Part shown: in pieces, positions 1 to 64,000 of the stretch
Layout: every line of letters starts with the position of its first letter
How positions within the stretch are numbered: position 1 is the first letter of the stretch
DNA from: a virus
IMG/VR virus record: IMGVR_UViG_3300009314_000008
Location: 1 to 64,000 of that record
Length of the DNA: 64,000 bases
Reading direction: 5' to 3' (one strand)
The notes under the pieces: model-generated
Databases searched by the model: none
What the model saw: only the letters and a program-made list of their open reading frames with translations
Told to the model about the DNA's origin: nothing
Translations under genes and position numbers: made by a program

Positions 1-293
1 TTATAAGAATTTGCTTTTAGTTGGTTTTTTCTTACATTGCGATCAAGTTAAATATGCATTCAAAAGAATGCAAGTTTTTTCTGCTGCGATTAGCAGCTTA
101 GTTCAACAAAAATATCCACTCGTCACGTTGTTTTGCGTGGCATATTCGCCATCAATACAATTCTAATCATCTTTCCTTCTGTTGCATCATATCTTTTTCA
201 TCCTCAGCCAATTCTTGCCGCAGTGATTTGGCGACATTTTGATTACGCTCTTCATGGTCAACCAACGCACATGGGCATCCAACTCGATTGCAG

Positions 294-599
294 TCATTTC
301 TGTAGACACACATCTTTCCTCCTTTTATGCTTTTGATCCATACCTATACTATTAAGAGGTATAACTTTTACCGGATTTTGGAATTGTGCAAATGTTGCCC
401 CAAATCCCTTTCCCGAATTATAGAATACCACATTGCTGTCCACAATTTTGAAATGGGTGGAATCATACTCTTGGTGCAGAATATCTGATGCCTCATTATA
501 TTCACTTACTTCATCTGTTACCCACGATGGGACTAAACAATATATTTTATCCTTTTGAGTATTGGTGGTTACTATTTGCAGAGCTTTTTGGATATCCAT
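294..599 (-). CDS. hypothetical protein (~101 aa, start reassigned to MDIQKALQ)
   Basis: ORF track gives 294..647, but the upstream part overlaps the tRNA-like element; AGGAGG RBS precedes the ATG at 599. Confidence 0.65.
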   Translation of the reverse strand: MDIQKALQIVTTNTQKDKIYCLVPSWVTDEVSEYNEASDILHQEYDSTHFKIVDSNVVFYNSGKGFGATFAQFQNPVKVIPLNSIGMDQKHKRRKDVCLQK

Positions 600-621
600 T
601 ACTCCTCCTAATAGGTAAAAA

Positions 622-694
622 TTGGCAGGATGGATTCGAACCACCATCCAAGGCTGTCATCTTCCCTTGTGATCTACCATTGATCTACTGTCCA
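622..694 (-). tRNA. tRNA-like element or tRNA pseudogene with aberrant 11-nt anticodon loop
   Basis: Minus strand TGGACAG-TA-GATC AATGGTA GATC-A-CAAGG GAAGATGACAG CCTTG-GAT-GGTGG TTCGAAT CCATC-CTGCCA: intact D arm and T arm, one-base bulge in the acceptor stem, no assignable anticodon. Confidence 0.7.
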
Positions 695-713
695 TCATAT
701 AATTAAACTTATA

Positions 714-751
714 CTGTTTATTATATGACAGATTTTATTATTTTCCGTCAA
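714..751 (-). promoter_or_regulatory. putative phage promoter motif TGACG-N10-AAATCTGTYATATAATAAAYAG, copy 1
   Basis: 20/22 identity plus identically spaced TGACG with copy 2 at 9992-10028; contains TATAAT; lies just upstream of the tRNA-like element. Confidence 0.55.
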
Positions 752-796
752 AATATCTTGACAAAATTTATTTGTTTTATCTTCTGATATTGAGGT

Positions 797-3700
797 GTGT
801 TTATGAAGGATATCAGTCTGGATAACGGTTCGGGGAAAACCGAAGACATTAAAAAGTCTTTAGTAGCAGGGCTTAATAAAATTTTTCCCATAGAATCTAA
901 TAAGAGAAAATTATCTATTGAGAACATTTGGTTTGGCAGACCAAACTTTGACGGCAATTCATGGAAGGATATCAATGATGCTCACAAGTCTAAAAGCACA
1001 ATAGGATTACCCTACCACTATGACATGGTTATTACGGACAAAGAATCCGGGAAAACTATTTCCCGTAAGAAAGTTAAGGGCGGAACCCTCCCGACTAAAG
1101 TTCCCTTACTGATGGGATCTTTCATGGTTGATGGCAATGCTTACTCTATTCCCCTTCAGGACAGATTGAAGCCAGGTGCATATGCCAGATTATCTGAAAC
1201 GGGTGAAGCCGAAGTCTACAATAACATAAAGGGTAGCACTCCCCTTCGTACCACGATTAGTCCGGAAAGGGGAATTATTTCTCTTAAAATCAGACAGGGT
1301 AGCGTGCCCCTGTATCCGTTACTAAAATTAATGGGTATCAAAGATGAGAAAATCAAGTCCACCATAGGAAATGAACTCTTTGACAAAAATGCCACTGCTG
1401 ATTATGGAAAAAACATTATGAAGGTTCATAAAATAATGTTCTCCTTCAATGCTGATTCATTAGAAGATGCTGAACAAAACATCAAACATAAGTTCGCATC
1501 CATGTCAACCAGTCCCGAAGTCAATAAAAGGACGCTCGGAGATGACCACAAGAACATTGATGGTCACTATTTGCTAGATACGGCTAAAAAAGTGGTAAAC
1601 ATAACCAGGGGAATTGATTCTCCGGACAACAGGGACTCTCTTATTAATAAATCTACTATGGGTATTGACGACATCCTTAAAGATTCGCTTGAGAGATCCG
1701 GTAAGATGAGCACATTTAGCTACAAAGCTCGCTGGAAAATGAATCACACTGATGACGCATCCAAGATGGTCAATCCGAAAAAGATCGATGAGCACGTTAA
1801 ACAGATATTTACTTCATCCAAATTGTCAAGATACGCTGATCAAACCAATCCTGCATCTATGATATCAGAAAACAACCTTACTACAGTATTAGGAGAAGGT
1901 GGTATTGGCTCTAAAGATGTTGTTACACAGGCTGCCAAAAAACTGCAGAATTCTCATGCTGGATTTATTGACCCGGTCAAAACTCCCGAATCGTACGCTG
2001 CGGGGATCAGCCTCACTTTAGCCAAAGATACAAAAAAGATAGGTAACGAATTGGCTACTAAAGTCATTGATGTTAAAACGGGAGGCGTTTCCTGGCTGCC
2101 AGTATCTAAAACCCTTGACACACCAGTTGCATTCCCGGGAGAGTTTATTAACCGTGGTGGCAAATGGGTTGCTAAAGACAGTGAGGTTGATGTAATCTAT
2201 AATGATGATGAGAAATCTATTGACCCCAGCAAAGTAAGATATATGATTCACAGCCCATCTGGGATGTTTGACATCTCTACTAACATGATCCCCTTTATTC
2301 AATCTAACCAAGCTAACAGGCTCTTAACAGGGACCAAGATGTCCGCCCAGGCGGTTCCTCTCGTTGAACCAGAAAAGCCGCTAGTTGAAACAGTAGTTGA
2401 TGGGATTCCTATGCTGGATGCTATTGGGGACAAGTTCTCTACGAAGGCTAAACAATCCGGAACCGTTTCTAAAGTCACCAAAGATATTATTGAGGTTACT
2501 TCAGGTAATGGCACATCTCAACATTCTATTCCTAGCGATGTCCCTCTTAATGAGAAATCATTTATAGACGCTATTGTAAAGGTTAAAAAGGGTGATAAGG
2601 TTAAAAAAGGGCAACTTCTTGCAGATTCAACTTTTACCCGGGATGGAAAATATGTTAATGGAGTGAATTTAGTCACAGCATATACTCCATGGCAGGGGCT
2701 GAACCACGAGGATAGTGCAGTCATCACCGAAAGTGCGGCCAAAAAACTCAAATCACTCCATGTTCACAAGATAACACTACCCAAAAAACACAACTTATCT
2801 CTTAATTTAGAAAAATATAAAGCATACAATCCCTATGTCCTTGATAAAATCGAGTCCGGCAATTATGATAAAGACGGGGTTATTAAGCCGGGAACTACGG
2901 TTAAGACCCACGATCTATTAATTGCCGCCATGGAAGATAATGTCGTTACCGGAGCAGATAGCCTTATTGCCAAAATGAAAAAATCTTCTATCCAACCATT
3001 TAAGGATGCTTCCGTCTCCTGGAGAAAAAGTCCGGAGGGCAAAGTCATTGATGTAGTAAAAGATAAAGATGCTGTAAAGGTATATATCAAAACAACCGAA
3101 CCCTTTAAAGTGGCTGATAAAATTGTCGGCCGACATGGTAACAAGGTTACTGTATCATCTATTATCCCTGACAAATTAGCTCCCGTTACAGAATCTGGAG
3201 AAAAGGTTGAACTAATAATTGATCCTCTCTCCGTTCCTAGTCGTATCAATATAGGTCAACTCATTGAAACTGCTGCAGGCAAGGTCGCTGACAAGAAAAA
3301 ATCTCCATATTTAGTAAATAATTTTGACGGATCTGATCACCGCAAACAGATTTTAGACATCATGAAAGATATTGGAATCAAAGAAACTGAAGATATTTTT
3401 GATCCAGCCACAGGGGCCACAATCCCAAATATATTGGTGGGAAAACAGTACATAAATAAATTAAAACATCAGGTTGAGCACAAAATGTCCTCCCGTGGAG
3501 TTACCGGACCCTATACTTACAATAATCAGCCTATTGCTGGTAGCGGTCGTGGTGGAATGGCGTTTGATAACTTGACCACAAATGTATTATTATCTCATGG
3601 AGCAAAAGATATCCTTCGGGAAGGGTTCAATGTTAAAAACAACCCTAACACTGATTATTGGAGGGCAATCCAACACGGAGAAGTCCCTCCAGCTCCAACT

Positions 3701-4036
3701 ACATCCTATGAGTGGAAAAAATTTGAATCGCTATTGAAGGGAATGGGTATCAATACTAAGAAAAAAGGATCCTCCATTAAATTAGCACCCATGACGGATA
3801 AAGATGTTTTAGATATAAGTAAAGGTGAAATCGAATCTCCGATAAAAACATTTCGAGGCAAAGGCGCTTCCCTTACTCCAGATAAGCATGGATTATTCGG
3901 CGATAACGCAGGGGGGTTCATGGGACAACATTTTAATCATATCAAACTCAATAAACCTATTCCTAATCCTGCATTCAAGGAGGGCATTAAAGCAATCCTT
4001 CGTCTTACTGACAAGGAATTTGAGGAGTCACTTTAA
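797..4036 (+). CDS. rpoB: phage RNA polymerase beta subunit fused to the beta' N-terminal segment
   Basis: beta motifs IDPVKTPES, MIPFIQSNQANRLLTGTKMSAQAVPL, GLNHEDS, ADKIVGRHGNK, PLSVPSRINIGQLIE, KLKHQVEHKMSSR; C-terminal LAPMTDKDVLDISKGEI..GLFG..NHIKLNKPIPNP resembles the start of beta'. Confidence 0.92.
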   Translation: MFMKDISLDNGSGKTEDIKKSLVAGLNKIFPIESNKRKLSIENIWFGRPNFDGNSWKDINDAHKSKSTIGLPYHYDMVITDKESGKTISRKKVKGGTLPTKVPLLMGSFMVDGNAYSIPLQDRLKPGAYARLSETGEAEVYNNIKGSTPLRTTISPERGIISLKIRQGSVPLYPLLKLMGIKDEKIKSTIGNELFDKNATADYGKNIMKVHKIMFSFNADSLEDAEQNIKHKFASMSTSPEVNKRTLGDDHKNIDGHYLLDTAKKVVNITRGIDSPDNRDSLINKSTMGIDDILKDSLERSGKMSTFSYKARWKMNHTDDASKMVNPKKIDEHVKQIFTSSKLSRYADQTNPASMISENNLTTVLGEGGIGSKDVVTQAAKKLQNSHAGFIDPVKTPESYAAGISLTLAKDTKKIGNELATKVIDVKTGGVSWLPVSKTLDTPVAFPGEFINRGGKWVAKDSEVDVIYNDDEKSIDPSKVRYMIHSPSGMFDISTNMIPFIQSNQANRLLTGTKMSAQAVPLVEPEKPLVETVVDGIPMLDAIGDKFSTKAKQSGTVSKVTKDIIEVTSGNGTSQHSIPSDVPLNEKSFIDAIVKVKKGDKVKKGQLLADSTFTRDGKYVNGVNLVTAYTPWQGLNHEDSAVITESAAKKLKSLHVHKITLPKKHNLSLNLEKYKAYNPYVLDKIESGNYDKDGVIKPGTTVKTHDLLIAAMEDNVVTGADSLIAKMKKSSIQPFKDASVSWRKSPEGKVIDVVKDKDAVKVYIKTTEPFKVADKIVGRHGNKVTVSSIIPDKLAPVTESGEKVELIIDPLSVPSRINIGQLIETAAGKVADKKKSPYLVNNFDGSDHRKQILDIMKDIGIKETEDIFDPATGATIPNILVGKQYINKLKHQVEHKMSSRGVTGPYTYNNQPIAGSGRGGMAFDNLTTNVLLSHGAKDILREGFNVKNNPNTDYWRAIQHGEVPPAPTTSYEWKKFESLLKGMGINTKKKGSSIKLAPMTDKDVLDISKGEIESPIKTFRGKGASLTPDKHGLFGDNAGGFMGQHFNHIKLNKPIPNPAFKEGIKAILRLTDKEFEESL

Positions 4037-4798
4037 ATGGAATGTCCTTCGATCATTAAGGTCGCACTATCCAAAAGACTTAAAAAAGATTTAATTATTC
4101 CCAAGGGGACGATCTTTCGCGACATTAGACCAGGAACAACTGTCAAATACATTAGTCCCGGCCATTATGATTCAATTTTTGGACTAACAAAAGATACCTA
4201 CGGTTCTATAATGTATTCGTTTGATAACAATATTGACACAAAACAGAAACGTTTATTAAATGAATATTTCGAGAATATTAACAGTATGTCTAAAACAGCC
4301 AGACCAAGTAAAATAAAGGCACTATATAACATCATGAGAACCAGACAATATCTTCCATCTCTTGACAAAATAGATTTTGTTAAATTCCCAGACAAAAATA
4401 TTTTTGTCAGAGAAGATATTAAACCGATTACGCAGTTCCCCAAAAGAAATACTAAATCGAAATTGTTGGAGATGCTTGAAGGCTCTGCTCATGAGGGATT
4501 TCATCAATTAGGTGTTCATAAGGATGTTATCTCAATCAAAGAACTTCAAAGACTTGGGTTTAAGAGATCTATTGGACTTCCTGTCCCGGGCGAGTTCGTT
4601 TTATCTCCCTCATGGAGACTGGGTAAACTGCATGTTCGTAAATTAAATGACTTATTTCTTATCCATAAAGATAATATTGCCCCGCAAAACTTGATAGATA
4701 CTATAAAACATAATGCTATTGATGTTCCTGCTGGCATCTATGCTTATTGGCTGAAAGGGATAAAAGAAATAGCCACCAATAGTAAGGAGATCAAATGA
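4037..4798 (+). CDS. hypothetical cargo protein with CP-leader (MECPSIIKVA), inserted within the beta' coding region
   Basis: No RNAP motifs; abuts the upstream stop and overlaps the downstream start (ATGA); leader shared with genes at 47.6-62.7 kb. Confidence 0.75.
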   Translation: MECPSIIKVALSKRLKKDLIIPKGTIFRDIRPGTTVKYISPGHYDSIFGLTKDTYGSIMYSFDNNIDTKQKRLLNEYFENINSMSKTARPSKIKALYNIMRTRQYLPSLDKIDFVKFPDKNIFVREDIKPITQFPKRNTKSKLLEMLEGSAHEGFHQLGVHKDVISIKELQRLGFKRSIGLPVPGEFVLSPSWRLGKLHVRKLNDLFLIHKDNIAPQNLIDTIKHNAIDVPAGIYAYWLKGIKEIATNSKEIK

Positions 4799-5787
4799 GT
4801 GAAATACTCAACAGACTATCCGACATCGATATTGACGATAGGTTACCTCGCATTAAAAATAGAATAGAGCATGAGACTAGCCCCAGGATAATTGATAAGT
4901 TAGTTAAGGAGTTTAAGGTTTTAAATAATCTTAAGAAAGAGGGATTAACTCCATATGAGGCATTTACTAGAGAGATTGTGCCAGTTATCCCAGCTCAGTT
5001 CAGATCACCCATCGAACTTCCCAATGGCAACATTTTTAGCCCAGAGACTAATATACTGCTTCGAGATATTGCTCTCACAAATAATCTTGTTGATAAATCA
5101 AAAGAAATGGGGAAAGAACAGGAAGATAAAGCAACCAAAGAACTTTACAAAACCGTTGAGAAACTAATGGGATTCAAATCCCCCGAAGAGGGAAAGAATT
5201 TATTCGACACTATATCCGGTGGTAAGGCCCCCCCCAAGAGAGGATTCTTCCAAAGGCATATGGTTCGCAAACGTCAAAACATGTCAGGAGGGTCAGTGAT
5301 ATCCCCTGGTCCTCATTTAGATATTGATGAAGTCGAAATACCATATGATATTGGGCTAAATATTTTTGAACCATTTATTAAAAAAGAACTCACGGAACGT
5401 GGATATGCCAACGATGACATCGAAAAGGCAATATCAAAACGAACTTCATTAGCAAAAGACGCTCTTTTATCAGCCAGTAGGAACAGGCCTGTATTGATTA
5501 ACAGAGCCCCGTCTATTTGGCAAGGATCAGTAACTGCACATAAGCCAATATTTACAAATAAGAAGAACATTACTATCCCTAGCTTGCTTACGGCTTATCA
5601 GGGTGCGGATTTTGACGGTGATAGTTGCATATCTTTCATTCGTTTACGTTATAAGCAGAATGCTGATTTTTATATTGACATTAAGTCTGTTTTTAAATAC
5701 ATTGTCTCCATAATTAAAATATGGAGGAAGAAAATAAATGCGAATAGCAATAACAGACAACAGGCGAAACATAATAGTAAACGATGA
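4795..5787 (+). CDS. rpoC: RNA polymerase beta' middle fragment (catalytic ADFDGD) plus N-intein
   Basis: VPVIPAQFRSP, GFFQRHMVRKRQNMSGGSVISPGP, VLINRAPSIW, YQGADFDGD at 5596-5622, then non-RNAP SCISFIRLRY. Confidence 0.92.
   Translation: MSEILNRLSDIDIDDRLPRIKNRIEHETSPRIIDKLVKEFKVLNNLKKEGLTPYEAFTREIVPVIPAQFRSPIELPNGNIFSPETNILLRDIALTNNLVDKSKEMGKEQEDKATKELYKTVEKLMGFKSPEEGKNLFDTISGGKAPPKRGFFQRHMVRKRQNMSGGSVISPGPHLDIDEVEIPYDIGLNIFEPFIKKELTERGYANDDIEKAISKRTSLAKDALLSASRNRPVLINRAPSIWQGSVTAHKPIFTNKKNITIPSLLTAYQGADFDGDSCISFIRLRYKQNADFYIDIKSVFKYIVSIIKIWRKKINANSNNRQQAKHNSKR
5623..5787 (+). mobile_element. split intein N-part (short, Ser1-Cys2)
   Basis: RNAP similarity stops exactly after DFDGD; S-C-I-S-F-I-R-L-R-Y is block-A-like; the remaining tail overlies a promoter. 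Confidence 0.75.
5675..5727 (+). promoter_or_regulatory. sigma70-type promoter and RBS for the endonuclease gene
   Basis: TTGACA (5675-5680), N17, TACATT (5698-5703); GGAGG at 5723-5727; ATG at 5738. Confidence 0.7.
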
Positions 5788-6814
5788 ATTTTCGAAACAG
5801 TCAATTATGGTTAAAGGTGGCAAAAAGGACACTTATTTGATGATCAAGCCCGCAAGTGATAATTCCGTTAAAACTATTGATATTGCAGACAATAATATCG
5901 TTTGCAATAGAGAATCAGGTCAATTTTTTGGCATGTTTATTGGAGACGGATGGGCAGATGCTAGCAACGGAAATCGTAAGGGGTATCATATTAGCATTGC
6001 TTCCATTCATGATGAGATTATAATCGCGTTCAGAACATATGCTAACAAATTTTTAAGGCAACACCTCGCATATACACCAGGGATACATCATAAAAATACC
6101 AAACACGATTATTGGGATAACCATACATCTATTCATGGCAAATTTACTATAGGAGTTCCTGCTAACACATGTTCAGCGATGCTTGCTACTTTTGGACATG
6201 GAGCAAAAAATAAAACATTTCCAGATAATTTATTAAATACCCCCAATGATTTCAGATGGGGGCTACTGTCTGGCTTGATGGATACAGATGGCACATTCAC
6301 ATATCGCCAACAAACAAAGAATGGTAAGCTATGCTACAATAAGTTGTCAACATATTCAACCGTCAGTATAAATCTCGCTAATAAAGTACAACTACTTTGC
6401 TTTACCCTCGGTATAAATGCTTCGATAACTACTACGATACACAAACATGATGATCGTCCTAATGTTACAGAATATTTAGTAGTATTAAGCGTTAAACATT
6501 TAACAGAATTGAGAGACAACCTATCTTTGATACTTCCATATAAAAAAGATATCCTCCATAAATTCACGATAGAAAATCAAGCATACCGCAAAGATATTGT
6601 TCCTTATGATAATGAAATTCATAAGTTAATAAAGTCTTTGATCCCCTACAAAGACAGATCAACAGTATTATCCCTTGCTCGCAATCGTGGCTATATCACC
6701 CGACAAACAATGGATAGATACTACTATGGTCCAATCAAAGAGTTGTACGACACCAAATTTAACTACAATCATCAATATGAAATCGTAAAGGAGATAATTG
6801 AGGTACCAATATGA
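5738..6814 (+). CDS. free-standing LAGLIDADG (DOD-type) homing endonuclease
   Basis: Two LAGLIDADG motifs, GQFFGMFIGDGW and WGLLSGLMDTDG; also AKNKTFP and STVSINLANKVQLLCFTLGINAS, typical of intein endonucleases. Confidence 0.9.
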   Translation: MRIAITDNRRNIIVNDEFSKQSIMVKGGKKDTYLMIKPASDNSVKTIDIADNNIVCNRESGQFFGMFIGDGWADASNGNRKGYHISIASIHDEIIIAFRTYANKFLRQHLAYTPGIHHKNTKHDYWDNHTSIHGKFTIGVPANTCSAMLATFGHGAKNKTFPDNLLNTPNDFRWGLLSGLMDTDGTFTYRQQTKNGKLCYNKLSTYSTVSINLANKVQLLCFTLGINASITTTIHKHDDRPNVTEYLVVLSVKHLTELRDNLSLILPYKKDILHKFTIENQAYRKDIVPYDNEIHKLIKSLIPYKDRSTVLSLARNRGYITRQTMDRYYYGPIKELYDTKFNYNHQYEIVKEIIEVPI

Positions 6815-7323
6815 ATAATTTTTCCCTTTTTAATCGTTTTCTTCATAAGCTTTCATACAAGCTTTTTGGTAAAGGCAAAGTCTTTATCGGAGACATTGAC
6901 CACTACCCATATCCTATTGAAGTAAAAGGCAATTGCTTTGGCGGACAAAACATTAAATATGTAGCACTCCCTGGCCAAATGTGCACATCCATCACAAAAA
7001 ATGGCAAAATTGTTGAAGACGAGATCACATACTTTTCTATCCACAGAAATATCCCCCTCTATAAAGTTATTTATTCGGATGGTTCAGAGATACTAACATC
7101 TCCAGTCAACACAATACTTATCATGTCTGATGATAAATGGGAAAGGGCTAATCTTATAGATATGAGTATTGTGGGCAAAGTGTCTCCTGGGTTCTCGGAT
7201 GGTAGCATTATATACAAAAAAGTAGTTGAAGTTATAAATACCCACAAAAAAGTAGACATGTATGATGTTTCACTTAAGAATGAAACCACTTTTCTTACCG
7301 ATTCCGACATATTTGTCTTTGAT
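6811..7323 (+). mobile_element. split intein C-part (171 aa, ends Phe-Asp; +1 residue Thr)
   Basis: Joining DFDGD to TVSVHVP restores the bacterial DFDGDQMAVHVP register exactly. Confidence 0.8.
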
Positions 7324-9162
7324 ACTGTATCTGTCCATGTCCCAATTTCAGACAAGGCTGTCAAAAATGCTAAAAACATGATGCCTTCCATGTCTCTTAT
7401 AGAAGAAGAAACAGGCAAGATAAAAGCTTTCCCTGATCATTCCGCAGTGGCTGGACTTCATATACTGTCTAAAACAGAAGATGGGTTAAACAGGATTAAT
7501 TCAGTTCTTCCGGATGGACATAAGGCTACGGGTATACTGGACAAAAATAAAATCAAGAATATAATTAGCAATGTCGCCAAAGATAGTGAGCCAGTAGCCG
7601 CCAAAGTTGCTAATAAGCTAAGAGAGTTAGGCGATAATCATGCATATAAATCAGGGTTTTCCCTATCTTTATCAGATATTGAACCACTACAGGATATCAA
7701 ACAAGAGGCCATTGATAAGGCTATCAAAAAATTGAAGTATGTTGACCCTGGTGATTCAGTTAAGATAGAACAAATTTACCAGAGTATTATTGCCGATACA
7801 GACAAGAAGGTATTAGAGAGAATGAAAAACAGCAAGGGCAATATCCCTGTCATGTTGAATTCTCGAGCTCGAGGCAGCATGTCCCAATTCCGTGATATCA
7901 TAGTGTCACCTATCGCCATTGCCAGCAAAGAGATATCTAAAAAACCTATTAAACATGCTTATTCAGAAGGACTTTCTCCTGCAGAATATTGGAAGTCCGC
8001 ACATGGTGCTCGCAGAGGAGTTATTGGTCGCGCCCAGGAGACCGCGCTGCCCGGCGCCCTCGGTAAAGAATTACTATCCACTACAAATACCCTCATTACC
8101 CGGGGAGATAAACCTGATAGCCTCCGATCAATAGAGTTGCCTCTTGATAACACAGACGATGTTTTAGATCGATATACCGCCCGAGACATCAGAGATGATG
8201 ATAATAGGACAGTAGTCAAAAAAGATACTCTAATTAATCCGGATATTATACAAAAGCTGCTAAAAAAAGATATCAAGAATGTTAGAGTTTATACTCCTCT
8301 GGGTAGTAGTAACATTGACGGGACTATACCATCAGTTGCGTATGGGATTAATAAATATAAAGAGATCCCGGAAGATGGTTACCCAGTAGGTGCAATTAGT
8401 GCATTCGGATTAGTTGAGCCCCTGTATACTGGATCTATGCAGAAATTTCATACTGGGTCTGCTATAGAAGACCAAGCTGCAGGATATCCGAGACTCAAAC
8501 AATTACTCGAGCTTACTTCTTCAACAACTGAACGCAAAAAGCTTCCCAGTGAAGCAACACTGTCTACCGTCTCCGGCGAAGTTGAATCAATAGAGAATGA
8601 TGATCTTGGTGGACATAATGTCACCATAGGTGGTAAGAAACACTACGTCCTGCCTGCCAACAAACTGAAAATTAAGGTCGGGGATTCTGTCGGTAGAGGA
8701 GACTCTCTCTCAACGGGTCCTATCCAACCAAAGGACCTCGCTAAACTGAAATCTATAGAAAGTGCACAAAAGTACATGGTTGATGAAATTCGAAAAGTTA
8801 TTCCTGAATTGAGAAGAAGGAACGCTGAGGTCATAGTAGAGGGATTAACCAGATATGGCAAAATCATTGATCCGGGAGACACCGAATATTTACCAGGAGA
8901 CATTGATCTCGTCAATAACATTAATGCCAAAAATACCGAATTTGATGATAATCCAGCATCATTTGAATATCTTTTCCGCGGAGTAAATACACTCCCCCAG
9001 GAAACACAATCATGGCTATCTAAACTTAACTTCCGTAACCTCAAACGCGTATTTCAGAAGGATCTGATTACTGGTGCAGAAGCAGACATACATGGTCCCG
9101 AACCAATACCTGGACTAGCCTATGGGGTTGAATTCGGCAAGGGTAAGAAAGGTCACTATTAG
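6811..9162 (+). CDS. rpoC: C-intein (aa 1-171) plus RNA polymerase beta' C-terminal fragment
   Basis: RBS GAGGT at 6800-6804; HINT blocks YSDGSEILTSPVN and MYDVSLKNETTFLTDSDIFVFD, then TVSVHVPIS, SRARGS, YSEGLSPAEYWKSAHGARRG, EPLYTGSMQKFHTG, GYPRLKQLLE. Confidence 0.92.
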   Translation: MNNFSLFNRFLHKLSYKLFGKGKVFIGDIDHYPYPIEVKGNCFGGQNIKYVALPGQMCTSITKNGKIVEDEITYFSIHRNIPLYKVIYSDGSEILTSPVNTILIMSDDKWERANLIDMSIVGKVSPGFSDGSIIYKKVVEVINTHKKVDMYDVSLKNETTFLTDSDIFVFDTVSVHVPISDKAVKNAKNMMPSMSLIEEETGKIKAFPDHSAVAGLHILSKTEDGLNRINSVLPDGHKATGILDKNKIKNIISNVAKDSEPVAAKVANKLRELGDNHAYKSGFSLSLSDIEPLQDIKQEAIDKAIKKLKYVDPGDSVKIEQIYQSIIADTDKKVLERMKNSKGNIPVMLNSRARGSMSQFRDIIVSPIAIASKEISKKPIKHAYSEGLSPAEYWKSAHGARRGVIGRAQETALPGALGKELLSTTNTLITRGDKPDSLRSIELPLDNTDDVLDRYTARDIRDDDNRTVVKKDTLINPDIIQKLLKKDIKNVRVYTPLGSSNIDGTIPSVAYGINKYKEIPEDGYPVGAISAFGLVEPLYTGSMQKFHTGSAIEDQAAGYPRLKQLLELTSSTTERKKLPSEATLSTVSGEVESIENDDLGGHNVTIGGKKHYVLPANKLKIKVGDSVGRGDSLSTGPIQPKDLAKLKSIESAQKYMVDEIRKVIPELRRRNAEVIVEGLTRYGKIIDPGDTEYLPGDIDLVNNINAKNTEFDDNPASFEYLFRGVNTLPQETQSWLSKLNFRNLKRVFQKDLITGAEADIHGPEPIPGLAYGVEFGKGKKGHY

Positions 9163-9171
9163 CGAATAGTT

Positions 9172-9200
9172 AAAAAAAAGAGGGGTTGACCCCCTCTTTT
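9172..9200. terminator. bidirectional intrinsic terminator
   Basis: AAAAGAGGGG-ttgac-CCCCTCTTTT between convergent genes. Confidence 0.8.
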
Positions 9201-9217
9201 ATCATTCTGCCAGACGA

Positions 9218-9346
9218 TTATTTGTCGTCTTTTTTGGCATCTACTTCCGGTTCCTTGTCAGCTTTTGCTTTTCTTGGAAACAATAATGCCCCCAAAAAGC
9301 CACCGACAATCAATCCGCCACCGCCAGCGATTAATATAGTTTTCAT
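9218..9346 (-). CDS. small membrane protein (42 aa, MKTILIAGGGGLIVGGFLGALLF...), not in ORF track
   Basis: GGAGG RBS; ATGA overlap with the upstream gene. Confidence 0.65.
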   Translation of the reverse strand: MKTILIAGGGGLIVGGFLGALLFPRKAKADKEPEVDAKKDDK

Positions 9347-9582
9347 TTTTCCTCCTTTGTTTGGAATTCCCTTATCATTGAAACATAGTTTGCGATATCA
9401 TAGTAAGACATGTCATTACGATCCTTTCCGGTTTTACCTTCGTAAAGAACGAATGCCTCTTCGAGTTCTGCAGAATCTGGATTCAACACAACAACATCCA
9501 TGAACCCCGTTTCTACAGTTGCGATCAAAGCCATGGCCACCAATATAGCTATGACAATGAAGATATAACCCTTCTTACTCAT
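9343..9582 (-). CDS. small protein with N-terminal transmembrane helix
   Basis: GGAGG RBS; hydrophobic N-terminus. Confidence 0.7.
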   Translation of the reverse strand: MSKKGYIFIVIAILVAMALIATVETGFMDVVVLNPDSAELEEAFVLYEGKTGKDRNDMSYYDIANYVSMIREFQTKEEK

Positions 9583-9598
9583 TCTTCCTCCTTTTAAA

Positions 9599-9913
9599 TT
9601 ATTGTGTCACAACATTGTCGAGAGATGGTAATTCAATTATTTTATACCGATAACATTTTTTAAGATATTCCTGCCCTTTCTTTGTATGAGTCAAGTAATA
9701 ATACTCACGCAGAACATTCCATACGAACCCTGCTACAAACAGTATCAACGCACTCAACCACCCCATCACTATCCATATGGTTACGACAGGGATGGCAAAC
9801 CAGGGACTTCTAATTAGAATGTCCAAAAAGATGGGTACTTCCAGTTTTTTCATAGCGATCCACATACCTCTTAAACTTTGTACTAAACCAATCCATAAGA
9901 ATGTGACAAACAT
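9599..9913 (-). CDS. small membrane protein
   Basis: GGAGG RBS; 2-3 hydrophobic segments. Confidence 0.7.
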   Translation of the reverse strand: MFVTFLWIGLVQSLRGMWIAMKKLEVPIFLDILIRSPWFAIPVVTIWIVMGWLSALILFVAGFVWNVLREYYYLTHTKKGQEYLKKCYRYKIIELPSLDNVVTQ

Positions 9914-9936
9914 TTTTCCTCCTGTTTTTAGAGTCT

Positions 9937-9978
9937 AAAAAAACCGCCCACTGCTATCGCTTTTTTTGTGGGCGGTTT
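9937..9978 (-). terminator. intrinsic terminator ending the minus-strand structural operon
   Basis: 11-bp inverted repeat AAACCGCCCAC/GTGGGCGGTTT running into a T7 tract on the minus strand. Confidence 0.7.
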
Positions 9979-9991
9979 GCTATACATGACT

Positions 9992-10028
9992 CTATTTATT
10001 ATATAACAGATTTATGGCATTTTCGTCA
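9992..10028 (-). promoter_or_regulatory. putative phage promoter motif, copy 2
   Basis: TGACG-N10-AAATCTGTTATATAATAAATAG, matching 714-751. Confidence 0.55.
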
Positions 10029-10427
10029 TAATATAAGAGTTATAATCATTACCACGAAAGTTAATGCTGATATAATAATCGCTATTTTGGCTATTGTATT
10101 ATATTCTTTCCTGCTTTCTGATTTATCTTTCTGGTCAAATTTATCATTTATCATTGTTTCTATTTTATCCTCGCTTAGAGGTTCTTTGAATTTGCTTATC
10201 ATACTTTCGATTTTGTCCCGTGGCACATATTCTTTTTCTATTGTCCCAATCCGCAAAAGATTACTATCAACGATCTTTCCTGTATCTATCCTCCATTGTG
10301 CAGACTTATCCTGAGACCCCATTATCTTCATTAATAAACCCATAATCTCTTTTTTGTCAGTATCAAGTTCCGTTTTCGTTTTTTTTAAACACTCTAATAA
10401 TATTAACCTTCGTTCATCCTGGTTCAT
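10026..10427 (-). CDS. coiled-coil protein with C-terminal transmembrane helix (lysis or holin-like candidate)
   Basis: Charged helical body; C-terminal IAIIISALTFVVMIITLIL. Confidence 0.55.
   Translation of the reverse strand: MNQDERRLILLECLKKTKTELDTDKKEIMGLLMKIMGSQDKSAQWRIDTGKIVDSNLLRIGTIEKEYVPRDKIESMISKFKEPLSEDKIETMINDKFDQKDKSESRKEYNTIAKIAIIISALTFVVMIITLIL
10296..10321. repeat. 26-bp exact repeat, copy A (copy B at 32776-32801)
   Basis: TTGTGCAGACTTATCCTGAGACCCCA in both places; both encode GSQDKSAQ on the minus strand. Confidence 0.9.
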
Positions 10428-10444
10428 ATGTGTTTTCCTTATCT

Positions 10445-11188
10445 CTATTCATTTACTATATAGTTTATAAACTTAAGGTCTCCATTTTCAACGCGTCTAC
10501 TTTCAAGAGTGAGGGTTATTTGTTTACCTTCTTTATCAACATAGTCAGTTGTATATTGAAAGGTGTCATTTTTATGCTGTTCAAGGTAAACCCTCCCTTG
10601 TTCTGGATAAAGATAAAATTGACGCGTATTCATATTTAACATTTTCTCTTTTGTATAGCCAAATTTCTTCGCGAACCTATCGTTGATCATATATATTCCA
10701 CCATCTGGATATGTTACGGCAATTCCATATGGCGAGTAACCTACAATTGCCCTCAACAGTGCTTCTGTATGCTTCTTTTCATGAATATCGATGGCTAAAA
10801 CAAATTTTGCCCTCTCTCCATGCCAATCGATTAAAGTAGCATGATATCTGTACCACCTATTATTCGTTAGATTTTTTTTCTCCAATGCAGGGAGGATATT
10901 TAGCTGTACTGTCTCAGTATTGCGGAATGTGTATTTATAATCAAGCCCTTGTAATGCTTTACAACATTTTTCCCCAAGCACACTTTTTTTCATCAATTTT
11001 TTCAAAGAAGCATTTTCAAATAATATTTTGTCGGACTGTATACTCGCGATATATGATGGATGCGATACACAGTCCATTATTTGCTCGAATTGCCCGCGTT
11101 CTTTGGCTATTCTTTCTTGTAATTCTCTTATAATATCAGCATTTATATCTGCTAATTGTTTTGCTGTTGATTCTCTACTGTTATTCAT
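10445..11188 (-). CDS. tandem PAS-domain protein with no output domain
   Basis: QIMDCVSHPSYIASIQSDKILFENAS..GEKCCKALQG..VLAIDIHEKK and IVGYSPYGIAVTYPDGGIYMINDRFAKKFGYTKEKML..DKEG are typical PAS/PAC patterns. Confidence 0.8.
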   Translation of the reverse strand: MNNSRESTAKQLADINADIIRELQERIAKERGQFEQIMDCVSHPSYIASIQSDKILFENASLKKLMKKSVLGEKCCKALQGLDYKYTFRNTETVQLNILPALEKKNLTNNRWYRYHATLIDWHGERAKFVLAIDIHEKKHTEALLRAIVGYSPYGIAVTYPDGGIYMINDRFAKKFGYTKEKMLNMNTRQFYLYPEQGRVYLEQHKNDTFQYTTDYVDKEGKQITLTLESRRVENGDLKFINYIVNE

Positions 11189-11236
11189 TTATATTCACCC
11201 CCGATAACTTCGCCTTCATTCTTCTTGGCTTTATTA

Positions 11237-12694
11237 TTATATAGTGCTCAATTCTTTACCCGAATATTGTGATTTCAGCACTATCTCCATTGTTATATCG
11301 TCCGTAAATTCAATATTTCTTGTTTCTATCCGATATCCACTTTTAGACACACTTATTTGATGATACCTACTATTATCAATAGAATCCGACCATTGTTCAA
11401 AAATATCTTCCGAGGTCTCTTCTTTTTCGACAAAGACAGGATTATCTCCCCAAACATTCTTTAATTGTCCATTGCTATTTGTCAATCCTGCATGCCATTC
11501 TTTTGATGCTACCGACTGCTGAATAATACTTACAGCCGCATTTTCTATAGGACTTCCATTTATATCATTAACAGTTAAACCTAAAGAGAACACATGAAGA
11601 TGTGTTCCATTATAAGTCCACATCTTGTTAGCAGTATCTATATTCGTAAAAGTCGTCGTTCCCTGCCAAAAAACTAAACCCCCTTGAGAAACTCTTGCTC
11701 CGTAATCCTGATTTTTAATCTCTCCGTCTTTCCAAAGAACCCTGCCACCATAAAAACAATACAATCCATAAACACCATTGCCCGATATTCCAGCATGGTC
11801 TATGTCGTCAATTACACAATTATCAAAAACCGTCATCGGCTGAAAAGTTTTATTATTAACTAACTGAGTCTTAGATGTATTGAACGGTAAACCTATCCCG
11901 TTACCACTCGAATAACAGACAATTGGACCTTTACAATCCTTAAAGGTCGAATTGCTTATTTTTACATTACCTGAAATATTATAAAGTGGATGATCCAAAT
12001 GCTCCACATGCCAGTTGTTAAAAGTCCTGTTATCTAAAGGTACTGTTGCATTATGTCCCAAATATATCCTGCCCCAATAATTAGCGTTTGTATTCTCAAC
12101 AGTTATATTATCAAAAGAGCATGTTGGCAATTTATCGGTATGATAATCATAACCCATATAAACCATATACCCTGTGCTATAGGATACATCTTGTATCTTT
12201 ACATAATCCCAGTCAAAGTCGTCTCTAGGATAAAAATAGTTGCTTCGCATATGCTTCAAGATAATCTCATTGCCACTTGACCCTGATAACGTAGACTTGC
12301 CCCACCAGTAAGCATAACCTCTATGTGTTCCTGCTGTATCAAAATCAAACTCAAATCCTGCTTCAACTTCTATCTCACTCCCTGTTGCCATGTCAAAAAC
12401 TGTATAAATCCCTGATGTTGATCCCCATGTCCACTGAAGTTTTGAATAATTGGACCCCGAATTTTGGAACAAAACTTTACATCCTGAGGATATCTCAAAT
12501 TCACAATAAACTTGCCCAGACTTAGGAGGAATTGTATATATATAAGGTTCTCCCTCGATACCTGACCCTGATCGTGTCATCCTCGTAGCATCGATGGCAA
12601 TAACCGCTTGATATATTAATTCCAGAGGCTCTTGGACTCCACCCGTCGATGTTACATCGATTTTTGTATTGCTCAAACTTACTGTCACAGCCAT
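11237..12694 (-). CDS. putative receptor-binding or virion protein: beta-helix-like region plus C-terminal Ig/transthyretin-like domain
   Basis: Asn/Ile-rich short beta repeats; LTVNDINGSPIENAAVSI..TNSNG..VSKSGY pattern. Confidence 0.55.
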   Translation of the reverse strand: MAVTVSLSNTKIDVTSTGGVQEPLELIYQAVIAIDATRMTRSGSGIEGEPYIYTIPPKSGQVYCEFEISSGCKVLFQNSGSNYSKLQWTWGSTSGIYTVFDMATGSEIEVEAGFEFDFDTAGTHRGYAYWWGKSTLSGSSGNEIILKHMRSNYFYPRDDFDWDYVKIQDVSYSTGYMVYMGYDYHTDKLPTCSFDNITVENTNANYWGRIYLGHNATVPLDNRTFNNWHVEHLDHPLYNISGNVKISNSTFKDCKGPIVCYSSGNGIGLPFNTSKTQLVNNKTFQPMTVFDNCVIDDIDHAGISGNGVYGLYCFYGGRVLWKDGEIKNQDYGARVSQGGLVFWQGTTTFTNIDTANKMWTYNGTHLHVFSLGLTVNDINGSPIENAAVSIIQQSVASKEWHAGLTNSNGQLKNVWGDNPVFVEKEETSEDIFEQWSDSIDNSRYHQISVSKSGYRIETRNIEFTDDITMEIVLKSQYSGKELSTI

Positions 12695-14719
12695 TTAGTA
12701 CCTTTTAACCCCACTGATCATTATTTCTGTTAATTTATTCGACCCGTCATGATCCAGATAATAGAAATGTAACTCATTTGAAACATCCTCATCCCTGTAT
12801 ATTATCCCCATAGCAGTTTCATGTTTATCCCCACTATGATGAGATACTATTAATCGTTTTTTTACATTGGCATCATCGGATGCATAACCATTATCATTTT
12901 GTAGTATCCACAAACTCCAATCAGTAGAAACCGTTTTAAATAACATTTCGTCAATCGCTATTTTTGAACAGCCTATATCTATATGATAATCAACCGATTT
13001 ATCAAATCCTGATCCTCCATTATCATCAGTTACTTGAATAAGTTGTGACATCAGTTCCTTCCTTTTTTCTTCATTATCTATTCCGGCAATTATATCTGCA
13101 TACCTGTTTTTAATGGCACTGGGCATATCACTTAATATCCTTTTTGTCCGCGTTATTCTACAATAAATATAATCAAAAGGGCAAGCATTGGCACATACGG
13201 CGCATATTGCTCCATTTATTCCCTCCGAACATCCTCCTCCAGATATGGGCTTTTTTGCGCCAGGTTGATCATTGCTTTGTATCCAATTACTCTCGCCATC
13301 TATCTCTCCGTCTCCACACAGCCCATTCATATTCGCAGCCCTGACACACATTATTCTGGTATTCTCATCATCGGTTTTATTAATCGCAAGATGAGAGGAA
13401 TTAAAGTCCCTTGGTCTGATGTCAGCATATCGAATGCTTGCTGTCTGTATTGGCGATTCAAATCCATTCGCATTTTTCGTTTTAAAATAAATAGTTTTCG
13501 TTCCGTGATCGTGGGAAAGTTTGAAAGATGGAGCAGTCGAATATGTTTTCCATAAAGCTCCGGTAAAATCTGCTGATTCCGAAGCCATGTAATGAGTTTG
13601 TCCGCTTTTTTTAATGAAATTGTTAAGTGTTACTTCCTGATCAACCGTGAATTCTGCTCCGTCATTAATAGAGAAAGTGTTTTCATCATCGTATAGACGG
13701 AATTTGATTAGCTTTAAAGAATCAGGGATATTCTGATTCCCATAAAAAGATATCCAGATATTATTGCTGTCTTTATATGCAATTCCATTTGCTGCCAGAA
13801 AATCGACACCGAAATTCTCTTTGACCAAAGTTTCCATTTCGGTATTTTTAATAACGAGAAAACCGTTGGGAATATCCCCATACCCAGGTCGTCCAGAAAA
13901 ACAATAAAAAATCAACCCATTGTAGTAAAATGAACCATATACTTCATTATATTTGTCTCCCCATTCTTCTATATAGGTGTAAAAGTTCATTGTATCAGCA
14001 AACATAGTACAATATCTTCTGTGTGTATATAAATCTAACGGTTCAACCATCTCTCCGAGACCTGTTCCAAAAAATAATTTACTACCATAAGAGGCATGTT
14101 CATCGTGAAAAACATAAAAACTATAAAAATTTTTATAGGAGTCGAGAACCAATGTATCTTTATGTATTTTCCAAACTTTATTCATAGCCGAGATAGTTAT
14201 AAAGAAATAATCTCCACTAATACCAACACCATGAATAGCATCTGCAATATCAGGGTATTCCGCAAAAGTATAATCATCGTCAGAGATACTATCTGGATTG
14301 GTAATATTAACTTTACAAATTCCACCTTTACCGGTTGAATACCTGCCGAAAATATACAAATAGTCTCCGACAGTTCTTATGCATTCCGGATTATAAACTG
14401 TTTCTGACTCGGTAGAATGTTCAAAAATCGTTACCGATAAATCAGTAATATCTACCCTGTAAATTCTTACTTTATCGGGATGGCAGCACCAGATATAATC
14501 TTTTGCGAGATCGAAAGACCAACCTTTGATCTTTTCTCCAGCACCAAAGTCAACTTTTTCAAAATCATTTAGATCATTTATGTTAATTTTGAAAACGCTT
14601 TGAGTCGGATATTGCTCTAAAACCCATAAATAACCTTCATTGTAAAAGAAAGCATGAAGGCGATCTATCCTGTGCAATCCAGCGTAGGTGTGTTTTTGTA
14701 AAATCTCTAATTGTAACAA
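12695..14719 (-). CDS. putative receptor-binding protein with N-terminal beta-propeller
   Basis: Repeating blades (GYLWV, DYIWC, DYLYIFG); FSINDGAEFT..VTL..GTKTIYFKTKN Ig-like module. Confidence 0.55.
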   Translation of the reverse strand: MLQLEILQKHTYAGLHRIDRLHAFFYNEGYLWVLEQYPTQSVFKININDLNDFEKVDFGAGEKIKGWSFDLAKDYIWCCHPDKVRIYRVDITDLSVTIFEHSTESETVYNPECIRTVGDYLYIFGRYSTGKGGICKVNITNPDSISDDDYTFAEYPDIADAIHGVGISGDYFFITISAMNKVWKIHKDTLVLDSYKNFYSFYVFHDEHASYGSKLFFGTGLGEMVEPLDLYTHRRYCTMFADTMNFYTYIEEWGDKYNEVYGSFYYNGLIFYCFSGRPGYGDIPNGFLVIKNTEMETLVKENFGVDFLAANGIAYKDSNNIWISFYGNQNIPDSLKLIKFRLYDDENTFSINDGAEFTVDQEVTLNNFIKKSGQTHYMASESADFTGALWKTYSTAPSFKLSHDHGTKTIYFKTKNANGFESPIQTASIRYADIRPRDFNSSHLAINKTDDENTRIMCVRAANMNGLCGDGEIDGESNWIQSNDQPGAKKPISGGGCSEGINGAICAVCANACPFDYIYCRITRTKRILSDMPSAIKNRYADIIAGIDNEEKRKELMSQLIQVTDDNGGSGFDKSVDYHIDIGCSKIAIDEMLFKTVSTDWSLWILQNDNGYASDDANVKKRLIVSHHSGDKHETAMGIIYRDEDVSNELHFYYLDHDGSNKLTEIMISGVKRY

Positions 14720-15763
14720 TTATCTTTCCTGTCCGAATAATAGTTTATCGATTTTTAATGATTCTGCATTTGCTCCACCGGCTTTAACACCATACATTAT
14801 TCCCATAACAACGATAGCACTTGCGGTATTTAGAGTGTGTGGAGTTCCGGCAACTCCATTTACATAAGGAGTAAACTTATAATTATTTGTCGAAGTAATT
14901 TCAATTTTAATCCCAAGTTTATACCAAGTATTGCTAACAAAAGGGTCAACGACATTACTGATTTCTTGATTTGTCACCGTCAATCCAATACAAGTTCCGA
15001 ATTTAATTTTCATATCACCATCTGTTTTGAAAAATATCATTCTGGAGAATGATCCAGTAGTTAATCCACCTCCATCATTTTGTAGGTTATCAGCAGCAAT
15101 ATTACTTGTTAATCCAACAATCCAATTAGCAGCATCTATATTTGTTTCTTCAAGCCTTTTTCGGAATTCAATGAAAATAGGTTTATTCTCCTTCAATTTA
15201 GCAAATTTCGCTTTTGACACCATGTAATGATAATCATTATCCTCTGCGTCTGTTTTTATAAATGCAACACCATTTTCATCATTTGTAGCTTCCGAAAGTG
15301 TATTAGTGCCGGTTGCACCATCGTCGAGAGAATCCCATTTTTGTGTATCGAGAAATGTAAACTCATCTTCAACAACAACTCCATTGACAAATACTTCTAT
15401 CGGACAATCTTTCCAGACTCCTGCTCCTGCTGCCTGTTTGTAAACATAAGTTCCTGCTATCGCATACCATTGCCCCGAACTTCCATCTACAACATACGGA
15501 GGATCTTCCGTGATGGAAATATTTTTCCAGAGATAAAGAGTATTTCTTTTTGAATCGGAAGAATCTTCGATAATAACAAACGTTGTTCCGCTTGAAACAC
15601 CGGCAATGGCATTTAATTGTGTAGACGGGTCTTCGATATTATCCGAAAGTGTTTGAATATACATTGATTCCAGAATATCTCGCACATCTTGGCAGGTTGC
15701 ATCTTCCCCTGCGTCAGGAAAAAGTAATTTTAACGCAGCAAGCGTTCTTTTTGTATCAGCCAT
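14720..15763 (-). CDS. tail fibre or spike protein with lectin-like C-terminal domain
   Basis: Beta-rich C-domain (NTWYKLGI..YVNGV..LKIDKL); position in fibre cluster. Confidence 0.5.
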   Translation of the reverse strand: MADTKRTLAALKLLFPDAGEDATCQDVRDILESMYIQTLSDNIEDPSTQLNAIAGVSSGTTFVIIEDSSDSKRNTLYLWKNISITEDPPYVVDGSSGQWYAIAGTYVYKQAAGAGVWKDCPIEVFVNGVVVEDEFTFLDTQKWDSLDDGATGTNTLSEATNDENGVAFIKTDAEDNDYHYMVSKAKFAKLKENKPIFIEFRKRLEETNIDAANWIVGLTSNIAADNLQNDGGGLTTGSFSRMIFFKTDGDMKIKFGTCIGLTVTNQEISNVVDPFVSNTWYKLGIKIEITSTNNYKFTPYVNGVAGTPHTLNTASAIVVMGIMYGVKAGGANAESLKIDKLLFGQER

Positions 15764-15768
15764 GATTA

Positions 15769-16374
15769 TTATTCTCCTTTGTAAAATTGATCGCTGAATT
15801 GATCGCTAAAACCACCATACTTAATTAATCTATCAAAATATGATGCTTTACAATACACCTTATTAGCAACACAAACAACAATATTTTTCATTCTAATCCC
15901 AAATGCTGACATTATAGCACTTTTTAGAGCCAATGCCGAAACGTGTAGCATGTCAGATGAAGTGGCAAACTGATCGCTATTAAATTGACTACTGAATCCG
16001 GCACTTTTATATTCAAACTGTCCGCAAACTTCATCATTTTCAGTCGTTCCAAAACTGTAATAGGCCCCTGTAGAAACTAATCCGAGAACAAAGTTTGAAT
16101 TTTCTCGATCATCTGCGATCATACCCGCATTAATTGTGATTACTATCCAATCACATTTATCACCAAAACATTTAGCGCTGGCATAATAAACTCCAATTCC
16201 TTTTGACCTAACATCCTCTACTCTTCTTAGGTTACCCCCGTGTCCAACAATATCAAATTTAGATAATGATCCACCTTCTTCAATATTAACTATCTCTTTA
16301 TTTCGTTTTTTAAGATAATCTTTAAGAAATATATCCAGAAATTCGTCTTTATTCACTTTCTTCTGCATCCACAA
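15769..16374 (-). CDS. tail or baseplate accessory protein with FSxQF repeats
   Basis: GFSSQFNSDQF and GGFSDQFSDQF motifs. Confidence 0.5.
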   Translation of the reverse strand: MWMQKKVNKDEFLDIFLKDYLKKRNKEIVNIEEGGSLSKFDIVGHGGNLRRVEDVRSKGIGVYYASAKCFGDKCDWIVITINAGMIADDRENSNFVLGLVSTGAYYSFGTTENDEVCGQFEYKSAGFSSQFNSDQFATSSDMLHVSALALKSAIMSAFGIRMKNIVVCVANKVYCKASYFDRLIKYGGFSDQFSDQFYKGE

Positions 16375-19204
16375 AGGTTTTGCTAACTTTCATTGTCCTT
16401 CCAACAAGGTCAGCAAAATCCTCATCCTCTACAATGGCAGCCTTAAGTTCTGCCAAGGTTGGATTGTCCGGAGCATGTATGGTATAATTCTTTGTATCAG
16501 ACCAATTTGTATTCTTAGTCGTATTGCCAAATCGCCCTCTATAAACAAGTTTTGTTATACCATCGCTATCATATTTACTATCTCCCACAGGTAGATTTAT
16601 GCCCCTAAGGGTATTCTGTGTTGACATGAGAGTTTGAATATCTTCTTGAGGGTTGTCCCAGTCAACGGGATCATCCAATATCGTATCTGGGCGAAACCAC
16701 ATATACTCTATTTGGTAATTACCAACAACAGATATTGCATTGAAAGTTATTGTGAATTCATTATTATTATTAATAAGCGTTGGCCCCGAGATTAAACACT
16801 CGTCAGGAACATCCCCAAATATGTCGGTAACCATATCTTGTGTCTGCTGTATTTCGCTGGCGACAATCCTTTCAACTTCACTTATGCCCGCCTTACCATT
16901 TACGTCATTTCTTATCTGAGTAATATCATCTTCTGTTTGTCTTTTAATCTTCGCATCTTCAATACCTTTTCTCATTCTTCTTAAGGTCGCTCTCTCATCG
17001 ACCCAATCAGAAAAGATTATTTCCGGATCCGGCTGCACAATAACGGCCGGTATGTTTATTACGTACGGATTACACCAGTCTCCGACTACCCCATATTCCG
17101 AGATACTGGCAATATAGATAACAAATCTCATTTCGGCACTTACTTTGTATTGGATATTTCTTTCATTTACAACCGTGTTCCATGTATAGCTTTTACCTAA
17201 AGGGTGGCCCGGATCATCAATAACTGTCTTTCTTTTATAATCAGTGTGTTTTTCATCAAGTTTCTGCAATATTTGGTCTTCCGCTATCTTATCCTCAAAA
17301 TTGTATGGATCTGTTGCCCCTAATGTAATCAGAGATTCTTGTGTTTCGCTGAATGTTTTTACCACGGCGTAGGATTTAACTCTATATCCTATTATCTTTT
17401 CATTATCAATCAAGGCCGGTTCATCCCAGTGTATATCCATTTTCCCCGTGACAAAAGGAGTCCCCTCATTAATTTTTTCGGATTCTTCGTAAATAGAGTC
17501 TTCAAGCCCCTCTATTACTTCACTCTCGGTTGCCACTTGATCATCGAATATATCTTTATAATCATTAGCATCATCTATAAAATCACTTTCTTCCCCCAAT
17601 ATATAAGATAACAAGTTGTCTGCCTCGCTCGAACTAATTGCTCCCGAGGTTTCAGCGTCGTCTATCCTAGATGTTAGATCATTATATTTTTTTACATTAA
17701 CATCATCTATGTTACATCCTAAACTGTCCGTCGCCTTAAATTTCAGGTTACCTGTTCCCACTGTAGTTATATCCTGCTCATAAGTTCCATTAGCCGTTAT
17801 TACAGAACCTTCGGTGCCACCTATTTCTGGAGTCAGCGTTCCCCCAGTATATCCGCTGACGTTAAAGGTTAACCTATATTTAGTTGATGATGCTACCAAT
17901 ATGTCTTGTTCAAGATCTCCATCTCCACCGGAATGTGAGGCATTGCCCCCAGAGATTGTCCACCCTGTGCCTTTTGTCCAATTAACATCAGCAGAAAAAT
18001 CACCATTTGTAACCTTCTCTGACCATAGTTGTAATTTATTTACTTTATTAATAATTTCTTGAATTGTGCTTGATTTTCCCTGGTATCTCGATCTATTAGA
18101 TATAGATATTTCTCTTAATTTGATATCTTCATAAACCTTATCGGCGATATCATAATCGTCCGGAGTTATCTCAACCGTTATAGTATTCGTGTTTATGGCA
18201 TTAGGCATTGATGGTATTTTTTCTGCCAACACCATTTTATCCCCTTCTCCATCATCCAGATTGATCACAAGATTATTCGATAGAGTATAAAGTCTTCTTG
18301 CTTGATTTGCCGTAAGGCGATCTGTATGATAAAATAAATAGTTGACTCCCAGTTCGTCAATATTTACTATCCCCCTATGAAGTTGTATTAATTGAGATAT
18401 TTCTCCTGTATTGATTGTTGCTTTATTGTAATGTCTGATATCAATAATCGGAGACCAAACTACCGTGCTGGCAACATTCTCAAAATGGTGATGATCGGGA
18501 ACGGTGTTATAACCTCCACGGGATACGATAGTATAGACACCTCCGCTTTCGCTGACCTCAATATATTCATTTCCTACTAGCAAATACGGAGTATTAGAAT
18601 CGTAGTTTGCCAATGCCCCAGATAATGATAAATCTCCGCTATCGTCATCTACTGTTGTTTCGCCACTTGTAATAGTACTTGAATTAGATGCTATTTCTCC
18701 ACTACTGTTGACATAAATATATGCGATTGCTACTTTACTAGTATCTCTTGCTGCATCCACTGTTCCAACGGTTAGTTGAGCAGAATCATTTAATAGGGGA
18801 TAAATCGTATCCGGGGTCATTGTCCCGCCGGGGAATGCATTCTCATATCCGGTGAGAGATTTTTCCTCATCATATTCAACGTAAAGATAATAATGTCCCT
18901 CTACATCTGGAATTGAGACATTTGTTAATGCAGACAAATATATTATTTCACCGTCTGATCCCATGGCATAGCCCGGTTGTACTCGAACTGTCGTTGTGTT
19001 TAGTTTGGTAACAGTAAAATAATCATTATCTGTTAATCGCCCGTCGCTTTTTATCCCAGCGATTACACCAAATGACAACACCCCTCCAGATGTAAACATG
19101 GAGTCATATCTTTGCTGAATATTCTTCACCATCTGTAATTGCAGATACTCCAATACGCGTCTTCTCTGCATTATTAGATTAGCAAAATCAGTAAAAATAT
19201 TCAC
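16349..19204 (-). CDS. tail fibre or baseplate-attached protein with carbohydrate-binding-like and FN3-like modules (likely GTG start at 19204)
   Basis: N-terminal VRVQPGYAMGSDGEII baseplate-anchor-like motif; EKVTNGDFSADVNWTKGTGWTISGG CBM-like motif; GTGA overlap with the upstream stop. Confidence 0.55.
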   Translation of the reverse strand: MNIFTDFANLIMQRRRVLEYLQLQMVKNIQQRYDSMFTSGGVLSFGVIAGIKSDGRLTDNDYFTVTKLNTTTVRVQPGYAMGSDGEIIYLSALTNVSIPDVEGHYYLYVEYDEEKSLTGYENAFPGGTMTPDTIYPLLNDSAQLTVGTVDAARDTSKVAIAYIYVNSSGEIASNSSTITSGETTVDDDSGDLSLSGALANYDSNTPYLLVGNEYIEVSESGGVYTIVSRGGYNTVPDHHHFENVASTVVWSPIIDIRHYNKATINTGEISQLIQLHRGIVNIDELGVNYLFYHTDRLTANQARRLYTLSNNLVINLDDGEGDKMVLAEKIPSMPNAINTNTITVEITPDDYDIADKVYEDIKLREISISNRSRYQGKSSTIQEIINKVNKLQLWSEKVTNGDFSADVNWTKGTGWTISGGNASHSGGDGDLEQDILVASSTKYRLTFNVSGYTGGTLTPEIGGTEGSVITANGTYEQDITTVGTGNLKFKATDSLGCNIDDVNVKKYNDLTSRIDDAETSGAISSSEADNLLSYILGEESDFIDDANDYKDIFDDQVATESEVIEGLEDSIYEESEKINEGTPFVTGKMDIHWDEPALIDNEKIIGYRVKSYAVVKTFSETQESLITLGATDPYNFEDKIAEDQILQKLDEKHTDYKRKTVIDDPGHPLGKSYTWNTVVNERNIQYKVSAEMRFVIYIASISEYGVVGDWCNPYVINIPAVIVQPDPEIIFSDWVDERATLRRMRKGIEDAKIKRQTEDDITQIRNDVNGKAGISEVERIVASEIQQTQDMVTDIFGDVPDECLISGPTLINNNNEFTITFNAISVVGNYQIEYMWFRPDTILDDPVDWDNPQEDIQTLMSTQNTLRGINLPVGDSKYDSDGITKLVYRGRFGNTTKNTNWSDTKNYTIHAPDNPTLAELKAAIVEDEDFADLVGRTMKVSKTFVDAEESE

Positions 19205-19647
19205 ACCGCGCTCCCTGCCCCTATTTTCCAATTTGACCCGTCACTATAAATATATAAAGTCTCATTATTGCTGGTGAGATCTTGTGACGCTGATCCCTCA
19301 ATGGTCTCAGATCCTTCGGTGGTTATAGATGCGGTATTGCTGGCTGAAACTTTTTTAAATAAATACCTCTTGCCAGCTATCAGTAAATCTGTATCCAGGA
19401 CAACAGTGATGTCTCCATCAGCGGTATTTAATTCGATAATATAATCAGTATTCAATACAGTGTAAGGGCTATCAGCAACGGCAATTATTTTAAACGGAAC
19501 CTGCAACATCAATCTCTGCAGAATAGCAAGGGTTGCATATTTTAATTTCGATGTAGAATCTTGATAAACAGCTGTCAAATCTGTTAAAGCCGCTGATGTT
19601 ACTGGATCTAACTCAGACACCTGCTTAGTCGGAATGGGTAATGTCAT
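19201..19647 (-). CDS. small tail fibre-type protein
   Basis: N-terminal KQVSEL motif; YTVLNTDYII..YLFKK..ETIEG..LYIYSDGSNW fibre module. Confidence 0.55.
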   Translation of the reverse strand: MTLPIPTKQVSELDPVTSAALTDLTAVYQDSTSKLKYATLAILQRLMLQVPFKIIAVADSPYTVLNTDYIIELNTADGDITVVLDTDLLIAGKRYLFKKVSASNTASITTEGSETIEGSASQDLTSNNETLYIYSDGSNWKIGAGSAV

Positions 19648-19658
19648 TTATCCTCCAT

Positions 19659-22600
19659 TTATATGTTCCAAAGATGTCCACCTCCTTTTGGTAACAGGAC
19701 ATTTAGAACCTTTGTAATATTTTCTTGGTAATTTGGAAAATTTGTCAAGATATTTTCATACCCATGTAGTATTTTAATGGGCGTGATCATATATTCTCCG
19801 GCATCGGTCACAATATAATATCCGTCTTCAGTTACAACATTCGTCTTTACTAATCCATCGATTGTTATTTTATTGTGAACCGACAAACTCTTTAACAACA
19901 GGATTTTTGCATTGTCTGCAATTTTATAATTATGTTCTAGATTTTCAGCAAGGGTAAGCGTTTGCCCTTCTATTCCTATTATTTTATGCAATTCCGCTTC
20001 TGTTGTATCTCCATAAATCAATATATAACGATATGTGTTGATTATATTTATTTCACTCGCCAAAACAATTTCATTCTGGTGAGCATTAGCATTTGATTGA
20101 AGTACTTTCACTACATTGTCGCCATAACCAAGATATGCAGCCTTTTTAACTATCGGCAGAGTATTAATATTGACAGATATTTCGGCGTCCATTTCACATT
20201 CTAGACCAATCAGCCCATCTAACTTTCTTGTATATAATTTGTTATCGAGAGGATATACATATGCGTCTATTAATGATATAATCAAGTCACCATTTTCTGT
20301 GACAAGATAATTCCCTTCCCCATCAATTATATAATTAACCATATTGGATAAATCAATATCAACCTTAAGAGCGTATCTGTCCAGAATCCTGTCGTAGTTT
20401 CCCTCCAGTATTATAGCATATCCTCCATAATGACAATTTTCTGTATCTTCATCCCAGACTATTAATATCTGTTCAAGACCTCTAAAATTATAGTCCATGT
20501 CTTCTACTTCTACCCACCAATAGCCATTTTCATCCTGATAAGCCTTTACAATTCTATGGGAGTTAGTAGATAATCTTGGTTTTATGGTAATACTCTCACC
20601 GTCCGCGAGGTTGTCAACACTGTCCAAATTTACCTTGGTATTATCTCCAGTATTGCTCTCTGTGGGACTATATATTTTATCAACTTCTTCGCTGTAAATT
20701 GCTTTAACATAACTAGGTCTTAATGCCTCCCCGTATCCCGCAACATCATTATCTATGTAATTGTCTAACCATCCTGATATTTCGAATGCTTTTTGCAAAT
20801 TTTTAAACCTTGGTATTCTGTCTCCATCCTTGACATTGTCCGGAAATTCTATATATTTCTCCAGCGTTTCTGATTCGGTTGCAATATATGGATATCCATT
20901 ATCATCATAATTTACATTGCGCTGATGAACCATTAAGACTTCACCTTCTGGAATCTCATTATCTAAAGATAGTTCTATTATTTTTTTATTCACTCTATCG
21001 AATAAAACACAATTCTTATAGATTGAACGATCTAATAAAGTATAGACCACTATGTCATATGTTCCATCTGTTATTGTAGCATCAAGAACAGCATTATCAC
21101 CATCTTTCTCTATTACTTGGTAGACATTACCATCTATGATTACAATATCATTAACAGAGGCGTTTTCGCCAATCCCGATAATAACATTAGAAGTTACCGC
21201 CTGGCCGTTATATTTAACTTTTTTATCCGCTATATATATTCTTTCATTATCTTTTACCGCATAAACGGGTACTGAATAATATAACCTATATCTGGGAAGG
21301 ATGTCGCTAGGATAGTCTGTTTCAATTATTTTTACCATTCCGGGATATTTCGCGAAAGGTATCCCAGCCATGGCATGAATAAAGAAATTTAGATTATCTT
21401 CTGTTGGACCGGTTCGAACTATTGTCCAAATCATCCTCAATAAACTTATTTTTATATCATAATGATAATCTCCGAGAGAAACATCCAATAGCCCGGTCAC
21501 AAAATTTTCTGCAATATCGTTCTTGATATAAATTTCCTGTGCCCAATAATCATCTAAATCCCCATCTGCTGATAATTGAGATGCTGTTTGGATTAAGACT
21601 TTCCTATTATCTCCTAAATGGTCGTTTCTTACAACTCCGGATATAAACGGTAAATATTGATCAATTATTTCATAATTTGTTCCCTCTTCAATTAACGCCG
21701 TCGCGGTATTTATCTTATTTTGCATATTCTCAATGCCAAAAACATCTTCATTCAGCAGATATGATGTGCAATCTCCATAAAGTAAAGACATTGTGGAATA
21801 TCGTTCCAACACAGCCTCTGATCCACTTGACAACTGTCGATACAGATAAATATATTCAGGAGCATCTGGGTCTATCATAATATTCCAACATTTGTACCCA
21901 GTGCCGACAGCAACTGTTATTATCCGGGGAATCATCTCAAATGTTTTCAGGTTAACCAGTTTGATTGTATATTGGTCTTCTCCATCTGCTACAACTCTAG
22001 GCAAGATAATCAGATTATTGTTTATAATTAGATCGCTCCCATAGGTACCTTCTCCAAGATTATGGATGTGTTCCACAGATAAATCCTGTTTTTTCCATCG
22101 GTTTATGCCCACGGGAGTGCCTGATTCATCTATAGTATAGACATAGTATTCATCCTGGACTATATTATCTCCATTTATTGAGGTGGAAGGATCTGCCGTT
22201 CTTTGATCAAGAGACAAATCGGACTTCAATATTTTATACATTTCTTTTAATGTGTTACTATAAGCGTATAAATAATCTCCATCTTCTATTATACAGCGAA
22301 TATTTGTGTTGCTATCATCGAAATAGTTCGCTCCATCTATATTCTCGCTGAATATTGTGCCGTCAGATATCTTAAATTTTATTATATCCCCTGTTTCATA
22401 TCCCCCAAGATATATATATTCATCATCAGCGCATCCAGAACTTGTTCCGTGGTTTGATCCAATAGCATCACTTGATGCGAATACCTCCCATGTTTCAACA
22501 ACTTCCAGGGTGTCTAAATCTATCTTATATAAATGCGGTTGGAATGGGTCAGGATTCGTCTGCGCCGGATCACAATAATCTGCTATCCACAAATAACCAT

Positions 22601-23054
22601 CTTTAATTACAATACAATTTAAAAAACCTCCCACATGGAAATCAACATCATCGTCTATACTTTTGGTAGTTACAGCCATTGTTGAAAGATCCACTCTGAC
22701 TATAATTGCATTCCCTGTTTGTACACAATCAACACTATACCAATAGCCATTATTAATAATCGATGCATCTCCCCAATAGGCCGGGATAACCTCTGTAACT
22801 GCCAGAGGCTCTGTTGTATGCTCAGTTTTTATCCCATAAAGATTTGAAAACTTTTCCCAATAACGCTTTCTAAATTCCAGAGCAGAATCTGGAAACATAA
22901 GAGCCACAGCATCTTCTTTATTCTTCAATTCTCTAACTAATTCAATCATTCCCTGCCAAATCTTTGTGATAGGTCTTTTGTTTTTTAAAAGAATATAATA
23001 ATCACTAACCACCTGCCACAGGGATCTTGCTTCGTTAAGACTGTTTAATACCAT
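19659..23054 (-). CDS. large baseplate wedge-like protein with inserted beta-propeller
   Basis: Synteny after the J-like wedge genes; RTGPTEDNLNFFIHAMAGIPF; propeller blades at about aa 85-425. Confidence 0.5.
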   Translation of the reverse strand: MVLNSLNEARSLWQVVSDYYILLKNKRPITKIWQGMIELVRELKNKEDAVALMFPDSALEFRKRYWEKFSNLYGIKTEHTTEPLAVTEVIPAYWGDASIINNGYWYSVDCVQTGNAIIVRVDLSTMAVTTKSIDDDVDFHVGGFLNCIVIKDGYLWIADYCDPAQTNPDPFQPHLYKIDLDTLEVVETWEVFASSDAIGSNHGTSSGCADDEYIYLGGYETGDIIKFKISDGTIFSENIDGANYFDDSNTNIRCIIEDGDYLYAYSNTLKEMYKILKSDLSLDQRTADPSTSINGDNIVQDEYYVYTIDESGTPVGINRWKKQDLSVEHIHNLGEGTYGSDLIINNNLIILPRVVADGEDQYTIKLVNLKTFEMIPRIITVAVGTGYKCWNIMIDPDAPEYIYLYRQLSSGSEAVLERYSTMSLLYGDCTSYLLNEDVFGIENMQNKINTATALIEEGTNYEIIDQYLPFISGVVRNDHLGDNRKVLIQTASQLSADGDLDDYWAQEIYIKNDIAENFVTGLLDVSLGDYHYDIKISLLRMIWTIVRTGPTEDNLNFFIHAMAGIPFAKYPGMVKIIETDYPSDILPRYRLYYSVPVYAVKDNERIYIADKKVKYNGQAVTSNVIIGIGENASVNDIVIIDGNVYQVIEKDGDNAVLDATITDGTYDIVVYTLLDRSIYKNCVLFDRVNKKIIELSLDNEIPEGEVLMVHQRNVNYDDNGYPYIATESETLEKYIEFPDNVKDGDRIPRFKNLQKAFEISGWLDNYIDNDVAGYGEALRPSYVKAIYSEEVDKIYSPTESNTGDNTKVNLDSVDNLADGESITIKPRLSTNSHRIVKAYQDENGYWWVEVEDMDYNFRGLEQILIVWDEDTENCHYGGYAIILEGNYDRILDRYALKVDIDLSNMVNYIIDGEGNYLVTENGDLIISLIDAYVYPLDNKLYTRKLDGLIGLECEMDAEISVNINTLPIVKKAAYLGYGDNVVKVLQSNANAHQNEIVLASEINIINTYRYILIYGDTTEAELHKIIGIEGQTLTLAENLEHNYKIADNAKILLLKSLSVHNKITIDGLVKTNVVTEDGYYIVTDAGEYMITPIKILHGYENILTNFPNYQENITKVLNVLLPKGGGHLWNI

Positions 23055-23430
23055 TTGAGGCCTTTGCTTTTCCTTCCATAATTTCTTTTCTGCTTGTTAT
23101 CCAGCGATAAATATTCTGGGCACCCATGAATACTAGGGCGGCCACAATCAAATAATTAACATGTTCGGAAATAGTTGCTCCGTTGCCGTTATAGGCGGCA
23201 AATATCTTTGAGACTACGGTAAATTTTAGCGTCCAGGAGAACAAATAAGCAAAACCAGCGTTCAACCATCGCTGGATTTCTTTGGGAAATCCATCTTTAA
23301 AGATTTTTCCCCATTCGTCCGGAAATGCTTTGATCATACTGGATAATATATTTACCACAGCATATACACAGAGAGATAGAAAGAAAAACATTACTATCTC
23401 CATACTAAATTGTTTAATTATTTGCTCCAT
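23035..23430 (-). CDS. holin-like membrane protein (about 3 TM helices)
   Basis: Three hydrophobic segments and a basic C-terminus. Confidence 0.5.
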   Translation of the reverse strand: MEQIIKQFSMEIVMFFFLSLCVYAVVNILSSMIKAFPDEWGKIFKDGFPKEIQRWLNAGFAYLFSWTLKFTVVSKIFAAYNGNGATISEHVNYLIVAALVFMGAQNIYRWITSRKEIMEGKAKASNGIKQS

Positions 23431-23539
23431 TTTCGCTCCTTTTCATTACTATAGACGGTTTATGATGAATAGGGGCAGAACTTGGTACCCCTTTTTGCTT
23501 TTTCTTTACTGGCTCTTTCTTCTTTTCTTTTTTTGCCAT
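23414..23539 (-). CDS. small lysine-rich ORF (41 aa, MAKKEKKKEPVKKKQK...)
   Basis: Fills the intergenic gap in operon orientation. Confidence 0.4.
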   Translation of the reverse strand: MAKKEKKKEPVKKKQKGVPSSAPIHHKPSIVMKRSENGANN

Positions 23540-23545
23540 TCGTGA

Positions 23546-25492
23546 TTATATTCTACCTTCTAATCTAAATATAGCCGTTTTATTAATAGTTATTACATCT
23601 CCGGGAACATTGATAATTTCTTTTGTCTTCACGCCGTTTTCCCTATAATTATCGGTAACGACCAAATAGGATAGTTCTCTTACCCCCTGTAGATATAAAT
23701 ATTCTTTAATTCCTTCATATGTTAGGGATACCTCCCCATCCTTTGATGTTAAGGTATTAACATAATCCTCAATATGGCCTTTTATGGTGGACAAAATAGT
23801 GTTATCGCCAGTTGTAGCAACAATGGACAATAGATGAATATTTTTATGCCTGACCAAAATATCCTGCCCCTTATAATGAATATGTGGCTCATTGACCCAA
23901 TTTTGCACATTTTTAACCAGGGAACTATAATAATAAGTTATTCTCACCTCACTTGAGATTGCGGGATTAAATTTTATAATACTCTGTCCCCGTACAGATC
24001 TTTCATAATTATTGTCATTGTGTTCCCATATATAGTCAATCCCCTCCGTCAATTCAATCTCTGGACTACTATCTTTGATAATTATTTTATCAATCCATAC
24101 TGGCACTCTATTGCTAAAATCTATCACGTTAATGTAGTCAGATAAATCCGGTTCCACATCCACCGTATCGCTTTTGAGATATTCATCATCAATATAAACG
24201 TCCACACATCCACCTATATTGACCCCACTATTGTATGAACTCCGAACATCTATATAATCCAGAGAAATTGCCGCCTCTGTTGTTAATCCCGAGGGATAGG
24301 ATGTTTGTACTTTTATTTTAATAGTATTATCTGTCGCATAATACTCTGTATCAATATCGTTCGAAATAGTTAATCCCGAGACAGAAAATGTATTTTCTGC
24401 TATTTGTTCCCATACTTCTTGAGATGGATCCCATACATACATTTTTAATCCATCTCCCCCATATCCGGAACCATATCCTTTGATGTAGAGTTGGATCATG
24501 TCCGCCAAGGTGCTGATATCGAATTCAAAATAGTTGACAGCATATTCTCCCGCCAATCTTCTTATCTGAATGTTATCATAATACCATTTATACCCAGCCG
24601 TATCAACCGTTGATATTCCGAAGGCATCCATATTAGAGGTGGCAAGATATTCTGATAAGGGAGTTCTCGCCCCACAACTTATTTTTGCCGTTGCTTCCTC
24701 AAGGGCTTCTTCTGTTTCTTCCAAATAGAAATCGATCGCATTATCTTCGCTTATTTGCATTTTGAAATAATAATCAGTATTTTTTTCAATCTTGGTTATT
24801 CCAGACACTATGTATGCTAATGTATTACCGGGGAATTCCATCACTTTATTGACATACATATCAGCATTCACCAGATCATTATCAACAATGAAGATATTGG
24901 GTTCACAAACGAGTATGGTTACTTCTCCTGATGGTGTGATATTTTCCGGAAACACACAATCTGTCAAAATATCTGTGTCTCGGGTAAACTCAAACGGAAC
25001 ATAATAGATTTTATTCCCAATAACATTAGATATAAATGCTACTGTGTTGGTACCCAGGTGTACTCCGTCCCCAGGATTTAGTGTTATTGTTGTTCCAGAG
25101 ACTGTTCCCGTTAATTCAAGACTTTCTGCATCGTAGGATGAAGGTCTCCATACTATTCCGTATCCGCTAATGGCATCTGCCTTCCCGGAAGATGGTTTTC
25201 TCACAGTAATATAACTATATCCGCCATGGCTCCCGCTTTCAACAGGATCATAATCGGTTCTAAACTTCCCCGTTATCTCAATATTTTTCTGCAATTCTGA
25301 ACTCAACTTTTTCTGACATATTGGGTTATAAGTTTCAACAGGAATATCATCTCCGCTGCTATATTCTTCCAAGAACTTTGAAACATCAAAACGGAGAGCG
25401 ATATTGGTAGTTGGATTAACAGCAGACGGAGTATCCCCCGTTGGGGATACTGGTAAACTCTGATTTACCACATCTTCTACGAATTGTGCCAT
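23546..25492 (-). CDS. baseplate wedge protein, C-terminal part of a J/gp6-like pair
   Basis: NIGGCVDVYI and YYYSSLVKNVQNWV..DILVRH motifs; synteny. Confidence 0.5.
   Translation of the reverse strand: MAQFVEDVVNQSLPVSPTGDTPSAVNPTTNIALRFDVSKFLEEYSSGDDIPVETYNPICQKKLSSELQKNIEITGKFRTDYDPVESGSHGGYSYITVRKPSSGKADAISGYGIVWRPSSYDAESLELTGTVSGTTITLNPGDGVHLGTNTVAFISNVIGNKIYYVPFEFTRDTDILTDCVFPENITPSGEVTILVCEPNIFIVDNDLVNADMYVNKVMEFPGNTLAYIVSGITKIEKNTDYYFKMQISEDNAIDFYLEETEEALEEATAKISCGARTPLSEYLATSNMDAFGISTVDTAGYKWYYDNIQIRRLAGEYAVNYFEFDISTLADMIQLYIKGYGSGYGGDGLKMYVWDPSQEVWEQIAENTFSVSGLTISNDIDTEYYATDNTIKIKVQTSYPSGLTTEAAISLDYIDVRSSYNSGVNIGGCVDVYIDDEYLKSDTVDVEPDLSDYINVIDFSNRVPVWIDKIIIKDSSPEIELTEGIDYIWEHNDNNYERSVRGQSIIKFNPAISSEVRITYYYSSLVKNVQNWVNEPHIHYKGQDILVRHKNIHLLSIVATTGDNTILSTIKGHIEDYVNTLTSKDGEVSLTYEGIKEYLYLQGVRELSYLVVTDNYRENGVKTKEIINVPGDVITINKTAIFRLEGRI
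24356..24385. repeat. 30-bp exact repeat, copy A (copy B at 41899-41928)
   Basis: ATCGTTCGAAATAGTTAATCCCGAGACAGA in both places; both encode SVSGLTISND. Confidence 0.9.
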
Positions 25493-25495
25493 AAA

Positions 25496-27211
25496 TTATT
25501 CTCCTTGTATATAGACACTATCACCATCATTGACGACAACTTCATTATTATTTCCTCGCGGTCTCGTGAAAACTATTTGGCTGGAATCCCTAACTGCCTG
25601 AATAAATTTCTGCACACCAGCCCGTATGATCATTTCCGCTACGATATTGCCACTATAGGCGGAACTTATCGTCCCTAACACTAATTCCCCGTCCACGACC
25701 ATCACTTCTTTTTTGTCCAGATAACTTCCCACGGATAACCCGTGCTCGCTTTTTATCCATCCATTACCTATATTAAAACCCTCACCTATAACATTCTCAA
25801 TATAACATCCATTTGCGGCCAAATATGTTCCGTTGATGTTATTATAAACTTCAATGTATGTATATGTTACGGAACATCCAGTATTGTCCTCTGTAATCGA
25901 TGCAACGGTGATAGTTGTCTCGTCTTCACCCTCGTCATAACCAACGGATATAACAGTATGTTCTCCATCGTCTGCACCCGCATCGGATAAAGTCAATTTC
26001 ATTCCCGCTTTCATTTTAGCAGTTTGGTCACCCGGGATAATAATATATTCATTATCTTTATCTGTTTCTACTCCTGTATGAGAAGCCGAGGTGATTGATT
26101 TAATAATGTTTACCCGGGTAGATTCTGCTTCTGTAGGGTCAATAATGTTTATTGTATTACCTTCTTCGAATCCTGAATAACTATTCATGTGTATAATCGT
26201 GTCAGTTAAGCCAATATCATTGAGGACATTCTCAATTTCCCCGATAACTTCAGATGATTGGGTAAAAGTCTCGTTCAATATATTGTCGGTGCTGATTTCT
26301 ATAAGATCAGTATCCTCGAAAGATATTTTATTATATTGATACTGATTAAATTCTTCTCCATCTGCAGATTCTATTGCATTGGACAATTCACCAGACTGTC
26401 TAAAGAGATAAAATGCTTTATTGGGCACGGCTGCTATGTTACCTTTGAGTTTACCCACAAAATTACTGGTTCTATTATATTCGCCATTGGCTATTATGGT
26501 ATTATAGAGAAGATCCCTTACCATCTCGTTGTCCCCAGCACCAACAATATCTATATTTCTAAGTCCTCGGAAATTCTCTCTAATGGATAGTTCAATCCCT
26601 GATTTTGACATCATATTTCGCGAATTTATAGAATTTCTTATTAAATTATAATATTCAGATACAGTATAATCGGATGTTCCGCTGGTCATTGCTTCGTGGA
26701 CGATTTTAACCAATTCTGCCGGAGCATCATCTACTTGTCCCAGTGTATTTTCTGCAATGCTCTCCCCTCTAGTATTTTTTACTCGAATATTCCCAATAGT
26801 GAAATAACCGTCAATCACGGTATAGACATTGGCATTCGTGGACAAAATAACATTATCAGTAAATTCAAATTCCTTATTTCCAGAATATAGTTTATTCCCC
26901 GCGGCTATTTCCCAAGAAATTGGTTCCGTAAAATATAATGTGATCATGCCCGTTGTTTCATTAGATTTTCCCTCTGTGACTAGAAAATTAGAGGCTAATC
27001 GCTTTATCTGATCAACCGTCATGTTTGAATAATTGGATAAATTTAGAGCATCTTTTTCTGTGTCAATCACATCGAGCGACATCTTGGTAGTTAAAATATA
27101 TACGAGAGGTACTATCAACAGCTCATAAATATTGCTGCCTTCTCGGATATCATAATTTTTTAAAGTTTCATCCTCTGCAAATGTCTCTCTTATAAATTCA
27201 ACAATATCCAT
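25496..27211 (-). CDS. baseplate J/gp6-like wedge protein, N-terminal part
   Basis: DIREGSNIYELLIVP, LASNFLV, VGAGDNEMVRD; follows the gp25-like gene. Confidence 0.6.
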   Translation of the reverse strand: MDIVEFIRETFAEDETLKNYDIREGSNIYELLIVPLVYILTTKMSLDVIDTEKDALNLSNYSNMTVDQIKRLASNFLVTEGKSNETTGMITLYFTEPISWEIAAGNKLYSGNKEFEFTDNVILSTNANVYTVIDGYFTIGNIRVKNTRGESIAENTLGQVDDAPAELVKIVHEAMTSGTSDYTVSEYYNLIRNSINSRNMMSKSGIELSIRENFRGLRNIDIVGAGDNEMVRDLLYNTIIANGEYNRTSNFVGKLKGNIAAVPNKAFYLFRQSGELSNAIESADGEEFNQYQYNKISFEDTDLIEISTDNILNETFTQSSEVIGEIENVLNDIGLTDTIIHMNSYSGFEEGNTINIIDPTEAESTRVNIIKSITSASHTGVETDKDNEYIIIPGDQTAKMKAGMKLTLSDAGADDGEHTVISVGYDEGEDETTITVASITEDNTGCSVTYTYIEVYNNINGTYLAANGCYIENVIGEGFNIGNGWIKSEHGLSVGSYLDKKEVMVVDGELVLGTISSAYSGNIVAEMIIRAGVQKFIQAVRDSSQIVFTRPRGNNNEVVVNDGDSVYIQGE

Positions 27212-27219
27212 TATGTCTC

Positions 27220-27615
27220 CTATAATTCTAATTGTTGGACACCATCGAGGGTGACCAACTCAATACTCATATTCACCTGACCATTGGTGATAATTATGTC
27301 AAGATTTTTTAACTTTGCCCTTACAAATGTCTCAGTTGCCAGGAGTTCTTCATTTTCTTGTAACTTAAGCATTTTCTCTGAGGTTTTACTCAACGCTGAT
27401 ATAATGGTATTATGCATTAACCCAACATTTTTATTTGATAACTTTATGGTTTTATAGGCATCTAATAAGCCCCCACAATCACTTCCATATAATAATCTAC
27501 AAAACCTCTGTGACACAGAGACTTTACCGGTTGCCCGGGGACCATTGTTTATTATATCAAAACATGTTTCGGAATCCTGAGAACCTATATTGTCTAATAT
27601 TTTTAAGTCAATCAT
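27220..27615 (-). CDS. gp25-like baseplate wedge protein
   Basis: Size, TGKVSVSQRFCRLL..GGLL motif and synteny. Confidence 0.55.
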   Translation of the reverse strand: MIDLKILDNIGSQDSETCFDIINNGPRATGKVSVSQRFCRLLYGSDCGGLLDAYKTIKLSNKNVGLMHNTIISALSKTSEKMLKLQENEELLATETFVRAKLKNLDIIITNGQVNMSIELVTLDGVQQLEL

Positions 27616-29561
27616 GTAACCTCCGACATCATTCGAGACACTCCGGTAATTCTATTCAACTGTCTTTCGCCCTCATCCATTTTGATTTTAATGTCCGCTA
27701 CTTCTCTTACTAAGTCTGATCCTAATCCAACAATGTTCATCGCCGAGTCTATCGCTTGATTTACTGTCTTATCAAATGTTTCTTCTAACCTCTTGATAAT
27801 TTTACTGGCTGTTTTTTGTATAGACCTTAATAGATCCTTTGATATTTTTGGGTTGCCAAACGGGGGAATAATGCATTTTGCTATAATCATCCCTATTCCA
27901 CCACCAAATATTATAGCATTCCCCACACTTATTTTATTCAAAAAAATTTCAGCCTGCATAATCTTATTAAGCAGGGGCATTAAGCCCAGTTCCCGCAAAG
28001 AGCCAATAAGCCCATCGATATGAGGATCGGAATATCCCGTCAAATCCTTTATGCCCGTTTTTATCGATGTTAAATATGCTATTCTATCATCAATAAGTTG
28101 ATAGTAATAATCATAGGATGGTTGCCCCAACAGCATGTCCTTAACAATATGAAGCCCCAATCCAAGAATAAAATTGATAGTAAAGTTAGGTTCGTCACCA
28201 CCCCATTCAATATTATTCAGGATACTAACAGCCCTTGATAATTTTTCGGCATAATCTCTTTGTCCTTCTATTTTCTCCAAATCGTCAGCCACAATATTAT
28301 CAACATATCGCAATTTTCTGTAAATGTCATAATATTTTTTCCATGCTTGGATACGATCCCGCATATTCCGGATAGTACATTTATCCGGGATAAGGTTTTT
28401 TATGGCATTAGATTTATTCTTTATATTAGAAATAATATCTGCCCTCTCTTTTTCATGCTTTCCTATCGTTTCTTGATCAGTATAGTCGGGCATCAATTTG
28501 TTTAACTGCTGAAGAATTTCAACTCCAGACAATACTTGCGATTGGGCACCAAACACCGTTAAGTCTCTACAACTACCATTCAGTCCATCTACCCACTCAA
28601 GAATATTCGGGTCATTATCAAAGGTAAAGAATGGTGCTACTGCAGATTCACCCATATCCTTAAGCATTTTTTTTATATCTACCATTGATGATATAGATGG
28701 TGCTGTGACCGGTTCCTGATCATTAATCATTAATCGTACTTGTTCTGCAATCTTATCGGCATATATCACCATATCCCTTCCCGAATAATATCTCAATATC
28801 TCAAAATATGCTCTCAGGATACCAATAAACTCTCTTATAAGATAATTACCAGACGCATCTAACAGCGAGGAAAGATTATCGGACATAAATTTTTTTATAT
28901 CAATATCGGTTAATGCGGTTTTTATTGGCTTTTTTCTCTGTTTTTGGTATTCTTCGAGGTTTAATCCCTCTCCCAAAACTTCCTGTTCAAGTCTTTGTAC
29001 TATCACTTCTTTAATAATCTCTAAAACTTTGGAGCTTATCCCCGTAGATTCTAATGAGAGAATATCCTTGAGAGCTTGGGCTTTTTTTTTGGCTGATTTT
29101 AAATTCCCCAGGATTATACTGCTGTTTGAGGATAATATCATATTGTTGATAGCGGCTTTTATCTGTGGTCTGATATGATTACATATTTCTTCAAGTTTCT
29201 TATATGGTCCCTCCGACATTTTGGATTTATTTTCAATTAATCTCACGCGCGACTTAATCAAATTCAGTAGAGTTATCTCCCATGTGCATGATTCACGCAC
29301 TAAATTTGCTTGATATTGTGCAATATATAATGCCCACGACAATGGACTTATTGATCCGACAATATCATTAATTGCCTTTACAAATGCATCCCCAATATCG
29401 CCGAGATTCTCTATCGTATTCATTATCTCGCCAATGATTGGGCCTAGCCATAGCCCAAGAATCCCCAATCCAAGACTTACTATCCCAGATTTTTCTATCT
29501 GCTTTGATAGGTCTATAGCGTGTTTAAGATTAATAGCCTCTGATAGTGGGCAGTTCTGCAT
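27612..29561 (-). CDS. large helical protein of unknown function, probably virion-associated
   Basis: 649-aa ORF coupled to its neighbours; hydrophobic segments near both ends. Confidence 0.5.
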   Translation of the reverse strand: MQNCPLSEAINLKHAIDLSKQIEKSGIVSLGLGILGLWLGPIIGEIMNTIENLGDIGDAFVKAINDIVGSISPLSWALYIAQYQANLVRESCTWEITLLNLIKSRVRLIENKSKMSEGPYKKLEEICNHIRPQIKAAINNMILSSNSSIILGNLKSAKKKAQALKDILSLESTGISSKVLEIIKEVIVQRLEQEVLGEGLNLEEYQKQRKKPIKTALTDIDIKKFMSDNLSSLLDASGNYLIREFIGILRAYFEILRYYSGRDMVIYADKIAEQVRLMINDQEPVTAPSISSMVDIKKMLKDMGESAVAPFFTFDNDPNILEWVDGLNGSCRDLTVFGAQSQVLSGVEILQQLNKLMPDYTDQETIGKHEKERADIISNIKNKSNAIKNLIPDKCTIRNMRDRIQAWKKYYDIYRKLRYVDNIVADDLEKIEGQRDYAEKLSRAVSILNNIEWGGDEPNFTINFILGLGLHIVKDMLLGQPSYDYYYQLIDDRIAYLTSIKTGIKDLTGYSDPHIDGLIGSLRELGLMPLLNKIMQAEIFLNKISVGNAIIFGGGIGMIIAKCIIPPFGNPKISKDLLRSIQKTASKIIKRLEETFDKTVNQAIDSAMNIVGLGSDLVREVADIKIKMDEGERQLNRITGVSRMMSEVT

Positions 29562-29562
29562 T

Positions 29563-30204
29563 TTATTTCAATTTCCTCATTACTGTAATAATGTTATCTT
29601 TTTTCCGCCTTATTGTAGATTCTGACACCCCTACCCGTTGAGCAATCTGCTCATTAGTTGACAATCTTGGATATCCGTGTATCCCATAAGTTAGTGCCAA
29701 TATTTTCTTTTCGTCAGAATTCTCAAGTTTATTATAAACCATATCCAAGAAGTTTTTTTCATTGAATGTGGGATCAAAAGCCATTGTGATATTGTCTGCA
29801 AAAGAGATATCTGATGTTAATTTTCTGCCAGTTTCCTCTGATAATCTTTTTATGTCGCCAATACCCATCTTTAATCTGTCAGCCATTTCCTCGTAGGTTG
29901 GCTTTCGTCCGACCTTCTCCTCAAAGGTAGCCACCTCGGATGTGAATTTGCCAAATTTCTGCGATCTTTCTTCAGGAATATATATAGGACTCGCTTCATT
30001 CACAAACCTATTCATCGATTTCATATAATTGCTCACATGGTTAGCCAATGGACCTTTTTGGGGATCAAAAGTATTGAGAGCTTCTCCGACTAATATTTCC
30101 GCCTGCAATCTTAACAGGTTTTTAGGTATTGTGCTCCCAGAAAATCTATTGACAGTTGAATTAATTAAAGGTTGATATTTCTTTAGGACATCATTATATT
30201 CCAT
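29563..30204 (-). CDS. sigma70-family sigma factor (regions 2-4; likely start MEYND at 30204)
   Basis: KYQPLINSTV, EALNTFDPQKG (region 2), GRKPTYEEMADRL (region 3), EKKILALTYG..NEQIAQRVGVSESTIRR (region 4 HTH); AAGGAG RBS. Confidence 0.88.
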   Translation of the reverse strand: MEYNDVLKKYQPLINSTVNRFSGSTIPKNLLRLQAEILVGEALNTFDPQKGPLANHVSNYMKSMNRFVNEASPIYIPEERSQKFGKFTSEVATFEEKVGRKPTYEEMADRLKMGIGDIKRLSEETGRKLTSDISFADNITMAFDPTFNEKNFLDMVYNKLENSDEKKILALTYGIHGYPRLSTNEQIAQRVGVSESTIRRKKDNIITVMRKLK

Positions 30205-30205
30205 A

Positions 30206-32146
30206 TTATCTCCTTGGCAATATATCGTCTCCATATTCTTCTAGTAATTCCAGGATTTTATCTCGCCTCTCCGTTATAAATACCGTCCCATCTGGCACGA
30301 CAGTTGTTCCATGCTCTTCTAACGTTTTCACTTGATCTGTAACTTCTGATGCCATATCGGGTATAATTTTCTTATATTTCAATTCATATATACTCTTAGG
30401 GGTATTATCTCGTGTTATCAGTCCTCTTGAATACAAATATTCTCCAAATGTAATGATTTCTCGTTTACAATACCCATCTTTTTTAAATAAATCTTGATGA
30501 TTTGTTTTTATAGCATTAACGCTGTTTACTACCTCGGAGCCAGTTCTTTTTTCGCGTTTTCTCCTTTTTAGTAGTTTTAGATCATTCGAATGTTCTGTTA
30601 TGGGAATATAACCTATCATTCCCAAAATACCGGGAGAATATTCGCTTTCAACTACTTTGGCTGCAACCCCTTTAGAACCAGTAAGAATAGGATTGTAGCA
30701 ATAATCGTATATCTTATTAATATTTGTAAATACTTCCCTCTCCAGAAATGGATTGATCAAACCGATATCTGTCAGACTGGTTATTTTTCTGACATTAGTC
30801 ATCTCAATTTGTGTCCCGGTTTTTCCCGCAGACTGATCTATCATTATATTTACGCTGGATAATATTCCATAATAAACAGCATCCTGTGGTACATCATAGA
30901 CAATGCTCGGAAATCCCACTACTCCATAGGGGTGTAATTCTGGAAATGAACATTGCAGGATGTTCTGTGAATATCGTTTTTTCATAAATTCATAATCACA
31001 GAGGTTTTGCCAAACAATATTGCTTTGTTGTTCAGCAATTTCTTCAGGTTTTAGAATGTCTTCTCCAATTATTCTATTAAACAGATAACTCTTTATCTCA
31101 ATTGCTCCCCGTATCCCAAATTCATATTCTTCATCTGTCAGATTATACTTATTTTCCTTTAAATCCCCGGGCGATTCTCGACTGAAAAGATTATTATCGA
31201 ATATTTTATAGACATGGCGTAGTCGCGTTATGGGGGTGCTCCGGATATTGTCATTTAACAATTCTACATCATCACCGGCAATAAAGACATTACATTTGGG
31301 AGGAGCGACATTTAATATATCGGGCAGCAATACATATTTAGCCATCGATTTATCATTTGTTTGGATTTTTAGCCCAGACAGTATTTTCTCCACTCCCTTA
31401 TCATTATAGGCGGGACAACCAATGTTGATATAGCGGTATCCCACATGCATTAGTTTTCTCAAAATACCATCCAATGGTGTTTCATTGTTCAATATGACAT
31501 CCATATTGGTAGATTCCAGAAAGTTGGTCAACCCCTCCGCCCTATAAAATTCTTTAAACAAATCTTCATCAACATAAACATGATCGCGACTAATTTTCAG
31601 TCTCTTGTTGATATTTTTATAATAATATTCCCACGAATCCTTTAATAGGGATAAAACTTTATCAAAATAATCAACAACATTAAGTTTAACAGGATCTCCG
31701 AGATTAAATATCTGAAAAGCATTTTTTATAGCGTTGTTTATCACGGTTGTCCCCATATTTGCATCATCCATACCATAAAATTCATATGAACCAACTAATT
31801 GAAAAAAATTCTCGAACTCAAGAGCGGATAAATATTGAGATGGCAGATCGTTCAGATATTTATTCTGTCCAACGGCTAATATAGATCTCGTCCTAAGGTC
31901 TCTTTGCCTATTATAGGTAACACCCGTGGTTACACCGTCAAATAATAATCGGTAGACCTCTGAATCACAATCGTAATAGAATACCGTTATGATTGTACCG
32001 TCCTTGATCTCCGACAGTTTCCCCACTTGGGGCAAGGTAATTGTGGCTACACACAGATTATTCTCATGCATGGATATACTTATTTTCATCATTGGGACCT
32101 TTATTCCCTCCAAGTAGCAAACGGTATTCAGATCAACACCTCTCAT
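30206..32146 (-). CDS. baseplate hub protein (gp27/gpD-like)
   Basis: YLEGIKVP..RLLFDG, APPKCNVF, PYGVVGFP; synteny. Confidence 0.55.
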   Translation of the reverse strand: MRGVDLNTVCYLEGIKVPMMKISISMHENNLCVATITLPQVGKLSEIKDGTIITVFYYDCDSEVYRLLFDGVTTGVTYNRQRDLRTRSILAVGQNKYLNDLPSQYLSALEFENFFQLVGSYEFYGMDDANMGTTVINNAIKNAFQIFNLGDPVKLNVVDYFDKVLSLLKDSWEYYYKNINKRLKISRDHVYVDEDLFKEFYRAEGLTNFLESTNMDVILNNETPLDGILRKLMHVGYRYINIGCPAYNDKGVEKILSGLKIQTNDKSMAKYVLLPDILNVAPPKCNVFIAGDDVELLNDNIRSTPITRLRHVYKIFDNNLFSRESPGDLKENKYNLTDEEYEFGIRGAIEIKSYLFNRIIGEDILKPEEIAEQQSNIVWQNLCDYEFMKKRYSQNILQCSFPELHPYGVVGFPSIVYDVPQDAVYYGILSSVNIMIDQSAGKTGTQIEMTNVRKITSLTDIGLINPFLEREVFTNINKIYDYCYNPILTGSKGVAAKVVESEYSPGILGMIGYIPITEHSNDLKLLKRRKREKRTGSEVVNSVNAIKTNHQDLFKKDGYCKREIITFGEYLYSRGLITRDNTPKSIYELKYKKIIPDMASEVTDQVKTLEEHGTTVVPDGTVFITERRDKILELLEEYGDDILPRR

Positions 32147-33081
32147 TAATGCCCCCCCATGTCAGCATAATCACTTTTTACCAACATTCGTAGTTCTACT
32201 CTTGAGAATGTTTCCCCGGCCTTCACATTATCCGTTAAACTCATAATATAACCCGTGGCCACCCTGTTTTTATATACAATATGCACTTTCTGATCCCTAT
32301 ATAAATTCTTTACACTCCATTTTTCGCGATAATATTTATTAAATAGGTGCTTCCATGAATATTCAACACCTTCTACTATTACGCTCTCTTTTGTATCCGG
32401 TAATATTAAACCAAAAATATAGGTATCGGGATAACTCCCAAAACTAGTAATCCCCCCATATACACCTGTGAATTGATATTTTTCCAAGAAGTATTTATTG
32501 ATCGATTGTAGAGAGAACTCTCTCATTGGTTGTTCTTCTATGGGCTTATTACTCATAAATATAGATGCCTTATTATCCTCTCTTTGAACATTAGATATAT
32601 CAGCCTTATCAATATAATCTATTTCGCCAGCCAAGTTCTCCACCGGATTCCCCAAGGGAATCAGAGTAAACGAAAAATAAGATAAACCTGTATTGTTTGA
32701 CATGATAGACATATCAACCATATAACCATTTATCTGAATGCCTTTATATACGACTGATACATATGTATCCTTCCTTTGTGCAGACTTATCCTGAGACCCC
32801 AAACATACGCTGGCTCTCCAGAGGTTTTTATAATTCTCAATAAATTGCGTCTCCCATGTAGTATTTTTTGTGTCAATCACAATCCCACTAAATTTATATG
32901 GCTCTATGATCTTATTTTTAATGCCTATTTTATAATCATCATAATGATGATTGACCGCAATTTGTTCAGATCTTTTCTGGGTTACCGATGTTAATATAAA
33001 ATCAGATGAATTTGATCTACCCACCGATATTACTGCCCGCGGATAATTTCTTGTCTCTCCATCAGTGAATAATATTTCCAT
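32146..33081 (-). CDS. tail tube initiator or hub-like protein with two internally repeated domains
   Basis: The halves align (DFILTSV/EFSLQSI; VVYKGIQINGYM/IVYKNRVATGYI); follows the tape measure gene. Confidence 0.55.
   Translation of the reverse strand: MEILFTDGETRNYPRAVISVGRSNSSDFILTSVTQKRSEQIAVNHHYDDYKIGIKNKIIEPYKFSGIVIDTKNTTWETQFIENYKNLWRASVCLGSQDKSAQRKDTYVSVVYKGIQINGYMVDMSIMSNNTGLSYFSFTLIPLGNPVENLAGEIDYIDKADISNVQREDNKASIFMSNKPIEEQPMREFSLQSINKYFLEKYQFTGVYGGITSFGSYPDTYIFGLILPDTKESVIVEGVEYSWKHLFNKYYREKWSVKNLYRDQKVHIVYKNRVATGYIMSLTDNVKAGETFSRVELRMLVKSDYADMGGH
32776..32801. repeat. 26-bp exact repeat, copy B
   Basis: Identical to 10296-10321. Confidence 0.9.
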
Positions 33082-33084
33082 TAT

Positions 33085-35682
33085 TTATCCCTTCCATGCT
33101 CTGACTTCGGCTAATATTTCTCTGGTCGCCGTTTTATGTTGTTCGGCCGCTATCAATAAATTATTGAACAATGTTATAACATCCCCCCATTGCCCTTTGT
33201 AAATTCCAGAAACCTCTGTCATTCTATCTTTTTGATCAAGGTCTTTTTTGTCCAAAAATGCTTGAGCGCCTGTAATAGACCCATGGTGTGAGACCAACAA
33301 ACTATTAACATCATCAAATAGAGGATCTAGTGCCCCGGGAGAAACACTCTTATCAGTTAGTTTTATAAATTCTTTATGAACATCCGCTCTTATCTCATCC
33401 CATGGAAAGCTTTTTGTTTTTAGGTCAACAGCTATTTCGGTAAATAACCTTTGTCCTTCTGATGTTGACAACAGTTCTCTGGTTCGACTACTACCTCTCC
33501 TTGATAAATATTCTAAGTCTCCTGCCCATTTTCCATAGAGTCCACCAGGAGACTGTCCCATCAAACCTATGAAAGATGTATCAACATGGACGCCCTTTAT
33601 GTCAGCATACATGTGGACGGATCTCAAGAATGTCGCCATATCCTCATCGGTTATATCTTCTTGTTCCAAATACCCTAATTTTCCAAACAACATTGCTACA
33701 TCTACGTCTTCACCCTTGCGTCTTGCCTCCCCTATCGCACCCAATAAAGCTTCTGCATCCTTACTTTTTAGGATTCCTCCCATGTCATCATATTTCCCTG
33801 ATATCATCCCCTCTGAAAATCTTTCCAGAATTTTTGCTTGCCTGGTTACTTCTTTTTTTGTTCTCCATGGAGAAAACCAGTTTCCCTTATCTCGAACATA
33901 CCCCTGTTTATACAATTGCATAATAGTTTTTTTATTTGCTCGCCAGAAATCTTTATCGCCAAAACCAACCCTATCCATAACCTCATCAGCTAATCCTTCA
34001 TACTCTCCAGATTGAATCGCTGCAAACAGCATGCTCGCATAAGGCATATGACCCCCCACGCCTCCATATGTTAGATATTTTGGTGGCTTTTCTATCCCGT
34101 ATTTTTCCCTTAATTCAATATACATTTGTTCTGCTCTGCTTGGGTCACTTGCTAATATTGAGAACAATTCATTTTGGGGTCTTGTCACGTCCTCAATAAG
34201 ATTACTTATGGGGGTGAATATTACATCGTCTAACTCTTCCCATACAGTCTTTTCCCCTTTTCTATACTTTTTTAGTTCTAATGCAAGATTTTTATCGTAT
34301 TCTCCTTTATATAATTTCATTGAAGCATTGATCTGCCCCTGATTTAATCCCATATTCTCAAGAGTAAAGCGCATTGCATTAGTTCTTTCTTTACTATCAT
34401 CTGGATACATTTGGTCAACTATCATCCGCGCTTTGGTCAACGCCAGCGATGACATAATTTCCCCAGACCGGTTGGGTCCAATTTGTTCTAACAATCCGGG
34501 CATTCCTGTCTGTAGAGCAATATATTTATCCATAATATTGCCTCCCCGGAAATATTCTGCCGCTCTTTCAGATAGTCCTCCTACTCCTATCTGACCAGTT
34601 AAAAACTTATTTAAGACCTCCTCGTTTAAAGTTAATTCCCCGTCCTTATAGTCTGATAATGCAGCAAAATATATAGGATTTGACATAATTTCATTCAATC
34701 CCCAACTTTTTAATCCAGAAGTGTCCTTGTCTTGAACAATATTTAATGCCAATTCACCTCCGGTAGACATGGGTATACCGTAAGTGGAATATATTCTCCT
34801 CGCGGTGTCCTTGCTCCATGAGGTTAATTGTTGTGCAGATAATCCTGAGTATGCTGATGCTACATTAAGTCCCTTGATGTACCCTGCGGGATTGGATATT
34901 TGCATTGAACTAATATCGGACATTACCTGAGTTGCTTCTGTATAAGAAGTATGCATTGTCTGCATAATTTCTTTAACGCCCTCCAATAATTCTCTGTAAG
35001 ATCGCTTAAATGTTTCGACATCTCCTGTCTTTTTAAAATATCCTTGCTGGTCAGCCATTTTAAAGATATTATCGGCTTCATCTCGTTTAAACCCATACCC
35101 GCGGTGTGATGTGGTCATAAATCTGGACAATTCCGTTAATTGAGAGTCATCCCACCCAGTATAAGTAATCCGGTTTGAACTCTGTCCAGCTAGAATATTA
35201 TTCTTGCCGGATCTATCAAGAAAATTCCACCAATCATGCTTTCTGCCTATATATTTATCTATCAAAGGGCGCACCCCAAATGAATAAATTGCCCCGGGGA
35301 CAATTCCCATTGACCATGCGGCTATTTCGGCCCCCGTTGCTGCCAGATACTGACCTCTTTGTCCCCAATGCTTTGCTGCGTAGTATTCGGCTTCTCGCCG
35401 TGTCATATCCATATATTCTGGCTGAACTCCAGAGAGAGCCACAATATCTCGTGACCATAATGCTGGTCGATTAAACTGTTTGCTAAAGGTTTCCTGCATA
35501 AATGATCTTGGTGATTCGGAAGCTATATTCATCGCTTCTCTCATGGTGCCATGAATTTTAGTAGCTGATGTTGCCCCCATTCTCATGGCTTCTCCGCCGG
35601 AACGAATTAACAACTGTATATCTTTAGACAGTAATCCGAAGCCAGTTCTTAACTCTTTTACAACATCGTCCATATTTGCCAC
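33085..35682 (-). CDS. tape measure protein
   Basis: Long helical protein directly after the frameshifting chaperone pair. Confidence 0.7.
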   Translation of the reverse strand: MANMDDVVKELRTGFGLLSKDIQLLIRSGGEAMRMGATSATKIHGTMREAMNIASESPRSFMQETFSKQFNRPALWSRDIVALSGVQPEYMDMTRREAEYYAAKHWGQRGQYLAATGAEIAAWSMGIVPGAIYSFGVRPLIDKYIGRKHDWWNFLDRSGKNNILAGQSSNRITYTGWDDSQLTELSRFMTTSHRGYGFKRDEADNIFKMADQQGYFKKTGDVETFKRSYRELLEGVKEIMQTMHTSYTEATQVMSDISSMQISNPAGYIKGLNVASAYSGLSAQQLTSWSKDTARRIYSTYGIPMSTGGELALNIVQDKDTSGLKSWGLNEIMSNPIYFAALSDYKDGELTLNEEVLNKFLTGQIGVGGLSERAAEYFRGGNIMDKYIALQTGMPGLLEQIGPNRSGEIMSSLALTKARMIVDQMYPDDSKERTNAMRFTLENMGLNQGQINASMKLYKGEYDKNLALELKKYRKGEKTVWEELDDVIFTPISNLIEDVTRPQNELFSILASDPSRAEQMYIELREKYGIEKPPKYLTYGGVGGHMPYASMLFAAIQSGEYEGLADEVMDRVGFGDKDFWRANKKTIMQLYKQGYVRDKGNWFSPWRTKKEVTRQAKILERFSEGMISGKYDDMGGILKSKDAEALLGAIGEARRKGEDVDVAMLFGKLGYLEQEDITDEDMATFLRSVHMYADIKGVHVDTSFIGLMGQSPGGLYGKWAGDLEYLSRRGSSRTRELLSTSEGQRLFTEIAVDLKTKSFPWDEIRADVHKEFIKLTDKSVSPGALDPLFDDVNSLLVSHHGSITGAQAFLDKKDLDQKDRMTEVSGIYKGQWGDVITLFNNLLIAAEQHKTATREILAEVRAWKG

Positions 35683-35924
35683 TATTCATCTCCAAGAAAA
35701 TAATTCATTTTGTGCATTAAATTATTGATTTCATTTTTCTTTATTGTTTCCAATGGTGGGTAAATAAGCGAGGATAATAATTCTATAGCCTTTTGCCTAT
35801 CTTCCAGATATGGTAATCTGGCACGAACTATATCTGCTAAGGCCTCTTTCTCATAAAAGTGTTTTAGCAGATAAAACGCTGGACTATTTCGATTTATTTG
35901 CACTCCCGGAGAAATTGATAACAT
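35682..35924 (-). CDS. tail assembly chaperone, frameshift extension (T-like)
   Basis: The -1 frame is open from the slippery site: FISTPAGWARVK-MLSISPG. Confidence 0.7.
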   Translation of the reverse strand: MLSISPGVQINRNSPAFYLLKHFYEKEALADIVRARLPYLEDRQKAIELLSSLIYPPLETIKKNEINNLMHKMNYFLGDE

Positions 35925-35966
35925 TTTTACCCGCGCCCAGCCTGCGGGAGTGCTTATAAATTTTTT
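35900..35966 (-). other. programmed -1 ribosomal frameshift signal
   Basis: A AAA AAT and A AAT TTA heptamers before TAA; 9-bp stem GCACTCCCG/CGGGAGTGC immediately downstream. Confidence 0.8.
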
Positions 35967-36439
35967 AAGTTATCAGATGAAAATGCTTTTTTTAGTAATT
36001 CTTGAAACTCTCCTTTCTTCTCAAGAATTATATTGCGAATATTAAACTTCATTTTGGAAACGAATTCTATGCGTTCTTTTAATCCTTCTTCCTGTTCAAA
36101 TTTATTTCCCTGGCTCGCAACAAAATCTTTATCGTTATATTTGGCCAGATAAGCTGCCACTGAAATCTGGTTAGTTATTGATGGTATCGTTCCAATAACT
36201 GGCTCCCTGAATATCAGCCCTTCGCATCGCAGTGCCATCTTCGAAGTTATCTCCCTCAATGTAAAGAATATTTTGCCGTTGCATATCGTATGGTCTACTT
36301 CAATCGGCTTTCCACTTATCTCACAGTCAATAATTCTATTAATTTCTCCCTGTTCTTTCTCTTTTGCCGTGGTATTATCTATACTTTTTATTTTCTTCTG
36401 ATCTCGCTCTTTGTCTTTCTTTATTTTGTCAATATCCAT
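35954..36439 (-). CDS. tail assembly chaperone (G-like)
   Basis: Lies between tube and tape measure genes; ends in a slippery sequence. Confidence 0.75.
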   Translation of the reverse strand: MDIDKIKKDKERDQKKIKSIDNTTAKEKEQGEINRIIDCEISGKPIEVDHTICNGKIFFTLREITSKMALRCEGLIFREPVIGTIPSITNQISVAAYLAKYNDKDFVASQGNKFEQEEGLKERIEFVSKMKFNIRNIILEKKGEFQELLKKAFSSDNLKNL

Positions 36440-36456
36440 ATATTATTCTCCTGTTA

Positions 36457-37047
36457 TTATGGTGTCCCCACCGGCAATGGCTCGGTTTTTTCCCAGACAA
36501 ATGTAGCCGACTGCATAACCCCTCGCTGACCAGCCTTGAAGCCCATACTCGCTCTTTCGGGAATAGCATTTTTAAGTCGCAATAACTGCGCTATTGATCT
36601 TCCCGTTAAATAGTTATTGTCAGCATTATTTTCGAAGAAAATCAACATTAAATTAACTGGTCTATCAAATAGATCGCTGTCTAAATCAAGAAATATCTGC
36701 GTATTAGTTAGTTCTCCATCATATTCCAATACATCGTAAATTGATTTTAATAGGTCCTTGAATAATATTAATCGATTAACAGCCAATCTCTCGTCTCCAT
36801 CGGTTAACAAAGTATACAAAGCCTTTGAACCAATCTCCCCAACGGTTGTTACTCCACGACCTGCAGTCCACTGTTGAGTTGATATCATTCCAATGATATG
36901 ATAATCCGAAAGAAGTGGATCACCGTCGTTTTCCTGGGGATCAGCGACGGCCAACATAACTTCATCACCACTTAATAAATTTGGACTGATCAAGCCTTCT
37001 ATAATAGGATATGTAGGATTATCTATTACTTCCTGCACTGTTTTCAT
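36457..37047 (-). CDS. tail tube-like protein 2
   Basis: IGMISTQQW..GEIGS..GQRGVMQSATFVWEK; paralogous to 37058-37672. Confidence 0.65.
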   Translation of the reverse strand: MKTVQEVIDNPTYPIIEGLISPNLLSGDEVMLAVADPQENDGDPLLSDYHIIGMISTQQWTAGRGVTTVGEIGSKALYTLLTDGDERLAVNRLILFKDLLKSIYDVLEYDGELTNTQIFLDLDSDLFDRPVNLMLIFFENNADNNYLTGRSIAQLLRLKNAIPERASMGFKAGQRGVMQSATFVWEKTEPLPVGTP

Positions 37048-37057
37048 ATTGTTTCTC

Positions 37058-37672
37058 CTATGTTATTGGCAAATATCTTGTTTTTGCCCACTTGATCACA
37101 ACATTTTCGGCTAGGCCTCTTTGTCCTTCTGCCACAACATCGCTCATTTGCTGGATTAATACGTTTTCCAAATAGGCTAGCATCAACAATTCTCTTTTGC
37201 CGTTCATCATCTCAATAAGTAAACCTGTGGGTTTTTTGAATAATGGATGGTCAATGTTTTTCCAGATATTTCCATACGGATAATCTCCCGTCTCTACTGT
37301 CCATGGCTCGTCAGAATTTTCACCATGTTCAACATCTAACAAAAAGTTATACATCGCTTTCAAGAGATTGCTCTGTTTGGTTATTATCCGCGGTATGGCA
37401 ATAACCTTGTCGCCCCTACTTGTTGTGTTGTATCGAGCATGTGTGCCAAGCTCACTTGTTTTATTGACTCTTTTAAATGTGTTGACATCCAACCCTTGCA
37501 ATAACCCAATAGGTTTTAAGTCTATTACTCCATAACCATAGGTTGACATATTTGCAAGCAAAGCAGGACCGGGAGCGACGATAATACCATCGCCCCCGAT
37601 GAATTCTATGGAGTTCGCTTGCCCACCAATGGGTTCGTTGGGGTTTAAACTTTCATCTAATGTAGGTACCAT
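37058..37672 (-). CDS. tail tube protein
   Basis: PIGLLQG..SELGT..YLENVLI..GQRGLAENVVIKW; follows the sheath gene. Confidence 0.7.
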   Translation of the reverse strand: MVPTLDESLNPNEPIGGQANSIEFIGGDGIIVAPGPALLANMSTYGYGVIDLKPIGLLQGLDVNTFKRVNKTSELGTHARYNTTSRGDKVIAIPRIITKQSNLLKAMYNFLLDVEHGENSDEPWTVETGDYPYGNIWKNIDHPLFKKPTGLLIEMMNGKRELLMLAYLENVLIQQMSDVVAEGQRGLAENVVIKWAKTRYLPIT

Positions 37673-37682
37673 ATTTGCTCCC

Positions 37683-39725
37683 TCACACTATATAAATATA
37701 ATTGTTTATTCTGTTGACTGGATAATAATGCTTTATTTCAACCTTGTTATCGACTTGATCTCTATTTACCACATTTGCAGCAACTCCAATTACTTTAAAG
37801 TCAGCCAAACATTCTATTTCATTAACAAACTTATATCTGATAGTAGCTAGATCGTTATTCAATTTTTTGATATATCTCCTATTTTTAGCCGAATTAGTTG
37901 CTTCGTGGGAGATGCTATTATCTACCCCTTTTGCCACATGTGGTCTAAGGGTTGATCTAATAGCCTGAGCAACGCTGACAGTCACGATTACTATTGATAA
38001 CTCTTTTTTTTCAAGAATAGCCTGAGCGGTTGTTTTCTGATGATAAATACCAATAGGTGCCCCTTCCATTTCCTGGTGTAACATAAACCACCCAGAGTCT
38101 TTAATTGCCTCAAGTTGATTTATTGTGAAATAATTAATGGTAGGTAGCCAAGTAATCAAAGGAAGTGCATCATTAGTGAATACATAACCCAATATTTTTG
38201 AAGAGACATAACCGGCCACTATCACAGCAATATGATAACCAAATAGTTTTGTGTCTCCCATCATTGCATAATATGGACCACATAATACTACTCGCTGACT
38301 ATCATAGCCATTTGGAACAGTAACCGCTGTATCTGCATCAGTTTGAGGAGTATATCCACTATCACAGAATAGACTATCCTGTGGCCAGGATAATACTTCC
38401 GCAGAAAGGTCTCCAAAGGTACTACCATAATCTTTATTGACAGTAAATGTGTCATTCGAAGTATCAACAGCAATAACATCAGACTCAACGGTTATTCCGC
38501 CATAAGTTGCAGAAAATACCATTCCGGCTTTAATGTCTGCGGCCTCGCCAGCCCCTATTGTAACCACTGTTTTTGATCCATCTGATGCCGCCGCAATTTC
38601 AGAGATAGTAAATTCATCTCCATCTTCTCCATAGGTAAGTCCGTTGCCCCCGTTTACTACTTTTTCCGAAATAAATACCTGTTTCTCACGTTTATAGTCT
38701 GTTCCGGACTGTGTCTCTGCCCAGGTTTTAAATCCGCTCAAAACCGTTTCATTGTCTGTTAGGGGAACTATAAAGAATGCGGTTGATACCCCATTAATTG
38801 ACTCTTGGGCAGCAACCCAACTTGTATTAGCAGCCAATATCGTTGATAATGCGTCGGTCCCATCAACAGGAATAGCATAAATCCTAAATTGATTGACTCC
38901 ACCATTAGCGGCCAAATGTAAAAACGCACCAAAAGCCAGATTGCTGTCTGGGTCTTCTAGACTCTCCGATCCAAACTTATCCACGAGATCACCAACCGAT
39001 GTAATGGTATAAAGTCCGCTAATGTCTGTTTTCTGAACTATAATATCATAAAGGAGAACAGGACGTCTGACTTTCGGGGTATTCATGTTAGACCCAAGAT
39101 AATCATACCATATGCTATCATCCACACTGGCAGCCAATGCCCCTGTTACAACCTCAACAAGAGTAAACTGGCTATTGCCCACATCAATAGACAATATCTC
39201 GTAATACTTATCATCGTCTCCATGATAAAAACATTGCCCAACCTCTAATAGCGACATAAATTTTGTTGCGTTTGAGCCTCCAACCGTAACTATTTCACCC
39301 CCAGCATCCATAGTATAGGTTAAATTAGCGCCACCATAGTTTTTGCCAATCTGTCGCAAGAAATCAGTTGAGAGGAACGTTATGGTCGCAATGCCATCAT
39401 TATTATAATTTGTTTTACTGATAGTGGGGTTTGTGTTGAAATAATATGCTGTTGACATTTGAATAGCAGCAGGATCCTCTTCGCCAGCTTTTCTGATGAA
39501 CAATTTCATGTCACCGTTTGCCTGCATTTTCTCAGCATCATTTAATTTCATTTTATTGTCTTCTGTAGCGTCAATAGTCAGATCGCCTACCAATATCGGT
39601 CCATGATAAGTTTTTTTCGATACCCTCAATGGGACACCAACAACAACGGCCCCTCTCGTGGGCGCGACCAGGCTACTCCCTTGTATTTGATATAGTATGT
39701 TTGTAAATACACCATTTCTACTCAT
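37683..39725 (-). CDS. contractile tail sheath protein
   Basis: SNLAFGA, FFIVPLT, YFTINQL, HQKTT..KELSIV, C-terminal YYPVNRINNYIYIV. Confidence 0.8.
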   Translation of the reverse strand: MSRNGVFTNILYQIQGSSLVAPTRGAVVVGVPLRVSKKTYHGPILVGDLTIDATEDNKMKLNDAEKMQANGDMKLFIRKAGEEDPAAIQMSTAYYFNTNPTISKTNYNNDGIATITFLSTDFLRQIGKNYGGANLTYTMDAGGEIVTVGGSNATKFMSLLEVGQCFYHGDDDKYYEILSIDVGNSQFTLVEVVTGALAASVDDSIWYDYLGSNMNTPKVRRPVLLYDIIVQKTDISGLYTITSVGDLVDKFGSESLEDPDSNLAFGAFLHLAANGGVNQFRIYAIPVDGTDALSTILAANTSWVAAQESINGVSTAFFIVPLTDNETVLSGFKTWAETQSGTDYKREKQVFISEKVVNGGNGLTYGEDGDEFTISEIAAASDGSKTVVTIGAGEAADIKAGMVFSATYGGITVESDVIAVDTSNDTFTVNKDYGSTFGDLSAEVLSWPQDSLFCDSGYTPQTDADTAVTVPNGYDSQRVVLCGPYYAMMGDTKLFGYHIAVIVAGYVSSKILGYVFTNDALPLITWLPTINYFTINQLEAIKDSGWFMLHQEMEGAPIGIYHQKTTAQAILEKKELSIVIVTVSVAQAIRSTLRPHVAKGVDNSISHEATNSAKNRRYIKKLNNDLATIRYKFVNEIECLADFKVIGVAANVVNRDQVDNKVEIKHYYPVNRINNYIYIV

Positions 39726-39793
39726 TTTCGTCTCCTTATCAAATTTGATTAATTACATATATTTTATCATTTATTTGTCAACTAATTTCTACA

Positions 39794-40321
39794 TTAGTCT
39801 CCACTTACTTCTCTCACCGTTGGGAACCAATCATGAAATTCCCCTTCTATTGTTTTTGTCATATTGACTCTTATATCATAATAAACTGTCGACACCCATC
39901 CTTTCATAAAGTTATTTTCCCTGGGTGTTGCTTTATCTTTAACAATATCATCAAATGTTCTTGAAATACTTATGTCCGTAGATTTTGGGAGAGTATAGGT
40001 CTCCCTCATTTGAGACATGAGATAGCTTGCGATAGATTCAACCTCTTCATCGTTTGTGCTGTATATTTCAACAACGATAGTAAAATCTGATATATATAAA
40101 TATATACGGTCTTCGCTCATAGGATCATATGATAATAATCCATTGCTGCCATTGATTACTACATTTTCCCTTGCTATTGATACAACCATGCCCGGATATT
40201 CCATTTTTTCCGCCCAATCTCCAGATGTATAAAAATTGTCCGCAGAATAATCTTCATGATTAAAGAGTAATCCCCTTAACCATATCAAATTTGCTTCTTT
40301 TAACGCCGTTTTATTAAACAT
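39794..40321 (-). CDS. tail terminator or neck protein (likely start MFNKTA)
   Basis: EYPGMVVS..VEIYSTNDEEVESIASYL pattern; synteny. Confidence 0.55.
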   Translation of the reverse strand: MFNKTALKEANLIWLRGLLFNHEDYSADNFYTSGDWAEKMEYPGMVVSIARENVVINGSNGLLSYDPMSEDRIYLYISDFTIVVEIYSTNDEEVESIASYLMSQMRETYTLPKSTDISISRTFDDIVKDKATPRENNFMKGWVSTVYYDIRVNMTKTIEGEFHDWFPTVREVSGD

Positions 40322-41060
40322 TCGGCACTTCCAGAGTAAATGCAATATCCTGATAATGGAGTTTTTTTAGGAGGATATTCTGCCTCACGATAAATTTGCC
40401 CATAGATCCCATTAAATATGTGTAATCCGGTTGTCTGTTCACGACATATCGCTCCCGATTGCTCCTGATAACTATGTCTCCCTGTTTAACGATGGGTAAA
40501 TTTGACATATAAGCCTGTACAACTTCTTCTTCTTTTTCGATTTGACCAATTTGAATATCATCCGTTATTGTCCTACTATAATTGATATATGTTGTAACCG
40601 GTCCTTTATATCCGTTTATTCTTCCACTGCCACCACAACTTGAGCAGGAAGATTTGATTCTTTTTTTTAGAGTCTCATTGTAGCAATTAGTACAATTCAT
40701 ATTCGTTTCTGATTTGCAATAAATATAAGATATCTCCCCGAGGGGAACTTTTTCCAATTGCCATAAAATATCTGAAGCAACTCCCAACAAATAAGGATCA
40801 CCAATATTATTAGGAGTCACGATGTTAGATTCTTCTTTCCCACACACTATTTTATATTTAATATACTTATTATTAATCGCTTTCTGTTCTATATCAAGAT
40901 ATGATGTGGCTTTTCCCCGAGATATTATTTGGAACTCATCCCCATCATTTAATGCCCTTAATACATCAAATTCTAACTCCATTATTGGGGGCATTGTCGT
41001 CCACATTAATAAGACAGTATGAGTATTTGTTCTTTCTGCTGTAAATTCACTTATTCTCAT
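40314..41060 (-). CDS. head-tail connector (neck) protein with Zn-finger (likely start MRISEF)
   Basis: CTNC..CSSCGGSGRINGY; PIVKQGDIVI..ERYVV. Confidence 0.6.
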   Translation of the reverse strand: MRISEFTAERTNTHTVLLMWTTMPPIMELEFDVLRALNDGDEFQIISRGKATSYLDIEQKAINNKYIKYKIVCGKEESNIVTPNNIGDPYLLGVASDILWQLEKVPLGEISYIYCKSETNMNCTNCYNETLKKRIKSSCSSCGGSGRINGYKGPVTTYINYSRTITDDIQIGQIEKEEEVVQAYMSNLPIVKQGDIVIRSNRERYVVNRQPDYTYLMGSMGKFIVRQNILLKKLHYQDIAFTLEVPNV

Positions 41061-41458
41061 GGCATTGCTCGCTGGATATCTGCCCAACCTTTAATCTTGT
41101 TTATTGATTCTTCGAACTCTTGCTTCATTGATGCCATTAAAGATATATAGAGAGGCGTATTCCCCTCTCTATCTGCTATTACTCCTCCATCGTTTATAGT
41201 AACTTTATTTCTTATTTTTTGAGCAACCCTCGCTTGCATAGCATAATAAGCTGTGCCCAATACCAACATATGCTCTGGGCAATCCTCAACTGTATACCCG
41301 GTTTGATAAATATGATCAGTATTTATTTTTGATAGTGCGATTACTGATGCACTGATAATATCATCCTCACTATACTCATAAGAATCCATTAGTTTATTTT
41401 CTATAACTATATCGCGGAACATTGCCCTAACGCGAGATATCAATTGGTTATTATTCAT
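41057..41458 (-). CDS. head-tail adaptor (likely start MNNNQL)
   Basis: VRAMFRD..NKL, INDGG motifs; AAGGA RBS. Confidence 0.55.
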   Translation of the reverse strand: MNNNQLISRVRAMFRDIVIENKLMDSYEYSEDDIISASVIALSKINTDHIYQTGYTVEDCPEHMLVLGTAYYAMQARVAQKIRNKVTINDGGVIADREGNTPLYISLMASMKQEFEESINKIKGWADIQRAMP

Positions 41459-41469
41459 TTTTCCTTCTA

Positions 41470-41517
41470 AATTAAAAGGCATAGAGATTAAACTGTGTTC
41501 ATATTCTCCATGCCTTT
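41470..41517 (-). terminator. intrinsic terminator after the capsid genes
   Basis: AAAGGCATGGAGA..TCTCTATGCCTTT(TAAT) stem with one G-U pair. Confidence 0.55.
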
Positions 41518-41550
41518 AATATCTTATCACTATGGGCAGATAAGAATCAA

Positions 41551-42144
41551 TTATTCTTTATTCAGGCCACCCCAAAGTTTTTGCAGAGTGTCAAGGGTGT
41601 CCTTTTTGCGATAAGTAACTTTTTCATCAGTATCACGAGTTTCATTATAAGCATCCAAATTTTCCATGATCTTGGCACGGTTCAACGGTTTTGGCCCTTC
41701 CTTTTTATTGGTGATTTCATCGCCCTTTATTTCTTTTTTGGCTACCTCTTCCTGTTTCAATATTAATTCTTTTTTCTCGGAAATATCACCATCTTCAGCC
41801 TTATTAGTAATCCCTTCACCTTCTTCGCTCCCTTTGAGTTCAGGTTCATCCGGTTTCTTTGAGCCTTCTTCAACCTTATCTTCTATTGTCTCTTCCTCAT
41901 CGTTCGAAATAGTTAATCCCGAGACAGATATGATTTTGACAGCATAGAATTTGGTGTCGACGGTCCATTCACTTTTATCCGTGGTATCGGTCATCATTCC
42001 CTTGTAATGTTCATGAACCTCATCACTAATAACAGTAACCTTTTTAGGACGGACAACAAGTTTATGTTCCCCGTCCATTATTGTTACATTCTCATAGGAC
42101 TTAATATGCGGATTTTTACGCGTTATATTGAGTATGCGAAACAT
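41551..42144 (-). CDS. hypothetical protein downstream of the capsid gene (acidic linker, small helical C-domain)
   Basis: Glu/Lys-rich linker. Confidence 0.6.
   Translation of the reverse strand: MFRILNITRKNPHIKSYENVTIMDGEHKLVVRPKKVTVISDEVHEHYKGMMTDTTDKSEWTVDTKFYAVKIISVSGLTISNDEEETIEDKVEEGSKKPDEPELKGSEEGEGITNKAEDGDISEKKELILKQEEVAKKEIKGDEITNKKEGPKPLNRAKIMENLDAYNETRDTDEKVTYRKKDTLDTLQKLWGGLNKE
41899..41928. repeat. 30-bp exact repeat, copy B
   Basis: Identical to 24356-24385. Confidence 0.9.
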
Positions 42145-42157
42145 TCTCTATTCCCAA

Positions 42158-43165
42158 TTATTTAATTCGGATTCTCATCCTACAGATACCACGAGTGTCG
42201 CCAAATCCGTGACCGGTATATCTCCATGCACCCCAGATGAAATCATCCCATTCCCATTTGGAATCAGATTTATCGCTTCCAATTTTGATGTTTTTACCCA
42301 AATAAGATGGATCTACAAACAAATAGATATCTGTATAGAGCTCGCCGCTATCACCTTCTTTATCAAAATAGTAAATAGTTTCATCATCATTTTTAAGGTC
42401 TGCCTTTATGGTTGTAATGACAGGAATATCCAGCAGGACTTTCTGCGCTATACCGTTTTTAAAAGTCTCTCCAGCAAGATTACCAACTTCACCAGCATCA
42501 AATGCAAGCATATCATTCCATGCAGTCTGAGACATCAACCATTTAGCAGGCACAAGTCCTTGTCGTGTGATATAGGACATTAGGTTCGTAAGATCTTTTT
42601 TTCTACCACTATTTGTCCAATCGATAGTATCAGTATATACTGTGGTGTCTCCACCAACATGATTACCCGTAATTGTCAATATGGAAGCAACATTCTTGAT
42701 AAAGCCTAAATCTTGAGTTCGCCTTATTGCTTCGGCACCATTTTTCGTTACCATATCAACAAGATCGGAAGCAGAAGATGTTTCAAGTTCCAGCCATGGT
42801 TTTTTGTGCCGTTCTGTTTCAATTTTGCCGATCCATATCTTATATTTTTTTGTGTCTACGAAAATGGGTTGGGTATCACCTCTTATAGAGACCTCGGCAG
42901 CGGTTGCTCCGATTTCCTTCTTGTCAAGTACGTAAAATACATCAGCATCTTCGGTCTCTTGAATACCCGGATCCTTCGGTGACATGGTTTTATTGACCAA
43001 GAGTTTCTCAGAGAAAGCCTCTTCCCTTACATATCTCTTGACGTAATTTTCCAGAGAAGTTCCGAATTTCGTTATAAAATTATCTTTTGCCTCACGACCA
43101 TTCATCGCAAGGTCTTGCAGAATATCGTTCGCCTCTTTTATTAATTGTGTATTATCTATATTCAT
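42158..43165 (-). CDS. major capsid protein (HK97-fold, encapsulin-like)
   Basis: 335 aa; VREEAFSEKLL, KIETERHKKPWLEL, GLVPAKWLMS; position after protease, scaffolds and decoration gene. Confidence 0.75.
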   Translation of the reverse strand: MNIDNTQLIKEANDILQDLAMNGREAKDNFITKFGTSLENYVKRYVREEAFSEKLLVNKTMSPKDPGIQETEDADVFYVLDKKEIGATAAEVSIRGDTQPIFVDTKKYKIWIGKIETERHKKPWLELETSSASDLVDMVTKNGAEAIRRTQDLGFIKNVASILTITGNHVGGDTTVYTDTIDWTNSGRKKDLTNLMSYITRQGLVPAKWLMSQTAWNDMLAFDAGEVGNLAGETFKNGIAQKVLLDIPVITTIKADLKNDDETIYYFDKEGDSGELYTDIYLFVDPSYLGKNIKIGSDKSDSKWEWDDFIWGAWRYTGHGFGDTRGICRMRIRIK

Positions 43166-43177
43166 CTCTCATCTCCT

Positions 43178-43648
43178 TTATGCTTGGGTAACCTGTGGGA
43201 ATCCGAAGGATTTAACCTTCCAAATATCTGTTGCAACGACTCCAGCCTGTGCTTCCATAACTTGAGCTACCGCAACTTCACCATCGGAAGTGCATTTTGT
43301 AAACACCCCATTTGTGATAGTAAGATAATCACCCAATGCGACGGCTTGTGCAGCATGATTATTATATAATTCCCCTTCCCAATCTGCTCCAACGGGAGTG
43401 GCTGCAATATATCCATGATCTTTTGCAGTTAAATAACTTCCCATTGCAATATAGAACATGCCTATAGATTTAGCCTTCCCAGCAATTGTAAGAACAAGGG
43501 AGTCTCCTGTGCTAGCTTTCACAACACCATTCGCAGTCCACTTCAAGATAGTTCCCTCAACAATATTTTCGAAATTATCATCATCTTGGTCTACCAAAAG
43601 GTGAACAGAATATGCGCCTTTAACTTTATTACGACTCTCTACTAACAT
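43178..43648 (-). CDS. capsid decoration or cement protein
   Basis: Small beta-rich protein just upstream of the capsid gene (ALGDYLTITNG). Confidence 0.55.
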   Translation of the reverse strand: MLVESRNKVKGAYSVHLLVDQDDDNFENIVEGTILKWTANGVVKASTGDSLVLTIAGKAKSIGMFYIAMGSYLTAKDHGYIAATPVGADWEGELYNNHAAQAVALGDYLTITNGVFTKCTSDGEVAVAQVMEAQAGVVATDIWKVKSFGFPQVTQA

Positions 43649-43667
43649 TTTTATCTCCTTTTTTTAA

Positions 43668-44075
43668 TTAATGAATTCCCACAAAATTTTGTAAGAATTC
43701 TTCTTTAGCAGATTTAGATTTCTCATATCTACCTGCCGATTTTTCTATGTCACCATCTTTATCATTTCTGGTTGCGCGATAAATTGCTTCCAAATCTTCA
43801 GGATTTGGGCTATTATACAATTTATCAAAAGCAATCTTTTCGTGTACCTTCCCAATCACTTCATCGTCAACCAGACCTGATACGATAGCCTTACATTTAT
43901 TTTCTTTTTCAAGCGAAGCAATCTTGTCATTAGCCTGTTGCAACTTTTCATTCGCTTTATCAATATCTTTTTTTTTATCTATTGCATCTTTTTCCATTTC
44001 TTTGATCTTCTGATCAAGTTCACGGATCTTCCCAGCTGATTTCTTCATTAATTCATTATTATTATTACCCATCAT
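43668..44075 (-). CDS. scaffolding-like coiled-coil protein
   Basis: Coiled coil with multiple KxA motifs. Confidence 0.55.
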   Translation of the reverse strand: MMGNNNNELMKKSAGKIRELDQKIKEMEKDAIDKKKDIDKANEKLQQANDKIASLEKENKCKAIVSGLVDDEVIGKVHEKIAFDKLYNSPNPEDLEAIYRATRNDKDGDIEKSAGRYEKSKSAKEEFLQNFVGIH

Positions 44076-44551
44076 TTGCTCCTTTGCCCTAGACGATAGA
44101 AAAACCTGGCAATTCGACGATCTTCTGTTTCGTCTTTCCCAGCTTCATATTTTTTACCACCAAAGAATGCGCCTATTCCTGTTGCTGCAGCAATCGCTGG
44201 CCATACAAACTTTTTAACCTTAATTTTACCCTCTTTTATGATATCCACATCTGATATTCTCTGCTCAATACGGTCAAAAATTTCATGTGCTTCTTTGCTG
44301 AAGAATTCTATTTCAGCAGTTTTTTCTGGCTCTTTCTTCTTGTCATCTTCTTTATCTGGATATTTTTTCTTCGGTTCTTTGCCTGACGGTTTTTTCGCCG
44401 CTTCTTCCAGTTGCTGGGCAAGGGATAATGGGTCGTCGTCTATATGGGATGATTCTGTCTTGTTGTTACCTTCAGAGGTAATTATAGATGCTGATTTATC
44501 TATGATGGATTGCAATAAATTCGAACTTCCCAAGATTCCTTTATTCTCCAT
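44072..44551 (-). CDS. prohead core or scaffold-like protein with a hydrophobic segment
   Basis: KSA, KTA, KEA motifs; WPAIAAATGIGAFFGG. Confidence 0.5.
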   Translation of the reverse strand: MENKGILGSSNLLQSIIDKSASIITSEGNNKTESSHIDDDPLSLAQQLEEAAKKPSGKEPKKKYPDKEDDKKKEPEKTAEIEFFSKEAHEIFDRIEQRISDVDIIKEGKIKVKKFVWPAIAAATGIGAFFGGKKYEAGKDETEDRRIARFFYRLGQRSK

Positions 44552-44572
44552 TATATCTCCTTGTTTAAAGGG

Positions 44573-45139
44573 TTATTCGCCAGTTTTTTCTGTCACTTCT
44601 TGAGCTACCTCTGCACCTATAGCTTGAGATGTTTCCAGAATTTCAGCAGCAATTTCAGGATTTTTTTCCACCACTTCTTCTCCACCAGCTTCTTCGACCA
44701 GATTTTCAGCAGCAGCCTCACTAGCCACTTCTGCAATTATTTCAGCCTCGGTAAGAGCAGGACTCTCCTCGTTTAAAACCTTGTCAACCTCTTCTGCCAA
44801 CTTTTCGTGTCCCTTATCATTCAATACCTGAATCATTGTGGCATAAATTTCGTCAGCCATCGGTCCTGCCATAGCCTCTTTGGTTAATGCTTCACCATAT
44901 GCACACCCAGCACCAAAAGCATAAAGATTATGGGCCTTTACTTTATCTTCTTCTGACATCTTTTCCAACTCGTCGTTGGCAATCTTGATAACTTCTGGAA
45001 ATGCATTTTCAAACTCTTTGGATTCCTTAAGGTATTCAATGGTTTTATCTTGCGCTTTTTTTACAATAAGATATTGAGCACTTTTTGTAAGCCCAGTTTC
45101 TTCTTCATTTGCGGCTAATTTGTTTAAAAATTCAAACAT
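44573..45139 (-). CDS. acidic scaffold or prohead core protein
   Basis: Glu-rich; KLA, KSA, KKA, KIA, KEA, KLA motifs. Confidence 0.55.
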   Translation of the reverse strand: MFEFLNKLAANEEETGLTKSAQYLIVKKAQDKTIEYLKESKEFENAFPEVIKIANDELEKMSEEDKVKAHNLYAFGAGCAYGEALTKEAMAGPMADEIYATMIQVLNDKGHEKLAEEVDKVLNEESPALTEAEIIAEVASEAAAENLVEEAGGEEVVEKNPEIAAEILETSQAIGAEVAQEVTEKTGE

Positions 45140-45157
45140 TTTTTATCTCCTTTTATA

Positions 45158-45553
45158 TTACTTCTTTTTGAGGATATTATATCCACCATAACCAGCACCA
45201 GCCAACCCAAGCCCACCTGTTCCTATTGCAATTGCTTGAGCTTTGCGCCCTCGTCTGCCAGTAACTATATCGCGCAATTTATTAGTCGTACTGGTGGTAT
45301 AAGTTGTCGCTTTATTGTAATGCTTGGCAGGGAATTTTTTAGCTTTGCCGTAAAAGGTTTTCATCCTGCCCATCAACCCTTTACCTTTACCAAGTATTGG
45401 CTTAAAATTGATTTTAAAAGCCTCTTTCTCCAATGATTCCGCTTGTTCAATATAGCCAAGGCTAATGAAATCATTTGCCAACATTTCTTCTGCTACTTTC
45501 TTAATTTCACCCATTGTCTTTACTCCTTTTTTTACAATGTTTTTATTATTCAT
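45158..45553 (-). CDS. basic internal head-like protein with a Gly-rich hydrophobic tail
   Basis: KVA and KEA motifs; AIAIGTGGLGLAGAGYGGY. Confidence 0.55.
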   Translation of the reverse strand: MNNKNIVKKGVKTMGEIKKVAEEMLANDFISLGYIEQAESLEKEAFKINFKPILGKGKGLMGRMKTFYGKAKKFPAKHYNKATTYTTSTTNKLRDIVTGRRGRKAQAIAIGTGGLGLAGAGYGGYNILKKK

Positions 45554-45601
45554 ACTATATGATGTTATGCTTGATAATTTTCTGATTATTTGTCAAGCAA
45601 T

Positions 45602-47590
45602 TTATTTATCATATAGATTTTTCCACATCGATGCAATAATGCTATCTCTATCTTCTATAGGATATTGCGTTATATCCATCCCATTAAAATCCATTCCATT
45701 TTTTATTAACATATCAAGTTCGGCATGCTTCCCTACCACTCCCTTAAGTATTACTTTTATTGCTTTTCGAGTATGGGGATTAGCGGTAAGCCCAGCAGCA
45801 ATTCCAACCCCTCCAGGATTTTTGGCCACGAATTTTTCAACACCGCTGATATGTCTTCCCGATTTGGCTTTATTATAAACATGCCCAGCATATAAATAAG
45901 ATGCCACGGGCAGCCCAACCAAGGTAGCTATATTCGTATATTTAGCAGATGTCTTAACCATATTATTACCCATTTCTTCCCGCGAATAGTTAAATAAACG
46001 CGAAGCCACCTCGCTGCCGACAATGGCGGCTATCCAGAGTTTTGGGTTACCTTTTATATTTTTAACAAGCGGGACAAGGTGTTTTCCTGCTTTTGTTTTC
46101 GACAACATATAGGTAGCAGCGATGGTTCCTAATATTCCAGGTAAGGGCGATTTATGATTTTTGGGCGGATCTAAATATGCATTAATTTCATTTGCCCTCT
46201 TTACCATCACGATTCTCTTGATCATGCATGGTCTATAATATGACCTTTGCATTAAAAACGGTTTTATGATATCAAAAATATTGTTATTAATTTTATCTGG
46301 AGAGAAGGTTATTCCTGGTAAGCATTCCCCAGATGTTGGAATTCCCTCTATTGTATCCGGAATAACTATTTTCTGTCTATCATATTCATCTGCATCATCT
46401 TTTTTCCCCATTTGAATTAAGATAATCCTCTGAAATTCCCGTGGACGAGGGTATGCCCCCGCACTCAAGAATGTTGTCAGAATATCATCAATGGGATATT
46501 TTGCAATCTCACTTATTGTTCCCACCGGAAGATCCATTTCAGATGCTTTCAATTCCGGGACTATTTTTTCACCGATATAATTGTTAATCGCCATATGATC
46601 ATCACTTAATACTTGGCCTTCTACCTCTTTTTCAATATCTGCCTTCTTATCTTCTGCCCTCTTGTTCTCGGAGGCTTTTTCTATTTCAATTAATTCTTCT
46701 TCTGTTATTCTGCCAGAGTCATCTTTGCTAGCAACCTTCTGCAGGACATAACTGGATTTTTCAGCATTCGTTCCCACCTTACTTATATCGAAAAACTTAG
46801 GTCTCATATTGACCACAGAGACAACTATACCGGTTGAGGGCACCATTCTACCCCTCATGTACTTCATATGGTCGCAATATTTGTTCAATGTTGAGTGAAT
46901 CCCAACAGGACCTCTTCCGAGACTCTTCTTTTGTCCATCATCAGTTTCCTTGAATTCTTCGTCATTCAATTCAGTAATATATGACAAATCAACGCCATAC
47001 TTTTTGCCAATCGCCTTTATCTCATCAATATCGCCGGAAATAGATATTTTGATCATTTCATTTTCCGGAATCTTGTAGAATTCTTTCCATTTAGGATGGC
47101 ATACCCGACAAACATCATAAGGAACCCTCATGCCCATCGATGTCGGAATATGCTGGTGACTATCCAGCATCTGCTTCGTGTCCAAATCCTTCAGGGTATC
47201 CACCTCTGCAACTACCAGCACTCTGCCCATCATCTCATCCCATGTGGAGAAAATCACTCTACCGAACCCTTTGGCTGGGTCTTTATTCTCATGGCGATGA
47301 AAATAATGTGCCTTAAGGTAAGTTTTATACCCCCAATCATCCGTAGGATTACTTAGACTCATAGTTGGGAAGAAATCTGAATTACTATTTGCTCCCCAAC
47401 ACTCATCGGCAACCGCACTGATCAGCAAGAAGACCCTATTTTTTACCGGCGTTATGTTCGCCACAAACTCCTGAGCATCTTTGGGCATGTAATTGTAATT
47501 AGCCACTTTCTCCATGCCATAAAAATTAATCGGCTGGACAGTGGGGTTCCCATTCTTATCGTAAGATGGGAGGTCAATATATTTGATCAT
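45602..47590 (-). CDS. prohead maturation protease with C-terminal extension
   Basis: GANSNSDFFP, FHRHEN, PTSMGMRVPYDVCRVC, FFDISKVGTNA: assemblin-like serine protease pattern; lies between portal and capsid genes. Confidence 0.7.
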   Translation of the reverse strand: MIKYIDLPSYDKNGNPTVQPINFYGMEKVANYNYMPKDAQEFVANITPVKNRVFLLISAVADECWGANSNSDFFPTMSLSNPTDDWGYKTYLKAHYFHRHENKDPAKGFGRVIFSTWDEMMGRVLVVAEVDTLKDLDTKQMLDSHQHIPTSMGMRVPYDVCRVCHPKWKEFYKIPENEMIKISISGDIDEIKAIGKKYGVDLSYITELNDEEFKETDDGQKKSLGRGPVGIHSTLNKYCDHMKYMRGRMVPSTGIVVSVVNMRPKFFDISKVGTNAEKSSYVLQKVASKDDSGRITEEELIEIEKASENKRAEDKKADIEKEVEGQVLSDDHMAINNYIGEKIVPELKASEMDLPVGTISEIAKYPIDDILTTFLSAGAYPRPREFQRIILIQMGKKDDADEYDRQKIVIPDTIEGIPTSGECLPGITFSPDKINNNIFDIIKPFLMQRSYYRPCMIKRIVMVKRANEINAYLDPPKNHKSPLPGILGTIAATYMLSKTKAGKHLVPLVKNIKGNPKLWIAAIVGSEVASRLFNYSREEMGNNMVKTSAKYTNIATLVGLPVASYLYAGHVYNKAKSGRHISGVEKFVAKNPGGVGIAAGLTANPHTRKAIKVILKGVVGKHAELDMLIKNGMDFNGMDITQYPIEDRDSIIASMWKNLYDK

Positions 47591-47602
47591 TTGTTCTCCC
47601 AG

Positions 47603-47983
47603 TTATATTCGGGGCGCCCTATAATATTTTATTAATGAATTAACATACTTTTCAGCATCTCTCTGTAATACACTGGGGAATGCTTTTGCTTTTAAATCAT
47701 CAATTTCAGATAAAACTTTTGCTGCCCCCCCAGATAGTCCTCCTGCACCTACATGACGCATAGTCTTCATTAAAGATTTTGGTCCTATCAGCGAAGATAG
47801 TGCCCCTATCCCAGCCCCTAATAGAACAGCAGGCAATCGTCCCTGCTCAATATTATCAAAAGCATGAGTCTTGTAGTCTTTTATTGCCTGACTTTTGGTA
47901 TATTGTGGATTAGTTGATATTTCGTCTTCGATGTCTGCAATATCTTTGACTATTGCTTCTTTAATTATTAATGGACGTTTCAT
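47603..47983 (-). CDS. leader-bearing cargo protein (MKRPLIIKEA) with Gly-rich hydrophobic segments
   Basis: AAGGAG RBS before the ATG at 47983. Confidence 0.65.
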   Translation of the reverse strand: MKRPLIIKEAIVKDIADIEDEISTNPQYTKSQAIKDYKTHAFDNIEQGRLPAVLLGAGIGALSSLIGPKSLMKTMRHVGAGGLSGGAAKVLSEIDDLKAKAFPSVLQRDAEKYVNSLIKYYRAPRI

Positions 47984-48027
47984 TATTTCTCCTTTAATTT
48001 GCTCTTTCCATAACTTCGTATAATTGG

Positions 48028-48123
48028 TCAATGATATCTTTCTTCTCTTTTGATCTTTGCAACAAATAGAGGTTGTAATATAGTGCTGATCACCGCCTCT
48101 TTAACTACAATGGGACATCTCAC
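48028..48123 (-). CDS. 31-aa leader-bearing mini ORF (MRCPIVVKEAVISTILQPLFVAKIKREERYH)
   Basis: GTG start; leader motif. Confidence 0.5.
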   Translation of the reverse strand: MRCPIVVKEAVISTILQPLFVAKIKREERYH

Positions 48124-48135
48124 TATTTCTATTTC

Positions 48136-48615
48136 CTATGTATCTCTCATATAGTATTTATAGTTTTTAGGATTTTTCTTTATCCCCGGTCTTTGATAAT
48201 GTCTCCTGAAATTTTCTATATCAGTTTTTTTATCAGCATATGCTCGCATTCTCTCCATTCTCCTTTTATTTGGAGTAAATGCTGCACCTAATCCTATTCC
48301 ACTTAATAGCGACGATCCCAATATAATAGGTAATTTGTATTTTCCTTTTATTTTTGACCCGGACATAAGACTACTAGATATTGTGCCACCCAGTCCTCCT
48401 CCTAATATCCCTCCAGCGACCTGCCTATTTTTTTTGTATACTTTAGGCAGATTCCTATATCTATTTATCCTTTTGTTCCTCAATTCATCAGATAATTCCA
48501 GATATTTATCGCTTGTTATTTCTTTTGCTTTTGTTGGGGTATACCCTCTATACTCACCTTTGTTGGATACTCTCATCAATGTAATGGCTTCTTTTACTAT
48601 TCTTGGACATTTCAT
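48136..48615 (-). CDS. leader-bearing cargo protein (MKCPRIVKEA), basic, two Gly-rich hydrophobic segments
   Basis: AAGGAG RBS; leader motif. Confidence 0.75.
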   Translation of the reverse strand: MKCPRIVKEAITLMRVSNKGEYRGYTPTKAKEITSDKYLELSDELRNKRINRYRNLPKVYKKNRQVAGGILGGGLGGTISSSLMSGSKIKGKYKLPIILGSSLLSGIGLGAAFTPNKRRMERMRAYADKKTDIENFRRHYQRPGIKKNPKNYKYYMRDT

Positions 48616-48695
48616 TTTATTCTCCTTTATTTTTTCAATCCAGTATATCGTCTTGGATCGTATATTCCTTATATTTAATCATATATTCTCCAAAA

Positions 48696-48827
48696 TTATT
48701 TTTTGACTGATCCTAAACCGTGTTGGATAAGAACATTGTTATTCATTGATTTTCTAACAGTCCTTTCCTGATGTGGCTGTAAGACGGTTTTAGTTGCTGC
48801 CATTTTTACAGATGCAGGACATTTCGT
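48696..48827 (-). pseudogene. leader plus SF2 helicase N-terminal remnant (ACG in place of ATG)
   Basis: (T)KCPASVKMA-ATKTVLQPHQERTV..VLIQHGLGSVKK*: Q-motif and broken Walker A. Confidence 0.55.
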
Positions 48828-48869
48828 CTTATTTTTCCTCTCGTTTTATATGCCTAATCATCTTAAAAC

Positions 48870-49139
48870 TTAACTAGATTTATCTTTTTTTAATGTTTGT
48901 GCTCGTCTCCAACCTGACATATATCCAAGATGATAACCTATTGAACCAGGTATCGTTAGTAGCCCAGCGTAATTTTTAAATTTCAGTCGTTCCGGATTTT
49001 CTTTTCTGCTGATAGCTCCTTCCCTAAATCCCTTTTTCTTACCTTCTCCATGACCTATCAAAGAAGGTGTTCCAAATAACGACAGATCGATGGCAGGACC
49101 TACGAGAACGGCCATTTTAACTATTTGTGGACATTTCAT
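48870..49139 (-). CDS. leader-bearing small cargo protein (MKCPQIVKMA)
   Basis: AAGGAG RBS; leader motif. Confidence 0.75.
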   Translation of the reverse strand: MKCPQIVKMAVLVGPAIDLSLFGTPSLIGHGEGKKKGFREGAISRKENPERLKFKNYAGLLTIPGSIGYHLGYMSGWRRAQTLKKDKSS

Positions 49140-49153
49140 CTTATTTCTCCTTT

Positions 49154-49654
49154 CTAAACTCCAGACACAACGTAGGGCTTACCAACTAAGGGTTGTTTAC
49201 CTAACACTATGTGTGCAGGATATTTTTTATTCTTAATTATATTATGTTTTATCTTTATACCTTTTGGTTTTATTGCTTTTAACTTCTTGTAGCCAAACCT
49301 TCCTCCAACTCCGATTGCAGCACCACCTATAGTTCCTTTGACAACATTTCCACCGCTTATGCCCGATGATATTCCACCGACAGATCCACCAACAATACCT
49401 GCTTTTGTATATGGATTTTTCCATATATGTTTAGCGATGGGTTTAAATGCTTTTAATGCGGCAACTATTCCCGCTTCCTTCAGTACTATTGGGCATGCCA
49501 ACTTAATCCCATTATCGGTTTTTCTCTTAGTTATTGCTGGTGCATATCTTGCCCGGGAATTAGTTATTGTTGGCGTTTTCATCACAACAGATTGTCCGGC
49601 CTTTAATGCTTTACTATACAATAGACCCTTATCATAATTTATCATATTTACCAT
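49154..49654 (-). CDS. basic protein with internal leader (KLACPIVLKEA) and glycine-zipper segments
   Basis: GIVGGSVGGISSG and GTIGGAAIGVGG. Confidence 0.7.
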   Translation of the reverse strand: MVNMINYDKGLLYSKALKAGQSVVMKTPTITNSRARYAPAITKRKTDNGIKLACPIVLKEAGIVAALKAFKPIAKHIWKNPYTKAGIVGGSVGGISSGISGGNVVKGTIGGAAIGVGGRFGYKKLKAIKPKGIKIKHNIIKNKKYPAHIVLGKQPLVGKPYVVSGV

Positions 49655-50346
49655 CCTATTAGTTTATATTTAAACATCAGTCCAACCGTTGTTGTATTCC
49701 CCTTTAATCCAATTCCATATCTTTCATCAAAGATGATATCTATGCCTACAAAACCATCTAATCTCTGTTTATTATTATTAACTTCTGGATTATAATCATA
49801 TTGGGTCTCCCCTACGAAGAATATCTGTCCTTTATCAACGGTTTTAATATATTTTCTTTCCCAATTGAGCCTCACATTTTTTATCTGATATCTCAATTTA
49901 TCAAAGATATACATTACTCCATCTTTATCTAGATTTACATCAATATCTATCCACTCATGAATATCAAATTGCAGAGTATCCCCTTCGGCTGTAAAGAGTT
50001 TTCGCACTTTTATTGCATTATCGCCACTATAATCTAATGTGTGGGAAGCAGCATTAGCCACCATGAGAGTATCATAAATAGTTTCTCCATCTTCTGTGAC
50101 AATAATTGATATTGTATCCTTGATAATCTTGGGATTAGTAAATAGCGAATCTGCTATCGATTTCCAATTATTCGCCTGATGAGTAACCGCACTTATACTC
50201 TCCGTCAAGGAATCCACCTTGCTATCCATAAACACAAGGTCTTCCTCTTGCCTAACGATTGTATCGTTTACACCATTTCGATAGGCAAAGTGATAAATGC
50301 TGCCAGTTAGCACTACTATAATAAGCACGATTATCTTAACATCCAT
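49648..50346 (-). CDS. membrane-anchored coiled-coil protein with beta-rich C-terminus (spanin-like candidate)
   Basis: N-terminal TM helix, coiled coil, C-terminal amphipathic strands ending in W. Confidence 0.45.
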   Translation of the reverse strand: MDVKIIVLIIVVLTGSIYHFAYRNGVNDTIVRQEEDLVFMDSKVDSLTESISAVTHQANNWKSIADSLFTNPKIIKDTISIIVTEDGETIYDTLMVANAASHTLDYSGDNAIKVRKLFTAEGDTLQFDIHEWIDIDVNLDKDGVMYIFDKLRYQIKNVRLNWERKYIKTVDKGQIFFVGETQYDYNPEVNNNKQRLDGFVGIDIIFDERYGIGLKGNTTTVGLMFKYKLIGW

Positions 50347-50417
50347 TACTTCTCCTTTCTTTTTTGAGCCATCCTCCGGAAGACTTTCGCCAAATTATAG
50401 CGCCTTGTCTTTGGTGG

Positions 50418-51299
50418 TCAAGTAGGTCCACCAAAGTTTGCTCCAGAACACACACCTTCCGTACCTCGACTTTTAATGGATTTATTTGCTGATTGTATCC
50501 ACCTTTTGGTTGCTTCCTTTAATACCCATGGACATAAAGCCTTCTTTTCTATAAGTAAATGCATAGATTTGCCCCGCGCCATCTTCAATATATTGGGATA
50601 CGCTAATTTCTTAAACCAATCCGTTTTTGACACATCATCAAATGCTCTATTGATTGTTTTAGCAATTTCCTCATTGCCTCCTTTGTCGGGATGCACTTTC
50701 CTCATCGTTGCCCAATAAGCTTGTTTTACCTGACTTTTTGAGTTAACTCCTTTCATCTTTAATCCGAAAGTACTTAAATTCTTTTTTATGGTAGCCTTTG
50801 GAATGTTCGGCGACCCTGAGTATTGTTGATATGCACGCCTGAAACCATCATATGATGCGCCCCGCAATTTTGCGTGATTGTACGGGATAAAAGATCCTGC
50901 CAACATCCCTAATCGTATACCCACACCCACAGATTTTTTCAGTTCATTTTTATTTCGTCGTGTTCTATTAGAATAAAATTGTTTAAATGTCGCTGATGGA
51001 TTCTTTTTTTTATACCTTCCCCATTGGTTTTTAAGAGTACCAGCATATGATAGCCCACCCCCTACTGCGCTACCTCCTCCTATTCTAATGGCCATTTGCC
51101 TCATAACCTCACTTTGTAGTGAAGCCTTTTTTGGAAGCCCCTTTCTCTTAGTTTTAGCAAATTCCCTGATTTTTTCTTTGGGCATTTTCTCGTATATCTG
51201 CCTAGCCGGACCATGTAATGCAGAGACTGGTATTTCGCCCTTTTTGGCTGCATAGACAAGTCCCATTAATTTTTGTTGGTTCTGACTGACACTGGGCAC
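50418..51299 (-). CDS. multidomain cargo protein with a DnaJ-type J-domain; TGA probably premature (frame continues to 50346)
   Basis: GTG start with AGGAG; N-terminal PSVSQNQQKLMG..TKRKGLPKK module; KQAYWATMRKVHPDKGG; internal KLAYPNILKMA and LCPWVLKEA. Confidence 0.7.
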   Translation of the reverse strand: MPSVSQNQQKLMGLVYAAKKGEIPVSALHGPARQIYEKMPKEKIREFAKTKRKGLPKKASLQSEVMRQMAIRIGGGSAVGGGLSYAGTLKNQWGRYKKKNPSATFKQFYSNRTRRNKNELKKSVGVGIRLGMLAGSFIPYNHAKLRGASYDGFRRAYQQYSGSPNIPKATIKKNLSTFGLKMKGVNSKSQVKQAYWATMRKVHPDKGGNEEIAKTINRAFDDVSKTDWFKKLAYPNILKMARGKSMHLLIEKKALCPWVLKEATKRWIQSANKSIKSRGTEGVCSGANFGGPT

Positions 51300-51300
51300 G

Positions 51301-52017
51301 TTATTCTCCTGCATAGAATAATGGATTTATTCCAGCTTCAACTAATACTGTTATTTTACCCGGATTAGACGCACCGCTGACTACTTGTATTTCAATGTCT
51401 GATTTACTCTCAACTATTATTGGTTCTTCTAAATCTATTTCTGCCACTCCATTCAGGAGGGACACAGATAATTCCCGTTTAAATACTTTCCCAAAAGGTC
51501 TTACATTCAAAGACATAAGCGAACTCCCATCATCTGCACCCGCTTCTGACAGAATAATCTTTTTAATGAAGATCCTTTTCTTATTGGGCACTGTATAGAG
51601 AGCCATCTCACTCTTATTTTTTCCGGTTTCTATCATACCTCTAATGTTGTTATCATTAGGTATTCCGCCTGTCGGAGCAGATTCGGTACCGATATATATG
51701 TCGCCAGCATTATTGGTGTCTCCTATATTCTCTATACTAAACACCCTTCTCCAAGAATTATCTTCTCCAATTTTTACCCCGGTTTGCCCCGAAGATGTAA
51801 CCTCTACCTCTTGATAAACATAATTAGCATCTACCCCTGTCACTTTATAATCCTGATCATCTCCGTTATCAGAGCTGGACAAATATAATGTTTCTGATAC
51901 AGAACCATAAATATATTCCATATTATGTGGCCAAACAAGTTGATTTACATCTGTTGTCAGATTCCCAGCATATCCTTTTATTTTTATAGGTTTCATACCC
52001 GCGAATACTTTGCTCAT
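51301..52017 (-). CDS. beta-rich putative virion protein
   Basis: SSSDNGD, GVDANY, WRRVF, MALYTVP motifs; downstream of the portal gene. Confidence 0.5.
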   Translation of the reverse strand: MSKVFAGMKPIKIKGYAGNLTTDVNQLVWPHNMEYIYGSVSETLYLSSSDNGDDQDYKVTGVDANYVYQEVEVTSSGQTGVKIGEDNSWRRVFSIENIGDTNNAGDIYIGTESAPTGGIPNDNNIRGMIETGKNKSEMALYTVPNKKRIFIKKIILSEAGADDGSSLMSLNVRPFGKVFKRELSVSLLNGVAEIDLEEPIIVESKSDIEIQVVSGASNPGKITVLVEAGINPLFYAGE

Positions 52018-52026
52018 TTTTTCTCC

Positions 52027-54795
52027 TTACTTATCTAAATCCATATTTGCTATTATTTTTTTATATAATGTGGGATTTATGTATCGAAGTTGCTTTAGCA
52101 TTTCTACCCTGTCGGTTTCATTATAACTTTCCTGAATCTGTAGAGCCATCTCCTTGGCAACATCGTCTTCCCCCGTTTTAATCAAGGTGTTGTCCTTTTC
52201 AATTTTCATGAATTGATCTAGATTGTCGGATATCATCTGCTTAAACTCATCGGGGAACTTTTGAACTTCCTTTACAAACTTGCCGAATTCTGGTGTTCCT
52301 TCGAGTTTAATCATCCTGGATGCATAGGCCGCGGCTTGTTGCTTAATGAACATTCGGCTTTCCAGTTCGGTTTCTACATCTTTGGCGATATCTGGACGGT
52401 GAGCCTCAATCTCCTCAACTATATCAGATATTTCATTGTCGTCTGCATTGGCTAATCTATCTGCATAGCCCATTGTGGCCATAGCATCCGCAGTTTCTTT
52501 AACTTTAGCGAACCTCTCCGAAGATTCCTGCATTAATTGCTGTTTAAAATATTCTCTCTCGTCCTGATTTAATCTATTATAGGTTGTAGCAGACAAATTT
52601 ATACTCTGATCTTCTGCTCTTTCTTCGTCCATTCTTTTAATACGTTCTTTCTGCAAGTTTGGATCCATTGTGACCGTTTTCTCTATTTGTTCTTCATCCT
52701 TTTTCTTCTTATATATATTTTCCAGTTGCTTATTGCGTTCTTCTTCGCTTAATTGGGACAATTCCTGTTTAGTCTGGGGATCAAGATTGTCGTTAATGGC
52801 CGACATTTCCTGTTCTATAGCAATTTCTTGAAGACATTTCTTTCTGTCATCGTACTTCATGCCGATCAATTCCAGTTGTTTAGTTTTTGGCAATTTTTTA
52901 TAAATCTCCATCAATTGACGGTATTCTTCGGCCATCTGTCTCTTATAATTAACCTCATCTCCCTTGAGTCCCATGGCTTCCATCTGATTCAATTCCAATT
53001 TCATTGATCGTTTTGCATCTCTATACTGCTGATCAGATTGTATTTTGAGACTTTCCTTCATATGTTCTAAAGAACCATCCATCTCATTAATCCGCCGTTT
53101 ATTCTGAACATCCAATTGATAATCCAACAACTTTTTCTTGGATGCAATATCCATTTTCATCAATTTCTTATGTTTATCAATAGCGGCCTCCATTTTATCG
53201 GATTCAATGGCGGCTATAGATAACTGATCTTTCAGGGCTTCTCGACGTTCAGTTTCTTTTATTTTCTTCTGTCCAGATAACAATACTTCTTGGAATTCAA
53301 CTTCACCCTGGGCTTCGAGGCGTTTCTGCATTTTTTTGAAATAGATTCTATCCTGTTTAGTGGCTTCTATTTTTGATCTTTGTGCTCGGAGATCAACACC
53401 AAACCGACTATAATATAATTCCGGAGATATATCTCCGTTCACCATACCCTTTTCGAGAAAAGTTGACTCCGCAAGGGCCTCGACCAACCTGGGCATTTCC
53501 AAAGTCAATTCGACCTTATCTTTTACATTCTGCGATGAGTTTATTTTCTCGGCTATAAAATCTAATAATTCCTGGACTAACATTCCGAATTGTTTAAATG
53601 TATTTTCGAGAATAATCGCTGATACATTTTGTCGTGACCATGTTACTCCACCGAATATAAACTCAATAGGTACACCTATTGTGGCCAATATGTCCGACAT
53701 GTTCTCGCGCAATTCTCTTCCGAGCACGAGAAGTTTGCCGGCTCCCCAAAAGTCTTTACTGCCCATTTCAATAGGCATCACCATTACATGTTTATTATCT
53801 TTTTTCCATTTTTTATATTGTGAGAGAACGCTCTGTCGCCAAGTCAACGAATTAATAGTTTGAGTCCTTGGTAGATGACCTCCAGATTCACCTCTCCAAA
53901 TAGGATAAAGCATCCGGAACGGAACCATCAATTCTTCGGCAACATTAGCGTTTGCTTGGACATACTTCATTCTTGTATAGAGATCTTGGAATGCCATTAC
54001 CATGGGTGGAATTGGCATCCCTTGAATATTCATTGTCGGAGCCTCAAAGATAAATAGTTTGCTGGGATTGATGACTATCCTGCGATTTTTCAATGCCGCT
54101 CTTATATATATCTGAGGCGTTGTACAAAGAATATAATGATCACCCCTGCGTATCAGATTACGCATTTCTTTATCAATATATAATTTATATTGTTTTGTGT
54201 CAGTTATTTTATTATAAACTGCTTCAATATTGTTAGGTGACCATACTGCTATAGACATTCTTTTTAAATTTGAACTATCTTTTCTATCTCTCATCTTAAA
54301 GGATGCATTTTTCCCATAGGCAGAACACTTTTTGTTGCGGCATTTATATTGAATCGATCCTTCTCCCGAACTATCCCATTTATATTCTGGGTCTCCTGTA
54401 TGTGTGAGATCTTTTAACAAATACGTATCTCCACAACTTTCACACACAATAACCTTATCAATAGCATACATCGGAAAAACAGCACTTATCCCATATATAT
54501 CATAATCACGACATGTCTTCACTATTTTTTCTCTTAATTTAATCACCCTGATCATCTTTTTGGCTCTATCCTCAAGTTCTGGATTATTACTTCTGATTTT
54601 AATATCCTGGATGGCAAATCTTGCCTTCTTGAGTATAGCCGTCCCAATCGCTGTATGGGTAAAGAAAAACTCCGCATAGCGATAATAGGTCTTCGCTCTA
54701 ACGGGGACAACTATTCTGTCCATGTTCAGGTTGAACACCAAATTCTTGATTCTGCTTGTATTATAGCTGCCTTCAGTAACACTATCTAATGACAT
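52027..54795 (-). CDS. portal protein with Zn-ribbon insert and long helical C-terminal extension
   Basis: Synteny terminase-X-portal-protease; VPFRMLYP, IGVPIEFIFGGVTWS..ILEN; CESC..CRNKKC. Confidence 0.7.
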   Translation of the reverse strand: MSLDSVTEGSYNTSRIKNLVFNLNMDRIVVPVRAKTYYRYAEFFFTHTAIGTAILKKARFAIQDIKIRSNNPELEDRAKKMIRVIKLREKIVKTCRDYDIYGISAVFPMYAIDKVIVCESCGDTYLLKDLTHTGDPEYKWDSSGEGSIQYKCRNKKCSAYGKNASFKMRDRKDSSNLKRMSIAVWSPNNIEAVYNKITDTKQYKLYIDKEMRNLIRRGDHYILCTTPQIYIRAALKNRRIVINPSKLFIFEAPTMNIQGMPIPPMVMAFQDLYTRMKYVQANANVAEELMVPFRMLYPIWRGESGGHLPRTQTINSLTWRQSVLSQYKKWKKDNKHVMVMPIEMGSKDFWGAGKLLVLGRELRENMSDILATIGVPIEFIFGGVTWSRQNVSAIILENTFKQFGMLVQELLDFIAEKINSSQNVKDKVELTLEMPRLVEALAESTFLEKGMVNGDISPELYYSRFGVDLRAQRSKIEATKQDRIYFKKMQKRLEAQGEVEFQEVLLSGQKKIKETERREALKDQLSIAAIESDKMEAAIDKHKKLMKMDIASKKKLLDYQLDVQNKRRINEMDGSLEHMKESLKIQSDQQYRDAKRSMKLELNQMEAMGLKGDEVNYKRQMAEEYRQLMEIYKKLPKTKQLELIGMKYDDRKKCLQEIAIEQEMSAINDNLDPQTKQELSQLSEEERNKQLENIYKKKKDEEQIEKTVTMDPNLQKERIKRMDEERAEDQSINLSATTYNRLNQDEREYFKQQLMQESSERFAKVKETADAMATMGYADRLANADDNEISDIVEEIEAHRPDIAKDVETELESRMFIKQQAAAYASRMIKLEGTPEFGKFVKEVQKFPDEFKQMISDNLDQFMKIEKDNTLIKTGEDDVAKEMALQIQESYNETDRVEMLKQLRYINPTLYKKIIANMDLDK

Positions 54796-54852
54796 TACCT
54801 ATCTCACCTTGCTTTTGCCGCCGAAAATATCATCCGCTTTCTTTAATATCCT

Positions 54853-56199
54853 TTACTTTTTACGCTTTTCATTAATATAGATTGCCAGATCAGATTTGAA
54901 GTCATGTTCTTTGTCCATCTTATCTTGATCTTCTACCACTTTTGCTCCAGCTAACATTCCAGTTTGAACCGCTTTGCTAATAGACTCTGAATTCAATGGA
55001 GGGGTATAATTTTTACCCGCAGATATCATCTGGTTAATATTTCCAGAATCCATTGTGCCGGTTATGTGGTGCTTTTTCAGTGTCTGCGCGAGGGCGTATG
55101 GGGCTGTAACCAATACTGGATTCAAATTAGTTACAGTCTCATAGATGTCATGATACTCAGATGGAGGTATTTCCTGCAGTCCGGGGAATCGATTAGGAAG
55201 CGATTTCTCCAATTTCCTAGTTCGGATTTTCTTTGTCACATCATTGATGATATCAACGCCTTTGGTTGCAGCTATTTGGGCACCAACTATTGCGGCCAAG
55301 TATGCTAATGGCTTTTCCTGGAAAAATATTTTCGCGGCAGTGTTGACTCCTGCATATTTTTCTAACCCTTCTTGCAATACGCTGGCTATAATAAATTCAT
55401 GCTGGAGATACTTATCAATCATGGCTGCCCTTTTCTCGCCACCCTCTTTCTGCAACATATTCATCATATTTAGATGGGCGATCTCTCGCTTGATAATCTC
55501 ATCGCTATATCTTAAAACTTCATGAGCAGACTTCGCCAGTTCATTATCCGTTAATTCAACGGGGTCAGTATTGGTATAATCTGGAACATTGAAATCCACT
55601 TGATCAATATAGCCTTCGGTCTTTAAATCGTCTAATAATCCAGTAAAATACTTTTTCAGTTCCTCTTCATTATTCTTGCCCCAAGACTCATATAGCGTTC
55701 TGTAAATATCATTAGCAGATTCTCCTGCCTGCAACAGGGCAATAATGGTGTTCTTTATATGGGCAAATATATTATCTCTTTTATTTACAAGAGACAATAA
55801 GTCGTCAGCATTCTCCTCGGCAGCATCAGCTATTTTCACAATATTATGGATTGGATTTATTTTAGGGCTTGGCTCATTGGCTACACTACCCAGCAGTTCG
55901 GATGCCGTTTTCATCCTTTTACCCTCAATCACTTTTGCCTTTTTCTCTACTAATGGTCCAAGTTGAGTATAGTCTGCCTTTTCAAACTTAAATGTCAGTG
56001 TCCCATTTCTATCTTTTTCTCTGGCGAATTTAATATGGTTCATCCGGGCCCCTACATTTTCTGCCTGGACGGGATTTAACCCATAATCAATCGCTACTTT
56101 TCGGAGAGCATCAGTTAGGGAAATCTGATTATCCTCAGCAACATCTACCCCTGCTTTAGCCACTCGCTCAACAAAATGTATATTGTTTCCCGGGTTCAC
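54853..56199 (-). CDS. KxA-rich internal head or prohead protein
   Basis: KVA, KTA, KIA, KSA, KRA, KYA motifs; LNPVQAENVGARMN. Confidence 0.55.
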   Translation of the reverse strand: MNPGNNIHFVERVAKAGVDVAEDNQISLTDALRKVAIDYGLNPVQAENVGARMNHIKFAREKDRNGTLTFKFEKADYTQLGPLVEKKAKVIEGKRMKTASELLGSVANEPSPKINPIHNIVKIADAAEENADDLLSLVNKRDNIFAHIKNTIIALLQAGESANDIYRTLYESWGKNNEEELKKYFTGLLDDLKTEGYIDQVDFNVPDYTNTDPVELTDNELAKSAHEVLRYSDEIIKREIAHLNMMNMLQKEGGEKRAAMIDKYLQHEFIIASVLQEGLEKYAGVNTAAKIFFQEKPLAYLAAIVGAQIAATKGVDIINDVTKKIRTRKLEKSLPNRFPGLQEIPPSEYHDIYETVTNLNPVLVTAPYALAQTLKKHHITGTMDSGNINQMISAGKNYTPPLNSESISKAVQTGMLAGAKVVEDQDKMDKEHDFKSDLAIYINEKRKK

Positions 56200-56210
56200 G
56201 TCTCCCCCTC

Positions 56211-56369
56211 TTATTTTTTGTTTTCTTCGGCTTCAGTGGTTTCTTGTTCTTTTTTTGCTTCTTCTTTCAAGATGGGGATAATTTGATTAATCTCACCCTT
56301 AGCTATCTTTTCTATCGCATCATCATATCCTTTTTTTACAATTACTTCCATGAAAATATCTTCTTTCAT
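56211..56369 (-). CDS. small acidic protein (52 aa, MKEDIFMEV..GYDDAIEKIA)
   Basis: GGAGG RBS; KxA motif; not in ORF track. Confidence 0.6.
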   Translation of the reverse strand: MKEDIFMEVIVKKGYDDAIEKIAKGEINQIIPILKEEAKKEQETTEAEENKK

Positions 56370-56424
56370 TCTTTCCTCCATTATTTAATCTTTACTTTTA
56401 ATTGACCATTGTTTTTTTGTCAAT

Positions 56425-58044
56425 TTATTTTTTTACTCTATATTCTAATTCGTCAAAATGGTATTTCTTCACTAATCTCAATATAACCAAATTCTGGAAA
56501 AAGTCATCTGTGCCTGACTTCCCATATCTGATTTTTCTTTTTCCAGTATCGTGATATCGATAGACGTTTGTCAAGTCTTTTGCATATTCTGAGGTCTCCC
56601 CAGGATATTTTGCAAATTTGTATTCACCTTTTCTCACAATATCGTCTATTAATCCAGTCATTACCGTTGATCTCGCCATTACCCATTTCTCGAATTCTGG
56701 ATAATATGCCACCTTCTCAGCCAACTCTCCTACATATTCAAATTCCATCGTCCTCTTAAAACCAAGTATTTCTATTATCCGGATATTTTCTTTGTGCCCA
56801 GCACCATAATCCATTCCGAGAATCAATACATTAAAGTGGTTTACCCAATAGACAACATCGTTAATTATATCATCTGGAGATCCATCTTCTCCCTTTCCAT
56901 AATATCTTCTGACGAAATTTATATTAATCTTGCGCGACCCAGGATCGTATGATCCTATCGTGAGCATGGTATAGGACTTTATTTTCGACAATTTTTTCCG
57001 CGGGTCATCTTCTACAGCCCAATCCAATGCCGCAAAAGAATACTCCTTCATTTTTTTAGTAATTTCAGAAGGATCTTTTACGTATTCCCTATCGCTATCG
57101 CATAAATATACTACCCTCTGCAATGTTATAGGATGTATATTGTCTGAAAATGATAACCCTAGAACTTCATTATGGAAATCAACCTCATCTTTTTTATTAT
57201 AATCGTATAAAATTGTATCCCAATCTGAAGCAAAGGGTGCTTCGGGGGGGATCATCAACTCGTTAATTGAAAATCCCTCGAAAGGTCTTCCGGGATGCGC
57301 CTCTACCCATTCTCCCCACCATGTGCTAATTCTCTTATGACATTTTTCGCAGATAATACCCTTAAGACCCATATTCTTTATGCCAAGCCCGACATTCCAA
57401 TGGCCGCATGCCCTACATTTAATCGCCCATTCACATCCTGTTGAATCATCGAATGTCGTTTGGATTCTATTCTCCGGTTGCATCGGCGTTCCCGTCTTAA
57501 GCATATATTTATATTTAGACCTTTTCAGCGCAAACTCAACAATACTAGCGTGCTGTTCAGGAGTATCTTGCATCTCGTCCTCAATATAGCAATCACCGAT
57601 AATTCCCCGAGCAGATAGTGGCGACACATAAATATTAGCTAAGAGTATTCTTGAGCCGGTCAAGTAGGATTTGTTTTTTACTTGTCTTTCGTTTAAACGA
57701 GGGTCGTAATAAATAACATCCGTGACCACAGAATCCCGGTTAATCCCCTTCAGAATGTCTGTTGAAAACCGACTCACCTGGGCATCGGTAGGTAAGGTTA
57801 TAATAGTATTAAAATATTTATGTTCAATCGCGAATCCGGTAGCAAGAATTGCGGCATTTGTTGATTTGGCTACTTTACGCGAACATTTTAGAATCACCCG
57901 GCGTTGAACTTGAGGAGATTCAAGGGTAAATCGAGAAGTATTAATTATAGGTATCCAAAAGGGTAAATATTTGAAAGAGAGGGCATCTCCATCAAGTTTA
58001 AACCATGCTTGGTATAAATCGCTCCGAGTTATTGCTTTATTCAT
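56425..58044 (-). CDS. terL: terminase large subunit
   Basis: ILKCSRKVAKST (Walker A-like), YIEDEMQD (Walker B), TGTP (motif III), CxxC pairs, FHNEVLGL, AALDW nuclease Asp, GTDD. Confidence 0.88.
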   Translation of the reverse strand: MNKAITRSDLYQAWFKLDGDALSFKYLPFWIPIINTSRFTLESPQVQRRVILKCSRKVAKSTNAAILATGFAIEHKYFNTIITLPTDAQVSRFSTDILKGINRDSVVTDVIYYDPRLNERQVKNKSYLTGSRILLANIYVSPLSARGIIGDCYIEDEMQDTPEQHASIVEFALKRSKYKYMLKTGTPMQPENRIQTTFDDSTGCEWAIKCRACGHWNVGLGIKNMGLKGIICEKCHKRISTWWGEWVEAHPGRPFEGFSINELMIPPEAPFASDWDTILYDYNKKDEVDFHNEVLGLSFSDNIHPITLQRVVYLCDSDREYVKDPSEITKKMKEYSFAALDWAVEDDPRKKLSKIKSYTMLTIGSYDPGSRKININFVRRYYGKGEDGSPDDIINDVVYWVNHFNVLILGMDYGAGHKENIRIIEILGFKRTMEFEYVGELAEKVAYYPEFEKWVMARSTVMTGLIDDIVRKGEYKFAKYPGETSEYAKDLTNVYRYHDTGKRKIRYGKSGTDDFFQNLVILRLVKKYHFDELEYRVKK

Positions 58045-58058
58045 TAAATATTTCTTAC

Positions 58059-58310
58059 TTACGGTTGTTTAATCCATTTCCCCATTCTCTTATAATCTGC
58101 ATAACCGCCAGCTCCTGCACCTAACAAACTTCCTCCCATAAATGCACCTATTGTAGACAAAGGATTGTATTTTTTTTGTTTACCTTTTTTAATCCTTTTA
58201 TTTTGGGATGAGCTATTTAGCATAGATGCTCCTATACCACCACCCAACATACCAATACCCGTCCTTAATCCCGGTACATAGGCTTCCTTAATTATCTCTG
58301 GACATTTCAT
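58059..58310 (-). CDS. leader-bearing glycine-zipper small protein (MKCPEIIKEA)
   Basis: GIGMLGGGIGASML and GAFMGGSLLGAGAGG. Confidence 0.75.
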   Translation of the reverse strand: MKCPEIIKEAYVPGLRTGIGMLGGGIGASMLNSSSQNKRIKKGKQKKYNPLSTIGAFMGGSLLGAGAGGYADYKRMGKWIKQP

Positions 58311-58600
58311 TTCATTCTCCTCTTTATTATAGATATCAAATCGCTTGCATCTCTTTTTAATTTCTTAACCATCTTTATCTGCCTAGCCTTTTCAAATTTC
58401 TTTGCCTGTCTCATGTAGTTAACCTGATAAGGGATTGCCTTGACTTGTAGTTTTATTGATCTGACAGGGTAGTATCTTCTATATTTAGAAAGGTCGTTAA
58501 TAAAATTATGAGAGAATATTGCTTTAGTCATTGCTTTGGTAGACGCTCTCCCTAACAATGTTGAAGTTAAGGCTTCTTTAATTATCCCTGGACATCTCAC
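58307..58600 (-). CDS. leader-bearing basic small protein (MRCPGIIKEA)
   Basis: GTGA overlap with the upstream gene; leader motif. Confidence 0.75.
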   Translation of the reverse strand: MRCPGIIKEALTSTLLGRASTKAMTKAIFSHNFINDLSKYRRYYPVRSIKLQVKAIPYQVNYMRQAKKFEKARQIKMVKKLKRDASDLISIIKRRMK

Positions 58601-60444
58601 AACAAATCCTCCCCATAAATTTTTAACTTTTTATATAGTATTTTCTTTATCTTTGGCATATTTAATGGAATCTTATCTTTCATTTTATTTAATGTCTTCA
58701 ATCCAAAAGCACTTGCTTCCGCTTCTGATAAATACTCGTTCATAGCAGTAGGCTTCTTCCAATATTTCTGGTTATATGTTTGTTTCTTAAGAATATCCAA
58801 TAATCCTTTTTTGCTCTTCACAGCATGCCCCAGTTCGTGAGACAACACTGCTGCCGGCTCATTTTTTCTTGGAAGCATAGAGACGATCTTCCTGACAGCA
58901 ACATTTTTCACTTTAGGAATAGATATAGATAAATCATTTCCTCTACCTTTGAGAAATTGCCCGCCACGCAGCAATCTAATATAATCTCTTACCCCAATAT
59001 CTGAGTTGACTCCCCCATATTCTATATTGAGCATTCTCTTAAGAGTGGGATTGATCTTTTTAAGTGGGATGAAATGCCTCTCTATAGGAATCTTGTGCGC
59101 CTTTATTTCTCGAAGTAAAGGTCTTAATTTAAGTATAGACCTTAGGGAAGACTTTTTTTGTAAAATGCTGGGGCAATTCATTGTTTTTCCCACTTTAAAA
59201 AGTTTTTGTTTATTTAGAGGACTTCCGGTTCTACCCTTCATAGTCCATTCCTTGAATTGCTCTACGGTCATCGCCGTGATCGGTCCACATTTCCATCCCT
59301 TCTCATAATTAGCGAGATATGTTTTTCTAGCCTCATCTTCAGTGAGTGCCCCGAGGATACACTTGTGTTCATCGAATTTACCGTTCTTGTCTACTTGATC
59401 AATTACATACACTATCTGACTTTCTGGATGACTTCCTATGAACACATCAATTTTGTCCCCATCTTTCCCATCCTGTGCATTAGAGATGTATCCATAATCA
59501 TATTTCATCTTTATTGACCACGATTTACCATCTGGGTCAGTTCCGGATCTCGTTGATCCCTTTGGGTTCTCCAATTTAATAGTCAGTCCATTCCACTTGA
59601 ATGACCCTTTTTTGTAGTTCTCGGCTTTTATTTGGGCATCTGATGGGTTAATGTTGGTATCTTTTCGAGCCCTATTTATATCTCCGGTCATTGTTGCTAT
59701 TTTAATATTATTGGGCATTCTGTCATTTAACGCCTCCCTCATTGCTCTGTATGAATCTTTTTTAATGTTACGTTTCATGTCCAAGTTTGTAGGGAATGCC
59801 TTATAGTTAGTAATATCAAAGTCTATTAAAGTGTTTCCTATTGTGTTTTGAGCGGTAGTATCTCTAAGATGAGGAAACCTTTTTTTAATATTCTTATAGT
59901 CCGACTTGTTTATTATATTTGCATTAATTATTTTATGAACTTTTTCTCTTGCCTTGTTTATAGAAATTATTCTTTTTTGCCATCTAATTTTTTCTGCTAC
60001 TGTCCCCTCTCTTGGATACTCATTAGGGACCATATTTTTTTTTATTATTGCCGCTTTATCAGAAATTTTTCTCCCCTTAATGTATTCATAATATCCAATC
60101 CCTTTATTTCTCTTTACCATTTTCGCTACAGGAATACCCTTTTTGTGCATTAACTTCCTCGCTTTATTCCATACCTTATGCTCCATTGCCTGAGCTTTAT
60201 ATATTCCTATAATATCGCTTGCAGATTTTCTGTCTATTAAAGGTATTTTTCTAACAGCTTTTCCAATACCTTCTGTGAATACGAGGTCGGCGATCCTGAA
60301 AGCTCCTCTACCTAATGGCTTTATCGTCCTGTCTTTATACCCAGCTTCCGCCAGTCTTTTAAGCGACTCTCTTCCTAATTTCCCAGACCTCACCATCTTA
60401 ACCCATCTTGGAGAAGCTCTCTTCAGTATTACAGGACAATTCAT
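58597..60444 (-). CDS. polyvalent cargo protein: kinase-like, inorganic pyrophosphatase-like and HExxH metallopeptidase domains
   Basis: LGRGAF..AVRK..RDTTAQN..IDFD; ENPKGSTRSG..DYGYI..DGDKIDVFIG..FDEHK; SHELGH..EAEAS; leaders MNCPVILKRA and internal MNCPSILQKKS. Confidence 0.78.
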   Translation of the reverse strand: MNCPVILKRASPRWVKMVRSGKLGRESLKRLAEAGYKDRTIKPLGRGAFRIADLVFTEGIGKAVRKIPLIDRKSASDIIGIYKAQAMEHKVWNKARKLMHKKGIPVAKMVKRNKGIGYYEYIKGRKISDKAAIIKKNMVPNEYPREGTVAEKIRWQKRIISINKAREKVHKIINANIINKSDYKNIKKRFPHLRDTTAQNTIGNTLIDFDITNYKAFPTNLDMKRNIKKDSYRAMREALNDRMPNNIKIATMTGDINRARKDTNINPSDAQIKAENYKKGSFKWNGLTIKLENPKGSTRSGTDPDGKSWSIKMKYDYGYISNAQDGKDGDKIDVFIGSHPESQIVYVIDQVDKNGKFDEHKCILGALTEDEARKTYLANYEKGWKCGPITAMTVEQFKEWTMKGRTGSPLNKQKLFKVGKTMNCPSILQKKSSLRSILKLRPLLREIKAHKIPIERHFIPLKKINPTLKRMLNIEYGGVNSDIGVRDYIRLLRGGQFLKGRGNDLSISIPKVKNVAVRKIVSMLPRKNEPAAVLSHELGHAVKSKKGLLDILKKQTYNQKYWKKPTAMNEYLSEAEASAFGLKTLNKMKDKIPLNMPKIKKILYKKLKIYGEDLL

Positions 60445-60456
60445 TTAATACCTCTT

Positions 60457-61341
60457 TTAGTGGCGTTTTTTAAAATATTCAGATGCTTCGGGGTTACTTT
60501 TATAGAGTTGGAACCTGTATTTCCTTCTTAGGTATTTCATACGTAACTCATCTAATTTTCTTGGAGACTTAAATACATACTTCCTTGTCTTCGGGCTCCT
60601 CATCATGCGAAATCTTCTCGTGAGCGGACCCCTAATAAGTGCATTAAATGCTTTTCCTGAAACATCCGCCGCATTCGTGACGAGTCGTCCCGACACCGCT
60701 GTTTTCGGTATATAAGGTGCTCTCTCATATGCAAGTTTACTGAACCACCCTGAGTTTTTAATGGATGTCCATGCTCCCACCACTTCTTTCATAATATCCT
60801 CCGAACCACCTTTATCAGGGTGGCTTTTCATTGCTGCTGCTCTAAAAATCTTTTTTACCTGAGCCTTAGTCTTTACTGACGATTTATTAATGTTTAGCGT
60901 TTTAATTGCTTTATCTAAATTTCCGCTCTTTACCGCGAACCCACCTAAGTTTTTAAAGTATTCATAATATTTTTTATTTAAATCTTCCCACATTGCCCGG
61001 TTCATCCTTCCTCTTATGTTTTCTGCTGCTCCATTAAGCCCTCTTCTTATGTTTTCTGCTGCTTCATTAAGCCCTCTCATTCTTCTTTTATGCCGATACA
61101 CCGATGGTCCTATTGCCATCCCCACAAGAGCTCCCCCAATAGCTGTCCCTATTGCGGCATCTTTAAGATCCTTACCGGATTTCGTCTTTATGTATTGCCC
61201 AAAAGATAATCTGTTTTTTCTCCCACCCCGCACATACTTATTGTAGTTTCGGTGTCCTTGCCATAAACTTGCCCCACCGAGCATTCCACCCAATGTGCCG
61301 CAGGTGGCAGTAGTTCCAGCTATTGTCTTAAATGCTCCCAT
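60457..61341 (-). CDS. membrane-associated J-domain protein (paralog of 50418-51299)
   Basis: KKIFRAAAMKSHPDKGGSED..WFSKLA; two Gly-rich hydrophobic segments. Confidence 0.78.
   Translation of the reverse strand: MGAFKTIAGTTATCGTLGGMLGGASLWQGHRNYNKYVRGGRKNRLSFGQYIKTKSGKDLKDAAIGTAIGGALVGMAIGPSVYRHKRRMRGLNEAAENIRRGLNGAAENIRGRMNRAMWEDLNKKYYEYFKNLGGFAVKSGNLDKAIKTLNINKSSVKTKAQVKKIFRAAAMKSHPDKGGSEDIMKEVVGAWTSIKNSGWFSKLAYERAPYIPKTAVSGRLVTNAADVSGKAFNALIRGPLTRRFRMMRSPKTRKYVFKSPRKLDELRMKYLRRKYRFQLYKSNPEASEYFKKRH
61012..61077. repeat. 33-bp tandem duplication (RGLNxAAENIR x2)
   Basis: Two adjacent copies with one mismatch. Confidence 0.9.
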
Positions 61342-61429
61342 TATTTCTCCTTTTTCAATCTCTTTAAATCAACAGGCGGTAGATTGATACCACCGCCCAC
61401 CTACTGAAGGGGAAGGGTTCCTCAGTATT

Positions 61430-61552
61430 CTATTTAACAAACACCCATTCGATTACAACAGTGCCTGAACAGTTTAGATCACCATCTGGATGCCAATGCC
61501 ATAACCCTCTATCTTCAACATCGGCAATTTTCAATATTTTAGGACATTTCAT
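61430..61552 (-). CDS. 40-aa chimeric mini ORF (MKCPKILKIA..GTVVIEWVFVK)
   Basis: Leader fused to a homolog of the C-terminus of the 62915-63550 product. Confidence 0.5.
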   Translation of the reverse strand: MKCPKILKIADVEDRGLWHWHPDGDLNCSGTVVIEWVFVK

Positions 61553-61591
61553 TTGTTCGCCTACTTTAAATAATTTTTGTTCATTAATATG

Positions 61592-62659
61592 TTATCTTAT
61601 CTTCCTGATAATTCCTGAAATAAATTTTCTCGCCTTTATGGGCACTTTTTTATAGTTTTCTGCCTTAATCTGTGCTTCTGACGGATTAGCATTAGTTGCT
61701 TTGCGAGCACTGGCAATATCTGATAACATCCCGGAGAATTTTATCATAGCATTTTTTTTGATTTGATTCACTCCATTTTTATCTTTATTTTTTGCTTCTC
61801 TAATTCCAGCGGCAACCAAAGCCCCTCCTAATATAACGGAGGGTATTATTTTATTTTTGTTTCTGCTGAAATATCCAGGAAACGTTTTCTTATAGTTTTC
61901 AGTCGTACGCATTCCATTAGCAAACGCTTTATAAGTATCACGATAATGCTTGGATGGTCCTCTATCCATTGTATAAGTTTGGGGTCCTAGAATATCAAAG
62001 TCTACTAGCGTTCTATCAACAAGATTTCTATTCGTCATATCATATATTCTCGGATATTTTCTTTTTATTTTTCGCATGGTTTTAGCATCTATAGGTGATT
62101 TATTAAGAATCCTTAACATCCTTAATTTAGCATTCTTTACCCGAATTCTCCTAACTCTATCACCCTGCTTTCCATATTCGTCTAGTTTATTAAATAATTT
62201 TTTTGCTTTATTAGCAACGCTCCTACCTTTAACATGCTCATAATATCCTATTGGGCCATCTTGTTTTATCAATCGAGGAACCTTTATCTTCTTTTTTGAC
62301 AAATATTTTTGCACTTTATTCCATACAAAATGTTCCTTTGCTTGGCTATTATATGGCTCATGAATATAATATTTCGACACCCCCTCTATATTAGGTATTT
62401 TTCTAACAGCTTTACCCACCCTACTAGTAAATACCAAGTCAGAGACTCTTGTTCCTCCCACTCCAAGATGTTTTATTGTCCTATCTTTATATCCAGCATT
62501 TGCAAGAATTTTTAATGCCTTCTCACTTAATTTGCCTGACCTTATCATCTTGATCCATTTGGGAGACGAATACTTCTCTATTGCAGATATCTTAATTATT
62601 GTTGGAAGCATACTTATTCTCCTAATTCCCGATGTTTTTATGATACAAGGGCATTTCAT
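61592..62659 (-). CDS. leader-bearing kinase-like protein with truncated pyrophosphatase-like tail
   Basis: MKCPCIIKTS; LGVGG..AVRK..YDMTNRN..VDFD; ends NPSEAQIKAENYKK. Confidence 0.75.
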   Translation of the reverse strand: MKCPCIIKTSGIRRISMLPTIIKISAIEKYSSPKWIKMIRSGKLSEKALKILANAGYKDRTIKHLGVGGTRVSDLVFTSRVGKAVRKIPNIEGVSKYYIHEPYNSQAKEHFVWNKVQKYLSKKKIKVPRLIKQDGPIGYYEHVKGRSVANKAKKLFNKLDEYGKQGDRVRRIRVKNAKLRMLRILNKSPIDAKTMRKIKRKYPRIYDMTNRNLVDRTLVDFDILGPQTYTMDRGPSKHYRDTYKAFANGMRTTENYKKTFPGYFSRNKNKIIPSVILGGALVAAGIREAKNKDKNGVNQIKKNAMIKFSGMLSDIASARKATNANPSEAQIKAENYKKVPIKARKFISGIIRKIR

Positions 62660-62879
62660 CCTATTGATCCCCCTATTTATTATTCTACTTTTTAGGGACT
62701 TTATTTTTTATAGTCTTAATGAAATCTATACCCTTTGGCATAAACCTATATTTCAAAGTTTTTTTGTCAGATCTCAAAATACTTTCGATTGTTCCCTTTA
62801 ATCCATATGGAAGTTTTACAGGAGAAGATGACAACCTTCTATGTATAGTCCTAAAAACCTTTCCCTTTATTTATTGAAT

Positions 62880-62904
62880 GGAGGGCAACACTATGTCACC
62901 CTCC
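62880..62904 (-). terminator. GC-rich hairpin after the 62915 gene (possible terminator or processing site)
   Basis: GGAGGGTGACA-TAG-TGTTGCCCTCC; no U-tract. Confidence 0.4.
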
Positions 62905-62914
62905 TGTTTCTTTG

Positions 62915-63550
62915 CTATTCTTTAAGTAATACCCATTCTATCACAACTGTTCCAACATATTCCAATGCATCTTCACCACTAGCTGCCCATCCATCAGCGA
63001 CATTCAAGTATACTGTTTTATCACCACCTGTCTCAATCTCCAGGGGGTCTGCTAATGCCAATGTTTTCGTAGTATAAGTGCTATCACAATCTGTAGCGGT
63101 CTGGCCGGTTAAAATATTTTCAAACGCGGCTGTTCCGCCCAACACATTTACAACACCCGATGCTACCGTAGTTCCAATACCTACATCTGGGGTGTCTGCA
63201 GTAATATTCCCATCACTTTCATTCAAAGCAATATTCATATATGCGCCCTTGACAACTATTGCCCCCGTGGGGAAAGTATACAGTAACTGTCCCAAAGCCA
63301 AATCGGCTCCGCCAGGTATATCGGCAAAGTGGGCAGATGATATTGCAATTTCAGTTACATGGAATTTTGCGTCGCCATATTCTACTACGGAGGCTACACT
63401 ATCAGATTTTGTACCCACATTTTTAGTAGTGATCATGGTACTGTCCGTCTGCACCTTCCCGTAGAATCGATTAGTTGCAGACTTAAAGTCCTTCGCAAAT
63501 AGCGATGTCACCAACAACATCGCAAGCAAAATAATTACTAATTTCTTCAT
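62915..63550 (-). CDS. beta-rich protein with a Sec signal peptide
   Basis: MKKLVIILLAMLLVTSLFA-KDF. Confidence 0.7.
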   Translation of the reverse strand: MKKLVIILLAMLLVTSLFAKDFKSATNRFYGKVQTDSTMITTKNVGTKSDSVASVVEYGDAKFHVTEIAISSAHFADIPGGADLALGQLLYTFPTGAIVVKGAYMNIALNESDGNITADTPDVGIGTTVASGVVNVLGGTAAFENILTGQTATDCDSTYTTKTLALADPLEIETGGDKTVYLNVADGWAASGEDALEYVGTVVIEWVLLKE

Positions 63551-63564
63551 GTTCTTTTCTCCTT

Positions 63565-63801
63565 TTATTTGTAGAATATTTTGCCGGTAGTTTCTTCAAC
63601 AAAGGTTACGGTAAAAGCATTGACCGATGTATGCTGAACTTCCCCATCAATGACATAACCGTCTCCGTCAATTAATGTTACGTCTGGATAATATCCCCAA
63701 TTATGAGTGACATCTATACTTGTTTGATCAGTGAAGTCAACCAAGTTACCTACAGCCAATTCATTCCTGTGGACAGTATCTCTAATTCTCGAGTACTGCA
63801 T
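63565..63801 (-). CDS. small beta-sandwich virion accessory protein
   Basis: VTHNWGYYPDVTLID..NAFTVTF module typical of tail-associated proteins. Confidence 0.55.
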   Translation of the reverse strand: MQYSRIRDTVHRNELAVGNLVDFTDQTSIDVTHNWGYYPDVTLIDGDGYVIDGEVQHTSVNAFTVTFVEETTGKIFYK

Positions 63802-63819
63802 GGTCTCTTTCTCCTTTTA

Positions 63820-63999
63820 TTATTTATTTTTGACGGGGCTATCTTGTTCTATATTGCCTGTATCAACCACCTCGTCTTTTAATTGATACAGGGTTTTCCT
63901 CTCTTGAGGCATTATTTTAAGTCTTTCTATCATTCTCCTTATTTCGGCTCTTAAACTTTCTGCGCTATCTCCCTTAGATGCATCTTCTTGCAACTGGCT
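63820..63999 (-). CDS. 3' end of a gene running off the window
   Basis: Open frame SQLQEDASKG..SPVKNK*. Confidence 0.55.
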   Translation of the reverse strand, partial: SQLQEDASKGDSAESLRAEIRRMIERLKIMPQERKTLYQLKDEVVDTGNIEQDSPVKNK

Positions 64000-64000
64000 A

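Follow-up and report, generated by a model that had tools for sequence, protein, structure and literature searches.

Organization of the RNA polymerase locus

The DNA examined here (the window, 64,000 nucleotides) belongs to C1, a phage contig of 134.6 kb whose only RNA polymerase (RNAP) core is encoded between positions 797 and 9162. Rpb2_6 and Rpb1_5 are each found at a single locus of the contig. Where an initial annotation, made from the sequence alone, had drawn three genes, we find a row of five (ORF1–ORF5), all of which are open and intact and appear to be translationally coupled: at each junction the stop and start codons abut or overlap, and a Shine-Dalgarno-like sequence lies ahead of each start. 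What had been overlooked is ORF2, ORF4 and the ends of ORF3 (54 aa) and ORF5 (171 aa) that are not β′. A consensus scan, whose hits are pattern matches only, placed terminator-like hairpins directly past ORF5 (9176–9230) and identified no plus-strand terminator-like site inside 797–9162, so the row has the look of a single transcription unit.

The annotation had also seen no gene for α or ω in the window, and this holds for the contig as a whole, since searches of C1 with PF01000 (α) and PF01192 (ω) found neither. The sole α gene found sits on host contig C66, with host rpoB and rpoC on C62. Nine of the ten large ORFs neighbouring the RNAP row are without a PHROG match. The phage has a portal gene in common with Salmonella phage Arash.

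A β subunit that continues into β′

ORF1 (plus strand, 797–4036; 1079 aa) begins at GTG 797 or, more likely, at ATG 803, which is preceded by GAGG at 791–794, and ends at TAA 4036. It comprises β and the first ~85 aa of β′, as judged from Pfam, the PDB and gp206 of phage Arash. Pfam recognizes Rpb2_3 and Rpb2_6 domains, the PDB matches are bacterial β chains (best E 4e-73), and residues 24–1097 of gp206 align with ORF1 end to end (31% identity, E 4e-136). Arash gp206 is a continuous gene in which Pfam sets Rpb1 domain 1 at residues 1022–1260.

The annotation described β as open through into about 80 aa resembling the β′ N-terminus, and had made its reading depend on whether the C-terminus of ORF1 aligns to that region. 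It does. The β′ segment covers residues ~995–1079 (3779–4033, plus strand), as delimited by gp206, a junction profile and Pfam. A profile of the junction made from six sequences gave β′ chains in 36 of its 38 PDB matches (best E 0.0017), with profile positions 21–65 aligned to β′ residues ~10–55, and the last 99 aa of ORF1 have a weak Rpb1_1 match (E 0.003; profile positions 47–96). Compared by eye with a bacterial sequence, the segment appears to lack the zinc-finger stretch of bacterial β′. The remainder of β′ is spread over two more genes, as annotated: ORF3 (4795–5787; Rpb1_1 and Rpb1_2) and ORF5 (6811–9162; Rpb1_3 and Rpb1_5).

The β→β′ junction of ORF1 is homologous to that of single-chain forms. 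[quoted passage not shown] L010, L009, P0133, Arash and D69 have the same tight junction as ORF1, but their genes are continuous across the break between ORF1 and ORF3, unlike C1, in which just the first ~85 aa of β′ are still joined to β. Arash is cut ~85 aa past the catalytic motif, with its C-terminal piece 5 kb away, whereas C1 is cut elsewhere; Arash gp216 aligns to window positions 7534–9159, in the ORF5 extein. Because related viral contigs encode one β-β′ chain, descent of the C1 RNAP from a fused, bacterial-type chain is well supported, and the β′ N-terminus that remains attached to β is most simply explained by a fusion followed by a break downstream.

The first break and ORF2

Break 1 falls ~85 aa into β′, in a short variable loop, and the gap is occupied by ORF2 (plus strand, 4037–4798; 253 aa), which starts at an ATG directly after the upstream TAA and ends in an ATGA overlap with the next gene. 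Its N-terminus is a 10-aa leader specific to the contig, MECPSIIKVA, a motif that occurs 8 times in C1 versus 3 times in the other 2.62 Mb. ORF2 has no Pfam or PHROG family match, does not match Arash gp206, and in the ESM Atlas has a pLDDT of 0.40 and no family; none of these four sources gave a sign that it supplies a missing β′ segment. The linker between the points at which ORF1 ends and ORF3 starts is ~27 aa in P0133 and 58 aa in Arash. The relative L008 carries an ORF2 homologue at the same position (32% identity, E 2e-20), together with a leader-bearing InPase gene. ORF2 could be an accessory RNAP subunit rather than a passenger gene. Break 1 is not special to this phage, for at least five relatives begin β′ at the same residue as ORF3. 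Given this break, ORF1 must presumably join the rest of β′ without a covalent link.

The second break: intein pieces around an endonuclease

Break 2 lies directly past the catalytic DFDGD motif. The ORF3 extein (plus strand, 4795–5622; residues 1–276) is mid-β′, comprising Rpb1 domain 2 and the last part of domain 1; it terminates in the catalytic GADFDGD and aligns with residues 1156–1444 of Arash gp206. It is followed by a 54-aa tail that we designate the intein N-piece (plus strand, 5623–5787), starting Ser-Cys-Ile-Ser-Phe. Conservation with L008 extends over about the first 38 aa of this tail, and ORF4 overlaps its final 16 codons. ORF5 opens with a 171-aa head, the intein C-piece (plus strand, 6811–7323), in which SPVN (block B), DMYD (block F) and FVFD (block G) are followed by Thr at +1; this piece is conserved in eight split and two unsplit relatives. 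The ORF5 extein (plus strand, 7324–9162) is the C-terminal 612 aa of β′ and starts TVSVHVP. In P0009 and P0011 the ORF3 and ORF5 exteins are continuous, and the N-piece is missing from the empty-site alleles P0009, P0011 and P0014. A search of viral contigs for related loci with ORF5 alone found nothing.

Between the two pieces lies ORF4 (plus strand, 5738–6814; 358 aa), a free-standing double-motif LAGLIDADG homing endonuclease (LAGLIDADG_3, E 1e-12). It has a ribosome-binding site of its own (GGAGG) and is read in a frame different from the one common to ORF3 and ORF5. ORF4 shares 30% identity (E 6e-28) with the endonuclease domain of the intein that P0133 carries at the same site, but it sits between block A and the remaining Hint fold, whereas the P0133 domain is in the canonical position.

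Hint fold and residues of the putative splice junctions

Several lines of evidence bear on whether the pieces form a Hint domain. The ESM Atlas model of the C-piece (residues 14–175) matches intein-bearing clusters with TM scores by query of 0.60–0.73, and a profile of the insert reaches the Pfam-recognized inteins of P0132, P0133 and P0137. The Pfam Intein_splicing match to the C-piece is weak (E 3e-4, 21 bits against a cutoff of 35.8), sequence-only searches stayed below curated intein thresholds, and PDB searches with the insert returned no intein as a profile and nothing but spurious repeat-protein matches as a single sequence. AlphaFold2 modelling of the unsplit L006 insert from a three-row alignment gave no usable structure (mean pLDDT 43).

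A complex model pairs the N-piece with the C-piece, scoring 0.80 versus 0.00 for the best of three controls. Of 80 solved complexes, 58 reached that mark, as did 2 of 110 mismatched pairs; these counts apply only roughly, since we supplied our own alignments. At least 77% of contacts recur between the pairing runs, and the partner has a pLDDT of at least 61. In the model, which is not a reliable structure, ORF3 residues 275–287 (strands) lie against blocks B, F and G of ORF5 and residues 298–306 (helix) also contact the C-piece, suggesting a split past the first helix. The pairing may reflect the predictor's memorization of solved split inteins.

The nucleophiles are those of a class 1 intein: position 1 is Ser277 of ORF3 and +1 is Thr172 of ORF5. 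All ten matched sequences have the Asp-Thr junction, and residue 1 is Ser (five sequences) or Cys (one); the +1 residue is Thr in every insert-bearing sequence, versus Ala, Ala and Thr in the empty alleles. Other positions depart from class 1. The His of block B is normally catalytic in inteins, yet in place of Thr-x-x-His the C-piece has Ser-Pro-Val-Asn; most relatives have SPxN, P0127 has SPVR, and the His (as SSDH) is found in the full intein of P0133 only. The C-terminal His-Asn is Phe-Asp, with the terminal Asp in ten of ten sequences. Inteins that end in Asp, Gln or Glu, or that are without a penultimate His, are known to splice (PMC4031507).

States of the insertion site in relatives

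The Break 2 site is found in several states. P0009 is empty, reading DYDGD-A-VSVHVP, as are P0011 and P0014. An unsplit mini-intein is present in L006 (203 aa) and P0129, and P0133 has a full LAGLIDADG intein. The split form is represented by the window and seven other proteins that share the Met start of ORF5, and L008 is split around an RRXRR-HNH gene unrelated to ORF4. The extein tree joins the split window and the empty P0009 as sisters (support 100/99). The unsplit L006 has the empty P0014 as its sister (support 99/97) and is nested within split forms. Such a scatter of states across the tree is as expected of a mobile element.

Comparison with known systems

The closest parallel is with fractured genes (2009, PMC2677866), in which one conserved enzyme gene has likewise become two adjacent ORFs of the same orientation, each with an intein half at its broken end, and a free-standing endonuclease is encoded between them; related loci without the endonuclease fit the gene-breaking model proposed there. 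C1 shares these features: the broken gene is continuous in homologues, an endonuclease lies between the parts, and Hint halves occupy the ends. The 26 fractured loci are in DNA synthesis and repair enzymes, and the term 'RNA polymerase' is absent from the main text of that study (PMC2677866). The C1 locus differs in that the host gene encodes RNAP β′, cut at DFDGD, and in that the split is near the intein N-terminus. The endonucleases of fractured genes are GIY-YIG and Vsr-like (PMC2677866), whereas those here are LAGLIDADG (C1) and RRXRR-HNH (L008).

A short N-piece, a long C-piece and a phage or metagenomic source are shared with the atypically split inteins AceL-TerL, GOS-TerL, VidaL and PolB16 (PMC13014065). 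Its Ser1 and Thr+1 would in principle make the C1 intein cysteine-independent, like PolB16, described as the one natural atypically split intein known to lack cysteine and as slow and inefficient (PMC13014065). The C1 N-piece, at 54 aa (~38 of them conserved with L008), is longer than the 15–37 aa of natural atypically split inteins (PMC13014065), whose split falls behind strand 2 or helix 1; C1 also differs from them in having a terminal Asp rather than Asn and a block B Asn rather than His.

Among phage RNAPs, those of the phiKZ/AR9 type are also two-barrel enzymes without α or ω and with β′ in pieces. These have β in two or three pieces and β′ in two, usually in two paralogous sets, virion and non-virion (PMC7824862). 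The annotation had invoked such jumbo-phage enzymes as precedent, but C1 is not of their kind: its β is unsplit (1079 aa), it has one set only, its matches to jumbo-phage RNAP PHROGs are weak, and its sequence is closer to the bacterial enzymes. Bacterial-like β and β′ have been described on metagenomic tailed-phage contigs, the mReC Caudovirales (Weinheimer and Aylward 2020, PMC7481178), a report that mentions no split or intein and no fusion within mReC. The mReC markers PF07068 (capsid) and PF03237 (terminase) were not found in the genome, although the PF07068 search was also silent in control genomes and C1 may be incomplete. Literature searches returned nothing on phage Arash or on an intein at NADFDGD, and nothing relevant on fused phage rpoB/rpoC.

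Proposed mechanism and alternatives

We think it probable that the RNAP of C1 arose from a fused ancestor, that Break 1 accommodates ORF2, and that Break 2 is a mobile fracture cassette with a trans-splicing intein. The anatomy, the homologies and the patchily distributed site states of relatives are observed, and trans-splicing of the split intein, endonuclease homing and subunit assembly are inferred from them. After translation, the N-piece and C-piece are predicted to fold into one Hint domain, which would splice in trans by way of Ser1 and Thr+1, with cyclization of the terminal Asp. ORF3 residues 1–276 would thereby be ligated to ORF5 residues 172–783, yielding a β′ body of 888 aa that reads DFDGD-TVSVHVP and has the length of uninterrupted alleles, with which ORF1 would assemble non-covalently. 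Homing by ORF4 would carry the cassette into alleles whose site is empty. Of the earlier proposal that a fusion was later broken at two new points, the ancestor and the two breaks stand, but Break 1 is not unique and the halves at Break 2 are probably rejoined by the split intein, so that the mature enzyme would have one break, not two. A bolder version, which we advance tentatively and consider somewhat doubtful, is that N-piece, endonuclease and C-piece form an autonomous homing cassette that turns an intact essential polymerase gene into two genes in a single step, and that its intein represents a new family of natural inteins, atypically split and independent of cysteine, which splice with Ser1, Thr+1 and a terminal Asp but without a block B His.

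The strongest competitor, which we regard as unlikely, is that the Hint halves have been domesticated and no longer splice, either holding the β′ halves together unligated or only cleaving, so that the polymerase works as a non-covalent assembly with a Hint domain left by the active site. Replacement of the block B His by Asn (Arg in P0127) and of the penultimate His by Phe would fit such a loss of chemistry, the pairing model supports association rather than chemistry, and the split form has been kept across 43–57% identity, which implies a stable arrangement. Against this, all insert-bearing sequences retain the position-1 nucleophile, Thr at +1 and the terminal Asp, whereas the empty alleles mostly have Ala at +1, and the element's gain and loss across the extein tree resemble those of a mobile intein. 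Moreover, L006 and P0129 carry the same SPxN block unsplit within one essential chain at the catalytic loop, where a permanent insert of 200 aa would be hard to square with activity.

LAGLIDADG genes often reside within group I introns. Repair at the RNA level by such an intron could be imagined here, as could an in-frame intein broken by assembly frameshifts, since ORF3 and ORF5 are in one frame and ORF4 in another. We give these scenarios almost no weight: positions 1–10000 contain no Rfam intron match at E values up to 1, the flanks of the endonuclease gene encode conserved Hint pieces, the Met start of the ORF5 type is conserved in eight sequences, and in L008 the gene is interrupted at that same point by an unrelated HNH gene. 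ORF4, moreover, separates block A from the remainder of the Hint domain instead of occupying the canonical site, as the endonuclease does in P0133. Only slightly more credible, and still very improbable, is a decaying polymerase, in which endonuclease invasion killed β′ and the phage relies on the host enzyme. Interruption of an essential catalytic loop and the lack of an α or ω gene would suit this account, but the five ORFs are intact and apparently translationally coupled, and at least eight divergent sequences show the same split form, with their exteins and intein blocks conserved.

Read as a fracture cassette, the locus has consequences beyond this phage. Genes of this row are now labelled 'hypothetical' or 'beta subunit' in phage records, with the intein pieces unmarked, and a natural cysteine-free split intein with a short N-piece would be useful in protein engineering. 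A single site displays every stage of gene breaking: empty, full intein, mini-intein, and split around endonucleases of two unrelated families. Within one small family the β-β′ core occurs as one, two or three chains, and it can be cut even at the catalytic loop, given an intein there to repair the cut.

A beta subunit fused to the beta' N-terminus in a five-gene row

The five genes of the RNA polymerase row (ORF1–ORF5) are packed end to end on the plus strand between 797 and 9162. Pfam assigns beta domains to ORF1 (797-4036; 1079 aa), no family to ORF2 (4037-4798; 253 aa), beta' domains 1-2 to ORF3 (4795-5787; 330 aa), a LAGLIDADG domain to ORF4 (5738-6814; 358 aa) and beta' domains 3 and 5 to ORF5 (6811-9162; 783 aa). 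The junctions between them are ordinary phage gene boundaries. The TAA of ORF1 is followed at once by the ATG of ORF2, ORF2/ORF3 and ORF4/ORF5 are both joined by an ATGA overlap, and ORF4 starts 50 nt upstream of the end of ORF3, in a different frame and preceded by GGAGG. The likelier start of ORF1 is ATG 803, which has GAGG 8 nt upstream. A pattern scan found no plus-strand terminator-like sites within the row, and hairpins lie 3' of it at 9176-9230. Just 5' of the row, on the minus strand, is a tRNA gene (622-694; Rfam 33.7 bits, above the gathering score).

The contig that holds these genes, C1 (134,618 bp, 36.6% GC), belongs to an assembly of 2.76 Mb in 189 contigs (mean 34.6% GC), in which host rpoB and rpoC lie on contig C62 and host rpoA on C66. 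C1 carries one polymerase set, and a search of it for alpha and omega genes found neither, in agreement with the initial annotation. It has a portal gene and the polymerase in common with Salmonella phage Arash, and nine of the ten large ORFs neighbouring the polymerase row lack a PHROG match. The shared genes, the single polymerase set and the few PHROG matches mark C1 as a contig from a phage whose lineage is poorly known. The portal homologue is a 922-aa ORF on the minus strand (52027-54795; 24% identity to the Arash protein, E 3e-38).

It had been proposed that beta continues without a stop into the N-terminus of beta', and the evidence bears this out. ORF1 matches bacterial beta chains in the PDB (E 4e-73). 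Over its full length it aligns to the continuous 1525-aa Arash protein gp206 (residues 24-1097; 31% identity, E 4e-136), whose Pfam match to beta' domain 1 begins at residue 1022. A junction profile built from six sequences matched PDB entries of which 36 of 38 were beta' chains, positions 21-65 corresponding to beta' residues ~10-55 (best E 0.0017). The C-terminus of ORF1 thus aligns to the beta' N-terminus, and the junction-profile matches together with the gp206 alignment place the start of beta' at about ORF1 residue 995. Judged by eye against a bacterial sequence, the beta' zinc-finger stretch seems to be deleted at 3900-3960 (ORF1 ~1035-1055; GLFGDNAGGFMGQHFNH), an apparent loss shared by all relatives in the junction alignment.

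Single beta-beta' chains occur in two IMG/VR viral contigs (L010, 2070 aa; L009, 2637 aa including a LAGLIDADG domain) and likewise in the metagenome proteins P0133 (2576 aa), P0137 and P0132. Arash and Vibrio phage D69 have beta fused to the N-terminal part of beta', extending through the catalytic motif. A fused beta-beta' ancestor, as first suggested, is therefore well supported. The layout itself is real and unusual, but the initial annotation overlooked two inserted genes (ORF2 and ORF4) and an intein-mediated fracture at the second break, which is probably mended after translation. Among the Vibrio phages, the beta-beta' gene is continuous in D69 (4584 nt) but in two pieces in D181 (L002 6962-12476) and D148, where an annotated homing endonuclease and small ORFs separate the pieces.

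The first break and its inserted gene

Between the end point of ORF1 and the start point of ORF3, P0133 has only ~27 aa and Arash 58 aa, and the first break therefore falls in a short variable loop of beta'. In five relatives (P0009, P0011, P0014, L006 and P0129) beta' begins exactly where ORF3 does, so that this break predates the phage studied here. ORF2, which occupies it, has no match in Arash gp206, no family in Pfam or PHROG and no confident fold; a homologue occupies the equivalent place in L008, a metagenome locus (32% identity, E 2e-20).

ORF2 begins with MECPSIIKVA, an instance of a 10-aa N-terminal leader (M-x-C/R-P-x-I/V-I/V/L-K-x-A/S) whose strict form was found at eight ORF starts in C1 (4037, 47983, 48615, 49139, 58310, 60444, 61552 and 62659) versus three in the remaining 2.62 Mb of the assembly. 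The ORF2 copy is the only one of the eight on the plus strand and the only one outside 47-63 kb. In L008 a second leader-bearing gene, encoding an InPase (1947-2516; PF18823, E 2e-51) with a further leader-like motif, LKCPEIIKVK, at its C-terminal end, lies between the ORF2 homologue and beta'. Leader-bearing genes thus seem to have been inserted repeatedly at this spot.

The second break is probably a split intein

The beta' part (extein) of ORF3 ends in the catalytic GADFDGD and is followed by a 54-aa tail beginning Ser-Cys-Ile-Ser-Phe, while ORF5 opens with 171 non-beta' residues ending in FVFD, after which beta' resumes with TVSVHVP. P0009, P0011 and P0014 are uninterrupted at this site (DxDGD-[A/T]-xxxHVP). 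L006 (one 1091-aa ORF) and P0129 carry an unsplit 203-aa insert, P0133 a full intein that contains a LAGLIDADG domain, and L008 is split around a 470-aa RRXRR-HNH gene; seven further proteins are split here and start at the same Met as ORF5. ORF4 resembles the endonuclease domain within the P0133 intein (30% identity, E 6e-28), and lies between block A and the remainder of the Hint fold, not at the canonical site. We conclude that the second break is probably a split intein with an endonuclease gene, the fracture being repaired at the protein level. The unsplit inserts contain an internal stretch matching the N-terminus of the split C-piece, start Met included (L006:2150-2230; P0129 residues ~325-355), and for this reason look either like products of in-frame rejoining once the endonuclease gene had been lost or like the form that immediately preceded its arrival. 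A sigma-70-like pattern match (TTGACA, 17 nt, TACATT) at 5675-5703 on the plus strand, within the coding region of the intein N-piece and 35 nt before ORF4 begins, may be a regulatory element that travels with the endonuclease gene.

All ten matched sequences have a terminal Asp followed by Thr, position 1 is occupied by Ser (five sequences) or Cys (one), and the block F Asp is retained. Thr stands at +1 in every insert-bearing sequence, versus Ala, Ala and Thr in the empty alleles. At the block B His position this intein has Asn and P0127 has Arg, His being present in P0133 only, and Phe takes the place of the penultimate His. Splicing via cyclisation of the terminal residue is described for inteins that end in Asp, Gln or Glu, and some inteins tolerate loss of the penultimate His (PMC4031507). 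The SPxN block would be compatible with splicing, because the unsplit forms carry the same block within one essential chain at the catalytic loop.

Evidence for the Hint fold from sequence alone is weak: the Pfam Intein_splicing match scores 21 bits versus a cutoff of 35.8. A PDB profile search found no intein, and our own AlphaFold model gave no usable intein fold. Structural and profile comparisons give stronger support. The model that the ESM Atlas itself provides for ORF5 (residues 14-175) matches ten intein-bearing clusters (TM by query 0.60-0.73), intein-bearing archaeal and giant-virus RNA polymerases among them, and an exhaustive profile search extends to the inteins that Pfam recognises in P0132, P0133 and P0137. 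A complex model of ORF5 1-190 with ORF3 262-330 scored 0.80, versus 0.00 for the best of three controls, a mark attained by 58 of 80 solved complexes as against 2 of 110 mismatched pairs, counts that are rough as custom alignments were used. Its runs gave at least 77% contact agreement and a partner pLDDT of at least 61, with ORF3 275-287 set against ORF5 20-26, 54-59, 94-101 (block B), 148-153 (block F) and 161-169. The high score may arise because solved split inteins had been memorised by the predictor; as a prediction, the model supports pairing of the two intein pieces.

Relation to known systems and mobility

The arrangement at the second break corresponds to the 'fractured genes' described by Dassa et al. 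2009, which encode DNA synthesis and repair enzymes and involve GIY-YIG or Vsr-like endonucleases; 'RNA polymerase' is absent from the main text of that study (PMC2677866). In natural atypically split inteins the N-piece measures 15-37 aa, and PolB16 is said to be the sole cysteine-less example from nature (PMC13014065). Jumbo-phage polymerases have a subunit plan unlike the one seen here (PMC7824862), and the paper on mReC is silent on inteins and on fusion within mReC (PMC7481178). The mReC capsid and terminase markers were not found in this genome, the capsid search having matched no control genome either.

P0014 (1268 aa), empty at DFDGD, has a second, canonical LAGLIDADG intein (SFH|CFHGD ... 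THN|TGG) at another conserved beta' site; in this lineage, invasion of beta' thus extends beyond a single site. We reconstructed a maximum-likelihood tree from the C-extein only, with this second intein removed and with P0137 and P0132 excluded, their junction having been missed by the pattern. The split polymerase studied here is sister to the empty P0009 (support 100/99), the unsplit L006 is sister to the empty P0014 (99/97) within a group of split forms, and the unsplit P0129 pairs with the split P0128 (93/80). Such patchy site states on the C-extein tree are the pattern that a homing element gives.

Follow-up and report, generated by a model that had tools for sequence, protein, structure and literature searches.

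A probable atypically split intein, its halves separated by an endonuclease gene, in the catalytic loop of a phage-type RNA polymerase β′ subunit

We describe here a fractured gene of a phage-type multisubunit RNA polymerase (RNAP), found in a 64,000-nucleotide stretch of viral DNA, hereafter the window, where the β′ subunit is carried by two separate genes with a LAGLIDADG endonuclease gene standing between them, and where sequence and structure models indicate that the break is probably occupied by an atypically split trans-splicing intein of class 1, with Ser1 and Thr+1. Split inteins are used by protein engineers as a ligation tool. The β′ subunit would be made here in two pieces, β′N(1-276)-IntN(54 aa) and IntC(171 aa)-β′C(612 aa), the intein parts of which would form one HINT domain split past its strand β1, that is, in an "atypical", N-proximal way. 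If this is true, the intein must leave the Mg-binding loop before this RNAP can transcribe viral genes.

The upstream gene, ORF1 (4795..5787, plus strand, as all the features below), encodes 330 aa and reads ...YQGADFDGD276/S277-CISFIRLRYKQNADFYIDIKSVFKYIVSIIKIWRKKINANSNNRQQAKHNSKR up to its stop codon, with the slash marking the junction. Its N-extein (4795..5622), comprising β′ residues 1-276 up to the catalytic loop ...GADFDGD276, matches Pfam RNA_pol_Rpb1_2 (E 9.6e-13) and is colinear in the alignment with the intein-free β′ proteins P0003 and P0005 as far as DFDGD, while the 54 aa from S277 to the end of ORF1 constitute IntN (5623..5784). The endonuclease gene, ORF2 (5738..6814, frame +2), encodes a free-standing double-motif LAGLIDADG protein of 358 aa (Pfam LAGLIDADG_3, PF14528, E 9.8e-13), and its GGAGGA Shine-Dalgarno sequence (5723..5728) lies 9 nt before the ATG at 5738, within the IntN codons W310-R311-K312; we place the start at 5738 because the N-terminal sequence M[KR][IVL]AITDN recurs in the homologues P0155-P0157. 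The downstream gene, ORF3 (6811..9162, 783 aa), starts in an ATGA overlap with the endonuclease stop and has a GAGGT Shine-Dalgarno sequence (6800..6804) 6 nt before its ATG at 6811. Its residues 1-171, IntC (6811..7323), have no RNAP similarity and end in FVFD171/T172-VSVHVP, and its C-extein (7324..9162), which consists of the putative +1 nucleophile T172 and the β′ sequence TVSVHVP... to the end, 612 aa in all, matches Pfam RNA_pol_Rpb1_5 (E 6.1e-13); by tblastn and Pfam, the RNAP similarity within ORF3 starts at about residue 168-225. An earlier note on this DNA had described a β′ that breaks after ADFDGD and restarts at TVSVHVP in a gene with its own ribosome-binding site, and also an endonuclease gene between the halves, and both descriptions hold, the former on the ORFs, the Shine-Dalgarno sites and contigs from a second sample, and the latter on the LAGLIDADG_3 match. 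A canonical rpoC with a 1396-aa frame is present on another contig of the same assembly, and the split β′ is therefore an extra, divergent RNAP. Given that PHROGs yielded essentially no match among ten large neighbouring ORFs, and that the assembly gave no match to Terminase_6N, the label "phage" is based on this RNAP, divergent and additional to the canonical one, and on its relatives from metagenomes.

The same site is empty, contiguously occupied or split in different relatives of this gene. The intein-free proteins P0003 (887 aa), P0005 and P0006 read DFDGD/A[VL]S[VI]HVP with no insert, and joining the two β′ pieces of the window gives 276 + 612 = 888 aa, compared with 887 aa in P0003, to which the C-extein is 64% identical over 611 columns. 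A contiguous mini-intein of 203 aa stands at the same site in L003, a β′ of 1091 aa that reads DFDGD/CLVCDVSV...FVMD/TMAVHVP, and P0122 (1108 aa) carries the same element, also contiguous and at the same site. The split layout recurs in seven further metagenomic IntC-β′C proteins (42-58% identity) and in seven β′N-IntN partners, and all the split members (8/8) have the start Met of their IntC ORF in one and the same alignment column. The +1 residue is Thr in the ten intein-bearing genes (10/10) and Ala in three of the four intein-free ones, the exception being P0008, sister to an intein-bearing gene. The three allele types are interleaved on the host-gene tree, thus offering a natural series for how an endonuclease insertion creates split inteins. 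Beyond these metagenomic relatives, tblastn against cultured phages returned β′ genes of only 24-28% identity with the intein unmatched, a first scan of viral contigs found no relative, a second one found two distant β′ loci (L001 and L002), and the genome contig scan found none.

The 171-aa IntC is, according to the models, a HINT fold without strand β1. At the sequence level, Pfam Intein_splicing matches IntC with E 2.9e-4, under the cut-off, and an IntC profile run against PDB sequences retrieved no solved intein, only a chance match to L11 (E 0.22). The AF2 model of the contiguous L003 intein, to the matching part of which the window's IntC is 39% identical, has a pLDDT of 80 overall and of 85-97 over the HINT part, and its structural matches are inteins, BIL and Hedgehog domains only (68 chains with Z>=8), with 9hth as the top Foldseek match (E 4e-7) and, by VIA-align, a Z of 15.8 against 6rpp (rmsd 2.4 Å over 143 aligned residues). 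Residues 57-211 of this model match chain residues 12-164, which is everything but β1, and solved inteins align to the IntC-equivalent part only from their residue 12-15 on. The models thus indicate that IntC holds every HINT element save β1 and that the split point falls just past block A, and the earlier description of a 171-aa IntC with blocks B, F and G is confirmed in this sense. In the window's IntC, an N-terminal helix (residues ~3-19, within 6811..7323) precedes the HINT strands from β2 to the end, and the candidate catalytic residues are H78 (7042-7044), S97 and N100 of block B (7099-7110), D152 at block F:4 (7264-7266) and the terminal D171 (7321-7323). H78, S97, D152, D171 and Thr+1 are invariant in the alignment of the window with the seven split relatives, and Ser/Cys1, Thr+1, the terminal Asp and the block-F Asp are kept in 10/10 family members. 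The canonical block B motif Thr-x-x-His is absent, with S97-P-x-N100 in its place (Arg at the N100 position in P0123); the penultimate His is also absent, and the terminal residue is Asp where Asn is canonical.

The IntN side has three parts, of which the core S277-K287 (SCISFIRLRYK; 5623..5655) holds, on conservation and complex prediction, the putative Ser1 nucleophile and HINT strand β1 (block A, or N1). Position 1 is Ser in nine of the ten family members and Cys in L003; Cys278 was considered as the nucleophile and ruled out, as position 2 varies among relatives, where G, S, A, C and L all occur. After β1 comes an inserted amphipathic helix, approximately D291-K313 (5665..5733), which the alignment shows to be kept in type in 10/10 family members, split or contiguous; in the contiguous relative it is predicted at H20-32 with low confidence by AF2. 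The tail, I314-R330 plus the stop (5734..5787), is unconserved as protein and is read-through into the inserted endonuclease element: the tail of P0129, which has a LAGLIDADG neighbour (P0129, P0155 and P0001 being placed together solely by the shared 48,060-bp longest contig listed for them), diverges from those of P0130 and L005, which have an IscB neighbour, directly after ..IKKWRKG, and the IntN of P0131 and P0135 terminate at this very point, P0135 having, with 37 aa, the shortest natural IntN of the family. Conservation thus indicates that the natural IntN comprises some 37-40 conserved residues, namely β1 and the amphipathic helix, and that only its last 16 codons, those overlapped by the endonuclease ORF, are unconstrained as IntN. 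The earlier note had allowed IntN at most 54 aa with probably only about 10 of them functional, the rest overlying a promoter. The length of 54 aa stands, and residues 277-287 are indeed the confidently docked part; the helix at ~291-313, conserved in 10/10, and the 37-aa minimum speak against so few functional residues. As for the promoter, a single TTGACA-17-TACATT site is present at 5675-5703, yet promoter-like sites in 5400-7000 number 9 versus 7.4 +/- 2.6 in shuffled sequences, with no excess over chance, and this part of the claim is not supported.

The two intein parts are predicted to dock onto each other. A complex prediction of IntC(1-185) with ORF1(265-330) gave an ipSAE of 0.77 (runs 0.74-0.79), against 0.00 for the best of three controls, a mark that 58 of 80 solved complexes attain, as do 2 of 110 mismatched pairs, although these counts apply only roughly here, as the prediction was run on our own alignments. 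The docking comes from one predictor, since AF2 did not confidently place β1 or the helices in the contiguous relative, and likeness to already solved split inteins may account for part of the result. In the L003 model, these elements have pLDDT <50 (residues 1-5 and 9-19) or ~50-58 (helices), the runs having been made on a 10-row and then on an 18-row alignment, the second with several IntN helices misaligned. The complex runs share >=75% of contacts, with a partner pLDDT of 61, and place IntN 277-287 in the β1 gap of IntC. The confident contacts join IntN 275-287 with IntC residues 20-26, 55-59, 76, 78, 94-101, 150-153, 161-165 and 169-170; His78 touches the IntN junction, and V299 is the only residue of the IntN helix with a confident contact.

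We propose the following mechanism. The two polypeptides would be translated separately, with translation of IntC-β′C coupled to the endonuclease stop, and the IntN strand S277-K287 would slot between IntC strands 21-26 and 55-59, with the pairing of the two pieces probably aided by the IntN helix and the N-terminal helix of IntC, whose counterparts in the contiguous relatives make up a helix-loop-helix. Class-1 oxyester splicing would then start with an N-O shift at Ser277, continue with transfer to Thr172 and cyclisation of the terminal Asp171, and finish with an O-N shift, to give an 888-aa β′ with an intact DFDGD-TVSVHVP catalytic loop, while homing by the endonuclease would keep the element in place or spread it.

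Several other explanations of the same locus have to be weighed. The window comes from a metagenome-assembled contig, and false stops in one contiguous intein ORF could in principle imitate a split gene; the chance of this is practically negligible, given that a second sample from the same marine study yielded contigs that span both junctions (5582-5757, 5732-5966 and 6617-6949) with 0 differences, that the same truncated or starting ends occur in independent metagenomic proteins (seven on the IntN side and seven on the IntC side) and in independent assemblies from other studies, and that the gap is filled by a complete 358-aa endonuclease ORF with homologues. The layout is consequently no assembly artefact, and the single contiguous ORF that the earlier note had named as fatal to its reading is not what the second sample shows. 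Among sequencing runs, the stretch is listed for three DNA runs of one marine study and for no RNA run, and the contigs of these three contain no joint that skips the endonuclease gene. It is also very unlikely that a self-splicing intron houses the endonuclease gene and that RNA splicing restores a contiguous mini-intein ORF like that of L003 and P0122, even if ORF1 and ORF3 share a reading frame in the window, RNAP genes of AR9-like jumbo phages are intron-interrupted (bioRxiv 10.1101/2020.12.14.422802) and divergent group I introns can evade Rfam. Against it, Rfam over 5300-7600 gave no group I or II intron at E<=1, only a chance lncRNA match, and nothing at gathering score in the whole window; the common start Met of the 8/8 split IntC ORFs, with its own Shine-Dalgarno sequence and ATGA coupling in the window, fits separate translation; and the halves of L005 do not share a frame, its gap containing an IscB gene and omega RNA and no intron.

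The non-canonical catalytic residues suit two further explanations. One of them, that the endonuclease insertion killed the intein and this RNAP copy, leaving a broken and decaying gene, is highly improbable, because at least eight lineages, diverged to 42-58% identity, retain intact ORFs for the two halves, with invariant active-site residues in intein and extein, a pattern of purifying selection and not of decay. The other, which we consider unlikely although it deserves more weight, is a HINT domain, domesticated or degenerate, that has lost splicing and only joins the β′ fragments non-covalently through IntN-IntC, with 225 extra residues retained; it would account for the joint absence of the block-B His, the penultimate His and the terminal Asn, and many jumbo-phage RNAPs function as split β/β′ fragments (PMC7598289). 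However, the break falls here inside the Mg-binding DFDGD loop, relatives as close as P0003 do without any insert, Ser/Cys1, Thr+1, terminal Asp and block-F Asp persist throughout the family with Thr+1 tracking the presence of the intein, and inteins with terminal Asp or Gln can splice, as does PolB16 with a dispensable B:10 His (PMC4031507, PMC10189870). A trans-splicing intein hence remains our preferred reading.

Neither the arrangement nor an extremely short IntN is unprecedented, considering the fractured terminase gene of Dassa et al. 2009 (PMC2677866), the long C-terminal intein part of which has all motifs except N1, and the naturally atypically split PolB16 OarG intein (Chem Sci 2023, PMC10189870; PDB 8cpn), which has an even shorter IntN of 15 aa and an IntC of 168 aa. 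The GOS TerL locus (PMC2677866) has the same plan, in that a split intein interrupts a conserved enzyme gene found mainly in phages and its halves stand on either side of an endonuclease gene; unlike there, the host is RNAP β′, interrupted at DFDGD/x, the endonuclease is LAGLIDADG_3 (IscB with omega RNA in a relative), the intein has Ser1/Thr+1, a terminal Asp and a block-B Asn, and the split point is bordered by a helix-loop-helix insertion. PolB16 OarG shares the atypical split, and its structure 8cpn matches the L003 model with Z 11.0. It uses cysteine-independent Ser1/Ser+1 oxyester chemistry with a dispensable block-B His and a critical "NX" His near Ser1 (PMC10189870), of which the invariant His78 at the predicted IntN junction is a candidate counterpart, although the Arg/Lys of motif NX before His78 is missing in most members. 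It also differs in having no detectable sequence similarity to the window's intein, whose IntN has 54 aa (37-40 conserved) with a helix, whose block-B His is replaced by Asn and whose terminal residue is Asp, not Asn. The best Foldseek match, Aes123 PolB1 (PDB 9hth; PMC11923092), is likewise a phage cysteine-less split intein (Z 15.0), but identity is only 15-18% and its host is DNA polymerase B (PMC11923092), whereas here it is an RNA polymerase. Inteins are known in the RNAP largest subunit of archaea (Mja rPol A', Mja rPol A'', Nph rPol A'') and in eukaryotic/viral RPB2-type subunits (PMC1635734), thus in the same enzyme class of multisubunit RNAP catalytic subunits, but these are contiguous and reside in cellular or eukaryotic-virus RNAPs. 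Our literature search found no published intein tied to NADFDGD, and as far as this search goes, the RNAP β′ host and the DFDGD site are new. A terminal Asp is an accepted rare intein variant, and the residue described as the best conserved of all in inteins, the block-B His at B:10 (PMC4031507), is missing in Tko CDC21-1 and dispensable in PolB16 (PMC4031507, PMC10189870).

Taking all of this jointly, we tentatively suggest, as a possibility held with less than even confidence, a mechanistically distinct cysteine-independent split intein with Ser1, Thr+1 and terminal Asp, no block-B or penultimate His and perhaps His78 as an NX-type general base, in which the HINT-core IntN has only 11 residues, a zipper-like helix pair bridges the split, and the split point is a shared landing pad for unrelated nucleases, protein-guided LAGLIDADG here and an RNA-guided IscB/omega "homing endonuclease" in L005. 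If true, this would add another, unrelated family, one that combines Ser/Thr chemistry with a core IntN of 11 residues, as a useful candidate for semisynthetic labelling under oxidising conditions, and the loss of three canonical catalytic residues would make it a test case for the dispensability of the textbook mechanism.

The putative endonuclease of the window carries the motifs GMFIGDGW and GLMDTDGT, with acidic residues, and its gene is single-copy in the assembly. Among the relatives, L005 is the only one where the gap contents were read directly, and there an IscB gene and omega (HEARO) RNA occupy the endonuclease slot, which ties OMEGA elements to intein and homing-endonuclease biology. 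GC content is slightly lower in the intein and endonuclease regions of the window (33-38%) than in the exteins (37-44%).

In the window, the divergent multisubunit RNA polymerase encoded by 797-9162 (Pfam Rpb2_6 in 797..4036, Rpb1 domains in both ORF1 and ORF3) has its β′ subunit divided between two genes, with an endonuclease gene between them, and we consider it likely that the interrupting element is a functional trans-splicing intein. ORF1, the β′N-IntN gene (4795..5787, 330 aa), encodes β′ up to ...YQGADFDGD276 and continues with IntN, 54 residues without an RNAP counterpart, S277-CISFIRLRYKQNADFYIDIKSVFKYIVSIIKIWRKKINANSNNRQQAKHNSKR. ORF2 (5738..6814, in a frame other than that of ORF1), with GGAGGA 9 nt 5′ of its ATG, encodes a two-motif LAGLIDADG protein (LAGLIDADG_3, E 9.8e-13, Pfam), and ORF3, the IntC-β′C gene (6811..9162, 783 aa), overlaps its stop as ATGA, with GAGG 6 nt upstream. 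The first 171 residues of ORF3, ending in ...FVFD171, are the non-RNAP IntC, after which T172-VSVHVPIS... resumes the catalytic loop. This reading of ORF1 and ORF3 confirms the break after ADFDGD and the resumption at TVSVHVP in a gene with its own ribosome-binding site, as the earlier note had described them, and its interval 5623-7323 runs exactly from the start of IntN to the end of IntC. In the 2.76-Mb assembly of 189 contigs, the window is part of contig C1 and a canonical rpoC stands on C62, so the split gene belongs to an extra, phage-type RNAP; PHROGs gave almost no matches for the ORFs around it.

Sequence comparison scarcely identifies the element as an intein, its Pfam Intein_splicing match (E 2.9e-4) being below the cut-off and a profile search with its sequence recovering no solved intein. 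The predicted structure leaves no doubt about its identity. For the contiguous intein of a relative, locus L003, AF2 gave a model with a mean pLDDT of 80 (85-97 over residues 61-210), and Foldseek matched it to inteins, BIL and Hedgehog domains only (solved intein 9hth, E 4e-7), bar one low-probability Tudor-domain match at rank 50; VIA-align superposed it on the intein 6rpp with Z 15.8 and rmsd 2.4 Å over 143 residues, with Z>=8 for 68 chains. Since model residues 57-211 match solved inteins from residue ~12-15 to their end, the part matching IntC residues ~20-171 is a HINT domain from which strand 1 alone is missing; the N-terminal strand of the model and the two helices after it have low confidence (pLDDT below 50 to 58). 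When IntC(1-185) and ORF1(265-330) were modelled together, as the earlier note had proposed, with an 8-row alignment each, the predicted complex reached an ipSAE of 0.77 (runs 0.74, 0.77 and 0.79), against 0.00 for the best of three controls, with at least 75% of contacts common to the runs and a partner pLDDT of 61. Of 80 solved complexes, 58 reach this ipSAE mark, as do 2 of 110 mismatched pairs, counts that are only rough, own alignments having been used; because split inteins have been solved, the docking is to be read as likeness to them and not as proof of binding. The confident contacts join IntN 275-287 (and V299) to the flanking strands IntC 20-26 and 55-59 and to IntC 76, 78, 94-101, 150-153, 161-165 and 169-170, positions that include the invariant H78, block-B S97/N100, block-F D152 and the C-terminal junction.

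The contribution of IntN to the HINT core is S277-K287, 11 residues forming strand β1, so the estimate of about 10 functional residues in the earlier note fits the structure; however, a conserved helix follows, and natural IntN sequences of 40 and 37 aa exist in the related metagenomic proteins P0131 and P0135, which end directly after it. This amphipathic helix (~291-313 of ORF1) is of a type conserved in every member of alignment A2, contiguous forms included; in the latter its partner along the sequence is another helix, equal to IntC residues ~3-19, the L003 model placing helices at 20-32 and 42-52 with low confidence. Beyond it, the IntN tail varies with the inserted element (P0129 ..WRKG-DENSNN.. 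vs. P0130/L005 ..WRKG-GQLPTT..), and the last 16 codons of the window's IntN overlap the endonuclease ORF, whose start is fixed at 5738 by the conserved N-terminus M[KR][IVL]AITDN (P0155-P0157). The promoter previously proposed beneath the rest of IntN finds no support, with 9 sites vs. 7.4 +/- 2.6 expected.

Position 1 is Ser throughout the family except for Cys in L003, and E71, H78, S97, D152, D171 and T172 are invariant in the window and seven split relatives, N100 being replaced in P0123 alone (Arg). Three canonical residues are missing, namely the block-B His, penultimate His and terminal Asn. Only two inteins had been found without the block-B His, one a pseudogene and the other with a compensating Lys, and the terminal Asn is replaceable by Asp, Gln or Glu (PMC4031507). 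In the atypically split Ser1 intein PolB16, the B:10 His can be dispensed with, while an “NX” His close to Ser1 is critical (PMC10189870). His78, invariant and part of the predicted interface with the junction, is a candidate for this role; its equivalence to the PolB16 residue is conjectural, and in most members the Arg/Lys before it is absent.

The insertion site occurs in three states. Intein-free proteins (P0003, 887 aa, P0005 and P0006) have the junction D[FY]DGD|A[VL]S[VI]HVP, and the joined window exteins would give 276 + 612 = 888 aa. Contiguous inteins occur in L003 (1091-aa β′ with a 203-aa insert, DFDGD|CLVCDVSV...FVMD|TMAVHVP) and P0122 (1108 aa, DFDGD|SCITMIDIHLRF...LYD|TAAIHVP). 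In alignment, both inserts run through IntN, a short linker and then IntC as found in the split forms, which make up the third state. In a maximum-likelihood tree of C-exteins, these states are interleaved: the split window is sister to the intein-free P0003 (support 100/100), the split P0121 to the contiguous P0122 (100/99), and the contiguous L003 to P0008, without an intein at DFDGD (100/98). Thr stands at +1 in 10 of 10 intein-bearing genes and Ala in three of four intein-free ones, as would be predicted if the +1 nucleophile were required (hypergeometric chance 4/364 = 0.011, for rows that are not phylogenetically independent). The 1268-aa P0008 has no intein at DFDGD, yet has Thr at +1; it carries further down β′ (residues ~660-1037) a different, canonical 378-aa LAGLIDADG maxi-intein (...SFH|CFHGDVSV...IWTHN|TGG), so the β′ family hosts inteins at at least two sites.

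An assembly artefact could mimic this layout, but another sample of the same marine study yields Logan contigs that span 5582-5757, 5732-5966 and 6617-6949 with 0 differences, thus bridging both junctions; the run holding the whole stretch is a possible source of the window and is therefore not independent. More weight falls on relatives from independent metagenomes, namely seven IntC-β′C proteins (P0001, P0002, P0004, P0007, P0121, P0123 and P0124; 770-783 aa, 42-58% identity) and seven β′N-IntN proteins (P0129-P0135; 319-343 aa), and the split layout is not an artefact. The invariance of active-site residues at such divergence, together with the intact ORFs, also speaks against a decayed, broken gene.

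Several observations speak against the endonuclease gene being carried in an intron and removed by RNA splicing: Rfam gave nothing at gathering score in the whole window and, in 5300-7600 at E<=1, only a chance lncRNA match; all eight IntC ORFs start with Met at one alignment position, the window's with its own Shine-Dalgarno sequence, and the L005 halves are in different frames. Permanent non-covalent association of the RNAP halves, without splicing, would leave the insert inside the Mg-binding loop, where close relatives function without it, and is at odds with the conserved nucleophiles. Protein trans-splicing accommodates these observations better.

In the relative L005 (contig Ga0208769_1003598), the slot between IntN and IntC (3477-4964) holds, in place of the LAGLIDADG gene, a 470-aa IscB-type ORF (3552..4964; RRXRR and HNH, Pfam E 2.1e-57 and 9.8e-6) and a full-length HEARO/omega RNA (RF02033, 3477..3709; 110 bits vs. 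a gathering score of 83, E 8.3e-24, model positions 1-211) whose start coincides exactly with the end of IntN conservation, ..TGGAGGAAAGGTG|GTCAATT. Judged from these matches, an RNA-guided OMEGA element stands in this fractured gene at the place of the homing endonuclease. A LAGLIDADG gene appears to be carried by the close relative P0129/P0001, as P0155, 62% identical to ORF2, is listed like both of these with a 48,060-bp longest contig; unrelated mobile nucleases thus seem to share one insertion point. Among the top-ranked titles and abstracts of papers that name both, none linked IscB to split inteins. For the ORF2 endonuclease, the nearest matches in cultured phages (24-42% identity, part of its length) fall within genes annotated as PhoH, helicase, GyrA and primase-helicase; these are probably DOD domains embedded in inteins, a hint that ORF2 derives from the endonuclease domain of an intein.

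Split inteins in fractured genes, accompanied by free-standing endonucleases, were described in 2009, a terminase broken after motif N1 among them (PMC2677866), and atypically split inteins already serve as tools, that of PolB16 having an IntN of 15 aa (PMC10189870), so the kind is already known. New, as far as a literature search reaches, are the host and site, a phage RNAP β′ inside DFDGD, for which it returned no paper pairing “intein” with “NADFDGD”. Also new are the sequence family, without detectable similarity to known inteins, the joint loss of three canonical catalytic residues, the two helices flanking the split, and the presence of IscB/omega in L005.

Elsewhere in the assembly (G000), Intein_splicing also matches C31:23158-24231 (56.7 bits, over the cut-off) and C10:32260-32892 (23.4 bits, below it), presumably inteins in unrelated genes. 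Within 797-4798, the 1079-aa “β” ORF has a C-terminal portion that resembles, in translation, the β′ N-terminus (...DKHGLFGD...FNHIKLNKPIPNPAF...), and the start of the β′ clamp seems to be fused to β, followed by an unrelated 253-aa ORF (4037..4798, starting MECPSIIKVA) and then the β′ body. The RNAP order is the same in L005, where the ORFs inserted number two, starting MRCPEIIKEA... and MKCPGIIKEA..., the latter with an InPase domain (E 1.9e-51). The N-terminal decapeptide MxCPxIIKxA heads the ORFs inserted in the L005 RNAP operon (L005:1285-2516) as well as that at window 4037, so its conservation extends to related phages.

Follow-up and report, generated by a model that had tools for sequence, protein, structure and literature searches.

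Why do about a dozen unrelated proteins of a large, uncultured phage begin with the same ten residues? The question is raised by a window of 64,000 nucleotides (the whole stretch of DNA analysed; IMG/VR record IMGVR_UViG_3300009314_000008, positions 1 to 64,000) on a phage contig of 134.6 kb; the remaining assembly comprises 188 other contigs with 2.62 Mb. As judged from sequence, we consider it probable (about 0.6) that this leader, with the consensus M-K-C/T-P-x-I-I-K-E-A, is an N-terminal propeptide like the capsid-targeting sequence (CTS) of phage T4, in which a prohead-protease site would be combined with an address prefix for cargo.

Occurrence of the leader

The eleven N-terminal and four internal copies reported in an initial annotation were all recovered, the N-terminal ones at the positions it gave (those at 48123 and 58600 with GTG starts, VRCP..), and a degenerate fifth internal copy, RMPNNIKIA (about 59695-59721), was found ahead of the InPase domain of the 615-aa protein, at a position taken by a full leader in one relative. 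The copies and the genes that carry them are as follows:

4037-4798, plus strand: leader protein of 253 aa (MECPSIIKVA), flanked by RNA polymerase beta and a beta' piece
47603-47983, minus strand: 126-aa leader protein (MKRPLIIKEA, Arg for Cys) with glycine-rich hydrophobic segments; Shine-Dalgarno AAAGGAG 7 nt upstream of the ATG at 47983
48028-48123, minus strand: 31-aa open reading frame (VRCPIVVKEA, GTG start), possibly a remnant
48136-48615, minus strand: 159-aa leader protein (MKCPRIVKEA) with glycine-zipper-like segments and no family match
48696-48827, minus strand: leader copy TKCPASVKMA with ACG at the expected ATG and a Shine-Dalgarno upstream; either a decaying gene or a non-canonical start
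48870-49139, minus strand: 89-aa leader protein (MKCPQIVKMA), sharing 38% identity with an 82-aa protein of the related locus L003 that starts with MKTPEMIKEA
49154-49654, minus strand: 166-aa protein with internal leader LACPIVLKEA (49472-49501) behind a 51-residue N-terminal part; this 'KIKLACP..IKEA' arrangement also occurs in L002, L003 and L037
50418-51314, minus strand: 298-aa protein with DUF3008 (PF11450, E 1.1e-13), glycine-rich segment, J-domain (HPDKGG; DnaJ E 2.2e-4, under the Pfam cut-off), two internal sites (LAYPNILKMA, 50577-50606; ALCPWVLKEA, 50511-50540) and short tail
58059-58310, minus strand: 83-aa leader protein (MKCPEIIKEA), glycine-zipper-like
58307-58600, minus strand: 97-aa leader protein (VRCPGIIKEA, GTG start), basic
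58597-60444, minus strand: 615-aa polyvalent protein, in the order leader (MNCPVILKRA), N-domain without assignment, RMPNNIKIA, InPase domain (PF18823, E 1e-50), MNCPSILQKKS (59149-59181), zinc peptidase with HELGH motif (Peptidase_M91, 25.2 bits; cut-off 25)
61430-61552, minus strand: 40-aa open reading frame (MKCPKILKIA) with EQKLFKVGEQ in frame upstream
61592-62659, minus strand: 355-aa protein (MKCPCIIKTS) paralogous to the N-domain of the 615-aa one; two further sites follow the leader, LPTIIKISA and then IEKYS, the latter immediately ahead of the conserved SPKW

Many of these cargo proteins resemble small membrane or glycine-zipper proteins. The gene at 4037 was also considered as a stray insertion, a reading that was rejected because a leader-bearing homologue is found at the corresponding point of the L035 RNA polymerase operon (the C-terminal part of the 253-aa protein resembles a 220-aa MRCPEIIKEA protein there; translations compared by eye, unscored).

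In six-frame translation, the pattern CP.[IVL][IVL]K gave 12 matches in the window, 11 of them at 47.9-62.7 kb, and 15 on the whole phage contig versus 22 in the rest of the assembly (2.62 Mb); the rate in the latter predicts about 0.13 matches for the 15-kb cluster, where 11 were observed. A further internal copy, IKCPSILKKS, lies beyond the window (contig C1:11848), and 51 distinct copies were collected from related uncultured phages. The hydrophobic-x-Lys-x-Ala core falls within the first 16 residues in 12 of the 32 genes at 40-64 kb versus 8.7% of internal windows (p=3e-5) and in 2 of the 35 genes at 1-40 kb; for the whole contig the N-terminal enrichment is 13/34 versus 14/167. Prefix and core are coupled, the full core following at fixed spacing in 40 of 47 M-x-[CT]-P occurrences; since the copies had been collected by patterns that require Pro, Lys and Ala, the apparent conservation of these residues is partly inflated, a bias which the coupling count removes only partly. 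As initially proposed, similarity stops after K-x-A: past residue 10, BLASTP (cut-off 0.01) returned E<0.001 only for the paralogue pairs of 615/355 aa and 298/294 aa, and one weak match (615 versus 294 aa, E=0.004).

A predicted prohead protease and its putative recognition code

The genes of the head module that bear on the predicted cleavage of the leader are listed below:

42158-43165, minus strand: major capsid protein (phrog_2522, E 1.6e-5), N-terminus MNIDNTQLIKEA↓ND (arrow, predicted cut)
43668-45553, minus strand: four small proteins of 135, 159, 188 and 131 aa, acidic, coiled or glycine-zipper in character and resembling scaffold or core proteins
45602-47590, minus strand: 662-aa predicted prohead protease, with a gp21/assemblin-fold N-terminal domain (about residues 44-288) and a helical C-terminal extension
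52027-54795, minus strand: portal protein, named from position and size; no family match
54853-56199, minus strand: 448-aa conserved head protein with 7 sites, between terminase and portal
56425-58044, minus strand: large terminase (phrog_675, E 1.2e-40), dividing the leader-gene cluster in two

The 662-aa protein gave no match in Pfam (even at E<=10) or PHROG, and its prediction as a prohead protease of the gp21/assemblin fold rests on the modelled fold and a conserved His/Ser pair. Its AF2 model (m0fa721b1c968; pLDDT 76 overall, >90 in the N-domain) was matched by VIA-align to the varicella-zoster virus (VZV) protease (1vzv_A, Z 9.0) and to T4 gp21 (5jbl_A, Z 8.8, 128 aligned, rmsd 2.8), with a lead of only about 2 over folds that are unrelated (next entry, Z 6.7). 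H100, N102, G110, R123, S151-M-G and D159 are invariant in 48 homologues; hhalign of the protease alignment with T4 gp21 gave a negligible probability (0.3%), with S151 placed on Ser140 and HxNKDP on the His85 region. The helical tail of this protein is long, and it also has an insert rich in Cys and His.

Three self-sites were predicted in the protease: VLQKVA↓S (281-288), MVKRA (462-466) and MVKTS (544-548). The first falls at the end of the modelled protease domain, where disorder begins, and its residues V282, L283, K285, V286 and A287 are invariant in 12/12 homologues. The same code recurs in the capsid protein, where an N-terminal stretch of 6-12 residues closes with h-x-K-x-[AG] in 5/5 aligned homologues (N-termini MLEKIA, MENNIEKIG, MENSLEKTG, MNNSIIAKNA; Lys invariant), and in the scaffold-like proteins of 135, 159, 188 and 131 aa (3, 3, 6 and 3 h-x-K-x-[AGS] sites, respectively; N-termini MFEFLNKLA, ..ELMKKSA, ..SIIDKSA, ..IVKKG). 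In the 448-aa head protein the site ..ALRKVA (about residue 32-38) is retained in L002, L003, L083 and L084; a similar site is present in its lookalikes of L085, L087 and phage Arash (gp220), equivalence being judged by eye. Scaffold-like proteins carry 3-7 sites, versus 2 each in the terminase and the portal, the latter being 29-40% identical to 927-aa terminase-adjacent proteins of L001-L003. These occurrences support the view that the leader's final motif is common to the predicted protease self-site, the capsid-protein N-terminus and the scaffold-like proteins.

Across relatives, the hydrophobic-x-K-x-A core is shared by a large protease family, the [C/T]-P prefix alone being lineage-specific. 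MKCP or MKTP is kept in L002, L003, L083, L084 and L062; more distant relatives retain the core behind another prefix, five proteins of L085 beginning with MFxxGFxKxA and L001 having xxFLQKIA or ILEKIA, also between its InPase and zinc peptidase. The Cys-Pro tag with cleavage site postulated by the initial annotation gains from the motif shared with the protease self-site, but the core is not peculiar to the tag. Cys is dispensable, because Thr stands in for it in relatives (MKTPEIIKEA and MRTPEIIKEA are common).

Modular exchange of the cargo

The postulated plugging-in and fusing of cargo is borne out by the relatives: kinase-like, InPase and zinc peptidase modules occur fused or single, and always leader-bounded. 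The kinase-like module is single in L062; L001 combines InPase with peptidase; in L035 a single InPase stands between a leader and the leader remnant LKCPEIIKVK (followed by a stop), aligning from leader to next leader with residues 242-431 of the 615-aa protein (69% identity). In three homologues a site directly adjoins the conserved SP[KR]W. The 40-aa open reading frame at 61430-61552 is the remnant of a module deletion, EQKLFKVGEQ being the tail of the lost InPase module. These swaps, fusions and remnants support an exchange of cargo exactly at leader boundaries: with Shine-Dalgarno and leader as a constant 5' cassette and every module leader-bounded, modules could be exchanged, fused or deleted at the joints.

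Proposed function and alternative explanations

On the model favoured here, the last five residues of the leader (hydrophobic-x-Lys-x-Ala/Ser, here I-[IVL]-K-E-A) would be recognised and cut by the phage's own prohead protease, which would use the same code at its protease-domain end, at the capsid-protein N-terminus, in scaffold-like core proteins and at the domain joints of the polyvalent protein. Only the variable cargo genes carry the first half (M-[KR]-[CT]-P-x), which would most likely be an address that directs their products to the prohead core during assembly; there the protease would trim the leader, as with the T4 CTS on IPI-III and Alt. The scissile bond is tentatively placed behind the small residue, which gives a herpes-like arrangement with Lys at P3 and Ala at P1, on the grounds that these two positions are invariant whereas the intervening one is variable (E, M, R, I, V, T, K). 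Between Lys and the small residue, several window copies have unusual residues (KMA, KRA, KIA, KTS, QKKS), and some copies may therefore escape cutting. Cargo delivered in this way would be packaged and injected, and might act against host defence.

The prefix could, instead of being a separate address, extend the recognition element of the protease; the whole decapeptide would then be a substrate element only, one that makes cutting near a free N-terminus efficient, and the cargo bodies, e.g. their glycine-zipper segments, would decide on prohead entry. The K-x-A core is indeed common to head proteins that are no cargo, interdomain copies (LACP.., ALCP..) need no targeting role, and the glycine-rich hydrophobic segments common to many cargo and core proteins could drive association with the core. 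The prefix is nonetheless kept on unrelated cargo in all leader-bearing loci collected (protease 38% identical in the two comparable loci), it would on this cleavage model not be required for recognition, since capsid, protease and scaffold sites lack it, and the equivalent T4 leader is known as a targeting element (PMC5694885); we regard restriction to cleavage as possible, though unlikely. That the cutter is not the prohead protease but the zincin-type metallopeptidase with which the polyvalent protein ends (58597-59151) is suggested by the position of its HELGH domain directly behind an internal leader, an arrangement also present in L001, and by the proposal of Iyer et al. 2017 (PMC5512222) that polyvalent proteins are processed by peptidases of this kind. 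Against this stand the invariance of the code at the serine-protease domain boundary and at capsid-protein N-termini across the protease family, and its presence in phage Arash. We know of no precedent for capsid maturation by a cargo peptidase, and this assignment appears quite improbable.

A feature of DNA or RNA, i.e. a 5' cassette of Shine-Dalgarno and first 30 nt that serves translation initiation or as recombination patch while the peptide is functionless, would agree with the rather uniform codons of L002/L003, with a Shine-Dalgarno that travels with the leader even inside open reading frames, and with module exchange exactly at leaders. However, synonymous sites vary freely among the copies while the residues are kept (44 ten-residue copies: Ala10 GCA 15, GCG 16, GCC 7, GCT 5; Lys8 AAA 25, AAG 19; Ile6 ATT 15, ATA 17, ATC 2), internal copies open with Leu or Ala codons in place of a start codon, in related lineages no more than K-x-A persists at these positions, encoded by quite dissimilar nucleotides, and the same peptide code is found inside protease, capsid and scaffold proteins. 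The peptide-level conservation initially claimed is thus supported, a nucleotide-level signal is contradicted and seems very unlikely, and recombination at leaders is better seen as consequence rather than cause. A leader that imitates the N-terminal extension of a host protein and is cut off by a protease of the host would recall Staphylococcus phage 80alpha, in which short leaders common to unrelated capsid and scaffold proteins reportedly mimic ribosomal protein L27 and are cut by the host protease Prp; alternatively, a K-C-P with hydrophobic residues behind it is similar to haem-regulatory CP motifs. Both are extremely doubtful: no protein on the other 188 contigs, a bin not proven to be the host, has a leader-type N-terminus, the phage has its own protease carrying the same code, and the replacement of Cys by Thr or Arg in many copies excludes thiol chemistry or haem ligation as conserved function.

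Comparison with known systems

The release and maturation sites of herpesvirus assemblins follow the consensus hydrophobic-x-Ala↓Ser. The phage protease resembles them in fold, in Ala at the predicted P1 and in a self-site at the protease-domain end (YVLQKVA↓S), and differs in an obligatory Lys at P3, the lack of sequence similarity and the many cargo substrates in a phage. In phiKZ, SPN3US and 201phi2-1 (gp175/gp245; S/A/G-x-E), likewise with a phage-encoded multisubunit RNA polymerase, a gp21-like protease cuts itself and many inner-head and ejection proteins, whose propeptides are thought to target them into the prohead (PMC5694885); in contrast, these are mostly >100 residues long, share no short tag and are cut after Glu.

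The only cultured phages found with the present protease family are the Salmonella 'orphan' phage Arash (OQ632216) and the Vibrio phages D69, D148 and D181 (34-38% identity over 41-47% of a 300-aa query, part of the protease domain). Arash has SSVLEKVA↓N at the protease-domain end, ..GLVKEA↓G in the capsid protein and ..IVKVA↓S in gp220, but its predicted propeptides are longer and no MKCP prefix was found within the 28 kb read. Its virions, the only ones of a cultured distant relative with a proteome, are rich in RNA polymerase subunits, the publication giving no peptide-level or cleavage data (PMC10585845).

The 615-aa protein combines an InPase and a zincin peptidase, described as co-delivered effectors by Iyer et al. 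2017 (PMC5512222), and its gene, terminase-adjacent and with several effector-type domains, is of the phage polyvalent type. Here, however, a head-protease-type tag stands between the domains, which are also encoded singly by tagged genes; this points to the head protease as the processing enzyme, in place of or besides the zinc peptidase.

The closest parallel is the T4 CTS (MKTYQEFIAE), which is described as conserved on diverse internal proteins, IPI-III and Alt among them, and removed by gp21 (Mullaney and Black 1996, cited in PMC5694885; PMC3012670). In both, proteins that change fast and are unrelated apart from their N-termini begin with a 10-residue leader, and this leader ends in a head-protease motif also found on capsid and core proteins (here at motif level); the protease fold and the location within the head module are common to both as well. 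The present system differs in its code (hydrophobic-x-Lys-x-Ala instead of Leu/Ile-x-Glu) and its [CT]-Pro prefix, in many more tagged genes per cluster (11 N-terminal and about 5 internal copies), in the use of the tag also as joint inside multi-domain proteins, and in a protease of 662 aa with long helical tail and Cys/His-rich insert. As Lys and Ala/Ser are fixed and the position preceding Ala is variable, the leader would work like that of T4 but without the T4 code; rather than the new system initially proposed, it appears to follow the logic of the known T4 tag with another cut-site code and another prefix.

Leader cluster and its genomic setting

The window corresponds to positions 14911-78910 (minus strand) of C1, a 134.6-kb phage contig binned in a 2.76-Mb assembly of 189 contigs; its structural module is of the myovirus type.

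Structural and polymerase genes of the window
37683-39725, structural module: tail sheath
42158-43165, structural module: capsid protein
52027-54795, structural module: portal-position protein, 922 aa
56425-58044, structural module: large terminase
797-9162, opposite strand to the structural module: multisubunit RNA polymerase, split

All leaders listed in the initial annotation were found in the window sequence. In six frames, the pattern CP.[IVL][IVL]K occurs 12 times, with 11 of the occurrences located at 47.9-62.7 kb of the minus strand; outside the phage contig, 22 matches were encountered in 2.62 Mb of the assembly, i.e. approximately 0.13 would be expected in the cluster versus 11 observed. 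Nine leader copies constitute ORF starts with a normal Shine-Dalgarno sequence upstream (GTG start in two of the nine), and the copy at 4037 is located on the plus strand, flanked by RNA polymerase genes. Four copies are ORF-internal; a fifth, degenerate one (RMPNNIKIA) precedes an InPase domain. The copy at 48696-48827 (start 48827) exhibits ACG where ATG is expected, its Shine-Dalgarno sequence being intact, and may represent either a decaying gene or a non-AUG start.

Nature of the conserved signal

The proposal that conservation acts at the peptide level was borne out by a codon comparison of 51 distinct leader copies, gathered in the window and in metagenomic loci related to it: The residues were constant and the synonymous positions variable (Ala10: GCA 15, GCG 16, GCC 7, GCT 5; Lys8: AAA 25, AAG 19; Ile6: ATT 15, ATA 17). 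Furthermore, the ORF-internal copies have Leu or Ala as first codon, and the stand-alone InPase gene of another phage (locus L035) carries MKCPGIIKEA exactly where the window has RMPNNIKIA; together, these features place the signal in the peptide. An out-of-frame string (MTECPIILK* at 59717) that at first sight suggested a DNA signal was discarded, as its true frame is the degenerate leader RMPNNIKIA. The leader as a signal or lipoprotein peptide was ruled out because it is not hydrophobic and has no lipobox, and a haem-regulatory CP motif or disulfide chemistry because Cys is swapped for Thr or Arg. A literature search with the leader strings gave no match. That similarity stops directly after K-x-A was true for most leader proteins, which are unrelated past residue 10, but not for two paralogue pairs and one weak match (615-aa versus 294-aa protein, E = 0.004).

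The adjoining protease and the K-x-A code of head proteins

The leader cluster is adjoined by a 662-aa ORF (45602-47590); searches of Pfam and PHROGs gave no match for this protein, the small leader proteins or the 253-aa leader protein. Its family comprises at least 181 members among the matches listed, on contigs of up to about 200 kb, and the closest homologues of the 662-aa protein (P0001, 63% identity) and of the capsid protein (P0122) are encoded on one 83.5-kb contig. His100, Asn102, Ser151-Met-Gly and Asp159, among others, are invariant across 48 members. The AF2 model reached a pLDDT above 90 for residues 40-280; the fold assignment rests on its comparison by VIA-align, which ranked the VZV protease (Z 9.0) and T4 gp21 (5jbl_A; Z 8.8, 128 residues, rmsd 2.8) ahead of the next fold (Z 6.7). 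Foldseek against PDB returned only weak herpes-protease rows (E above 0.07), and a non-significant hhalign alignment with T4 gp21 paired Ser151 with the catalytic Ser140, and the HxNKDP segment with the region of His85. We interpret the ORF as a prohead protease of the gp21/assemblin fold that carries a long helical tail. A complex prediction of the full protease with an 83-aa MKCPEIIKEA protein (ipSAE 0.00) carries no weight on binding in either direction. Several homologues (P0014, P0020, P0024, P0026, P0040, P0100, P0103) contain inteins or homing-endonuclease domains (PF14528, PF14890, PF05203), and others are fused to an InPase domain (e.g. P0053, P0067).

The last strand of the protease domain reads S-[SF]-V-L-x-K-V-A in 12 close homologues (V, L, K, V and A invariant) and is followed by a disordered linker; the tail contains a second conserved site, I-x-K-[KR]-A, and a third, K-x-[AS]. 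The capsid protein has the N-terminus MNIDNTQLIKEA, and four capsid homologues begin with MLEKIA, MENNIEKIG, MENSLEKTG and MNNSIIAKNA, with Lys invariant. Sites of the type h-x-K-x-[AGS] amount to 3-7 each in the conserved 448-aa head protein and in four small acidic/coiled, scaffold-like proteins encoded between the protease and capsid genes (43668-45553), and to two each in terminase and portal. This core occurs within the first 16 residues in 12 of 32 genes of the window's head half, compared with 8.7% of internal 16-residue windows (p=3e-5), and in 2 of 35 genes of the tail and polymerase half. The last five leader residues, I-[IVL]-K-E-A, match the head-protein code. In the cultured Salmonella phage Arash, a distant relative by the protease family, corresponding predicted sites are present: the protease domain closes with SSVLEKVA|N, the capsid protein (gp226) has ..GLVKEA|G and gp220 has ..IVKVA|S. 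The cultured Vibrio phages D69, D148 and D181 likewise belong to the protease family.

Leaders in related phages

A degenerate DNA pattern of the leader retrieved the IMG/VR contigs L002 and L003, whose terminases are about 50% identical to that of the window, as well as a number of short contigs that share the leader; in L002 and L003, MKCPEIIKEA, MKTPEIIKEA or MRTPEIIKEA is positioned at the start of many ORFs and inside some. The DNA pattern gave only single chance matches in the genome contig collection, terminase-profile scans of the metagenome and genome contig collections gave no match, and L007 (viral contigs), matched by chance and on the wrong strand, was rejected as a relative. These phages share terminase, portal and the 448-aa protein; most of their cargo genes are unshared. 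The initial annotation had described a "Cys-Pro" tag; as Cys is often Thr in the relatives, it is not essential. Pro, Lys and Ala were constant in the collected copies, these residues being required by the search patterns; in a pattern-free check, the full core was present at fixed spacing in 40 of 47 open M-x-[CT]-P occurrences.

Two tandem leaders per ORF were observed in L002:9068-9361, L003:8804-9202 and others, the second (L002, L003) with its own in-frame Shine-Dalgarno-like sequence upstream (..AAAGGAGAAAGTTT ATG); such ORFs may be fusions via stop-codon loss or contain internal translation starts. In a further phage, leader genes (L062:6803-7135, 11084-11854) lie amid large tail- or baseplate-like genes away from the terminase; tagged genes are thus not confined to the head module.

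The part preceding the core differed between lineages. Two loci found through the protease (L083 and L084, 38% identity) possess MKCPGLIIKEA, MKCPRMIVKEA, MNCPREITKEA, MKCPDVIIKIA and MKCPLLIKRA, and their capsid proteins begin with MDKNEFLKQA and MKNEFLKEA. A different prefix is found in the 182-kb contig L085 (MFIHGFQKLA, MFVNGFTKTA, MFRVGFEKRA, MSFRDGFDKTA, MSFTSGFSKHA), and L001 has ..ECLQKIA, ..ILEKIA and ..FLQKIA, with AELIEKIG separating its InPase and zinc peptidase. Since the prefixes differ between lineages and the core recurs, including in Arash, the core is, on sequence grounds, family-wide and the [CT]-P prefix a clade-specific addition that is present on cargo only. All members of the [CT]-P clade are uncultured.

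Modular composition of the cargo

The 615-aa polyvalent protein (58597-60444, minus strand) consists of leader, unassigned domain, degenerate leader, InPase (PF18823, E 1e-50), leader-like site and HELGH zinc peptidase. L062 has the first domain as a separate leader protein, L035 has a separate InPase flanked by a leader and by a leader remnant (..KVGYLKCPEIIKVK*), and L001 combines InPase and peptidase. In three homologues, the K-x-[AS] site directly adjoins a conserved SP[KR]W. The AF2 model of the N-domain (3-sequence alignment, pLDDT 39) was too low in confidence to use, and the earlier label "kinase-like" is putative; a homologue search with this domain returned the paralogue only. This 355-aa paralogue (61592-62659, minus strand) has lost the InPase, which left behind an EQKLFKVGEQ remnant and a 40-aa leader ORF: within 61430-62659, the 355-aa frame ends after AENYKK..., followed by 13 codons with the lost-module tail and then by the leader ORF, whose end GTVVIEWVFVK resembles the C-terminus (..GTVVIEWVLLKE) of a 211-aa signal-peptide protein (62915-63550).

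Between RNA polymerase beta and the beta' piece that follows it, there is a conserved slot for leader genes (L035:1285-3517, window 4037-5787): in the window it is occupied by the 253-aa leader protein, in L035 by a leader protein similar to this one and by a leader-InPase gene. The resemblance of the L035 protein (220 aa, MRCPEIIKEA) to the 253-aa protein is visible. In both, the beta' piece ends near the DFDGD active-site motif and is followed by endonuclease- or intein-like ORFs.

Two genes within the cluster (49648-50346, 62915-63550) lack a leader and encode a transmembrane or signal segment at the N-terminus; one weakly matches an Rz-like spanin (phrog_739, E 8.6e-6), and the other is similar to the signal-peptide proteins that L002 and L003 encode downstream of the portal. 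Hydrophobic segments rich in glycine, together with an HPDKGG segment like that of a J-domain (Pfam DnaJ E about 1e-4, under the cut-off), were recognized in head-cluster proteins at 50418-51314 and 60457-61341, one of which contains DUF3008 and two internal leaders, the other being entirely leaderless. Glycine-zipper stretches of the GxxxG type are present in most small leader proteins (43668-51314, 58059-61341), in leaderless head proteins (131, 159 and 294 aa) and in the protease tail; this composition suggests membrane-active or self-associating core/ejection proteins.

Proposed mechanism and comparison with T4

By analogy with the loading of tagged proteins in T4 (PMC3012670, PMC5694885), the tagged proteins would enter the prohead core and then lose the tag to the head protease, which would also cleave multi-domain cargo at its internal leader copies. 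A herpes-like cut that places Ala at P1 and Lys at P3 is favored over a T4-like cut after Glu, because Lys and the small residue are fixed and the residue between them is variable. The [CT]-P prefix may either be an address or merely part of an extended substrate site. Injection of the cargo, or an anti-defence role for it, is plausible (Iyer et al. 2017, PMC5512222).

The most far-reaching reading is that phage head proteases of the assemblin fold form a large family, unannotated in Pfam, whose members cut after Ala and require Lys at P3 (a specificity not known to be described for any phage prohead protease), and that one clade within it evolved a separate [C/T]-Pro address read by a head-core receptor; we give this combination a probability of roughly 0.35. 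If true, the sequence would reveal the full virion cargo (including kinase-like, InPase, J-domain and membrane-active proteins), and ten added residues would allow foreign proteins to be loaded. The analysis also gives the unannotated family of at least 181 database members a proposed function, that of a head protease, together with a candidate specificity. A tag working as proposed would render the packaged, probably injected protein set predictable for a group of uncultured 130-200-kb phages, and would offer a ready 10-residue handle for capsid loading in cultured relatives, e.g. Arash.

Of the "candidate new system" put forward by the initial annotation, the leader feature itself is real; its novelty has to be narrowed, as the leader appears as a clear analogue of the T4 capsid-targeting sequence (CTS, removed by the prohead protease gp21) with a new predicted cut-site code and a clade-specific [C/T]-Pro prefix. 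If the tag works in this manner, the cargo-loading logic of T4 would have been reinvented with another protease code and another address.

Follow-up and report, generated by a model that had tools for sequence, protein, structure and literature searches.

A leader-tagged, three-module phage protein with kinase-like, pyrophosphatase-like and probable metallopeptidase domains as candidate polyvalent head cargo

Polyvalent proteins are believed to be the earliest weapons that a phage delivers, yet the loading and separation of their modules are understood for hardly any of them. Iyer et al. (PMC5512222) predict that polyvalent proteins with a pyrophosphatase (InPase) domain are packaged and that peptidase domains process them, and they describe proteins of the N4 virion RNAP type as traveling at full length. 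A capsid targeting sequence is known from T4, where an N-terminal peptide of about 10 residues is the sole common element of diverse head-encoded proteins (IPI-III and Alt) and is cut off by the prohead protease gp21 (PMC3012670). In phage SPN3US, 42 of the 53 head proteins are uncleaved (PMC10052503). The portal protein gp19 of Pseudomonas phage Pa193 (PDB 9b41, PMC11456595) has an InPase fused to the portal, and its residues 529-765 are without density. By virtue of this gp19 C-terminus, an InPase is physically part of a virion protein that faces the capsid interior.

Here we describe a 615-aa protein from the window, which is the whole 64,000-nucleotide stretch of phage DNA analyzed. The protein resembles phage-type polyvalent proteins in that several unrelated enzyme domains lie in one phage chain. 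In common with the proteins of Iyer et al. (PMC5512222), it has the hallmark InPase (PF18823), a kinase that lacks its C-terminal subdomain yet has the catalytic residues, and a probable zinc metallopeptidase, and its domains also stand alone nearby. It thus joins at least two unrelated enzyme domains on one phage polypeptide and includes the hallmark InPase, the features by which polyvalent proteins are recognized. Its kinase-like and peptidase domains match neither PF18762 nor PF18818, the Pfam families derived from that paper, although the kinase design with its lost C-lobe is the same. Ahead of each module stands a clade-specific decapeptide, and such a tag is not found in the available text of Iyer et al. 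(PMC5512222). In length, position and payload diversity this decapeptide, hereafter the leader, resembles the T4 capsid targeting sequence (PMC3012670), likewise a short N-terminal peptide shared by otherwise diverse proteins. It has no sequence similarity to the T4 peptide MKTYQEFIAE, as its constants are K and A and not Glu, and unlike the T4 tag it also occurs internally at domain borders, in a genome without Peptidase_S77. The nearest relative of the InPase among solved entries is the C-terminus of the Pa193 portal (9b41_L, portal residues 636-762, E 4e-27). Whereas the Pa193 InPase is fused to the portal, the one described here lies in a free, putative cargo chain between the kinase-like and peptidase modules. 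The locus is a compact case, with three predicted enzymes, three copies of the tag and relatives that show the cassettes in new orders joined at the tag. The polyvalent repertoire gains from it an orphan peptidase and a kinase-like family that is rare.

The protein is encoded by a single intact ORF at 58597-60444 on the minus strand, the strand of all features below unless noted, and its ATG has AAGAGG ahead of it. From end to end, the product reads leader, kinase-like domain, decayed leader, InPase, leader and HELGH domain. The ORF lies on a 134.6-kb phage contig, marine and uncultured, that was binned with a Cloacimonadota MAG, and the identical 615-aa product is recorded from three contigs. 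The gene shares its orientation with the terminase and portal genes, adjoins both and sits upstream of the large terminase gene (56425-58044; Pfam GpA_ATPase; phrog_675, E 1e-40), with two small leader genes between them. J-domain proteins are encoded at 60457-61341 and 50418-51314, amid leader genes. Of the assembled contigs that cover the locus, none from runs X2 and X3 bridged 59113-59249, and the X1 contigs stop at 59236-59242. This break is no evidence against the ORF. The InPase tail opens the piece downstream of it, and no second intact InPase core exists in the window to which that piece could belong. A search of IMG/VR for relatives with the terminase, the capsid protein and P0123 returned none, the partial relatives G001 and G002 match neither the 615-aa protein nor the capsid protein, and a capsid search of 203 genomes of the order gave one distant match only.

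The N-terminal module (residues 11-225, 59770-60414; kinase-like fold at about 36-218) is firmly predicted, from its sequence and its structural model, to be a kinase-like phosphotransferase that has lost the substrate-binding C-lobe and kept every catalytic residue. Its motifs are LGRGA (44-48), VRK (64-66), DTTAQN (195-200) and DFD (208-210), which place the key positions at the G-loop (44-48), Lys66, Asp195, Asn200 and Asp208. The family is small, with 35 representatives among 1.84 billion; G45, G47, K66 and D208 do not vary across 25 aligned members, and conservation of D195 and N200 reaches at least 90%. The AF2 model of the domain has a pLDDT of 86, and its best Foldseek matches are Rio2, CK2 and PRPK (E 2.6e-4, probability 0.96-1.0). 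VIA gave a Z of 8.0 with an rmsd of 4.0 over 138 aligned residues, and in a Foldseek-independent search of 48,161 chains the best 19 were all kinases (Z 6.4-7.7), these Z values being moderate and the part present running from the N-lobe through the DFG only. Kinases alone thus head the results of all three structural searches. Motif order and spacing fit CDK2 residues 3-153 when aligned to model residues 37-215. Both the ordered kinase motifs and the bilobal fold of the protein kinase-like superfamily are present. No sequence match to the domain was found in the PDB with either the single sequence or a profile. Kinase-PolyVal (PF18762) had no match at E<=1 in the 615-aa protein or the whole genome, and none of the 25 family members matched it at E<=0.1. 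Among the best structural matches are Rio1, Rio2 and Bud32/PRPK, small kinases with an N-lobe, a hinge, a catalytic loop, a metal-binding Asp and a reduced C-lobe. No sequence relation to these kinases is detectable, and, unlike them, the phage domain has a helical insert at about residues 149-173 ahead of the catalytic loop and its chain stops soon after DFD.

The middle module (residues 269-401, 59242-59640) is likewise firmly predicted to be a type-I-like pyrophosphatase with its acidic metal site intact. PF18823 matches it at E 1e-50, with 171.5 bits against a cut-off of 26.8, and the PHROGs that it matches carry the annotations virion structural and minor head protein. Its DGDKID (328-333), of the form DGDxxD, and FDEHK (357-361) are kept in the relatives aligned there, nine of the ten aligned sequences covering these residues. 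We take the two motifs to be the PPase metal site on the pattern of the E. coli PPase motifs. The assignment also leans on Iyer et al. (PMC5512222). The C-terminal border of the InPase cassette is the K-x-G of LFKVG (K417-V-G419, 59188-59202), which takes the form KLFKV[GAS] in relatives. A K-x-A/G core flanks InPase domains in many unrelated polyvalent proteins. Counted over 77 unrelated InPase proteins from outside this phage clade, K-x-[AG] peaks 26 residues before the InPase core (47 matches against 14 expected, in 46 of the 77 proteins), and a second peak follows the core at 15 to 20 residues past FxxW. In MPNNIKIA, the peptide that precedes the InPase of the 615-aa protein, the Lys is at -26 relative to the AENYKKG anchor, and this spacing is the most frequent one among the 77 proteins. 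The K-x-A at -26 could be part of the InPase N-terminal helix and not a cut site.

The C-terminal module (residues 432-615, 58600-59151) is a probable gluzincin metallopeptidase, as suggested by motifs, sub-threshold Pfam matches and model comparison; it is the weakest item among the domain calls, and we place it among the zincins provisionally. The HExxH zinc-binding motif is present as HELGH (536-540), and 34 residues downstream EAEASAFG (574-581) forms a candidate third-ligand helix, which resembles the E-x-x-A-[ND]-x-F-A helix seen in families M78 and M48. Outside the InPase, the sole Pfam matches in the chain are three zincin families, all over the HELGH region (residues 518-590) and all below cut-off: M91 (E 9.4e-5; 23.3 bits where 25 are required), M48 (E 0.029) and DUF6782 (E 0.19). 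An ESM Atlas model of the domain, with a pLDDT of only 0.59, reached TM scores of 0.50-0.57 to MA-like, M48 and Zn_peptidase clusters, and the AF2 single-sequence model was poor (pLDDT 51). Searches for sequence relatives of the domain at near or longer lengths found none, a PDB sequence search with it returned no match, and MPTase-PolyVal (PF18818) did not match at E<=1.

The leader that precedes these modules is 10 aa long and reads M-K/N-C/T-P-x-I-I-K-x-A. Thirteen copies occur in the window, grouped around the terminase, portal and capsid genes, and their payloads include kinase-like, InPase, J-domain and Gly-zipper domains together with others of no known type. A loose form of the motif has 22 matches in the phage contig, or 0.163/kb, whereas the remaining 188 contigs of the MAG have 0.018/kb, which makes a 9-fold enrichment. 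The copies differ by synonymous codons, and the leader is therefore conserved at the peptide level. It is also present in six related phage contigs (L002, L003, L004, L005, L012 and L015), with the Cys changed to Thr in L002 and L003. Within the 615-aa protein, all three module breaks coincide with leader copies. The first, MNCPVILKRA (residues 1-10, 60415-60444; K8-R-A10), is disordered in the AF2 model with a pLDDT of about 52. The second, MPNNIKIA (residues 243-250, 59695-59718; K248-I-A250), is by alignment a decayed leader: it lines up with the canonical leaders MKCPRNIVKIA (P0002), MNCPRMIVKMA (P0003), MKCPRAIIKTA (P0007) and MKCPGIIKEA (L004), which stand at a distance from the InPase core equal to its own. 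The third, MNCPSILQKK (residues 422-431, 59152-59181), begins at an internal in-frame ATG at 59181. Both internal copies are decayed, MPNNIKIA being without the K-C and ILQKKSS without the K-x-A.

The T4 protease gp21 cuts at L/I-x-E, a site that leader ends of the form I/V/L-K-E-A resemble. Of the window's 13 copies, seven have this ending, and none of the three copies in the 615-aa protein has a Glu. A Glu-specific, T4-like I-K-E|A cut site as the general rule of the leader was our first reading, and it was dropped because K and A are constant rather than E and because the tags of the 615-aa protein are without Glu. The preliminary description had presented this stretch as a polyvalent effector assembled from leader-delimited cassettes, with a minimal kinase-like fold, a pyrophosphatase-like domain and an HELGH peptidase, and a sequence check found all of its features in place within 58597-60444. 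The cassettes are borne out by the three leader copies and the breaks that fall at them, the kinase-like fold by its motifs, family invariants and AF2 fold matches, and the pyrophosphatase-like domain by the PF18823 match at E 1e-50. The architecture fits the phage type of Iyer et al. (PMC5512222). For the peptidase, HELGH itself stands at 536-540, while the zincin identity is provisional, with Pfam matches below their cut-offs.

The same cassettes occur alone or recombined, each beginning at a leader. A paralogue (P0010, 61592-62659) consists, by alignment, of tandem leaders, a kinase-like domain that is 40% identical, a Gly-zipper and the first 26 or so residues of the InPase cassette, followed by a stop. 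Past this stop lies a remnant (61430-61591) with the InPase tail NEQKLFKVGEQ, the leader MKCPKILKIA and a copy of the C-terminus of the ORF at 62915-63550 (GTVVIEWV). On the plus strand, a leader-tagged protein of 253 aa (MECPSIIKVA, 4037-4798) is encoded between the genes for RNAP beta and beta', and in P0002 a leader-InPase unit is fused ahead of a homologue of this protein. Other arrangements are a leader and kinase only (P0122), leader-InPase-J domain (P0003) and leader-InPase-lytic transglycosylase (P0005 and P0006). In L004 the cassettes are separate genes whose stop and start codons overlap, and a 304-aa protein of L003 and a 310-aa protein of L002 are fusions with an internal leader in distinct phages. 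The domain identities, that of the zincin provisionally, the conservation of the tag, the module borders, the reshuffling of cassettes and the location in the head module are shown here.

Since each part is preceded by a tag common to a dozen other phage proteins, the 615-aa protein is probably a multi-tool in the virus head. More specifically, we give about even weight to the proposal that it is a packaged polyvalent cargo of three enzyme modules, cut at K-x-A/G borders and delivered with the DNA. The ORF would be expressed together with the head and packaging genes, and the N-terminal decapeptide would load the product into the procapsid for delivery to the host alongside the DNA. A phage protease would then split the modules at K8-R-A10, K248-I-A250 and K417-V-G419, inside the head or once injected. 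Both the packaging and the cutting are inferred, as are the protease that would do it and all of the substrates. If the tag both loads and cuts cargo, the injected proteins of uncultured phages would become predictable from a short motif. For the protease, Pfam and PHROGs recognized no prohead protease among 16 different head-module ORFs, and the genome has neither Peptidase_S77 nor S78 (S77 without a match at E<=1). A 238-aa ORF at 51301-52017 was weighed as a possible head protease; it is a member of a family that is widespread in viruses and has no assigned function. A divergent enzyme may have escaped recognition, and the contig may be incomplete.

Another way to read the locus, which we regard as rather unlikely, is as one uncleaved three-domain chain, packaged or otherwise deployed, in which only the N-terminal leader works and the internal leaders are relics of gene fusion. 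Loss of a stop codon between neighboring leader genes would have left the next Met and tag in frame. The internal copies keep their initiator Met (M243 and M422) yet are degenerate, in L004 the genes are unfused and their stop and start codons overlap, and the decay of the two copies also fits inert, unselected fusion scars. Uncut proteins are the majority in the SPN3US head (PMC10052503), and the N4 virion RNAP-type polyvalent proteins travel whole according to Iyer et al. (PMC5512222). Against this reading, K-x-[AG] is kept at the canonical -26 and +16 though the rest of the tag has decayed, and the internal-leader fusions of L003 (304 aa) and L002 (310 aa) are conserved in distinct phages. 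It is also unlikely that three such modules would have one common target.

The chain might instead be cut by its own C-terminal zinc peptidase at the leader/K-x-A sites, in the head or after injection, and this enzyme may trim other leader proteins as well; we consider this unlikely. A C-terminal peptidase on a multi-enzyme chain is read as self-processing by Iyer et al. (PMC5512222), the peptidase module has its own leader, and searches of the contig for a serine-type head protease came up empty. Against it, a divergent head protease may have gone unrecognized, and the contig may be incomplete. In addition, the HELGH domain fails to match MPTase-PolyVal (PF18818) and is without relatives, whereas the leader system is found in several phages, and the 615-aa protein is unmatched in the partial relatives G001 and G002. 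A stronger version, which we judge quite unlikely, makes the orphan HELGH peptidase a dedicated leader/K-x-A peptidase that rides with the cargo and frees all leader-tagged modules, its own partners included. Were that so, the decapeptide would be a capsid address, a cut mark and a recombination joint for cassette swapping in one, and the effectors that such phages inject could be read straight off their sequences. Very unlikely, finally, is a non-virion, late-expressed set of intracellular enzymes whose decapeptide serves as a chaperone/DnaK docking site, a degradation signal or a microhomology for cassette exchange, for while J-domain proteins lie amid the leader genes, rearrangement remnants occur at 61430-61591 and one leader gene is in the RNAP operon on the opposite strand, the gene adjoins those for the terminase and portal and runs in their direction, InPase proteins are repeatedly tied to the virion and the portal, and in length, position and payloads the tag is similar to the capsid targeting sequence of T4 (PMC3012670).

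A role for the InPase in assisting a packaged RNA polymerase had also been suggested in the preliminary description. A link to the RNAP genes is indeed seen in the relative L004, where a leader-InPase gene lies between those for RNAP beta and beta'. The RNAP subunits themselves have no leader, and a packaged RNAP is for that reason not evidenced. With an InPase inside the RNA polymerase operon of this relative, a part in early transcription could be put to the test.

The predicted major capsid protein, encoded at 42158-43165, has an N-terminus, MNIDNTQLIKEA, that contains the h-h-K-E-A core of the leader. This LIKEA was noticed post hoc, and outside leaders the contig has three occurrences of the motif, where about 1.7 would be expected.

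The 615-residue protein encoded at 58597-60444 (−) belongs to C1, a 134.6-kb contig of which the window is the reverse strand (C1:14911-78910). C1 is a large contractile-tailed phage, given its split RNA polymerase β and β′ genes (797-9162; Pfam Rpb2_6, E 7e-52), a large terminase gene (56425-58044), and sheath-like and capsid-like genes. The ORF is one uninterrupted frame with a Shine-Dalgarno-like AAGAGG ahead of its ATG, co-oriented with the terminase gene and two small genes upstream of it, and an identical product is recorded from three contigs. Logan contigs of the probable source run stop at 59236-59242, within the tail of the InPase module, and the end of a 1289-nt JGI contig, judged from its 214-aa product, seems to lie near there; these ends could reflect a gap in coverage or a branch point in the population, and no second assembly bridging the join was found. 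The join is sound because the piece downstream of the break opens with the InPase tail (TMKGRTGSPLNKQKLFKVG), and no second intact InPase core exists in the window to which that tail could belong, the core of a paralogue having been deleted.

The N-terminal module gave no matches in Pfam, PHROGs, or PDB sequence searches. An exhaustive HMMER search assembled 35 representatives of its family, mostly stand-alone proteins of 200-290 aa; among 25 aligned members G45 and G47 (LGxG), K66 (VRK), and D208 (DFD) are invariant, and D195 and N200 (D-x4-N) are at least 90% conserved. Foldseek matched the AlphaFold2 model built from the family alignment (pLDDT 86, pTM 0.81) best to the Rio2, CK2, and PRPK kinases (E 2.6e-4, probability ~1), and in a Foldseek-independent search of 48,161 chains places 1-19 were all kinases (Z 6.4-7.7). 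VIA-align superposed the model on MST4 (Z 8.0, rmsd 4.0 Å, 138 residues aligned) and its residues 37-215 on CDK2 residues 3-153; the Z values are moderate and the module extends only from the N-lobe through the DFG position. Based on these fold matches combined with motif conservation, we accept the module as a predicted protein-kinase-like phosphotransferase that lacks a C-lobe. Truncated kinases of exactly this kind are described in the treatment of phage polyvalent proteins by Iyer et al. (PMC5512222), and the Kinase-PolyVal Pfam model stemming from that work does not match this family. The leader Lys (K8) is invariant throughout the family. Distant members start with ...ELEKIA.PRW, and the stand-alone ones in the family alignment (P0127-P0154) conserve an N-terminal aromatic-x-x-[EG]-[LF]-x-K-x-A-x-P-R-W; the N-terminal K-x-A mark is therefore older than the Cys-Pro leader.

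Residues 269-401 match Pfam InPase (PF18823, E 1e-50), with the acidic motifs DGDKID and FDEHK kept in relatives. Several of the matched InPase PHROGs carry virion structural or minor head protein annotations. The domain has a sole solved entry, the Pseudomonas phage Pa193 portal (residues 636-762, E 4e-27), in which the InPase part is not resolved in the map (PMC11456595). The C-terminal module contains HELGH at residues 536-540 and EAEASAFG 34 residues further on. Outside InPase, the only Pfam matches to the protein are three zinc-peptidase families at residues 518-590, all below threshold (M91 scores 23.3 bits on the HELGH region vs a cut-off of 25). The protein's ESM Atlas model, of mediocre quality, has structural neighbours in the M48, MA-like, and Zn_peptidase clusters (TM 0.50-0.57). 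Searches for sequence relatives of this module and against MPTase-PolyVal found none, and single-sequence structure prediction gave no fold; the module is probably, not provenly, a zincin. The features and domains of the preliminary description are thereby confirmed, the zincin provisionally, and its assignment to the polyvalent proteins agrees with the published phage definition through InPase and architecture, although two of the three domains here fall outside the families described.

The modules are set apart by a 10-aa leader (M-K/N-C/T-P-x-I-I-K-x-A), present at residues 1-10 and 422-431 and, decayed to MPNNIKIA, at 243-250. Twelve window sites match x-C-P-x-[IVLM]-[IVLM]-[KQR], and MKRPLIIKEA at 47980 brings the copies to 13. 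They open ORFs or, more rarely, sit within them, nearly all between 47980 and 62656; one outlier starts a 253-aa gene between RNAP β and β′. A relaxed form of the motif is nine times as dense on C1 as on other contigs of the MAG. Because copies differ by synonymous codons, the leader is conserved as a peptide. Related phage contigs carry the same tag near the terminase with Thr replacing Cys, so cysteine chemistry is not required. K-x-A or K-x-S is retained in 12 of the 13 copies, with K-E-A in seven.

Comparison with relatives shows that the internal copies are real module borders. P0002, P0003, P0007, and L004 (related proteins and a phage contig) have a canonical leader exactly at the MPNNIKIA position, seven residues ahead of a conserved DI..AR..TNTNPS run, and in the 615-aa protein, L004, L015, and P0001 a leader comes after KLFKV[GAS], the terminal motif of the InPase cassette. 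Cassettes recombine freely: the kinase cassette stands by itself in P0122, and InPase is joined to a homologue of window 4037-4798 in P0002, to a J-domain resembling that of neighbour gene 60457-61341 in P0003, to a lytic transglycosylase in P0005 and P0006, and to an HD domain in P0008, while L004 has the cassettes as separate, translationally coupled genes. The paralogue and its remnant (61430-62659 (−)), with an intact, 40% identical kinase-like domain, look like the scar of a cassette rearrangement. In the paralogue (61592-62659 (−)), two tandem leaders (MKCPCIIKTS, MLPTIIKISA) precede the kinase-like domain, a Gly-zipper is present, and the segment between AENYKK and NEQKLFKVGEQ, the InPase core, has been deleted; the remnant (61430-61591 (−)) runs from this InPase tail through a leader to a copy of the C-terminal end (GTVVIEWV) of ORF 62915-63550. 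J-domain paralogues at 60457-61341 (−) and 50418-51314 (−) lie among the leader genes, both with Gly-rich segments, an HPDKGG J-domain, and a WF(S/K)KLAY end; the latter has an internal leader-like LCPWVLKEA and an N-terminus matching several PHROGs of unknown function.

It is reasonable to infer that the chain may be processed into three enzymes inside the head. The predicted major capsid protein (42158-43165 (−)) starts MNIDNTQLIKEA, with the leaders' h-h-K-E-A core; this start would be consistent with a short propeptide being removed at a leader-type motif, a match that is only suggestive because the motif occurs three times outside leaders vs ~1.7 expected. A serious rival is an uncleaved chain whose internal leaders are fusion scars. 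No protease was recognised in the head module with Pfam or PHROGs, and the S77 and S78 models matched nowhere in the genome. In InPase proteins from the relative search, this phage's clade excluded, K-x-[AG] peaks 26 residues ahead of the AGNYKKG anchor (47 matches within −33 to −20 vs 14 expected, in 46 of 77 proteins) and again 15-20 residues beyond the FxxW motif; the 615-aa protein has K248 at −26 and K417 at +16. Since these peaks flank InPase cores and K8 is family-wide, the clade-specific decapeptide seems to elaborate on a hydrophobic-K-x-A border motif of wide occurrence, though the Lys at −26 may instead lie in the N-terminal helix of InPase and mark no cut site. Alternatively, cleavage into three enzymes might be performed by the chain's own probable zinc peptidase. 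A Glu-specific, T4-like site was dropped as a reading of the tag because it does not suit the protein's own tags, which give KRA, KIA, and QKK.

A single observation favors the suggested link between the pyrophosphatase and the phage polymerase: L004 (Ga0208769_1003598, 1285-3517) places a leader-InPase gene and a leader-tagged 220-aa gene between RNAP β and β′. The RNAP subunits lack a leader. A second leader, LKCPEIIKVK, closes the L004 InPase gene just ahead of a stop. At the matching site in the window the 253-aa homologue (4037-4798 (+)) is the sole gene. An ORF with a LAGLIDADG_3 endonuclease domain (5738-6814 (+), E 1e-12) separates two β′ pieces, where L004 has a different insertion.

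The MAG holding C1 comprises 189 contigs (2.76 Mb). On its contig C62, the host-type rpoB shares 96-98% identity with MAGs that carry the label Cloacimonadota (in one case Armatimonadota), and binning is the only link between such a host and the phage. Four runs, all from one marine metagenome study, contain the phage DNA. An RNA-library contig identical across 59700-59961 is a weak hint of transcription, or possibly DNA carry-over. Adjoining the putative portal, the 238-aa protein at 51301-52017 (−) belongs to a large virus-only family of unassigned function (phrog_8198) whose fold is predicted with confidence (Atlas pTM 0.85).
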